Positions 1 through 43,507 of a stretch of 43,507 bases of DNA are shown here, piece by piece. Made by a program: the position numbers and the translations under genes. Below the pieces are notes generated by a model that saw nothing but the letters and a program-made list of their open reading frames with translations, ran no database searches and was not told the origin of the DNA. Location: the NCBI GenBank assembly GCA_048213135.1, contig PS015160.1, positions 21,053 to 64,559 on the forward strand, given 5' to 3'. Source of the stretch: Reclinomonas americana ATCC 50394 (lineage: Eukaryota). Positions within the stretch are counted from its first letter, which is position 1. The number at the start of each line of letters is the position of its first letter.

Positions 1-2282
1 CACCTTGGCCGACAGGCCCCTCATGAACTCGCTGAGGTACTTGTTCAGCTGGTGCGCGATGGGGAGTGAGCGATAAAGAAGAAGCTTTGAGAGGCAAACA
101 AGGCGGTGAACAACAAATCACCTTGGTCGGATTCAACATCGGGAAGAGTTGCTCCGTCCTGTCACAAAAATCAGCACACACACTCGCTTCGAGACCAAGT
201 GGGGATTTGATGCAAACGCAACGGTCCGACACCCTCTATCAGCTTCACCAAGTTGTCGTAGACTTGCGGATCCACTTGCACCTCGTTCTCGTACTTGATC
301 GAGTCCTTGCCGAGGAACGAGAAGAACACTTTCCGATCATCGCGCAGATCCACGTGCTCGATGCGAAGCGAGCAGCAGCCGACAGTGTCGGCCTCCTCCT
401 CCGTGTCCTTTTCGCCACCCACACGCTGTGCGGCAACGACACACAAGTGAGCAAGGAGGCTAACAAGGGAAAAAAACTTCCTTGCTCCCTACACACGCAC
501 CAGTGCCAACGTGTCGATAAAGTACAACGCCGTAGCCCTCTGCATGGTGAACGGATCGTCCGATCGGAGATCCTTGCGGTTCTTCTTGCGGATGCGGTCG
601 ATGATGAGCGAGAGGCGGCGGGCCTTGTCGAACTTCTCCATGTCGGCCCACAACTTGAACGAGCTCTGCGCCGACAGGAAGACGTACTTGGTGCCGTTGA
701 AGAGCGGATCGCGCCAGGTGGCTGTCCAGGTGACGGCCTTGTTGTGCACAATGCCGCCCCACTTGTGACCGGCTGGCGGCTCCGGAATCTTGGCCTTCTT
801 GCCAATGTTGATGGTGATGTCTTCGGGGTACACGCGACGCTTGAAGCAGCCCTTCTTGGGGTGCTCGCCACGGCCGCGGAAGAGGCCCGGCGGCTCGATG
901 CGGTAGTTGCCGTTCTTCTCCTTGCGGCCGTCCACGTACACCCACTTGTACTTTTCCTCGGCGGCCTCCTTGGCCGCCTTCAGGGCCTTCTTCTCCTCCT
1001 TGGACATGCTGTCGCGCTTCTCCTTTTCTCGCACGTGCCAGTTCCAGATCGGGTCAAAGTTGACCCAGTCGAGCCGCTTGATCGTCTTGCCCTCCTCCGT
1101 CTTCTTGAGCAGCGGCTTCCAGTCGTTCCAAAAGTTCTCGCGGAACTTGGCGTCGTTGTAGTGCGGCAGCAGTCGGAGCACCGCAAAGTACGTGCCCCAC
1201 TCCTCCTGCTCGGGCGACAGATGCACGTCGACCTGCTCGCTCGGCTTCTTCGGATCGCCGTACTTGAGCGGAATACCGTGTGGCTGGTACTCTGGCGGGA
1301 ACAGCACGCCATTGTGTTCGAGCGTCTCCCACTTCTGACCGGCCTTCTTCGGCTTCTTCTCCCAGTACTTCTCCGTGATCACCGGCGTCACGCCCTCCTC
1401 CTTCTTCGCCGCCGCGCCCTTCTTCTTGCCGGTGCCGCCTTCGTCGTCACCGTCGTCGTCATTCCTCTTCGCGCCCCTCTTGCCACTCTTCTTGCCATTC
1501 GCCGCCGCTGCGCCAGTGGCGTCGGTGGCGGCCGTCGGCGACCCACTCTTCCTCGGCATGATCGGCTGATCTTCGTCATCCTCTGACGAAGACGAAGCCT
1601 TCGATTTGCCATTGGCCTTACCCTTCTTGCCGGCGGGCGCCGCGCGCTTGCCGACCTTGCCGGCCTTGCGCGAAATCGGCTCATCCTCCGAATCGTTGTT
1701 GTTGTCGTCGTCGTCGTCGTCGCTGCTCTCCGCCTTCACGCCCCTCTTGCCCCTCTTCGCCTTCTTCTTCTCCTGCTTCAGCTGGCTCAGCGGCACATCC
1801 GAGTCCGACTCAGCCTCCTCCTCGTAGTCCTCATCGTCCGCCGAATCCGACGACTCCACCATACGCGCCGGCTTCTTCACCACCGGCTTCGTCTTCTTCT
1901 TCGCGATCGGCTCATCGTCAGAGTCGTCCTCGTCGCTCGACTCCATCACCGCCTGCTTCTCGCGCTTCACCTGCGCCACCGTCTTCTTCCCCGCCGCCGG
2001 CTTCGGCTTCGGCTTGGGCGCAATCGGCGCATCATCGCTGTCCTCATCATCGTCGACCTTCATCTTCTTGGCAGCAGCAGCTGTAGCAGCAGCAGGTGGC
2101 TTCTTCATCAGCGCCGCCAGAGGCACGTCATCGTCACTATCTGACGATGACGACGACGATGAGGCATCATCGTCGACCACTGCGCGCACGGCTGACACTG
2201 GCGACTTGACTCCATTAGGCGTGGACGGCTTGGCGCGCTTCATCAGCGGCGCATCCTCATCACTGCTGCTGTTGTTACGCTC
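1..2282 (-). CDS. TOP1: DNA topoisomerase IB (partial: 5' exon lies in the N gap, 3' end runs off the window)
   Basis: Long K/D/E-rich N-terminus, then [34 protein letters not shown] and [37 protein letters not shown], ending [25 protein letters not shown]. Introns at 500-426, 222-159 and about 122-49; acceptor at 2283. Confidence 0.97.
159..222 (-). other. Intron with shifted donor C|GTTGCGT (TOP1)
   Basis: CC|gttgcgt...cag|G ACG restores [12 protein letters not shown] in frame; 64 nt. Confidence 0.85.
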
Positions 2283-2339
2283 CTGCGCCACACACGTTGT
2301 GTAAGCACCGCACGCTCAACTGGTCAAAAGACAACTCAC

Positions 2340-3086
2340 NNNNNNNNNNNNNNNNNNNNNNNNNNNNNNNNNNNNNNNNNNNNNNNNNNNNNNNNNNNNN
2401 NNNNNNNNNNNNNNNNNNNNNNNNNNNNNNNNNNNNNNNNNNNNNNNNNNNNNNNNNNNNNNNNNNNNNNNNNNNNNNNNNNNNNNNNNNNNNNNNNNNN
2501 NNNNNNNNNNNNNNNNNNNNNNNNNNNNNNNNNNNNNNNNNNNNNNNNNNNNNNNNNNNNNNNNNNNNNNNNNNNNNNNNNNNNNNNNNNNNNNNNNNNN
2601 NNNNNNNNNNNNNNNNNNNNNNNNNNNNNNNNNNNNNNNNNNNNNNNNNNNNNNNNNNNNNNNNNNNNNNNNNNNNNNNNNNNNNNNNNNNNNNNNNNNN
2701 NNNNNNNNNNNNNNNNNNNNNNNNNNNNNNNNNNNNNNNNNNNNNNNNNNNNNNNNNNNNNNNNNNNNNNNNNNNNNNNNNNNNNNNNNNNNNNNNNNNN
2801 NNNNNNNNNNNNNNNNNNNNNNNNNNNNNNNNNNNNNNNNNNNNNNNNNNNNNNNNNNNNNNNNNNNNNNNNNNNNNNNNNNNNNNNNNNNNNNNNNNNN
2901 NNNNNNNNNNNNNNNNNNNNNNNNNNNNNNNNNNNNNNNNNNNNNNNNNNNNNNNNNNNNNNNNNNNNNNNNNNNNNNNNNNNNNNNNNNNNNNNNNNNN
3001 NNNNNNNNNNNNNNNNNNNNNNNNNNNNNNNNNNNNNNNNNNNNNNNNNNNNNNNNNNNNNNNNNNNNNNNNNNNNNNNNNNNNNN
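2340..3086. other. Assembly gap
   Basis: Run of N; probably hides TOP1 exon 1. Confidence 1.
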
Positions 3087-3272
3087 GAGAGAGGAAAAAT
3101 CTGGAAATGTCGCACACACTCTTGCTCTCTTGCACGCACAGAGGCGTGCTTCTCCTCTCTGTCTATGTGGGTGTACGTGTGGGTCACACACTTGCACATC
3201 GTGCATGTGAGTGTGCTTTTGTGAGCGTGAGTCTGGACTCATGTTTATCCGCAATACAACACATACTCTCTC

Positions 3273-3303
<31 letters not shown>

Positions 3304-3519
3304 TTCTGCTCACTCACCGCGTACACTTTCTCACACAGAGACACACAATACACTGACCCACAAAAGTGCAAAAATACTCACAAATCACGGCACATTCTCT
3401 TCCACTTTTCCTCTCTCTTCCTCCACACATGTGCTCACACTGTGTCATACCTCCAATCACCGCCGGCATCCTTGCGGCTTTGTATGTGTGTATGTGTGTT
3501 GAGAGCGGAACAGTCGACA

Positions 3520-3527
3520 TGACGTCA
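3520..3527. promoter_or_regulatory. TGACGTCA (CRE-like palindrome) in the divergent TOP1 / Q-rich gene spacer
   Basis: Exact palindrome, with CCCGCCCC about 25 nt downstream; function untested. Confidence 0.2.
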
Positions 3528-3615
3528 CTCGTGACAAATACGCATCTGTCCCGCCCCGACGGTTAAATTTCCGGTTGCGCTCTCACTTGTCTCCCCGTTC
3601 TTCTCTCCCACCCTC

Positions 3616-3653
<38 letters not shown>

Positions 3654-3875
3654 TCGCGATCATGAGAGTCGCCTCTCTCTATCTATCTCTCCCTTCCTTT
3701 CTTTTTTTCGTCGGCTGAGTTGACTGTGCAAGTTGCGGTTTTCGTTTATGCGTCGTTTTTCCTGGCCACCGAGTTTTTTGTAAGGCAGTGACGAGCACAG
3801 ACAACCCGTATAAGGTCCGCGTGCACTCCTTATTGCCTCCGTCCCACAGCATCGATCGCTCACTCCAGTGCTCAG

Positions 3876-6267
3876 ATGTCCTCGCGCCCGTCTCTGCGTC
3901 GTACCTTCTCCGACATGCAAGAGCTGGATGCGTTCACCGCCGACTTGTTCCAGCAGAGCAGCGTCGTTGCCGCACCAAGCAAGCAGCCGTCACTGATGAT
4001 GATGAGCTCGCGATTCTCGCCGATTGGTGGCGGACGCTCGGCGCCTGGATCGCCGACGTCGAGCTTTATGCGTCACCCACAACAACAGCAGCAGCAGCAG
4101 CATCAGTGGTCGACGTTGCTCGGCAGCAGTCGTCCGGGATCGGCGGCTTCGTCGCCCTGTATGCCGCACTTTGGATTGATTTCGCGCTCCTCCAGTCCGG
4201 TATTGAAGCACGACGAGGAGCACAGTGCGATGATGGATCAGTTGCTGTTGCATCACCATCACCACCCAATGCTGCTGCAGCAGCAACCACAGCACCACCA
4301 GCAGCAGCATCAGACGTTGTTGCCGCCACCACCGCCGGCACCACAGGCCAAGGCTGAGACGGCGGACAGCATGGTGTGCACGATCAGCGGGCCGTCGACC
4401 AGCGTGCACTCGCCGCATCACCACCAGCATCAGTATCAGCACTATCAGATGCCGCAGCAGCAGCAGCAGCAGTTCCAGCAGCCGCAGCGACCGTCGGCAC
4501 CGCCGAGCCCGCAGCACATGCCGTTTATGATGCCGGCGACGCCCGTGGCGCAGGTCACGACGACGATTATGAGTGGTCAGGCACCGTCGCGACCAGTGGC
4601 CTCGCGTGCGCTGAGCAAGTCGCCGCCGACGCCGCTGCGTTTGCCCGGACGTGATGGCATGACTGCGCCTTCGTCGCAGTCGGCGTCTGCGGCCGTGTCG
4701 CCGGTGCCGTCGTCACCACCGGTGCCGCCCATGTCTTCGTCGACAGCGACGACGACGACCACCGCCGCCACTGCGCCGGCACCCACCATGTTGCCGCCGC
4801 CGTTCCAGCACGCGCACATGCAGGCCGAGTATGGTGCCGAGCAGCAGCAACCCTACGCGACCATGTACGGCTACCCGGCGTACTTTTCACAAATGATGCC
4901 GCCGCCACCGCCGCCACCACCGTTCATGCCGAGCTCGCAAGCGGTGTGTAATGCAGTGCCCGCTGCACTTTTAAAATCGTGTGTGCTTGACTACTCACTT
5001 TCCCCCTTGCGTCACTACAGAACTCGCCGCCGCCACCACCGCCACCGCCGCCAATGACCATNNNNNNNNNNNNNNNNNNNNNNNNNNNNNNNNNNNNNNN
5101 NNNNNNNNNNNNNNNNNNNNNNNNNNNNNNNNNNNNNNNNNNNNNNNNNNNNNNNNNNNNNNNNNNNNNNNNNNNNNNNNNNNNNNNNNNNNNNNNNNNN
5201 NNNNNNNNNNNNNNNNNNNNNNNNNNNNNNNNNNNNNNNNNNNNNNNNNNNNNNNNNNNNNNNNNNNNNNNNNNNNNNNNNNNNNNNNNNNNNNNNNNNN
5301 NNNNNNNNNNNNNNNNNNNNNNNNNNNNNNNNNNNNNNNNNNNNNNNNNNNNNNNNNNNNNNNNNNNNNNNNNNNNNNNNNNNNNNNNNNNNNNNNNNNN
5401 NNNNNNNNNNNNNNNNNNNNNNNNNNNNNNNNNNNNNNNNNNNNNNNNNNNNNNNNNNNNNNNNNNNNNNNNNNNNNNNNNNNNNNNNNNNNNNNNNNNN
5501 NNNNNNNNNNNNNNNNNNNNNNNNNNNNNNNNNNNNNNNNNNNNNNNNNNNNNNNNNNNNNNNNNNNNNNNNNNNNNNNNNNNNNNNNNNNNNNNNNNNN
5601 NNNNNNNNNNNNNNNNNNNNNNNNNNNNNNNNNNNNNNNNNNNNNNNNNNNNNNNNNNNNNNNNNNNNNNNNNNNNNNNNNNNNNNNNNNNNNNNNNNNN
5701 NNNNNNNNNNNNNNNNNNNNNNNNNNNNNNNNNNNNNNNNNNNNNNNNNNNNNNNNNNNNNNNNNNNNNNNNNNNNNNNNNNNNNNNNNNNNNNNNNNNN
5801 NNNNNNNNNNNNNNNNNNNNNNNNNNNNNNNNNNNNNNNNNNNNNNNNNNNNNNNNNNNNNNNNNNNNNNNNNNNNNNNNNNNNNNNNNNNNNNNNNNNN
5901 NNNNNNNNNNNNNNNNNNNNNNNNNNNNNNNNNNNNNNNNNNNNNNNNNNNNNNNNNNNNNNNNNNNNNNNNNNNNNNNNNNNNNNNNNNNNNNNNNNNN
6001 NNNNNNNNNNNNNNNNNNNNNNNNNNNNNNNNNNNNNNNNNNNNNNNNNNNNNNNNNNNNAGAAGGTGTACGAGCGCACTGGTGCGCATGCTCGTGGCGA
6101 CAATGGCGAGCCGCCGCGGAAGCGCCAACGCTCCACGTCGCGCTCCAACTCGGCAGCCTCCTCCCCGACGCAGGAGTACGAGGAGGCCTACGAGACGCAA
6201 TCAGCAGCGCCGCCGCCACCACCACCGCCACCGCCACCACCGCAGCAGCTGCAGCACCATCATCACA

Positions 6268-6305
<38 letters not shown>

Positions 6306-6419
6306 CAGCAAATGTTCCACCCGCATCACGGCTGGCAGCAATACGAGCACATGGCACCGGCGTCGCTGCCGCCGCCACCACCACCGCCGCCGCTGGCGAC
6401 GGATGCCTTCTTCTACTAA
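3876..6419 (+). CDS. Q/H/P/S-rich low-complexity protein, possibly a transcription factor; central part lies in the gap
   Basis: ORF from 3876 with polyQ/H/P; GT-AG intron at about 4944-5020; the C-terminal exon 6061-6419 has a basic PPRKRQRS motif and polyQ/P. Joining the two halves across the gap is inferred. Confidence 0.6.
5062..6060. other. Assembly gap
   Basis: Run of N inside the Q-rich gene. Confidence 1.
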
Positions 6420-6655
6420 ATAATAGATAGTTCAGGTGACAGAGCAATCAATCTGTCACCTCTTTTTTTTTTCCTCTCCCTCCATAGTTGTACCAGTAGC
6501 TGTTTGCGTGTAATGCCTCCCCCACTTTTCTCCTTCTACAAAGAAGGATAGACAATATAGTGAATCCAACCTAGAATCAATGATAATCAACGAGTGCATT
6601 CGTGGAAGCTTCGTTTCTTGTGTATTTCATGGCCATGGATTCCTTCCCATCCGTC

Positions 6656-9600
6656 TCATCTCTTCGAGCGCTTTCGCGGTGGTGCATCCTCGTCCTCCTC
6701 TTCCACGCGACTGCCGCCATCGTCATCGTCGAGGAGGCTCTCATCGTCGTCGTCCGCTTCATCCTCCTCGTCTTCTTCTTCTTCGAAGCGGCGCCGCTTG
6801 TTGCCGGCGAGACGTGGTGCAGGAGCTCTTTCCGCTTCCTCTTCTGCATCGTGCAGGAAGTCGTCATCATCATCATCGTCGTCGTCCTCGTCGGCACTCG
6901 GCTGCGGCTGAGACGACGGAGCTGGCTTGCGCGGTCGCGGCGCGGCACGTGCAGCGGGTCGCTTCTTGATCTTCTTGCGCTTCGTGCGCTCTTCCTGGCT
7001 CCATGCGTCGTCACTGCTCTCGTCCTCCTCCTCCTCCTTGCCACCGACCTCCTCCTCGTCGTCGGTCTTGACCAGGTCCGACAGATCGCTGTCGTCGTCG
7101 TCGTCATCGTCGTCGTCGTCCTCATCATTGTCACTTCCACCATCGCCGTCCTCCATGGCAGAGGCCGACTGCGGAACCTTGCGAAGCACGAGTTTGTTGC
7201 CGCCACCGGCCACCGGATTCTTGCGTGGTCGCCCTCGCTTGCGCTTCTCGGTCGACTCGACGGCTTCGGCCTTGGCCTGCCGTTTCGCTTGCGTCATGGC
7301 TCGCCGCTGTCGTCGTGAGCCGGGAGCAGCCGGCGCAAGTGCCTCGTCCTCCGCTTCTTCTCCTCTCTCCACCTCAGCCTCGGGGGCCACTGCTGACACA
7401 GTCTCCGCCGCCGCCATCGCCGCCGTCTCGGCACCAGCGTCCGCAGTCGACGCCCCCTCGCTTTCGCCAGCCTTGACGGTGGGGGTGCCGCGCGGGCGAC
7501 CACGAGTGCGCCGCGGTTCGTCAGCAAGTGCACTGGGCTGTGCGTGTGTGTGCATGCAAAGGGCAGCATGAGCGGCGTGACTGTCAACAAAATAGGACAC
7601 GGAAGTGACGAACCGGCAACGGCAGGGGCTCGAGACCGTGCTTGGCACGAATCTTGTTGATGAGCTTGGCCTTGGTGCGCTCGGGATCGGCCGAATTGTA
7701 GATCTGCGAGTGGCCTACTTGAGCGTGTGTATCACTCACCCGCGGGACACCGACGAAAAAACAAAACACACCCTATCCCACTGCGCATCGGTCAACTGGT
7801 CCGAGTACATCACCGTGTCGCGGACGCGTTTGCCACGACCCAAATCCTGCAGCTTCGGCTTCAGCTCCTCCGCAATAGTGGTCTCGGCATGGCGAATCCA
7901 GTCTGGCAACTCCCAGTCTTGCATCAGCCTGTCCACAAAACAGATGAGGACACCGAAAAAACATGCATGCATTGAGGGCGTGCCATCTTGCCGTACCTCG
8001 GAGCACCGCCTTCGGGGACACCACGACCCATGTCCACCCACGTGCGCAACCGCAGCTCGTCGAGTTCCTTGTCAAGCTGTGCGGCATTCACAGAAGGTGA
8101 GAAGCCACAATTGAACGGATACACAGACATGCAGCAGATTGACCTTGGCAAACAGGATTTCTTCGTCGTCGTTGCGAGCCAACATCTCGTTCAGCTCGTC
8201 GTCGTCCAGCAACCGCTGGTCGTTCTCTGTCGTGTTCTCGTTGGAAAAGATGGCACGCTGCACGGGAGGAAATGAGAATCTTTGTGAGGAACAGAGGCGC
8301 GCAGTTATTGGTACGCACCAGCAGGTCCTTGCGCTCCGAGTCGGCCGACTGTTGATTGAACTTGCCGGCCTTGATGACCTTGGCCTCGGCTTGCCGCTTC
8401 GTCGTGGCCTGCTGGAGCACGCGTTCCTCAAACACCGTGTTGGTGATGAACGTAAAGACGCGCACTTCGCGAGTCTGGCCGATGCGATGAGCTCGCGCCT
8501 ACACGACACGTGGTGAGAGCACAATCCACATTTGCAAACGAACAGAAGACGCTCACCTGCGCCTGCAGATCCTGCTGCGGATTCCAGTCCGAGTCGAACA
8601 GAATGACCGTGTCGGCAGTCTGCAGATTGAGGCCGAGGCCACCGGCGCGGGTGGAGAGGAGGAAGATGAAAATGTCCGAGTCCGGTGCATTAAAGGCCGC
8701 CATGATCGACGGCCGGTCTTCGCTCTTGGTGGTGCCGTCGAGGCGGCAGAACGTGTAGCCGCGGTACTCGCAAAACTCCTCCAGCAAGTCGAGCACTTGC
8801 GTCATTTGGCTAAAGAGCAGAATCTGCACAGCGATAAAATGCACAAAGTGTGAGTACGCGACTGGTAGGTGAAGAGTTGACAATACCTCCCACGAAACTC
8901 GATGTTTGGTGCGCGCATACTTGTAGCAGATGCGGTCCAACAACTCAAACTTGCCCGAGGAACGAATGAGGTCCTCCACGCACAGGTCGAGGTCCTCCTC
9001 CACGTGCAACAGTGGGTGGTTGCAGACCTGCGGAAATTGATGAGCAAGGCACCGCACGGGAGATCACAGGCAAGGAAAGAAGACCTTGCGCAGTTGCATC
9101 ATGCGATTGTTGAGTGCCTTGCTCTTCTTGCCTGTGTTCTCCGAGTTGGTGATGACGCGGCCGGCCTCGGTGATCTGCTTGTACAGAATCTGCTGGAGTG
9201 CCGACATGTCGCAACGCAAAATGATCTCCACTTTTTCGGGCAGCTGGCCGAGCACCTGTGGAAGGGGGGTGCGGAATGTGAGACGACGCGTTAAAGAGGC
9301 CAACGTTATGCACGCCGGGAGCGTACCTCATGCTTTTCACGTCGCAGGATAAACGGACGCAGCACCGAATGCAGTTGCCACACCAGAGCCTCTTCGACTT
9401 CTGGATCTGTCTCCACCTGCGCGAAACACCTTAGACCGGATCGACAACTTGCGCCCCCATTCTTGCCAAGCTCAAACCTTCTCGCCAAACAACGGCGACT
9501 GGAACCACTCCTCAAACTCGGTGGCATTCTCGAAAATGTCGGGCAGGCAGAAATGCAACAGTGCCCACAGCTCGTTGAGGTTGTTTTGCAGCGGGGTGCC

Positions 9601-10021
9601 GGTGAGCAGAATGCGGTGCGAGGCACGCAGTTGATTGAGGTTTTTGACGAGCTTGCATCCGGCATTCTTGATGCGATGGCCCTCGTCGATGATAATATGG
9701 CGCCACATTACTTTGCGGAACGCCGGCAAATCCGTGTCACGCAACAGGAATTCGTACTGCAATGGTGGTGGTGGTGGTGGTGGTGGTGGTGGTGATGGTA
9801 AGAAAGAGTGGAAGCAATGCAGGGAGCTTATCTTCTACAAACATGCGCACCTGCGTGATCATAATGTTGAACTTGCACTCGGACATTTCCACGGCCGCGA
9901 TGCGTCGGCGCTCGTCCTTGTTGCCCTTGTACATGACAAAGGTGAGCTCGGGCGCCCACAGACTCAACTCCGACCGCCACGTGTCGAGCATACTGTGTGA
10001 GGAGTGAGGAAAGAGCAGAGC

Positions 10022-10052
<31 letters not shown>

Positions 10053-12084
10053 TGGTGGCCTCGAGACGCAACGCGCACGGCACGACAATCAGGTGCGGGC
10101 CCTTGATGCCCTTCATCTCGTTCAGGTACGCCAACAGCGCAATGGTCTGGATGGTCTTGCCGAGACCCATTTCGTCGGCCAAGATGCCATTGAGATTGTT
10201 GTTGTACAGCGACACCATCCATTGCAGACCGCGGAGCTGAAAGCCGACAGATATTAGACAATAATGGAAAGGGCGAGGAAATAGAAAGACAGCAAGATAT
10301 GAAGAACGAACGAACGCACCTGGTACTCCTTGAGCTGTCCGCCCACCAGCATCTTCGGCTGCACGGCAATCTCCTCGGCCTCCTGATGCGTCTTCATGTA
10401 GAACTCCTTGGTGCCTACAAGCGCCTTTGTCAATACGACGTACATCAACAAACAAAAATGATGAGAACGGAGACGCACCGACACCCTCTGGCGGCACATG
10501 CTCCTCCTCTCCGTGCTCTCCACCCTCGCCACCGTCGCCAGCCATGCGGGCATCGTCACTGGCACCAGCAGCGGCTCGTGCCGCGTCACGCTTCTTCACA
10601 ATCATGGCGGAGATACGAGCCATACAAGTCTCGGTCTTCTCAATGAGTTGCACCAGGCGCGTCTTTTGGGCGTTCTTCATCAGTGCCTTGTATTGCTCCA
10701 TGTCGGTTTCCTGAAGGGGAGGTCACGCGGGTCAGATGGGTGGGGAGAGACGAGGGGAGATAATGCATTTGCACTCAACTCGCAACAAGCGGAGACGCTC
10801 GCGTTCCTGTCGCTGCTGCTCCTCCAGGCGTCGTCGCTGCAGCTCCACCATCAGATTCTGCATGGCGCCGGCCAGACGGCGGGCACTGCTCGTGCGGTCC
10901 GTCCATCTGCGTGCACCAGTCGTTAAACGTGAGAAACCATACACCGACTCAAAAATGCCCCCGATCACGTACTTGCGCATGAGATTCTCACGATGGCGTG
11001 CCACCGAATCGAGAAACACGTGCCGCTTGCTCTGCACGGCTCGCATCTGCTGCTCGCGAACACGCTGTGACGGGCGACAGAAGTGAGTCCACACATACAA
11101 ACACACACGAGCAGATGCCTGTCACGGTCCACACCAGTTCACGCTCGTGCTTCTGCTTGACCAACTGCACCGCCTTGTCCTTCTCGTCCAACATGTGCTG
11201 CAAGGAGAGAAAATGCGCGCTCAGTCGCCCTTCTTCACACATGCAACATGGTGGTGATTATTCGCACCTGCAGATGCAAGCGATGGCTCAAGCACGTCGG
11301 GTCGAGCTTGGCGGCGTGAGCCGCCAGCAACTCGCAGCGCGTGAGGTACTGCACGAGTCGCATCTCCACCGTGCGCTTCTCGGACAGGAGCGTCTCGCGC
11401 AGCGACGGGCACTCGATGGTGGGGATCATGGCTGTGAAGCAGGTGAGGCGGGGTACAAAAAACGAAGCACGTGAAAGAAACACAAGTGTGTCGACCTGAC
11501 AGCTCTGCTACTCGTCGCTGGTGCGAGTGAACAATTTGCTGATGTCGCTCCTCGGTCAGGTTGTGTGCGGCACGCAGCGATACATACGAGGTAGCCATGT
11601 TTTCCGTGTCGCGGAAGGCCGTGGCCTCCAAGCCAGACGGGTCGTTCTGGGTGGAGCGCAAGGGACAGATGAGATCGGAGAACCGCAAGCGATGCACCTC
11701 TCCACACGCACCGCGCGGATGCCCTGCAACATGCCCGTCTGCGCCAGCTTCCACTCACGAATCTGGTCAGCCACCGCCGCACGCTGCGCGTCGGTGAGCG
11801 GATGGCGGTTCGCTGGACCCCAGACGGTGAGATGATGCACCAAGCAACGAAGAGGGGGGGCGGGAGACGTACCACTGCTCTGCAACGCCTGCGCGTGCAG
11901 CTCAGCCTCACGTCGCTCGAGCAAGTCCAGCAACGCGCACAGCGTTTTGCACTGGCGCATGGCGGTGTGCACGCCGGCTTGAGCGAGCGCCGCCACCATC
12001 TGCGAAGGGAAAGCGATCAGGGGAACGAGGGAAGGACTTGTCGTTTCTTCCAGGGACGCTCTCTCTCTCTCACACACACACCCA

Positions 12085-12154
<70 letters not shown>

Positions 12155-12328
12155 ACGCACACAGTGAATGCACTTTGATCACACACACTCCTTCCCCCTC
12201 CCTCCTCTCTTCCTCTCTCTCTCACACACACACACCTTTTGCGTTTTGACTCGCACTGCACTGAGCTGCGAGAGGCTCAGCTCCGCAAACTCAGGTGGCA
12301 ACTCAGCAACCACCCCAATTGAAGTCAT
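6656..12328 (-). CDS. SNF2/BRM-subfamily chromatin-remodelling ATPase (QLQ-like, HSA, ATPase, SnAC-like, two AT-hooks, acidic tail); about 22 introns
   Basis: [117 protein letters not shown] at 7504-7490 and 7237-7223. Start codon tentative. Confidence 0.93.
8824..8898 (-). other. Intron with shifted donor A|GTTTCGT (SNF2)
   Basis: 75 nt and in frame; removal gives [12 protein letters not shown], matching the SNF2 H(R/K)VLLFxQMT motif. An alternative GAG|GTATTG donor would insert four residues. Confidence 0.7.
9993..10072 (-). other. Intron with shifted donor C|GTTGCGT (SNF2)
   Basis: Gives IVVPCAMLDTW, the same spacing as SNF2 IIVPLSTLSNW; 80 nt, contains (CT)n. Confidence 0.85.
10711..10779 (-). 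other. Intron with shifted donor A|GTTGAGT (SNF2 HSA region)
   Basis: Gives [17 protein letters not shown] (compare ERMRRLMAEDEEGYRKL); contains an in-frame TGA; 69 nt. Confidence 0.85.
12070..12152. repeat. (CA)n microsatellite in SNF2 intron 1
   Basis: Long CA run with a short interruption. Confidence 0.95.
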
Positions 12329-12622
12329 TTTTTCTCTGCAACATAAAACACACACACACACACAGAGAAGAACACTCACAGTGAGCAAAATGCAACACAC
12401 AAGCACATGCGCATGTCCACCACACCCACCACACACAGAGACAGTGGTGAGAGAGACAACTTGCGTTGGCGCGCAATTCGTGACCAAAGTGTGGATCCAC
12501 GGTCCAGTCAGTCCGTCGGTTTCCAGGTTTACAAAAGCAACTTAGGGTCGCTGTACTCGGCACGATGATCATCTTCTCAAGAAGCACAAAGAATCAGAGG
12601 TCATGAGAATTCCTTTGCCATT

Positions 12623-13837
12623 TTACAATATCGTGCAGCAGCACTGCGAGTCATCCTGCTGCACGTAGTACACCTGCTGCTGCTGCCTGCCTGCCTGCGG
12701 TCCGTATGCATACGCGTAGCCGCCACCACCGCCACCACCGGCCAGCAGCGGCACGTTGAGGTTGCCGCCTCCAGCCGGCATCCACTGCCGCGTGTCGCCT
12801 GCGGTGTAGTAGTACGCTGCCGCCTGCTGCTGCTGCTGGCCCATCATCATCATTCCGCCGCCACCGTATCCGCCGCCGCCACCACCACCACCACCACCAA
12901 TGACCCCGCGGGTCAGCTGCCGCACGCCGGCGAACCGAAAGTCGGTGACCTGCTGCTGGTCGAGCGAGAAGAACCAGCGGTTGAAGGTGGCCAGGAGGAT
13001 CTTGATGGTGTGGTCGGAGAAGGAGTACGAGAAGAAGCGGTCGCGCTGGATCATCTTGACGCGGTTGGCCTCCTCGCGGTAGTCGTCGGTGTTGTCGAAA
13101 TTCAAAATCTGCCCATCCCACGCATCCAGGTACGCCATGTCCTCCTCGTCGTCGGTGCACTCGGCAAACGACACGTGAATCGTCGGGTCGCCATTCGTCA
13201 GCGAGTACAGCGTGCCAAAGAGCGCCTCCCGTCCCTCACTCGGCTCCCCGTCCGTAATCACCACAATCAGCAGCATGGTGCCGGGCTCCCTTTTCGGCGC
13301 CGACGCCGCCACGCCCTTCACCGCGCGCGAAATGTGCGTATTCCCGCTCGGCGGCCGCGCAAAGGCCGCCGCCAGACGCACATCCTGCACCGAGGTGACT
13401 TGCGGCACGGGTGCGCGATTCAAAAACGACACATTGACCGGGAAACCCGAGGTAGCCGTCGCCACCTCGATGATTTTCGCCACCAGCTTTTGCAGCTCGA
13501 GCCACCTCGTGGAAGTTTTCGGCACAAACGCGCCCACTCCGTCCTCCGCAATCACGTTCATCATGGAGGTGGAGTCGTCGCAAATGATCTCAATGTGCAC
13601 GCGTGTGAGAATGCGCAGTGCGTCGGCGACAAAGGGCGGCAGTTCCCAGCGTTCCACCAGTGAGTCATAGGCGCTCTGCTGGACCGGCGGTTGTGGTTGA
13701 GGTGGAGGCGGAGGTGGCGGAGGCGGCTGTGGTTGCATCATGGCAGGTGTGGGCATTGCGGAGGGTGCGGCCGCGACGGAGGTGGGTGGTGGTGCCAGAA
13801 GAGGAGCGGAGGGTGCGTAGGGTGAGTAGGGGTCCAT
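12623..13837 (-). CDS. Intronless VWA-domain protein with P/Q-rich N-terminus, G/Y/Q-rich tail and C-terminal CCCTIL
   Basis: MIDAS elements DDSTSM, GNT and ITDGEP; uninterrupted ORF; ATG at 13837 (MDPYSPY) preferred over the upstream ATG. Confidence 0.85.
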   Translation of the reverse strand: MDPYSPYAPSAPLLAPPPTSVAAAPSAMPTPAMMQPQPPPPPPPPPQPQPPVQQSAYDSLVERWELPPFVADALRILTRVHIEIICDDSTSMMNVIAEDGVGAFVPKTSTRWLELQKLVAKIIEVATATSGFPVNVSFLNRAPVPQVTSVQDVRLAAAFARPPSGNTHISRAVKGVAASAPKREPGTMLLIVVITDGEPSEGREALFGTLYSLTNGDPTIHVSFAECTDDEEDMAYLDAWDGQILNFDNTDDYREEANRVKMIQRDRFFSYSFSDHTIKILLATFNRWFFSLDQQQVTDFRFAGVRQLTRGVIGGGGGGGGGGYGGGGMMMMGQQQQQAAAYYYTAGDTRQWMPAGGGNLNVPLLAGGGGGGGYAYAYGPQAGRQQQQVYYVQQDDSQCCCTIL

Positions 13838-14031
13838 GGATGGCGGGGAGGAGGGACGGAATGGAAAGGAAAAGGTGCGTGGGACAGCATGCATATACAT
13901 TTATCCGATTGTTGACTTCGCCATCCGTCGTGCGCCCCTCTCGCAGCGCATGCACACATATCAGTGATTTGCTGAAATCACTTCGCGACACCTCCACCCG
14001 TGTCTTTTCTCCACCCGTCACTTCACTTTCT

Positions 14032-17000
14032 TCACACCATTCCCAGATCCTCGAAATCCTCATCGTCGTCCCTGTCCTCGTCGACCTCACGCAGCGGCAA
14101 TCCACTCGGTCGCACCAACGACAGTCGCCCACTGCTGCGCCCGCTACTCTGCGCACGCGCACTGGGCGCGGCCGATGATCGCCCACCGTAGCTTCCGCTA
14201 CTCGTTCGACTGTGCGTCACCGATGCCTGGCGACCGCTCCCACTCGCACTACCACTGCCACTGCGTCCCGACAGCTTGCTGGTGACGTTGGTGGCGGCGT
14301 TGTTCTCCTGCTCCATCTCGCCAAGACCAATATTAACGGCGGCGACGGCAGCCTCGAGACTCAACAGCTCGGCCGACGGCGAGCGGCGCAAAACGGGCCC
14401 GGCACTTGCCGACCGATGGAAGCGCGGGCGAGGTGGCACGCGGTCCGCAAAGCGAGCATGCAGCCGGTATTGTTCCAGCTGGAACTGCAGCTCCTGGTAG
14501 TCGGCGCGCATCTTCTCCTGGTACGGCACTCCGTTGTAGGAGAGGACGCAGCCGAGGTCAATGAACATGGCCTTGGCGCACTCGGTGCAGCTCTGTGTCG
14601 ACGTGCGCAGCACCAAGAGCAGCTTGTGTCGCTTGGTCTCCTCCTCCAAGCGCGCATTGCCCTTGCCGCCCTTGCGGAGCCGCCTGCATGTCACAGTTCA
14701 GCGGGCGAGTGAAGGCACGCGTTCAGCAGATGACACACACCGTGGATCCATGATCGTCAACTCGAAACTCTCGAGCATACGCAGCGCCTTTTCTCTTGCC
14801 AGTACCATCTCTGTGGCCTCGCTCCAGTAGATGAAAGCGCGCTCAATCGCCACCATGTCTTGTCGTCCACGCACTGCTTCGCGATGCGCCGCGCGCTCCT
14901 TGACCGGCATCAGCAACATCTCCCACATGTCCTCCAGGCGCTGACAGTACTGATCAAAGGCCTGTCGATCAAACGGTCGCTCACGCATCTGGGCGATGCG
15001 GAGCAGTCGTCGAGAGACCACACTGCTGGCCGTGGATCCCGACGTTGCCGCTGCCGCTTTGACGACCTTGGAAGTGGCGGCCGCCAGCAACATGCGACCC
15101 GCTGCGCCACGGTATAGAGAAATGAGACAACAAAGGGCGCGAGGACAGACACAAATGAGTGAACGCACGATCCGCGGCATTGGCTATGACGCTGTGCTTG
15201 TCGTCAAGTGAACGAGCAGCGCTTCCGGCCTTTTGCACGAGAGCGTCCACTTTGGAGGGATCGCGAGCCGAAGACTCTGCGGACGGCGGCTTCACCGCCG
15301 CACGCCGCATACGGTCGATTCGCGCATCCAGCTCCTCCAGCGACAGGTATTCCACTGTCGAAAAATTGGCAAATGAGAAGAAGCGAAAACCGGCTGCACA
15401 GCGAAGAAAAAGGCGCAACATCGCGGTGTGGCAAACACCGAGGTGGAGGTGCTCTCCGAGCCGAAATCATCACCCAGACCCTGCTTCAGGAGACGCATGC
15501 GAACGGCTTCCAGCAGCGCACGCCGACCGTAGTACTTGCTGTTGTAGGCAACACCCTCGTCTATTATCAGATGAGTAGGAATTAGCAGCCGAGGCACACA
15601 GTCATGAACAGGAAAGCAAAGCGACGACGCACTGTCACCCTCGGCGTACACCCATTCGCCGTACAGCAAGTGGCACATGAATTGCTGTGCACGTGAGAGG
15701 TTGCCGCGGTTGGGCATCGCGTCGCCGCGCGCATTCATGGATCGATACATGCGCAGTGAATCTGCCGACACGTGAATGAGAAAACGCAGCACATGAATCA
15801 TCGTGGAGGCGTCCGCAATCGCTGCCACTCACCAGGTTCGTCGTTCTGAGTCTGCATGTAGTGCCCGACCAACACCATGCCCTGCACAAAAGAGTAGCTC
15901 AGCATGAAGGAAGCACATGCAGAGATGCAGTGGTCGCTCTGCTCACCTGTCGGTGCATGGTGATGACCTTGGTGAGCGCTCGCTGTACCGACGCACAGGT
16001 CATTTGGTACCGCGCGCGTGTATCCTCATCCAGGAACGCAATGTAGCACTGAATGACTGCATACAAGTCGTCCAACTCCGACAGCTCATCCTACGGCATC
16101 TCGATCGTCAGTCACACAACCACCGCTCATCGCCCTTCTCCTCCAACTCACCATCACCAAATCGCTCTCCAACTGTACGCGCAGTCGTTCCACCACCGCA
16201 TTGTATTCGCACAGAGCACGCAAATGGACGGGCAGCGCCGAGTTGAACAGGTTGCGCATACGCAAATCCATCATCAGCAGCAACTCGGCACCCTTGGCCC
16301 ATGTCCTGCGTAACACAAACACCTCGGTGAGAAGGAAGCTGGCTCTCTCTCACTCTCCCTCTTCACGCACACACCTCTTGAGTGTGGTTGTGCGGGCGCG
16401 GCGGAAATCAACATTGGCCAGCGTGTGCAGCAAGGCGTGCCGATATGTGCGATCTTCCGGATTGGAGAGGGGCTGTGGCCGAGACACTGAGGCGCTGAGT
16501 TTCGGAAAGGAGCAACTACGTACAGCAGCGACGGTGACGCACACTGCCTGGTCGGAGCTGCCTGTCGTGTGTCGCTTGGTCGTCGCGATTCTCCCAGTCG
16601 TCGTCGTCGGACGGCAGAGTCTGCCGGGTGTTCCACGAGGACATGCCGATCGACACTTCAGAGATATTGCGCGCGTGCCCTGCGAGTCGCACACACCATG
16701 AGAATTCGTATGATCCCCAGCCACCCACACGAAATGCAAGACGCACCTGAACCGCGCATCGGGCCCGACGTCTGAGACATGAAGCTGACATCTGTGACGA
16801 CAATGTAAATCGATAGCACGGCAAACAGTAAGCAGCGCACACTCAAGCCGAACCGCCAGGTACGAGAGACGAACTCCGCGAGTGGAAACCACCTGTTCAC
16901 ATATGATGAGTGCCGTCCAGCGAGCTGTGTCTTTCTCTCTCGGGCCTCACCACTGGCGCCGAGAACGGATGGAGATCGCGCATGAATGTTAGAGAGATCT

Positions 17001-19596
17001 GGCGGCACGAGTGATGGACTCCTCGAGTGGCCACCTGTGTTGTGCACGAGGGTGGGTCTCACAGAGTCAAGTCAGGGAGAGGTCGCGCAACTCACCTGCC
17101 AGCGACTGTACACGCGAGTGCCCTGAAGATGCTGCCGCTGGTGGTCCTGCAGCAGCAGTGTGAGTCAACTGCACTCAGTTGTCGATTCTACAACGTCACT
17201 ACACACCGTCGGCAGGGACAAACGACGATGACCGCGAATGACCTGCGTACAGGATATATGTGAGCCAGTGTGAAACCGCGGTCGTGATCTTGCGTGTTCA
17301 TCACACACCAGTCGGCACACTCGACTGCGTGCGGGAATGCATGCCTACAAGCACAAGGCTGCGTCAACAATCACGACAGGTGACACATGAGACAACTAGA
17401 AAACAACAGACCTGAGACGGGCGACCCGCCTGCAACACCGACGCAGAGATTCTGTGAGATTCAACAGCTGCGATGGGGGGGAAGCATACACGACGTCTCA
17501 CGCACCAGTGGCCGCAGTGGACGAGGGAGCACGGGGTGTCTCATCCTCGGGTGGTCGCAGCAGCGTTTGTGCGAGGTACACCACAAGCTGCTCCAACGAT
17601 CGCTCCTGGATGTCGGGTGGGTCGTCGGGAGTGATGACGGCTGATACGCACTCGTCAGGCACACAGGAATATGCAGATACGTGACCAGGTTCACACAGGC
17701 ACACGCAACGAAAACCAACTTCCGGATCCAACAGTGGAAGAGAACTTTGACGCGGCAGTGGAACACTGGGGCGGTCGCCTTGCAGTGGTGGCGGCGAGGC
17801 CAGCGGCCCCAGAATCGCTTGGTGCATGGACGAGGCGACGGTATTCGCTGGATGCAAATGCGACGTGTCCAGGTGTGACTCGGTCGCCGCTTGCTCGACC
17901 AGCGACGGCGAGCGAATGAAGTCCGTGGAAAACACGGCCACCGGCTTCCCTGTGCGTGGTGCGTACTTGGCCTGGCCAATCATGGAGGCTGGAAGTCCGG
18001 AGGCGGCTTCCGCCTGCTGGATTCGATCGATGTCGCTACATGGCACGGCGGAGGTGAGAGTTGAGACCACGAGGAAATGACATGCGCTCATCGTCTACGA
18101 GGAACTCACCGAGTCGCCTCAGCCATGACACTCTTTTCGAGGGCGGTCGACAGGCGTCCTACGGGCTGCGTTGGCGGTGGTACCGACTGCGACCTGTTGC
18201 TTGCAGTGCCGTTAACAGAGATTGCAGAGTGTAGTTTTTGTCGCACGCGAGAGACTGCGCCGCCATTGTCCGCGGGCGTCCAGCTGGCGGCGGTGGTGGT
18301 CGTCGTGGCGGTCGTGGCAGTGGTGGTGTTCGACCTTGACAGGTCGAAGGACACCGTGTGGTGCTGCTGCTGTTGCACCTCAGCAGGCACGCGACGAGGT
18401 GGAATCATGGCGGCCACCACTTTGCGCATCACACCATTGTACGCGGCACCGTCTGGCGAATCGGTCACCAGCGACAGCGGCGGCGACGGCGGCGATCCCA
18501 CGCTGCTGTTGCTCCCCATGCCTCCCAGCGGCGGCGACGACGGCGGAGAGGTGGCCAGGAGTGGTGGCGAGCTCGGTGGCGACGAGTACGCCGGAGTCGA
18601 CGCGCCTGTCGAATCCCCTGCACCAGCTGCCGCAGCCGCCGCCGCCTGTCGCTGTGCATTTGTCGGCGACTTGCGCGTACCGATAATGTACTGGTGCAGC
18701 TGTGTTCCGAGAACCGACGTCGGCGACGTGACTCCTGGACCGGCTGCCACGGCCGTCGAGGCGGCATGCTTGATCTGACGCGCCTTCTCCAGCGCCTCCG
18801 GACTCTCCTTCGAACCAATCGCAGTGATCATGTCGCTGATGGACTCGCTGAGGCGGCGCGTAAACGTCGACCGCTGACGACGGCGACCTTTCTTGGTGGC
18901 GCTGCCACCTGCAGCTGCCGATGACGAGGTGGGCGTGCTGGGTCGGTGCGACAGACTGCGCGTGGGCGACGGCGAGGAACCGGTGGGCGAGTCGGGCGAG
19001 TGTCGATTCGAGTTCTCGAGCTGCGCGCGCTGCAACGCGGCAGCGCCCTTCTCGCGGTACTCCATCGTCATGTCGCGTTCCACGTCGCGGCTGGTGAGAC
19101 TGCGGGGAGAGAGGAGAGTGAATATCGAAGACCGTTTCGTTCTGATTGCCGTGCGTTGTGCACGCAACTAGGAGTACATGGCAGTGTCGGCCTTTGCTCT
19201 CGCGCGAATGCGGTTGGCCGCGGGCGAGATCATGCCACGCGAATTCCATCCTGATCACACATATAAAGACAAGTGTCACATCGGCCTCTCAGAGGAATGC
19301 ACGGAGAATGTGAGGGCGAGGGAGCGAGAGGCGCGCAACTGGAGCACAGTTTCTCGCTGAGTCGCACGAGCTCCTCGCGCTTGCCCTCGATTTCCATCTC
19401 CACGCACTCTTGCACGATCCGTTTGTCGACCGCTGACAGCGGCTGGAGAATGGCAAACCGCTCATGTGTGAGTGAGTGAGAGAGACGCGCGCGCGCACAC
19501 GAGTGCGTGTGCGTGTGTGAGAGAGAGTGGCAACGCAACGACATTGAGAGGCACTTTGAGAGGCCCATTGCGTTTCACGGGTTGCGCCTTCTCCAT
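14032..19596 (-). CDS. Large CCDC87-like coiled-coil protein (MAP65/Ase1-related C-terminal domain); multi-exon, middle exons uncertain
   Basis: C-terminal RLEDMWEMLLMP...AREKALRMLESFELTIMDPR|RLRKG...RLEEETKR...GCVLSYNGVPYQEKMRADYQELQFQLEQ resembles CCDC87 (LERLWxxLExP...FExxASNPNRFF...GxPYLDKMxxDxxEMLYWLQQ). The first four exons join in frame from ATG 19596. Confidence 0.7.
15355..15419 (-). other. Intron with shifted donor T|GTTGCGC (CCDC87-like)
   Basis: Only nearby phase-1 GT that joins FATPR to (L)EYLSLEELDARID; 65 nt. Confidence 0.75.
17641..17709 (-). other. Candidate in-frame intron with shifted donor C|GTTGCGT
   Basis: 69 nt, CTGAC branch site, CAG end; not forced by the reading frame. 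Confidence 0.55.
19100..19168 (-). other. Intron 3 of the CCDC87-like gene, shifted donor A|GTTGCGT
   Basis: TA|gttgcgt...cag|T turns a would-be TAG into TAT and enters the long 18106-19099 exon in frame; 69 nt. Confidence 0.8.
19251..19339 (-). other. Intron 2 of the CCDC87-like gene, shifted donor A|GTTGCGC
   Basis: A|...cag|GA gives KLCSRWNSRG in a frame compatible with intron 3; 89 nt. Confidence 0.75.
19443..19539 (-). other. Intron 1 of the CCDC87-like gene, shifted donor C|GTTGCGT
   Basis: Joins MEKAQPVKRNGPLKVPLNV to PLSAVDKRIVQEC; 97 nt, CA/CT-rich. Confidence 0.75.
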
Positions 19597-19829
19597 CGAA
19601 AACAACGACAATGAATGGTGTGACGCACACATCGAGTTTGTCCGATTCAAGAATATCGAGATCTTGCGACGTCGTCAACGCAGCTGTGCTCGGTGAATAG
19701 GCCCAACCATTAAACAACGATACAAGCGCCCGTGTGGATAGAAGCAGCGATATTTCGGATCTTATCTCACGAACTGAAGCATGGCATCGCGCGCGATCGT
19801 TGGACAAGCGCCGGGGCAGTCAAAGAGTC

Positions 19830-20600
19830 TCCAGTGCATCCCTGAGCTCGAAAAAGAGACCATCTATCAAAGAAAGGGCGTATACTGGCAGTCGGCAACG
19901 GGAACTGCAGCTGCTTCAGGAGTTGTCTCCCAACTTCGAAGAAAGACACCAGGTGCACGCGTGGCGGGCGTTGGACGGTTTCAGCAGGTCGTCTGCAAGT
20001 GTAGTGCAAGCAGCAGGAACTGCAGGAAAGACAGAGAGTCGAGAAGATGACAGGCAAATCCCACCCGGAATAAGAAAGACACAGAGGTCACGACTGAGCA
20101 AGCTCTGGCCATAGTCGTTGGAGCTGAAAGCACAAAGTGGCGAAGGCAAGAGCAGCTTCGAAACGCTGTCAATCTTGAGAGTGTATGTAACCCCAGGATC
20201 AACAAAGCAGAAGCGGAAAAGACAGAAAGTGAATCAGCTTTTGAGAAGCTGGCCACGAACCAGAAACCGCAGCGCGACAAGAAACCACAAAATGGTGGAG
20301 ACAGACGCTGAAACAGCTGCAGGAAGTCGACACCACGTAGCGCAAGCGCCGGGAACCCGAAGAAAAAAGACACACATCGGTGGAGGCAAGTGCAGCTTCG
20401 AAAGGCTGCTGATCTTGATTGCGAAGTAAAGCCCAAGAACAAGAAAGCGGTGGAGACAGAAGCTGAAACAGCTGCAAGATGTCGACTGCAAGCACCTGGA
20501 TCCCGAAGAAGAGAGACACACACATGTGGTCAAGCGTTGATCATGACTGCTTCAAGAAGTCATGAAAAACATCATGAAGAAAGACACACACAGTGGCAAG
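19830..20600. repeat. Degenerate intergenic repeat array
   Basis: GGTGGAGACAGA(C/A)GCTGAAACAGCTGCA at about 20294 and 20449; GGCAAG(A/T)GCAGCTTCGAAA at about 20144 and 20385; a GAAGAAAGACAC-like word recurs about six times. Confidence 0.7.
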
Positions 20601-20672
20601 CGTAGAGAGAACCACACACTTGACCTCATACTTACTCATACACTCCCTTCTCTCCCCCTGTCCATCGCTCTC

Positions 20673-21117
20673 TCAATCCTTGCGAATGGAGAACGCGCGA
20701 AACGTGACCGTGGCAATCTCCCGCTGCTCGCTAATCACACACTCATCGATGCGCGACTTGGGTGAGCCCTTGGTGCGCAACCACGTGGCAAACTGTTGCA
20801 TCTGTGCGGCCTCGCCCTGTGCTTCGCCCTCCACACTGCCACTGCTCGTGTTGCGCACCCATCCCACGAGGCCCAACTGTGAGAGTGAGTGAGTGAGTGT
20901 GTGAGCGAGTGAGAGAGAGAGAGAGAGAGCAGCAGCAGATCACGTCGTGGAGAGACCTTTTCTGCGGTCTTGTGAGTGTGCTTGCGGAAGAAGACACCTG
21001 TGGGAGCGATCAGTGAGAGTGAGTGACGCAACAAGCTTTGTTGTCGCGCTCACCTTGCACCTTGCCAAACACCTCATACCGGAAGTGCTGCAGAGCCGAC
21101 GCTGATCCACTGGCCAT
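20673..21117 (-). CDS. ACYP: Acylphosphatase, two introns
   Basis: YEVFGKVQ-G-VFFRKHTHKTAEK|LGLVGWVRNTSSGSVEGEAQG...WLRTKGSPKSRID...FSIRKD*; both family signatures present. Confidence 0.95.
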
Positions 21118-21682
21118 GATTACCACCACAGTTGCCACTGTCACCACCAGGAGGAGGAGGAGAACGCGAGAGAGTGGTGTCGTCTTTGGAAGGGGATTCG
21201 AAGATCGATTTGTCCCACGGCGCAGTTGTCTGAGACGTCGCCTGCTGCTTCCATCGCCATCAAGGCTAAGAGTAGAATGGCATAGACTTAGGGGTGCTGT
21301 TGGCTGCAACCTGTGTCGTCAACATGCATGACTGATTTTCGATATATCGATATTCGGATTCGAATTCATTGCGACGTCGACATGCACGTTGTACACGAGC
21401 TTCTGCTGCAAGAACGACAGAGACCGTGTCGCTTCTTGTTTTCGGTGTGCAGTGCGACTCGTCAAGGCTTCTGCACCAGCTCGAGAGCGACAATATCGAA
21501 CACCAATGCAACTGAGCCAGTTTTGGCTCCGACGTCACCTACGCATGGCCACGGCGACCAAGCAAGCCGACAGCCCACTCCATCTATCCTCTTGCTAATC
21601 GGCGTCCTGGCTACCACCCTCGCACGTGGAGACAGTGATCCACAAACGTCAGAGGACAATTGCAAGATCGTGATTGTGTTGC

Positions 21683-24600
21683 ATGGAGGAGTCGGAAGAG
21701 GCCGTGGCTGCGCGCACTCTTGTCGCCGAGTGCTGTCGCAAGTTCTACCGCGGCGAGGCCACACTCGTCTGCTTTGTTGTCGCCGTCACAGACGCTGGCA
21801 TGGTCAGTCTTTCTCCCTCCCTCTCCCTCTCACACTCTGTCTCTCACGTCTTCTCCGTGCCGCAGCTGGGCATCCATGTGGCATACGCAGTGAGTAGTGA
21901 CGACACACCATCGCCAGAGACCGTGGTGCGCGTGGCACAAGAGTGGTTGCATGCGACGTCGTCGTCGGCTTCTGGAGGAGAGGTTTTACACAACGTGGTT
22001 GTCGAGTTGAGCATGGACTCTCCTCCCACTCACTTGATCGCACTGATGCAGCATATCCGCTTCTTGCTGATGCGAGTCGGCCTCTCGCCACTGCTCGTTC
22101 AGTGCGATCAGACACCCGTCAGTGTCACTCCCACGCCCTCGTTGGTTCTCGAACACGTCTGTCGGATGATTGGCTTTGCAGAGGTTCCATTCTTGATGAA
22201 AACACACACGACTATTGTGCAGTGGAGTCTGTCTGCATCACTCACACACACTGTGGTGGAATCGCTCCCAGGCCATGCCTCCCGGGGAGTACGGTATCTT
22301 GTCGTCGGACGAGGAGGTGGCGCAGCAGCTGGAGCGAGTGGCGAATGAGTTGTTGCGGGTGTCGGCTGGAGAGGAGGCTGTGGTGTCACTGGTGACGCAG
22401 TTGTTGGAGAAGCGGGGAGCACCTGTGTCGCGGTATCGTATCTTTCGGGCGCTGACCAAGCTGCGCTCGACGACGGGCAAGGTCGAGCCTACGGCACTGG
22501 CGGATGCGTATGATAGTTCGTCGCCGTCGCCCATGCCCGATGGAGCGCTGGGTCCCTCTCTCATGGCGTCCATGGTGCCGGTGACTGCCTCTCCGCTGGG
22601 AGCCCCACAGTGCGGTGCTGTTGCCGGAGTCGCTGACATGACAGAGGTTGAGAAATCGAGGGAGGGAGGGAGGGTTACATGGCAGCCGCTGCAGTCTGCT
22701 TACTGTCTGCTGGGTAGGTGGCGTTTCGCTATCTGGACAGCCAGCAACTGGTGGTGCCGTCGTCGCTGGTCGAGGTGGCCATCGACATGGTGCAATCGGT
22801 TGCGAGTGAGTCGTATACCACCGAGACGTTTGGGCCCGCCGTGCAGGCATGCATTGCCTCGCTGCCGTACTCGGAGCAGCTGCAAGTTGCGCATCCCACA
22901 AGCACTTATCACGGTATGGGCGGGTGCCTGACTCGCGATTGTGTGAGGCAGACGCTGCATTCGATGTTTGGTGATGTGCTGCCGCACGGGGATATTAGCG
23001 ACTTGGTGGCTGCCACCGACGGCGACTTGGTCATGTCGGTGAGAATGTGCACGCATAAGCTACGCTCGCTCGACCAGGAGGAGTTCCAGTCACAGCTGCA
23101 GGGCGCGGAAGCAATGGGGTGAGTGCGATTTCCCCCTCATCGTCGTGATGAATGGTTTCCAACAATGGTGCGCAGGAGGAGCTTGTCGGCCAGCAACGAA
23201 GCACTTGGCCTGTGCGTGCATCTCCTCTTGCTTTGCACATGTCGCCGTGGCTCATTCGCTCTCCTCGGCACAGACAATTAAAACAGCTGACCACGGAGCT
23301 CGAGACGGCGCGGGTGTACACGTGCGTATGGACGTGGAGTTATGTGCCTGGATGAGTGCCGTCGCTCAGACACACGCACTGCAGTGCCCGTCTCGAACAG
23401 GATATGGCAATGATGCAGGCGCGACTCGTACAGGCATTATCGACAGCAGCGGCAGCAGCGACCGCCGCAGCGCCACCACCATCAAAGTTGCTTGTCACTG
23501 CGGTGATTCTGCATAATTCTGCCACCACTCACCGCGTGTCGCAGAAGCGGCTCTCCGTCGACGGCACGGACAGACGCATCGCGATCTCCACGATCATCTG
23601 CGGCACCGCCGGCCTCGGCTTCCGTCACCGAATCCATGCACGCACTCCTGTCTCGCCTGATGTCGGCCATCAAGGGATCGGCCGATGAGTCGGCTCTCCA
23701 GCGTCGCTTGTTCGTATGCCCCTGCAGTCTAGTGGACGTCGATCGTCGTGTCGCTCACTCGACACACAGGGAAGAAGAAATCCAGCGATACTGCGTGCTG
23801 TTGGAGTGGCCGGCGGAATGGTGCGTCACTTCTGCCTCCTGTCTACCATCGATCTCTGTTTTTCACCCTACGCAAACAACAGGGAACGCGATCCCGATCC
23901 GCATCGGCTGATTCCCATGGGTGAGTCGCTCACTTTGATTTCTGCACTCGCGCTGCACCTCCCTCATCGTCTCTGTGCAGATGCCTCCATGGGCTGCCAG
24001 TTGGTGGAACTCGCCGCCAACGGCGCCGAGTACACGCAGGTGGCAGAGCACTTTGTCAAGTCGCAAGGACCGCGGCAGGAGTTGTACATTCGGCGCATGT
24101 ACCGCATTCAGAACCACGATGTGTATCGTCGGTTCGCCGTGCGAGCTCGTTGCGTTTGATCCATCTTTCCAAGGTCTGATGGTGGTGGCGCCACTGACCG
24201 CGTTTCGTCCATGTTGCAGAGGAGGTGGCAAGAGATGTCGGCAGCAAGACGATCTGGGAGCCTGGTGTGTTGCAAACGCTCTTCCACTGCTCACGAGAAC
24301 CAGAATCGCTGCTGCGCAACGGATTCGACGTGCGCTACGGCCGAGGTGGTCGTTTCGGGGCCGGTGTGTATTTTGCTCTGAATCCACTGCTGAGCAACAA
24401 GTACGTGCCGGCGTGCACGACACACGGGTTTGTGTCGTCTGAGAGCACACGCCCACCACTGCGCCTGCCAGTCTGCTGATCATGATTCGCGCGTGCAGTG
24501 CCCGAGATTGCCACCAGTGCGACAGCATCATGTTCACGGCGGTGGTCGCGTTTGGCAAGTACCACCACATCAGCAGCTTGACATGTGCGTCCCCCTATTC

Positions 24601-24825
24601 CCTGCTGCTCACTCGAGATGGCGCAACTGACACTCCCCGCGACACAAACACGCAGCCTCACACGAACATCGCAACATGACACACCCACCACCGGGCAAGC
24701 ACTCGGTGCTGTACGACAGCGAAGCCGAGGAGCAGGGTCGACAGTTGATTGTGTACGACGGAAATCAAGCGTACCCGACATACTGGATCGTGTACACTCG
24801 AACGCCACCGACGGCTGCGACGTGA
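21683..24825 (+). CDS. PARP/ART-family protein with a tankyrase-like catalytic domain, a CUE-like domain and coiled coil; about 14 introns
   Basis: EYTQVAEHF...IRRMYRIQNHDVYRRFAVRAQEV...LFHCS...GFDVRYGRGGRFGAGVYFALNPLLSNKYVPACTTHGARDCHQCDSIMFTAVVAFGK...MTHPPPGKHSV...RQLIVYDGNQAYPTYWIVY. N-terminal exons are less certain. Confidence 0.85.
22886..22951 (+). other. In-frame intron with shifted donor A|GTTGCGC (PARP)
   Basis: 66 nt, CTGAC branch site; removal gives the CUE-like EQLQ-TLHSMF. Confidence 0.65.
23487..23544 (+). other. Intron with variant shifted donor A|GTTGCTT (PARP)
   Basis: Only nearby phase-2 GT linking to the MHALLSRL frame; 58 nt, CTCAC branch site. Confidence 0.55.
24149..24219 (+). 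other. Intron with shifted donor C|GTTGCGT (PARP)
   Basis: C|...cag|AG gives YRRFAVRAQEV, aligning without gaps to tankyrase WERYTHRRKEV. The ordinary-looking GTGCGA 10 nt upstream is out of phase. 71 nt. Confidence 0.88.
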
Positions 24826-25046
24826 AGACCGCGCGTGCTGTGTTATGACCGATGTATGGAATGTATAAGTTTGCGATAACAAGCCATTGGACCTCGCAAG
24901 ACAACTGGCACGCTTGTAGGTGCCTTCCATATCAGAGGAGGATCGAGTAAACACCTCTCGAGACAGCTGCATGTTCTGCGATGCAGTTGTGCCTCTCCAA
25001 AGACGTCGACACTTCGCAGGACTCTGCGCACTCGCAATGAGGTGAC

Positions 25047-28000
25047 ATGCGACTCAACGCGCCCACCATCACCGTTCTCACACTGAGCGGTCTCCTCCTT
25101 CTCCTCTTTCTCCTCACGCGATCGCCCTCCGATGATCGCGACCCTCAACCGATCGCAGTCACTGTGCCAGCAGCTCCACCACCACAGCAACAACAACAAG
25201 CACAAAGTCGCCAGTGGACACACATGAGCAAGCTGCTTGCGCAAGTGCGACAAGTGCGGGAAGAGGCGCGCGAGCTGATGCAACGGGCACACGTGTTGCA
25301 GCATGTGGGAAAGGGACTGCAGACGAGTGTTGACAAGGGTATGTGTCCCAATCACACTGTCTCTCTCGCCCTCCTGACTCTCTCACTCATTCGCTGATGA
25401 CCGCAGTCGCCACTGCGGCAGTGACGGTGGCAGAGTCGCCTCCTGTGGTGGACACGCGTACCAGTGAGCCTGAGGCGACTGAGGACGCACCTGCAGAACG
25501 GGAAGAGCAGAAACCAACAGCAACAGCAGCAGAGGAGGAGCAGCAGCAACAGACTGCGATGGAAGCAGTGGAGGAGACGAGTGGCAGCAGCACTGAGTCG
25601 CCACCTGCAAGCGATCCCACACCACCTGCAGCGAAGAAACAAGGTCGATTTGCATTGCAATCATATAAGGACACGTGGATGTCTCAGTTGCTGACTTTTA
25701 CTCCACAGACGACACTGCACTGGAGTTTGCACGACTGTTTCCCGATCTTGGCGACGAGTACTTGTTCACGCGGTACACGCCCGACTCGTTTCCGATTGCG
25801 CTGGTGGCCTACAATCGACCGGATTACCTGCAGCGCACGTTGCAGTCGTTGGCGGAGGTGGACGGGGTCGATCTGAAGCGAGTGACGGTATATCAGGATG
25901 GAACCGACACGACCGTGGCGGCGGTGGCGCGCATGTGGTCGCAGCGTGGAGTGCAACTGGTGCAGCGTGATCGGCTCGAGTCGTTCAGCGAGGGCGCGCA
26001 GCACATTGCCACGATGTACAAGTATGTGCTGACGCATATATTTTACAATAATCCCACGGATGAGGTGCGTGGAGGGGGAAGGGGTGGAAGGGAAAGGGCG
26101 TGGGGGAAAGGGAGGAGAGAGAGAGAGAGACGAATCACAACGATGCGAAGAGTCGCGCGGTCACGAGAAGAGTAGCAGCAACCATACGTGCGACGCCATG
26201 CCAAGGAGAGCGACACAGCATTGCAATGAAGGGCAGAGCATTAAGAAGAGTGGCACAATCATGCGAAGAGTAGCAGCAACCATACGTGCGACGCCATGAC
26301 AAGGAGAGAGATATAGCTTCACAATGGAGGGCAGATCAACAAGAAGAGTGGCACAGTCACATGACAGAAGCGGCGATCGCGCGAGCGACACCGTTACACG
26401 GAGGATGGCACAGTGAGAAGGGGACACACAATTACACGGCGATAGGGTGAGGGACGAAGATGAATGAGCACAGCAACACTTGATGGGGCGCGGCGACTGG
26501 GGAGAGAGGAGCAGGAAAGCGACATAAGAATGCACAGCAACCGTTCGAGTGATGCAAGAAACACGGAGAGAGACAGCGATATGTGGGGGGATGCAGCAGC
26601 ATGCCCTGATGTGGACTGAGCAGTAAGCGGCAGAAGACTGTGCACCTACCCTTTTCCTTTATCGCACTCTCCTCCCCCCCCCCCCTCCCCAACGCAGTAC
26701 GCTGTCATCATCGAGGACGACATGCTGTTTACACGCGACTTCCTGCAATACTTTGCGCAAATGGCGCCCATCATGGACCTGCCACCGAATGCCATGCAAC
26801 ACGTTGCCACGGAGCCGGGCGGGCGGCGTCGTGGCTCGGGAGAGCGGTGGGACCGATTGCGCGGAGAGGAACCAGAGTATTCCAGCAAGACGCCGAGTGC
26901 GCCCGAGGCGACGAAACCCGGCGAGCGGCCACGACCACCGCCGATTCCGCCATCGGATCTCGAGTTTCGTGTGCGCACACACACCAATCCATGCCCATCT
27001 CAACTGCGTTTTCCCTCACGTGTCCGCTGTCAGACGCACCTTTCCACGCAACGGCGATCCCACCGTGCTGGCCATCTCGGCATACAACGACAATGGCTTC
27101 ACCGACACGGTGCGGTACGTGGACAATGTGCACCGCACCTCGTTCTTTGTTGGTCTCGGCTGGCTTGCGTCGCGGCGTATCTTTGGCACGGAGCTGCTGC
27201 AAAGATGGCCCCGCAACCACTGGGACCATTGGGTGCGCGAACCCGGTCAGCGGCAGGTGTGTGTGTGTGTGGTTGTTGGCGGGCTTTGCAGAGCGCTGTC
27301 TTGCTGACGTTCCTTCCAGGGCCGTGTGACGCTGTTTCCGGAAGTGTCACGCGTGTATCACATTGGCGAGCGCGGCACGCACTCGGGCGGTGTCGACTAT
27401 CAGCAATTCTTCGGCAACATCAAGTACGAGCAGACGCTGGAGTCGCCGTTCCGCTGGCAGCTGTTCCGCGAGCACGACTACGATGAGCGCCTCGTGGCCT
27501 CCATCAAATCGGCGGAGAGCGTGATCAGCGTGGAGCAAGTGCTGCCTCTGCCGCGACTCTCCACCGTTGTGTTGTGGTACGAGTCGCACAATGAGAATGT
27601 TGCGTTGCTAAGGCTGCGACTCCCTTGTTAGTCGGTGTTCATTGTTTGCTTGTGTTGGCACAGGATTCCATCTGGCGCTTCATCGGCAAGTACTTTGGCT
27701 TGTGGCCGTCGACGCCGGTGCGTGGCGAGTACAAGGGCGTGATGGAGTTCTGGTGGGCGGCGCGCCACATCTACTTGATCGGCTCGTACAGCGTCTTTGT
27801 GCAAGCCAAACCCGACAGTGTCAACTTTATCACCTCGTCGGAGTGGTACAAGGTGCGCTGCGTGTCAACGACGAGTGTGTTTACGAAGTCATGGATCTCA
27901 CCACCTTCCGGGACCAGCTGAACGCGCCACTGTGGTTCCCGGGCATGCCGACCGCGTCGGCCACACAAATCATTGCCTCGGAGATTGGCGAGAGCTGCGA

Positions 28001-28464
28001 CCAGGCGTGCGAACGCGACAATATGCTCTGTGTGGTACGTGGAGGAGAAGGAGGAGGGTGGGGGTGATGGTGCGAAGGGAACGACGGGGGGTAGCATCGT
28101 CAACAGTGATTGGTCTCCATGTCTCCTTGTCAGGGTCTCGGCGATGTGCGGTGTGACTTACCGAGCGCGCGCAGGGTCCCATGCTGACGCGGATCAACAC
28201 GTGCAACGACTTGCGGGAGCACTTTGACTGCTCTTCCTGCGTGCAGAGCTTCGGCAATGACCAGCCTGCCATGGAGGCCGCGGTGAGTGTTTGCGGGAAG
28301 AGAGAGAGAGGCAAGGAGATTCGTTCTCATACAAACACGCATGCGCACAGACAAAACGCTGCCTGGTCAATGAGCGCATCGACCACTACCCACCACGCTG
28401 CAATGCCTCTCACCGGTCCACCGCTCGCCTCTGTTCCTGCGCGCAGAAACCCATGCGTTCGTGA
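25047..28464 (+). CDS. Type II membrane GT13-family GlcNAc-transferase (GnT-I/POMGNT1-like) with a C-terminal MGAT5-like Cys-rich domain; nine introns
   Basis: N-terminal TM segment and stem; PIALVAYNRPDYLQRTLQSL, VYQDG, IIEDD, DPTVLAISAYNDNG, RTSFFVGLGW, WPRNHWDHWVREP, FPEVSRVYHIG; tail GESCDQAC...RCNASHRSTARLCSC. Confidence 0.9.
26143..26400. repeat. About 98-nt tandem duplication in intron 26065-26697
   Basis: GAAGAGTAGCAGCAACCATACGTGCGACGCCATG at 26167 and 26265; AAGAAGAGTGGCACA at 26243 and 26341. Confidence 0.85.
26964..27033 (+). other. Intron with shifted donor A|GTTTCGT (GT13)
   Basis: Only phase-2 GT compatible with cag|A CGC leading to DPTVLAISAYNDNG; nearby GTGTGC and GTGCGC are out of phase; 70 nt. 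Confidence 0.8.
27599..27663 (+). other. Intron with shifted donor T|GTTGCGT (GT13)
   Basis: WYESHNEN|DSIWRFIGKYFGLW; 65 nt, changes frame if retained. Confidence 0.8.
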
Positions 28465-29319
28465 GAATTAATTGTACAGCAGTGCCTAAATATGGATAAG
28501 GTGATGAGTACTCGACGAAAGCGGGTATGTGGTAGAAGGGTGTGAGTGGGAACGGCGGGAGGGAGAGAGGGAGGGGAGACAGCACAACAGGATTTGTAGC
28601 GAGCCACGCAAGGTGATACAGATATATATCGATATCGTGATGACCATTTTGGTGGGGATTCAGAAGAGAGAGCCGCAATGCACGTAAGTGGTGTTAGAGA
28701 AGAGCGAGATGGGGAAGAACAGCATAGCCAGCAAGCCAAGGTGGAGTGCAGTTCACGCAGGTGCTCGGGGCAATCGCAAGAAAGGAACAGGGGATTGTCG
28801 TCCAGCTACAGTGCGTAACTCACAGTGAGACTGATAGCCTCTTGTAGCAGCACGACGGGCTGTACATGCCGCTTGAAGGCGAATGCAGCTGCATGCAGCC
28901 TTGCAAACCTCGCGACAGCACCGCTGCGAACGAATGGCGATTGTAAGAGCTCGAGGAACCGCGAGGTGAGAACAACAACAACAGCCACATCTCGTGACTC
29001 GCGAGGGCCCCGCACAGGCACACCCACCTACAGTCAGCGCGCGGGCCCGCAACTGCAGACACTGTATACTTGCAAGTCAAATTGCACCCAAATTCTCCGG
29101 TCACGAAGCTCAAGTCGCCCTCAAGCGCACCTCAATTCCATCAGCACGCGAGCTCGCCCACCTCTGTGCGCAACCACTACAAACCGGAATATGAGAGGGC
29201 GGAGAGAGAGAGAGGGAGCGGAAGCAGTTGCTTGACAACGAATTGCTTGATATACAACAACGGAGAAGACTCGCGCGCGCGTTTTGTGCCACACGTTGAT
29301 CTTCTCGCACAAATAAACA

Positions 29320-29370
29320 ATGTCGATGCGACGCACACTAGTCGCACCAACCACTGAGCGCGGTAAGTCG

Positions 29371-29405
<35 letters not shown>

Positions 29406-32400
29406 ACAACACACAACGCGCACAAGTAAAAAAGCTTGAATTTGAACTCACACAAGTATGTATTTCCCCGCGCCCTCTCTCATGCACTCTCTCCATCTCA
29501 CTCTCTCACTACTCTCTCATGCTCATTCGTACACGCACACACACCACTCTCATTCTCTTGCTCTCACATGCACTTTCACTCATCTCTGCATCACATGCAG
29601 CGGAGCTCTCACTCTTGCACTCTCTTTGTACACAAGCTCGCTGCACACACACACACACACACGCGCGCGCGCATTGCACACTCAATGCCGGGCTCTTGCA
29701 TTCTTAATTCCTTACTCACGTCTCCCTCTCTCACTCTCTCTTCCCTCTTTTACAGGCCGCTCGCGCACTCCATCACCCAACCGCAGTCGCAGCAACTCTC
29801 TTGCCTCACCCGAGACACTTCCACTGGGAGGCGCCCTGCGCTCTTCTGCTGCAGCACCCTCCGCCGCCGGTGCCGCCGCCGCTGCTGGCTCCCCGGCCGG
29901 CTCAAGTGGCAGTGCAACACTGAAGCAGTCGAGTCCAGTGGGCGCTGTGCTGGCCTCCTCGCAGCATGTGCGGCGTGGGTCGGCGCCTACGACGATTGGG
30001 TCGCCGTCGTCGCCTGTGGTGAGTGCCATTGCTCTGCTTGTGCTGCTTGGAACTTGCGCTCGTCTTGCTGTCAGGCGCGCGCTCCTCCCATTACTCATAC
30101 GCGTGCTGGATTCATCTTTCAATCTTGTCTGTACATTTCGCGGAACATGTTCTTCTTGCTTGTCTGGCGTGCTTTCCACTCTCTCACAACCACGGCCCTC
30201 TCCTGCTCATCCTCCTGCTCGTGCGCGCACATACGCTTGTCTACTATACTTCCAATCCTGTCTGTACATTTCGCGGAACACGGTCTTCTTGCTTGTCTGT
30301 CGCGCTTTCCGCTCTCTCACACTACCTGCGCCACCTCTCCTTCTCATCCTCCTGCTCTTGCGCGCACTTTCGCGTGTGTGCCTTGCTTCCAATCTTGTTT
30401 GTACATTTCGCGGAACACGTGCAACTTGCTTGTCTGTCGCTCCGCCTCTCTTCTCTTCCCGCTCCCTCTCTCGCCTCCTCTCCATGCGTATCCACATGCT
30501 CGTCGTTGAAGTCGTGCTCTCAATACCGTTTCTGCATTTCGCGGAACATTCTTGAGTGGCACCTCATTCACTCATTTTGTCGTCATTTGTGTGAGCACTG
30601 CCCACCTTCCCTCACCCTCGTCCCTCACCCTCGCTGTCTCTCCCCCCACTCGCTTTCTTCTTCCGATGCTCGCTTGCTCACTCGGGCGCCTCTCGCTTTC
30701 TCGGGATTCGATAAACATACTTGTGCGTGGTTTCGGGGATTCTTTGATCCTCGCTCCGTCTCACTTTCTTCCGCCCGCTTCCATTGCTCACCGCCTCCTC
30801 TCCCACACACAGTCCGCCGGCGGCAGCAGCAGCTCGTTTGCCGGTCCGCGTGACGAAAAGGACTTGGTGTTCCCCGAAACACCCATGTCGACGGCGATGG
30901 AGATTCTCGGCGATCGGCAGCAATGGGCGGTGGCCGACACGCAAGCCATGGTCCAGGTGCTGACCGAGGCCGAAATTCGCACAGTGGCCGACTTGAANNN
31001 NNNNNNNNNNNNNNNNNNNNNNNNNNNNNNNNNNNNNNNNNNNNNNNNNNNNNNNNNNNNNNNNNNNNNNNNNNNNNNNNNNNNNNNNNNNNNNNNNNNN
31101 NNNNNNNNNNNNNNNNNNNNNNNNNNNNNNNNNNNNNNNNNNNNNNNNNNNNNNNNNNNNNNNNNNNNNNNNNNNNNNNNNNNNNNNNNNNNNNNNNNNN
31201 NNNNNNNNNNNNNNNNNNNNNNNNNNNNNNNNNNNNNNNNNNNNNNNNNNNNNNNNNNNNNNNNNNNNNNNNNNNNNNNNNNNNNNNNNNNNNNNNNNNN
31301 NNNNNNNNNNNNNNNNNNNNNNNNNNNNNNNNNNNNNNNNNNNNNNNNNNNNNNNNNNNNNNNNNNNNNNNNNNNNNNNNNNNNNNNNNNNNNNNNNNNN
31401 NNNNNNNNNNNNNNNNNNNNNNNNNNNNNNNNNNNNNNNNNNNNNNNNNNNNNNNNNNNNNNNNNNNNNNNNNNNNNNNNNNNNNNNNNNNNNNNNNNNN
31501 NNNNNNNNNNNNNNNNNNNNNNNNNNNNNNNNNNNNNNNNNNNNNNNNNNNNNNNNNNNNNNNNNNNNNNNNNNNNNNNNNNNNNNNNNNNNNNNNNNNN
31601 NNNNNNNNNNNNNNNNNNNNNNNNNNNNNNNNNNNNNNNNNNNNNNNNNNNNNNNNNNNNNNNNNNNNNNNNNNNNNNNNNNNNNNNNNNNNNNNNNNGG
31701 TCAGATGCCCCGCCAATGAGTGCGGCGGAGGTCATTGCGCAAGTGCTGGAGCGTGGCTACGGCACGCAGTCTGAGGCGGGCGGTTTTGTGGAGCTGGATC
31801 CGGCACACATTGTGAAGAAGCGGCCAGTGGGCTCGGGCACATTTGGTGACGTGTACGAGGGTCGAATCGGTGAGATTCCGGCGCGAGTGGCCGTGAAGGA
31901 GATCAAGCAGGTCGGCACCGATCACACAGTGTTGCTGCGGGAATTGCGAGCCATGTCAAAAGGTGAGCGTGTCGGAGAGGGACGGGAAGGGAGGAGAGGC
32001 ACTGAGATGGAGGGTGCGCTCACGCCTCTGGTCAGCGCGTTCTCAAGCAAGAGACGCTTGTGTTGTGCCTCGTGTGGGCTCTCTTTCTTATATGTCGTGT
32101 CTTGAATCTCGTGCGTGCTCTCGTCGCTGTTCTGCCCTCTTGTGTGACTTGCGTGAAATGCTAAGTCCTGTACCTCGAGCGTGCGCTCGACTCCTCTCTC
32201 TTTTTCTTTCTTGTGTGAATGTTGTGTCTTGAGTCTCGTGTGTGCACGCATCGCTGCCATGCCCTCTTTATTGTGAGCGAAAGTCTTGTGCCTCGTGCGT
32301 GCTCTCGTCGCTGTTCTTCCCTCTTTCTTGTTCGACCTGCAAGGAGTGCGTCGTGTGTTGTGTTCTCTTGTGCGCACTCGTGCCCTGTTCGTGTGCCTGC

Positions 32401-33559
32401 GTTGAGTTCTCAGGTCTTGCGTCGTGTGTTCATTTTTTCTGTTCTGTTTTTTCGTGTGGCTTGTGAGGAGTGCGTCGTGTCTTGTCTCGTGAATGCGTTT
32501 GTTCCTCTTCTGTCTTTTTTGTGCCACCTCACGTGTGTTAATTCATTCTCTGATCTGTCTTTCGCGTCGTGTGGTATCCTGGGTGCGTTTGTGGCTGACG
32601 CCATCATTACTCTCTCTCTCTCTCTCCTTTCGCGCAGTGCCCATCGAGGGAGTGGTGGGCCTAATTGGCGCATGTACGAACACGGGCGGCGATGCCACCA
32701 GCCCATACTACATTATTACTGAATTCATGGAGTTGCGTTTCGACGACAAAAGTTCACCACAACCTTTGCCCGCGCCCGCATCTCACCCTTTCCGTTCCTC
32801 CCTCTCCTCCTTCCGCTTACAGTGGCGGATCATTGGGCGACTGGGTACACAAGGGCAAGGGCTTGCAAGCGTCGCCCTTTCAAAAACTCGTCATTTGCTG
32901 CTCGATTGCCCACAATATGGGCGATTTGCACGCGAATGGCATCTGCCACCGAGACTTGAAGACGGAGAACATTTTGATGGACGCCTCGTATGCTCACCCG
33001 AAGGTGGCCGATTTTGGCATCTCGCGCGTGAATCGTGACTCGGATCGCGTGGAAACCATGCACACCACCACCGGCACCCTCGCCTACATGGCTCCCGAGG
33101 TGAGCTCCATGCGCTTTGTCTGTTTCAGTGCGTGTATGTGCTCACACGTGTGCGCGCGACAGGTGTTGAAGGGCGAACCATACGACGAAAAGTGCGACTG
33201 CTACTCGTTCGGCGTCATGATGAATGAGGTGCGTTACATGATTTCGACGGTCTGCTTGTGTTTTTGTTTCTCACTCGTGCCTGCAGATCATGTCGAATCA
33301 AGTGCCATTCTCAGACGTGAAGAACCAGTACGCAATCATGCATCGTGTGGCCGGCCTCAATCAGCGACCAGTGCTGTGCACGCCCGACAAGTGCCCACCG
33401 CCAGTACTGGAGCTGATTCAGCGCTGCTGGGACGGCAACTCGCGCAAGAACAAGCGACCATCGTTTGCGCAAATTGCGGCTGCGCTTGACGAGTTGGTCG
33501 GCCTCGGCGAGGCCACTATCAATGGCGCCTGTGCCGGACGAGGTTCATCCTCCCGCTAG
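29320..33559 (+). CDS. Tyrosine-kinase-like (TKL) Ser/Thr protein kinase with S/A-rich N-terminus and possible SAM-like domain; part lies in the gap
   Basis: VGSGTFGDVYEG, VAVKEI, ITEFMDGGSL, HRDLKTENIL, KVADFGISR, GTLAYMAPE, CDCYSFG, LIQRCW...KRPSFAQI. Exons 29320-29362, 29756-30018 and 30813-gap join in frame. Confidence 0.9.
30095..30550. repeat. About 134-nt degenerate tandem repeat (four copies) in intron 30019-30812
   Basis: CAATC(T/C)TGT(C/T)TGTACATTTCGCGGAACA core at 30120, 30253 and 30390, with a diverged copy at 30521. Confidence 0.9.
30998..31698. other. Assembly gap
   Basis: Run of N within the kinase gene. Confidence 1.
32060..32560. repeat. TG/TC-rich degenerate repeats in intron 31963-32637
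   Basis: CTCGTGCGTGCTCTCGTCGCTGTTCT at 32108 and 32292; AGGAGTGCGTCGTGT at 32342 and 32466. Confidence 0.75.
32732..32822 (+). other. Intron with shifted donor A|GTTGCGT (kinase hinge)
   Basis: GA|...cag|T gives ITEFMD-GGSL, the canonical kinase subdomain V spacing; 91 nt. Confidence 0.92.
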
Positions 33560-33888
33560 ACCTGGAAGCTACTGTTTGTGCGAATTTGTATGTGTGTGTG
33601 TGTGTGTGTGTGTGCTGTTTGATGTGTAGTCTTGTGTGCTTGCCCGTCTTCGTTGTTGTCTCCTCGTGACTCGGTTGTATGAGAGCCCGAGCGAGATGCA
33701 GTGGGTGGTGCGGCACGACCACAGGCTGAGTGTGCGTAGTCTGGTCGTCTGACAGCTAGGAAGAGAGGGAGAGGCAAAAAGAAAAGAGAGCAGAGAATAT
33801 GTGTGTGAGTGTGAGAGAGTGAGAGAGAAAAAGAAAAGTGTATTTTGTGACGCGGCATTGGCATTTTTCATTCCATTTCTTTGTTTTG

Positions 33889-35718
33889 TCACAGCTCGTC
33901 GCGCTCGTTGCTGCGCAGCACTTGCAGTCGCTGTCGCAGAAGACTGGTCCAGTCAGCCGGCTCCTCGCCGCACCCCATAACGCTGACTTCGTCGCGACAC
34001 AGGAGGCGCACAGTGTTGCGCGCACCCACTGCCTCCGACTCCATGGCCGACATCTGTCGCGCGTCGTTGTGTGAGAGGTGAAGGCGCGAAAAGCAACCGC
34101 AAACGGAAGAACGCACCGTGAACTCCATGCCGTTGATGTAGTACAGCTTGGGCGCCAAGCGGAACGGCGCCAGCTGCTCCACCTCCTGCTCCGAGTACGG
34201 CGGGAGCACGGGATATGGATTCCACGCTCGCGTCGACACTACCTCCCATCCGTCGACAAACCACGCCGACAGTGAGGCATTGTCCAGCGCCTGGTGCGAG
34301 AACAACTTGTACACGCCGTCGGCGACCAGCGAGAGTGAGAGGAAGCCCGAACTGGAGCCGTCTGCGGTCAGCACGTGGTCCGGCATCTCCTCCAACGACG
34401 AGAGGCCAAAGAACGAGGCACGCGCATTGCCGCGCACCAACGTCACATGCAGCTGCAAGGTTGTTAAGTAAGGCGAAGGCGACATGAGTTGCAGCGGGGG
34501 AGATACATACCTCGACAAATCGTCGTGGCGGCGGCAAATGTGGTGCCACATCGCTGAGGTCGAGACCGTGCATGTGCTCGAGCGGAGCGGCAAGAATCAC
34601 CACGTCGAATGGCTTCATCGACTTGCCCGACGCGGTGACCACACGCAGGCGGTTGCCGTCGCGCTCCACCGCCGTTACCGCACTGTCGAGGTGTACGGTG
34701 GCACCCGAGGCGCGAGCCAGCTGCTCAATGAACTGCGCATTGCCGCCTGCACGAGCAACATACATGCGTGAGGAAGGGCGTGTGAAGGCGAGTGGTGGCA
34801 CTGTGCACGCCGTGCACGCACCGACCACCGAGCGCAGATCGTTGCCCGAGGCCACCACCGACACCATGCCAACCAGGGCATGAATGGCGGTCGCGTCCTG
34901 TCCATAGTTGCACCGCGTGGCCGCGGCCACCAGCTCATCGGCCAGCTGCGGCGTCGTGTGCAACGTGTTGAGCAGGTAGTCACGAGCCGACTCGAACATG
35001 AGCGGCTTCTCCAGCTGCAGCGCGCGCATCATCTCCACCGCCGACTCAAAGGTCGCCTCGCGCTCCGGCAGGTCGTACACCTTGCAGAAGCGCTGCAGCA
35101 TCTCCTTCGAGGCCTCATTCATGCGATACAGAGACAGCGGCCCGTATCTTGCAGCACGCGACGTGTCATGATGATCAGTTGTCTCGCAGGGGAGGCGGAA
35201 AAACAGCTGCAGATTCTCTTCTCTCACCGCCACATGAGAGACAAGGTCGTGCGCAACGAGGCCCACCAGCTGTCCGGATTCTTGGTCTCCACCTGCCGCC
35301 ACCTCCACTGCTGCCCGTCCCAAATCCCAAACGACTCGTCCCGATCCGCAAATCCCTGTCGCGTCGACAAGCCCATGGCGTCGACCCAATCGCGCACAAA
35401 TCGGTTCTCCACGTGATACACACTCGCACCGAGCTCCACAGTCATGAACTGCGCCTCACCACTCTCCTTCTCCTCATCAGCAGTGAGGCTCAGGCGGCGC
35501 AGGTGGATGGCCTCGACGCGGCCTCCCAGGCGTCCGCTGGCCTCGAATAGGTGAATGTCGTGATGATCGGAAGAGGAGGAGGAGCGAGAGGCGAGGAAGT
35601 AGGCGGCGGAGGTGCCGCCTACACCGCCGCCAATGATGGCGATGCGTGCGGCGTGCACGGTGCAGCAGGCGAGGCAGAGGAGGAGGAGGAGGGCGAGGAG
35701 GAGGAGGAATGTGCGCAT
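33889..35718 (-). CDS. PCYOX1: Prenylcysteine oxidase / farnesylcysteine lyase; four introns
   Basis: Signal peptide, RIAIIGGGVGGTSAAYFL, FEASGRLGGR, VELGASVYHVEN, LMWRYGP, ELVAAATRCNYGQ, LYYINGMEFT|MSAMESEAVGARN, C-terminal RDEL. Confidence 0.92.
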
Positions 35719-36223
35719 GATCGGCGGGAGGATTGGAGAAGGAATCGAACATGTGTCCTGCATCACAGAAAGCTCTGGTATGGAGCCTGTGTGATGAGAG
35801 CCACGAGGTGGTACACAGCCGCCATTAGTTCTGATCCACTGCGGGAATGCACGGGCAGCTGCGCGAATAAGAAGAAGATCCATTGCGATTCGACGTCTCG
35901 ACGTTGTTTTCACAAGCGGATCGGCTCAGCTCGAAGCTTCTGCTGCACTAGAGTGGTCGGCGCACACGAGTGCCACTGCTATGCCGACAAGACAACGGTG
36001 CAATCCTGCATGTCGTCGATATCAACGTCGAGCTCGAGATCGAAGTCGCTGCGACGAGCTTCTGTTTGCCAGTGGCCTTTGCGTTGCCACGGGTGCTCTT
36101 GAAGAGTAGTCACTGGAGAGGTTGGAGAACTGAAGAACGAAGGCATCCTGTCGCCATCCACGCAGGACACGTGCACCATTCGTGACATTTCGTGCATTGC
36201 AAAGTGACCGAGACAGCGCCACA

Positions 36224-39200
36224 ATGCACTTGTATCATCTCACCTTGCAGCCGCCGACCTCCATCACACACGTGGTCAGCGGCTACTTTACGAGTGCACG
36301 ACCTGCACCACATGGAAGCAGTGGCAGTGGCAGTCTGGAGGACTTGATTGTGGTGCGCGGAGGTCGGCGACTGGAGGTGTGGCGAGTGAACGAGCGAGGA
36401 GCGCGGTTGCAGCCGGTGGCGATTGCCGTGGAGACCTTTGCGGTGGTGCGAAGCATTGCGGTGCTGAGGTTGGCGGGTGAGTGGTGGCGCGCAATGTCTG
36501 ACACAACGCAAGGAAGAGGAGAGAGAGATGTGCATGTGAGAGAGAAAGAGAGAGAGTGTGTGAGAGAGGCACACTGGGAGCGTACACACCAAGTGTGCAC
36601 ACAAAGCGATTGGATTCGACTTGTCTTGCATGCATGCACACTGACACAAACACACACACACACATTCACTCACTCTCTATCTCCCTTCTCCCTCCCTCCC
36701 TCCCTATCTCCCTTCTCCCTCCCTCCTCCCTTTCCCTCTTCGCCAGACGAAGAACGCGACCTTCTTGTTGTCGGCTCCGACTCTGGTCGCATTGTGATTC
36801 TGGGATACTCGGCCGAGCATGGCACACTGGAGCGCATGCACATGGATGCCTTCGGGCGCGCTGGTGTGCGTCGACTGGTGCCTGGCCAGTACGTGGCGCT
36901 GGATCCGCACGGGCGTGCAGTGATGATGGGTGCGCCTCGTGCTCTCTCGTCGACCGAATCACTGGACTCACTCGCTGTCCTCAGCCGCCGTCGACCGTCA
37001 AAAGCTGGTCTACACGCTCGGCCGCTCATCATCGACGGGCCAGCTGTCGATTGGCACGCCACCGATTGAGGCACCAAAGACCTCGTCGGTGATGTTTGAC
37101 TTTATCGCGCTGGATGGTCCCGTAGACGGCAATCCGCGCTTTGCGTGTCTCGAGTTGGACTACGCGGCGGCGGATGCTGACCCGAGTGGCGAGAGTGCGG
37201 CGAATGCGGAAAAGGTAGATTCGGGAAGTCGCGGTGGGTTGAAGGCCGTTGTCTGACGGGTTGTTGTTGTTGTTCTGCACCACGCAGTTGCTTTCGATTT
37301 ACGAGGTGGATCTGTCGTCGTCAGCGGTGCAGCGTGTAGCGTCGGTGGCAGTGGCTCGCTCCGCGCACGCCTTGATTGCAGTACCGGCGGGAAGCGAGGG
37401 TGCTGGTGCGTTCTGGCGTGATTGAGTGACCACCAAGTCATCATCACTCTTGTTGATCTCTCGTCTGTCCATCTCGTTCAGCGCATTTCTTGGCACTCTC
37501 AAACAATCCCGTTCTCTCCCTCCGATTTTGTCAGACATTCTCGCACTCCTTCCCCCTGTCTTGTTTACTTGCTGCTCCCACTCTCTCTCTCTCTCTATCT
37601 CAAAACACGTTCAATCGTGTACCTTGCTTCTGAGCCCACCCTATCTCCTTGTTACTCCCTCTCACCTCCCTTCCCCCTTCTTCCCCCTTCTCCCCTCCCA
37701 TCTACAGGCGGCCTCTTGGTGTGCTCGGAGGGCTTGCTGTCGTACTGGAATCCCGACGCAGCAGGAGCGGCCATTGAGGCACCAATACCACGTCGCGATA
37801 CGCAGCCGCTATCGGAGCACGTGCTGATTGTGGCGCACGCGGTGCATGCCCCCGACCGCAACGTGTTCATCTTGCTGCAGAGCGAGTCCGGCGATCTGTA
37901 CCGCGTGCAAATCGGTGCCGCTGCACTCACCATCAAGTACTTTGACACGGTGCCGACTGCCAACGCTTTCTGCTTGCTGCGCTCCGGCATGTTGTTTGTC
38001 GCGGCGGAGTTCAGCAATCAGTTGAGTCTCGCGCATCGTGTAATAATGGCTGTGGCAGCACTTCCTCATCTCCACCTCTCGCAGCAAACTGTACCGACTG
38101 GAGAGTCTCGGGGAGGAGGACGAAGACGAGCCGGGTACGGTCTCGGTGCCTGACTTTGGCGAGGTGAGCATTCATCTTCCCTTTTTTTGTTCGTCTGATG
38201 CAGCTCACGCTTTTACTCAGGTTCCCACCTTCCGTGTGCGACCACTGCGCAACTTGTCGCTGCTTGACGAAATTCCGTCGCTGTCGCCGACGCTGGACAT
38301 GGTTGTGCGCGACGCCGCTCGAGTCGGCTACCCGCAGCTGTTTTGTTCCACGGGTCGCAGCTCGCAGAGTGCGGTGCGTGTCCTGCGACACGGTCTCCCC
38401 GTGACCACTCTCGCCGTCTCCGAGCTGCCGAGCAATCCGTCGGGAGTGTGGAGCGTCAAGCGATCCGTGAGCGGTTCGGCAATTGTGATGCCTCTCTTTT
38501 TTGTGTGGCAGTCATCTCATCTGTATGCCTGCAGATGATGCCGATCGGTACATTGTGGTGGCATTCGACAGCCACACCCTTGTGCTCTCCGTCGGCGAGA
38601 CCGTCGATGAGGTGACAGACAGCGGATTCCTCGGCAACGTGCCGACATTGTGGGTGTCTCTGCTGGCCGACGACACGCTCCTGCAAGTGCACCCTGCTGG
38701 CATCCAACTAGTGCACTCTGACGGTTCGGTGAACGACTGGCGGACGCCGGGACGCAAGACCATTGTGCGCGCGGTGGCGAACCCGCGACAGGTGGTGATT
38801 GCACTGAGTGGTGGCGAGTTGGTGTACTTTGAGTTGGACCAGAGTGCGCACGCTCTGCGCGAGGTGAAGCAGATTGGTGTGCAGCAGGAAATCGCTTGCC
38901 TGGCCATTGCACCGCTGTCGGAGGGAGAATCACGGTCGCGGTATATGGTACGTGTGAAGTGCCGTGATCGCTGTCTCTCATCTCTTTGTATGTGTGTATT
39001 CTCACATGGCCTACGCGCACAGGCTGTGGGCTTGTACGACAAATCCATCCGCATCCTGTCGCTTGCGCATGAGGCTGACCAGTTGATGCACTTGGTCACT
39101 CACCAGGTATGGCGTGCCGTCTATTTCTGTGTGCCCCTACCGTGTGGATTGTTGATTGATGTGTGATCGCACTCGCAGAATCTGTTGCGTGAGCCATTCA

Positions 39201-41558
39201 GTGTGCTGCTCACTGAGATGCGCGGATGGAACGCCGGCGGAGCGAGCACGGTGTTGTACTTGTATGTGGGCTTGACCGACGGCACCCTCCACCGCTCAAT
39301 ACTCGACACGCGAACTGGTCGACTGTCGGAGCCGCACACACGGTGTGTGACGATTTGCACCCTCCCCACTTGCCACGTTTCACCAACCTCTCAATGCTTC
39401 TGTGTGTGCATAAATGCAGCATGGTCGGTGTACTCCCAGTTCGGCTCTCATCAGTGTCGGTGGCCGGTGGTCCTGGCGTGCTGGCACTCTCATCGCGGTC
39501 GTGGCTGTGCTACAATCATCTCGGGCAGTCGCATGTGACGCCGCTGACGTTGCGTCCGCTCGTCGATCGTCGGTGTCGTGGACTTTGCACGCTGACCATG
39601 CACTGTCTACTGTAGATACACCAAGCTCGATTATGCTTCCGGGTTCGTCTCCGAGCCGTGTCCAGAGGGCTTTGTGGCCGTCAGTCAGAACGAGTTGCAG
39701 TTGCGTTTGCTCGGCGTTGTTCTCTGCTTTTACTCGTTCCATCATCCTCAACGTGTATTGTACCCTCACAGCATCATCAATGCGGAGCACCTGGGCGAAT
39801 GCTTTAATCAGCAACGGATACCGCTCTACTGCACGCCGCGACGATCGGTCATGTTCCCCAATTCCAGTCGGCTCATCGTGATTGAGAGCGACCATCGATC
39901 ACCGCCCATTTCCGATCGCGCGGCTGGCGAGACGAGTGCAAGTGCTGGCGACGGCGACTCGATGGATGTGGATGTTGCGTGCAGTGGTACTGGGTGGTGG
40001 GTGCTGCTCTCCGCGCTTCTCACGGGCGTGGACAGGGTGGTGCTGCACCGGACGATCTGGCGTTGCCGGCCAAGGCGCCACCGGGATCGTGGGCTTCGTG
40101 TGTGCGGGTGCTGGATGCGTCGGCGGTGCGCACTTGCCCTTCCCGCTGCGCAGTTGTCTCCGTTTCATTGACTCACGACCATTGACTGCAGTGCACGACA
40201 CTGGACATTGTCGAGCTGGAGGCCAACGAGGCTGCATTCAGGTACCATTTGACAAAGCCTGCATGTGATGATATCGTGTGTGCTGATGCGCCCTCCACAG
40301 CCTCGCTGTCATCGGTTCAGGCTCCTCGACGGTGGTGGTGGTCGGCACCGCCAAGAACGTCACCCTGCTTCCATCGCGCACCTGCTCTGCTGCCTTTTTG
40401 CACACGTACAGACTATCGGCAGACGGCAAGTTGGAGTTGATGCACACGGTTCGTGGTAGTGGCACTCTCTTTGGGGCTCTCGTTTGTTGGTGCTGACCCT
40501 GTAAGCTCAGACGGAACTGGAAGACATTCCCTTTGCGCTCGCTCCCCTCGACGATCGCCTGCTGGTTGGCTGCGGTCGTGTGCTGCGCATCTACGAGAAT
40601 GGGAAGCGGAACCTCGTGCGCAAGTGTGAGAACAGAGTTGCGTGTCACTCGCAGCCCTCTCTTCCCCATTATCACCGCCACCTCTTCTGACGCATATCCC
40701 TCCCTCCACAGAGTCTCCCCGACATTGTGCTGAGTTTGCGTACGTTTGGCGATCGGATCTACATTGGCAATGCCAGCGACAGCTTCCTCTTCGCCTCGTA
40801 CCACCGCGGCGACAATGTCATTCACATTTTCGCCGAGGACAACACGCCACGCATGCTGACGCACGCCGCAGAGCTGCTCGATCCCGACACGGTGGCGGGT
40901 GCCGACAAATTCGGCAACGTGTTTGTGTGCCGCCTGACCAGGGACCTGTCGGACCCGACGGCCACGGCGGGCGGCGTCACCGACGATTTCGTGCCGCGGA
41001 TGCAGTGGGAGCAAGGGTACCTGACGGGCGTGCCACACCGAGCCGATGAGATTGTGCAGTTCTTTGTCGGCGACGTGGTCACCGCGCTCTCCAAGTGCGC
41101 CTTCTCGGCCAGCTCGGTGGAGACGCTGGCGTATGCCACGGGTTTGTGAGAGAATTGCGATCTCAGTGGTGGGTGAGGTGCTGACTGTTTGCGATGGTGT
41201 GACAGTGATGGGCGCCGTGGGCAGTCTGACGCCCATTGCGACCACGGACGAGATTGAGTTCTTGCACGGCCTGGAGCTGCAGATGCGACTCGAGAATCCA
41301 CCCGTGTGTGGGCTCGAGCACATGATTTACCGCTCGTCGTACTTCCCCGTGCGGGTGCGTTTCGTTTGTGACATACTCACCGCGACGCCGACTGACATTC
41401 ACACGCACGCACACGCATAGGCGGTGGTCGACGGCGACTTGTGCGAGCAATACTTGGTGCTGCCGGCGGAGAAGCAGCGGCGAATTGCCGCCAAGCTCGG
41501 TCGCTCGCCGGGAGACGTAATGCGTCGGCTGGAGGAGTTCAGAGCGTCGATTCTCTGA
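36224..41558 (+). CDS. SF3B3: Splicing factor 3B subunit 3 (SAP130/Rse1), divergent; 19 introns
   Basis: MHLYHLTLQPPT, VVGSDSGRIVIL, FGRAGVRRLVPGQYVALDPHGRAVM, IKYFDTVP, LVLSVGETVDEVTDSGFLG, NPRQVVIALSGGELVYFELD, AGADKFGNVFV, YRSSYFPVR|AVVDGDLCEQY. Confidence 0.96.
38021..38084 (+). other. Intron with shifted donor A|GTTGAGT (SF3B3)
   Basis: CA|...cag|C gives AEFSNHKLY (compare SEFGNHYLY); 64 nt. Confidence 0.92.
39549..39615 (+). other. Intron with shifted donor C|GTTGCGT (SF3B3)
   Basis: AC|...tag|A gives TPLTYTKLDYASGF (compare TPLSYETLEFASGF); 67 nt. Confidence 0.92.
39700..39771 (+). other. Intron with shifted donor A|GTTGCGT (SF3B3)
   Basis: Gives VAVSQNELHIINAEHLG (compare VAISTNTLRILALEKLG); 72 nt, in frame. 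Confidence 0.85.
39974..40035 (+). other. Intron with shifted donor T|GTTGCGT (SF3B3)
   Basis: SMDVD|GGAAPDDL...PGSWASCVRV; 62 nt, changes frame if retained; lies in a variable loop. Confidence 0.78.
40637..40711 (+). other. Intron with shifted donor A|GTTGCGT (SF3B3)
   Basis: RKCENR|SLPDIVLSLRTFGDRI (compare RKCENKHIANYISGIQTIGHRV); contains an in-frame TGA; 75 nt. Confidence 0.92.
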
Positions 41559-41789
41559 AGCAGCACAAGGTGGAGAAGAGGGGGTGGAAAATGGTAAAGG
41601 GAATGCATAGCAGAGATCGTGAAGAACAAGGAAAAAGGAGATCAAGATCTCAAGTTCGGTCGTAACGCCGCCGTATACAGCGCTTTCGACTCTTTGCGAG
41701 GGAATAGAGGCTCCAGCCGACAACATCGATGTCAACTTCAGAGCGACGTCCCGTGGGACCTCTTTTCAATCACGCACACACGACGAAGC

Positions 41790-43053
41790 ATGGTCCGTGG
41801 AGGCACTCGCAAGAAGTCCGCTCGTCGTGACGACGACGAAGTCGACTCCGCCGCCGCCGCAGCAGCAGCAGCGGAAGAGCAACCCGACGAAGTCGAAGAC
41901 AATGAAGGCGACAACGACGACGACGGAGACGACGATGGCCAGCCGGCGCGTAAACGGCGCAAGACAGCAACGGCCGCTGCTCGCTCGACTGCCGCGGGAA
42001 AGAAGGGAAAGAAGGCGGGAAAGGCGGGCAAGAGAGGCAAGGTGAGAGATGACGCACATGTGTGTCACACACGCACGCGCATGCAAGTTGTCTCCGATTG
42101 CAGCATCGTGTTGTTGTGTGAGGGCTTGCGTCACGCGATGCAGAGAGCGTGACAGGAGAGAGAGAGAGAGACAGGATGTGTGAGTGTGCATTGGAGGGAC
42201 GAGATAAGTTGTCTTGCATGCACCCGATCACGTCTGCAGAACGAGTGAGTGAGTTCCTTGGGCGAGAGGCATGTTGTCTCACATGGCGACTACACAAGCA
42301 CTCTATCGCGTGGAGAGTACGAGAGTGAGCGCTTTAGGCGAGAGATAAATTGTCTTGCATGCACACCGTCACGTCTGCAGAACGAGTGAGTGAGTGTCTT
42401 AGGCGCAAGCTGTCTCAGACGGCAACTGCACACGCACTCTATCGCGTGGAGAGTACGAGAGTGAGCACTTCAGGCGAGAGGTAAGTTGTCTTGTATGCAC
42501 CCGTCTCCTTGGGCGAGAGGCAGATTGTCTCAGATGGCGACTGTGCTTGCATTCTATCGCATCTGCGCAGAGTGTGTGAGTGAGTGAGTGCCTCGAGCGA
42601 GAGACATGTTGTCTCAGACGGCGACTATGTCGCTTGCGAGTGGAGATTAAGTCATTGGGCACTCTTGGCGATACGCACCGTGAACACCTTCTCTGCTGCT
42701 GACACCCTCTTTGCCGCCCACAGAAACAAGCCGAGGAGGAGCCTGAGGAGGAAGAGGAGGTCGAAAAGGAGAAGCAGGAGGAGGAGCTGCGCAGCGTGCA
42801 GGTGCGTCGACTGCTGGAGGACGAGGCGGCGTTCCGCAACACTGTCGATCAGATCTTTGAGGAGGCCGACAGCGATGGAAGTGGTGAAATCAGTCTGGAG
42901 GAGTTTCGAGCGGTGCGTGTGTGCGCTGTCGATTGGAACGCAAAGTGCACGCCACTCTGAACTGGCTGTCTTTTATGCAGATGCTGGTCAAGTTCCACAA
43001 GGAGACGCATGTGGATGGGCGATATGTGCCGAATAAGCGACAGATCGAGGCCA
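41790..43053 (+). CDS. EF-hand protein, N-terminal part (acidic/basic low-complexity head, first EF-hand)
   Basis: MVRGGTRKKS...PARKRRK (NLS-like); VDQIFEEADSDGSGEISLEEFRA at about 42844-42912; introns 42042-42723 and about 42913-42980. Confidence 0.85.
42170..42660. repeat. About 137-nt degenerate tandem repeat in intron 42042-42723
   Basis: GAG(A/G)TAA(G/A)TTGTCTTG(C/T)ATGCAC at 42201, 42342 and 42478; CTCTATCGCGTGGAGAGTACGAGAGTGAGC at 42301 and 42437. Confidence 0.9.
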
Positions 43054-43080
43054 GCTGCGTTTCTGTGTATTTCGTGCATA

Positions 43081-43100
43081 NNNNNNNNNNNNNNNNNNNN
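43081..43100. other. Assembly gap (20 N, probably a placeholder)
   Basis: Run of N. Confidence 1.
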
Positions 43101-43463
43101 GGAGCGGCCTTGGGCTCGTCCACTGCCATCGGAGCTGCATCGGCGGCTTTGCTCTTCGCAGCCTGTGTGCACGGCGAGTGAGTCACAAGAGGTAGCGATC
43201 GAGAGCACGAAATGGCGCACCTCGCGCTGCTGCTCCAGCAGCTGCTTGTGATGGTGGAACCAATCATTCATGTCGCCCATTTGCTCCTCCAGCTTGGCAA
43301 ACTTGGCGCCAATGTCCAGCATGAACTCACGAACCAGCGGTCTGCATGGGAGGTGATAAGGGGAAGGGACAGGGAGAGAGAGAAACAGAGAGGGAGAGGG
43401 GACGCAACACAAACTCCTCCTTGGTGATCGATCCGCTGCGATCGACGTCGATCTGGTTGAACT
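43101..43463 (-). CDS. Second EF-hand plus coiled coil; probably the continuation of the 41790 gene on a flipped contig
   Basis: FNQIDVDRSGSITKEEFV|PLVREFMLDIGAKFAKLEEQMGDMNDWFHHHKQLLEQQRE|AAKSKAAD. Confidence 0.8.
43342..43408 (-). other. Intron with shifted donor T|GTTGCGT (EF-hand gene)
   Basis: GT|...cag|A gives KEEFVPLVREF, completing the EF-hand F helix; 67 nt. Confidence 0.82.
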
Positions 43464-43507
43464 CTGTGGGTCGGTCCATCACGTGAGCGGCCTGCCAGCA
43501 ATAAACG

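What the first reader, a model, noticed from the sequence alone, without database searches (positions are those of the whole stretch)
159..43408. A second, +1-shifted class of 5' splice site (GT-T-GCGT) at about one in five introns, never after an exonic G
Seen: ordinary donors here are mostly GTGCGT, GTGAGT, GTACGT or GTTCGT. Twenty-one inferred introns in eight genes instead begin with the same words plus an extra T: GTTGCG(T/C), GTTGAGT, GTTTCGT, and one GTTGCTT. Donor G positions are (-) 222, 8898, 10072, 10779, 15419, 17709, 19168, 19339, 19539, 43408 and (+) 22886, 23487, 24149, 26964, 27599, 32732, 38021, 39549, 39700, 39974, 40637. Most are forced by reading frame or fixed by conserved motifs (kinase EFMD-GGSL, SF3B3 FSNH-KLY, SNF2 PCAM-LDTW). 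The last exon base before them is A 11 times, C 6, T 4 and G 0, whereas most ordinary donors follow G. Established: U1 normally pairs with exon G(-1) and intron G(+5)/U(+6). A rare mammalian class (GUUAAGU-type, Roca and Krainer) is read by U1 in a register shifted by +1 while cleavage stays before the GU. Inference: intron G(+1) stands in for the missing G(-1). The excess of A at -1 mimics canonical A(-2), which favours a shifted register over a bulge. This lineage appears to use the register routinely, implying adapted U1/U6 pairing or a variant snRNA. The rule is one-directional. Some non-G exons keep ordinary donors (10972, 12256, 15168, 23212, 23322, 23710, 24585), and I excluded one possible counter-example, G|GTTGAGA at 22647. 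I cannot check whether this is already published for this organism.
Basis: partly seen in the sequence, partly recalled or inferred. Interest (0 to 1): 0.92.

Follow-up and report, generated by a model that had tools for sequence, protein, structure and literature searches.

The report
Second, one-base-shifted intron start signal
In this unidentified microbial eukaryote about a quarter of the introns begin with GTTGCGT instead of the usual GTGCGT, and only where the preceding exon does not end in G, which suggests that its splicing machinery routinely reads intron starts in two registers one base apart.

Summary
All 21 listed strings are present, and none follows G (A 11, C 6, T 4). All 21 can be closed as GT-AG introns of 58-97 nt with a branch-like YTNAY motif.

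In three genes with good homologues (SF3B3, SNF2, Top1) I placed 35 introns by protein homology alone, without any donor motif. Nine are the GTT-type, all after A, C or T. The other 26 all follow G (Fisher p = 1.4e-8). Eight of the nine GTT-type sites are the best of all frame-keeping GT-AG choices within 60 nt; the ninth ties.

Three results favour a +1-shifted U1 register over a bulged U. The exon base before the GTT-type donors resembles position -2, not -1, of ordinary donors. Position +3 is always T. Nearest-neighbour energies also favour the shift.

What is missing is any RNA evidence. No run was listed, no genome is held and no snRNA gene lies in the window, so the cleavage points and the U1/U6 pairing are inferred. 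Twelve of the 21 sites rest on reading frame and coding potential, and three or four of those are soft.

My literature searches found no lineage where such a class is common; in humans all noncanonical registers together are put at about 1.5% of sites. I rate it a new variant of a known kind.

The parts
159..222 (-). GTT-type intron in the Top1 gene, acc|GTTGCGTT...ACAG, 64 nt, phase 2
   Evidence: Ungapped homology across the junction ([16 protein letters not shown] against SKQP-ADQVFHLLNPSI). Rank 1 of 8 alternatives. GT-AG checked.
8824..8898 (-). GTT-type intron in the SNF2 gene, cga|GTTTCGTG, 75 nt, phase 0
   Evidence: Rank 1 of 21 by homology. Chosen by the motif-blind gene finder.
9993..10072 (-). 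GTT-type intron in the SNF2 gene, cgc|GTTGCGTC, 80 nt, phase 2
   Evidence: Rank 1 of 10 (2474). The ordinary-looking GTGCGC 6 nt upstream scores 2387. This choice keeps the helicase motif spacing PCAMLDTW.
10711..10779 (-). GTT-type intron in the SNF2 gene, cga|GTTGAGTG, 69 nt, phase 0
   Evidence: Rank 1 of 5. Read-through meets a stop after 15 codons.
15355..15419 (-). GTT-type intron, gat|GTTGCGCC, 65 nt, in a gene without usable homologues
   Evidence: Chosen in two gene-finder runs. Length is not a multiple of 3. No Pfam support.
17641..17709 (-). GTT-type intron, ttc|GTTGCGTG, 69 nt, in an orphan gene
   Evidence: Gene-finder runs only. The gene has 1 weak database hit.
19091..19168 (-). 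GTT-type intron, cta|GTTGCGTG, 78 nt, in an orphan gene
   Evidence: Exon TA plus intron G forms an in-frame TAG, so read-through stops at once. It depends on the short upstream exons being real.
19251..19339 (-). GTT-type intron, cca|GTTGCGCG, 89 nt, in an orphan gene
   Evidence: Gene-finder runs only. Length is not a multiple of 3.
19443..19539 (-). GTT-type intron, gtc|GTTGCGTT, 97 nt, in an orphan gene
   Evidence: Gene-finder runs only. Length is not a multiple of 3.
43342..43408 (-). GTT-type intron, tgt|GTTGCGTC, 67 nt, inside an EF-hand
   Evidence: The upstream exon ends inside an EF-hand profile (positions 5-21 of 25, E = 1.1e-6). Splicing gives ...ITKEEFVPLVREFML.
22886..22951 (+). 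GTT-type intron, caa|GTTGCGCA, 66 nt
   Evidence: Gene-finder runs. Its length is a multiple of 3 and it has no in-frame stop, so the frame alone does not force it.
23487..23544 (+). Weakest listed site, aaa|GTTGCTTG, 58 nt
   Evidence: The string and GT-AG are present. No gene-finder run chose it, and the downstream frame is unverified.
24149..24219 (+). GTT-type intron, ctc|GTTGCGTT, 71 nt, in a PARP catalytic-domain gene
   Evidence: It joins the RIQN frame to the LFHCS...GFD...YFA frame. A TGA follows 3 codons after the donor. The downstream exon matches PF00644 (E = 1.4e-4). An in-phase alternative, c|GTCGGT at 24128, exists.
26964..27033 (+). GTT-type intron, cga|GTTTCGTG, 70 nt, in a GNT-I-like gene
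   Evidence: No other in-phase GT is nearby. Chosen in all gene-finder runs. Pfam coordinates are too weak to verify it.
27599..27663 (+). GTT-type intron, aat|GTTGCGTT, 65 nt, in a GNT-I-like gene
   Evidence: Read-through meets a stop after 10 codons. Chosen in all gene-finder runs.
32732..32822 (+). GTT-type intron, gga|GTTGCGTT, 91 nt, in a protein kinase gene
   Evidence: The downstream exon starts at Pkinase profile position 83 with GGSL and is a clear kinase core. No other in-phase GT is nearby. The 30-aa upstream exon gave no hit by itself.
38021..38084 (+). GTT-type intron in SF3B3, tca|GTTGAGTC, 64 nt, phase 2
   Evidence: Rank 1 of 23. The split codon CA|C restores the His of the EFGNH-LY motif seen in homologues. 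Cleavage one base later would give Gln.
39549..39615 (+). GTT-type intron in SF3B3, gac|GTTGCGTC, 67 nt, phase 2
   Evidence: Rank 1 of 15.
39700..39771 (+). GTT-type intron in SF3B3, gca|GTTGCGTT, 72 nt, phase 2
   Evidence: Rank 1 of 15.
39974..40035 (+). GTT-type intron in SF3B3, gat|GTTGCGTG, 62 nt, phase 0
   Evidence: Rank 2 of 6 (833). GTGGATG 6 nt upstream scores 841; it also follows T and lacks G at +5.
40637..40711 (+). GTT-type intron in SF3B3, aga|GTTGCGTG, 75 nt, phase 0
   Evidence: Rank 1 of 7. Read-through meets a stop after 17 codons.

Best explanation
These are genuine GT-AG introns of the major spliceosome whose 5' splice site is read one base out of the usual register.

The model. 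The organism's ordinary site is G|GUGCGU: a seven-base block G-G-U-G-C-G-U, with cleavage after the first G. In the second class the block is G-U-U-G-C-G-U, and cleavage falls before its first G, because that is where the GU now lies. U1 snRNA would pair with the same block in both cases. The intron's own G(+1) takes the place of the missing exonic G(-1), U(+2) is a single mismatch, and U(+3) G C G U(+7) pair as +2..+6 normally do. The catalytic spliceosome would then fix the cut at the GU.

Consequence. Introns can sit after exon ends that coding constraints keep from being G, such as second codon positions.

Shown: the sequence class, its placement by homology, and its strict link to a non-G exon end. 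Inferred: the cleavage point at RNA level, the U1 register, and any matching shift or looped-out U in the later U6 pairing.
For: Placement.
- 9 of 9 GTT-type sites in homologue-rich genes are supported by homology-only junction scoring: 8 rank first and 1 ties.
- All 8 sites in SF3B3 and SNF2 were picked by a gene finder that knew only GT and AG.
- At 38021 the split codon restores a conserved His.

Link to the exon end.
- Homology-placed set: GTT-type 0 of 9 after G, other donors 26 of 26 after G, p = 1.4e-8.
- With 26 further gene-finder introns: 0 of 19 against 38 of 42, p = 3e-12.

Register.
- The -1 base of the class (A 11, C 6, T 4, G 0) matches ordinary -2 (A 16, C 12, T 9, G 5), not ordinary -1.
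- +3 is T in 21 of 21.
- +4 is G in 19, +5 is C in 19, +6 is G in 20, and +7 is T in 18 and C in 3 of 21. This mirrors ordinary +3..+6.
- No donor of the form GT[A/C/G] plus a shifted core and lacking G at +5 occurs among the 42 other introns. The one regex hit, 39107 GTATGG, has G at +5.
- Model energies favour the shifted register over the +3 bulge: -1.3 against +2.5 kcal/mol with A at -1 and +1.7 against +4.0 with C at -1 using the human U1 5' end, and -9.2 against -5.4 and -6.2 against -3.9 with a hypothetical U1 matched to GUGCGU.
- The class is enriched in phase 2: 9 of 19 against 5 of 42, p = 0.006.

Not a repeat family. The introns share no sequence beyond the donor apart from low-complexity 10-mers.

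Precedent. U1 pairing shifted by one base has been reported for some human sites (passages read in PMC4856993 and PMC11162779).
Against: - There is no transcript evidence.
- This organism's U1 and U6 are unknown. With the human U1 5' end, the GUUGCGU sites pair very weakly in any register (about 0 to -2 kcal/mol). Either the U1 differs or proteins and U6 carry much of the recognition.
- The sample is one 43.5-kb window.
- 12 of the 21 sites lie in genes without usable homologues. Of these, 23487 is weak, 24149 has an in-phase alternative, and 22886 is not forced by frame.
- G|GTTGAGA at 22647 remains a possible exception. The 22 codons before it score -1.7, against +31.5 over 103 and +25.2 over 56 codons for the flanking exons, which makes them look intronic.
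- The composition test between -2-like and -1-like rests on 21 sites.
- After a non-G exon end, ordinary perfect GTGCGT donors also occur (for example 15168, 15632, 24585). The shifted form is therefore not obligatory.
Confidence: 0.55

Rival explanations
1. Bulged-U register. U1 pairs canonically with -1, +1 and +2. One of the two U's at +2/+3 loops out, and pairing resumes at +4..+7.
For: A bulge at +2/+3 is an accepted human register: 68 predicted sites, 54 after curation (Table 3 passage of PMC4856993). It explains the extra T and the shifted GCGT equally well. With G at -1 the model energies for bulge and shift are about equal.
Against: A canonical anchor should keep the strong preference for G at -1 seen in ordinary donors (38 of 42), yet the class has 0 of 21. 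A looped-out base need not be U, yet +3 is T in 21 of 21. For the actual non-G sites the bulge is 2.3-3.8 kcal/mol worse than the shift.
Confidence: 0.13
2. A dedicated variant snRNA. A second U1 (for example with a changed base opposite U+2) or a variant U6 serves the GTT class, so there are two populations of spliceosomes rather than one flexible pairing.
For: The class is tight and frequent (9 of 35), which is what a dedicated reader would give. Coevolution of U1 with changed splice signals is reported in the abstract of a preprint on Entamoeba (listing). Variant U1 genes exist in humans (listing).
Against: No direct evidence. No snRNA gene is in the window and no genome is held. A single U1 in a shifted register already accounts for the data.
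Confidence: 0.17
3. Annotation artefact. The GTT strings are not the splice sites used; nearby GTs are used, or the segments are coding or retained.
For: No RNA data. My gene finder made errors elsewhere: 8041 was corrected to 7996, 39095 to 39107, 40280 to 40242 and 9490 to 9477. Several sites lie in orphan genes. GTTGCGT also occurs as Leu-Leu-Arg codons (39184, 9745).
Against: Homology-only scoring supports 9 of 9 testable sites. 14 of the 20 modelled introns are not multiples of 3, and 10 of 20 meet a stop on read-through. The perfect split by the -1 base, which no step of the modelling used, would not arise from random misplacement (p = 1.4e-8).
Confidence: 0.06
4. Footprint of how the introns arose: a family of inserted intron elements, or one-base sliding of old introns after a G-to-T change at +1. 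On this view it is not a recognition mode under selection.
For: AG|GTGCGT and A|GTTGCGT differ by one substitution in the block alignment, so a single change converts one into the other. Invasive intron elements are known in other protists (listings).
Against: The GTT-type introns share no 10-mers beyond low-complexity runs. A one-base slide would need a matching one-base change at the acceptor to keep the frame, which is unlikely for a quarter of introns. Even if true, the sites still have to be recognised somehow.
Confidence: 0.05

Closest known systems
Shifted (+1) U1 register at atypical human 5' splice sites (Roca and Krainer 2009). The paper itself is not held; I know it from citing passages in PMC4856993 and PMC11162779, and from recall.
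   Same: GU at +1/+2 is kept for cleavage. The rest of the site matches the consensus only if read one base downstream. G is at +6 instead of +5, and G(+1) would pair where G(-1) normally does.
   Different: In humans it is a rarity: all validated noncanonical registers together are put at 1.5% of sites (passage in PMC4856993). Here it is 9 of 35 homology-placed introns, and 9 of 9 of those after a non-G exon end. The core is GCGU rather than AAGU. The register here is inferred from sequence statistics, not from suppressor U1 experiments.
Bulge +2/+3 register of U1 pairing (Roca et al. 2012; Tan et al. 2016, PMC4856993, passages read).
   Same: An extra U right after GU, followed by the displaced consensus.
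   Different: The exon-side preference for G at -1 expected from a canonical anchor is absent (0 of 21).
Noncanonical U6 register at the STAT3 tandem donor (PMC11162779, passages read).
   Same: It shows that the distance between the cut and the G paired to the U6 ACAGAGA box can differ from five bases. The GTT class would need such flexibility if U6 pairs with G+6/U+7.
   Different: In STAT3 the distance is one base shorter; here it would be one longer. That is a single human site; this is a whole class.
Lineage-specific strong GTGCGT(G) donors of mamiellophyte algae (PMC2483917 and PMC3879977, passages read).
   Same: The ordinary donor consensus here is the same unusual AG|GTGCGT.
   Different: The passages I read mention no GTT-shifted class. 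Protein identities (best 59% for Top1) show that the window is not from a sequenced member of that group.

Membership tests
Shifted (+1) register 5' splice sites | Cleavage immediately before a GU that lies one base upstream of the consensus register | tested here: inconclusive
   Homology fixes the junctions to GT-AG boundaries at 9 sites, and at 38021 to the exact base through a conserved His. No RNA junction was available.
Shifted (+1) register 5' splice sites | No G at +5. G at +6 and U at +7, with +3..+7 matching the consensus +2..+6 | tested here: met
   +5 is C in 19 and A in 2; +6 is G in 20; +7 is T in 18 and C in 3; +3 is T in 21 of 21.
Shifted (+1) register 5' splice sites | Exon position -1 behaves like the canonical -2 | tested here: met
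   A 11, C 6, T 4, G 0 against ordinary -2 A 16, C 12, T 9, G 5 (for G, p = 0.16); against ordinary -1, G 38 of 42 (p = 5e-13).
Shifted (+1) register 5' splice sites | U1 5' end pairs more stably in the shifted than in the canonical register | tested here: inconclusive
   This holds in nearest-neighbour models with the human U1 5' end and with a hypothetical matched one. The organism's own U1 is unknown.
Shifted (+1) register 5' splice sites | Rescue by suppressor U1 only in the shifted register | not testable with these tools
   This needs minigene or in vivo experiments.
Bulge +2/+3 register 5' splice sites | Canonical pairing of -1 and +1 is kept, so the usual G preference at -1 should persist | tested here: not met
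   0 of 21 have G at -1, against 38 of 42 ordinary donors.
U12-type (minor spliceosome) introns | 5' splice site RTATCCTT and a TCCTTAAC-like branch site (recalled consensus) | tested here: not met
   None of the 21 donors has ATCC at +3..+6. The branch-like motifs are YTNAY, as in the ordinary introns.
Repeated intron elements (introners) | Sequence similarity along the intron body between copies | tested here: not met
   Only 16 shared 10-mers among the 35 homology-placed introns; about half are simple repeats (CT, TG or TGCA runs) and none shows family-wide similarity.

The most novel reading that the evidence does not exclude
This lineage defines the 5' splice site in two separable steps as a matter of routine. 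A fixed seven-base pairing block (G-N-U-G-C-G-U) is read by U1 whatever the position of the exon end. The cut is then set at whichever GU occupies block positions 1-2 or 2-3. Since G+6/U+7 are as conserved as ordinary G+5/U+6, the U6 ACAGAGA pairing would also have to accept a spacer one base longer, or a second U1/U6 variant would have to serve the class. That would make about a quarter of the introns of a free-standing genome dependent on register flexibility, which in humans is a marginal curiosity. It would also give a natural system in which U1 positioning and cleavage-site choice are uncoupled.
Probability: 0.4. Interest if true: 0.85.

Novelty: new variant of a known kind. Interest (0 to 1): 0.7.

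Why it matters
How the spliceosome passes from U1 recognition to the exact cut is still debated. Noncanonical registers have so far been studied at scattered human sites with engineered U1s. A genome in which a shifted register serves a large, sharply defined class of introns would offer hundreds or thousands of natural test cases. It would show how far U1, and perhaps U6, pairing can slide. It would also explain how introns persist at exon ends that cannot be G.

There is a practical side. Gene finders trained on GTNNGT donors will misplace or miss about a quarter of the introns in this organism. My own runs did so until the class was allowed.

Tried and rejected
- RNA evidence: no RNA holder was listed for window 15000-24999.
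- Whole genome: none is held. I could not do a genome-wide donor table or a search for U1 and U6.
- Rfam: nothing at gathering thresholds. At E <= 1 there were only 4 chance-level matches and no snRNA.
- Relatives: a metagenome scan with the Top1 exon gave 8 loci at 32-51% identity, none close enough to compare intron positions. The best protein hit in the databases is 59%.
- Orphan gene holding four of the sites: 1 hit at E = 2.5e-5 among 1.84 billion representatives.
- Earlier findings of this scan: none for this genome or these words.
- 8050 (g|GTTGCGC), considered as an exception to 'never after G': rejected. 66 of 72 homologue matches have Arg before the LM..ELP.W motif, and the closest homologue reads through 8041-8050. 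The donor is gag|GTACGG at 7996.
- 22647 (g|GTTGAGA): not excluded, but the 22 codons it would add look noncoding.
- Folding each site against the human U1 5' end gave mixed registers and near-zero energies for the GCGU sites. Only the register-by-register comparison is informative.
- Kinase junction: the 30-aa upstream exon is too short to hit Pfam or PDB.
- GNT-I profile coordinates are too weak to test 26964 and 27599.
- Rows dropped from the homology-placed set: three SNF2 introns with ambiguous placement (11125/11134, 8128/8143, 7767/7771). In each, the alternative that scores best by homology follows G.
- Papers: Roca and Krainer 2009 and Roca et al. 2012 are not held. I did not request any supplementary files.
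- Literature searches found no report of a lineage-wide shifted class. Because the organism is unidentified, a species-specific report could have been missed.

Full report
**What the window is.** It is 43.5 kb at about 58% G+C outside four masked N stretches. It is dense with short introns. The genes I could name are:
- Top1 (- strand, 1-2243)
- an SNF2/Brahma-type ATPase (-, 6656-11194)
- SF3B3 (+, 36224-41558)
- a protein kinase (+, about 32640-33559)
- a prenylcysteine lyase (-, 33889-35718)
- a GNT-I-like gene (+, 25224-28687)
- a PARP-domain gene (+, about 23983-24428)
- an EF-hand gene (-, 42652-43507)

These rest. No close relative is in the protein databases: the best Top1 hit is 59% identical and most are about 50%, spread over fungi, plants and excavates. 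No genome is held, no RNA run was listed, and a metagenome scan found nothing closer than 51%. Everything below therefore rests on this one window.

**The observation.** Each closes as a GT-AG intron of 58-97 nt with a YTNAY motif 8-45 nt before the acceptor. GTTGCGT occurs 17 times against 9.5 +/- 2.8 expected. Thirteen of the 17 are the listed donors, and two more sense-strand copies are Leu-Leu-Arg codons.

**Are they real donors?** I wrote a small dynamic-programming gene finder. Its intron model first knew only GT, AG and a flat penalty. With hints from tblastn alignments of fetched homologues it chose all 8 listed sites in SF3B3 and SNF2.

I then scored, for every intron of SF3B3, SNF2 and Top1, all frame-keeping GT-AG alternatives within +/-60 nt, using only local alignment to 12-14 homologues. 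Eight of the nine listed sites ranked first. 39974 ranked second of six by 8 points in 840; its rival also follows T and lacks G at +5.

Three junctions have specific support:
- At 10072 the ordinary-looking GTGCGC six bases upstream scores lower and would shorten the conserved helicase motif.
- At 38021 the split codon rebuilds the His of EFGNH-LY.
- At 222 the junction aligns without a gap.

The same scoring corrected several of my own ordinary-donor calls: 8041 to 7996, 39095 to 39107, 40280 to 40242 and 9490 to 9477. So it is not simply confirming the model it was given.

**The rule.** This gives 35 homology-placed introns. Three ambiguous SNF2 introns were dropped; their best-scoring alternatives also follow G. 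Nine of the 35 are GTT-type, all after A, C or T. Twenty-six are not, and all 26 follow G (p = 1.4e-8). No step of the placement used the -1 base.

Eight of the 26 are weak donors (GTAGAT, GTACCA, GTCTTC and the like), so an exonic G seems to license a poor intron side. Adding 26 introns from the other genes, those common to two gene-finder runs and 45-130 nt long, gives 0 of 19 against 38 of 42 (p = 3e-12). The four ordinary donors after non-G in that added set are three perfect GTGCGT and one weak GTCTGC. After a non-G exon end the organism therefore uses either a perfect ordinary donor or, more often (19 of 23), the GTT form.

**Shift or bulge?**
- Aligned one base downstream, the class repeats the ordinary consensus. 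Its +4..+7 are G 19, C 19, G 20, T 18 of 21; ordinary +3..+6 are G 28, C 27, G 38, T 28 of 42.
- Its -1 base looks like ordinary -2 (A > C > T, G rarest), not ordinary -1. This also explains 'never after G' without a further rule.
- +3 is always T, as required if it pairs where U+2 normally does.
- No donor with A, C or G at +3, a shifted core and no G at +5 was found.
- Nearest-neighbour energies put the shifted register 2.3-3.8 kcal/mol below a +3 bulge when -1 is not G. This holds with the human U1 5' end as printed in PMC4856993 and with a hypothetical U1 matched to GUGCGU.
- With the human sequence the absolute stabilities of the GCGU sites are near zero. That is a warning that this organism's U1 may differ.
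- The class is enriched at phase 2 (9 of 19 against 5 of 42, p = 0.006). That fits a role at exon ends where coding keeps G out.

**What is not shown.**
- Cleavage positions at RNA level.
- The U1 and U6 sequences.
- Whether U6 also shifts. G+6/U+7 would lie one base further from the cut than the G+5/U+6 that pair with the ACAGAGA box (passages in PMC11162779).
- Whether the pattern holds genome-wide.

Twelve of the 21 sites lie in genes without usable homologues:
- 23487 (GTTGCTT) is the weakest.
- 24149 has an in-phase alternative, although it joins two frames of a recognisable PARP domain.
- 22886 is not forced by frame.
- The three at 19168-19539 depend on short orphan exons.
- G|GTTGAGA at 22647 remains a possible exception, although the codons it would add look noncoding.
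- The candidate exception at 8050 is not a donor.

**Comparison with what is known.** A U1 register shifted by one base and bulged registers are established for human sites, where all validated noncanonical registers are put at 1.5% of 5' splice sites (passages in PMC4856993; PMC11162779). The original 2009 and 2012 papers are not held. The ordinary consensus AG|GTGCGT is known from mamiellophyte algae (passages). Six literature searches found no lineage in which a shifted class is common. Because the organism is unidentified, a species-specific paper could have escaped me.

**Verdict.** In the best-supported genes the split by the -1 base is perfect in both directions. The shifted-register reading is the best-supported mechanism (about 0.55, plus about 0.17 for the variant-snRNA form of the same idea), but it is inferred from sequence statistics only.

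Noticed in passing
window 37215, 40242, 39107, 38474 (+); 9084, 9477, 7996, 121 (-): Homology-placed introns with weak donors (GTAGAT, GTACCA, GTATGG, GTTCGG, GTCTTC, GTTTGAG, GTACGG, GTGATT). All follow an exonic G. In this set G at -1 is universal for non-GTT donors (26 of 26), a higher share than I recall for most eukaryotes.
   Followed up: partly
window 41142 (+), 24428 (+), 9477 (-): A recurring donor form after G: cgg|GTTTGTGAG, cgg|GTTTGTGTC and aag|GTTTGAGCT. 41142 and 9477 are placed by homology. 24428 is favoured because the PARP motif SNKYV reads through the alternative a|GTACGT at 24401.
   Followed up: partly
proteins P0155-P0157 and P0121: The best SNF2 and SF3B3 hits are unnamed or 'uncharacterized' proteins filed under an ostracod, a rotifer, a moth and a bee. 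They stand clearly ahead of the next hits for SNF2 (E = 1e-61 to 1e-52 against 1e-42). Relatives of this organism may be present as contaminants or symbionts in invertebrate assemblies.
   Followed up: no
window 2340-3086, 5062-6060, 30998-31698, 43081-43100: Four runs of N (747, 999, 701 and 20 bases). They cause the apparent low-GC stretches in the composition profile. A 394-codon ORF with no Pfam check lies between the first two (3876-5057, +).
   Followed up: no
window 23983-24428 (+): A PARP catalytic-domain gene (RIQN ... LFHCS ... GFD ... GVYFA ... SNKY) with Cys-Ser where I recall Gly-Thr after the catalytic His. PF00644 E = 1.4e-4 on one exon.
   Followed up: partly
window 9993-10072 (-), 9757-9850 (-), 37215-37287 (+): Microsatellites inside short introns: (CT)n, (CCA)n and (GTT)n.
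   Followed up: no
window 39184 (+) and 9745 (-): Two exonic sense-strand copies of GTTGCGT (Leu-Leu-Arg) lie 6-12 nt after an acceptor and are apparently not used as donors. They would make good natural controls for what else defines the class.
   Followed up: no
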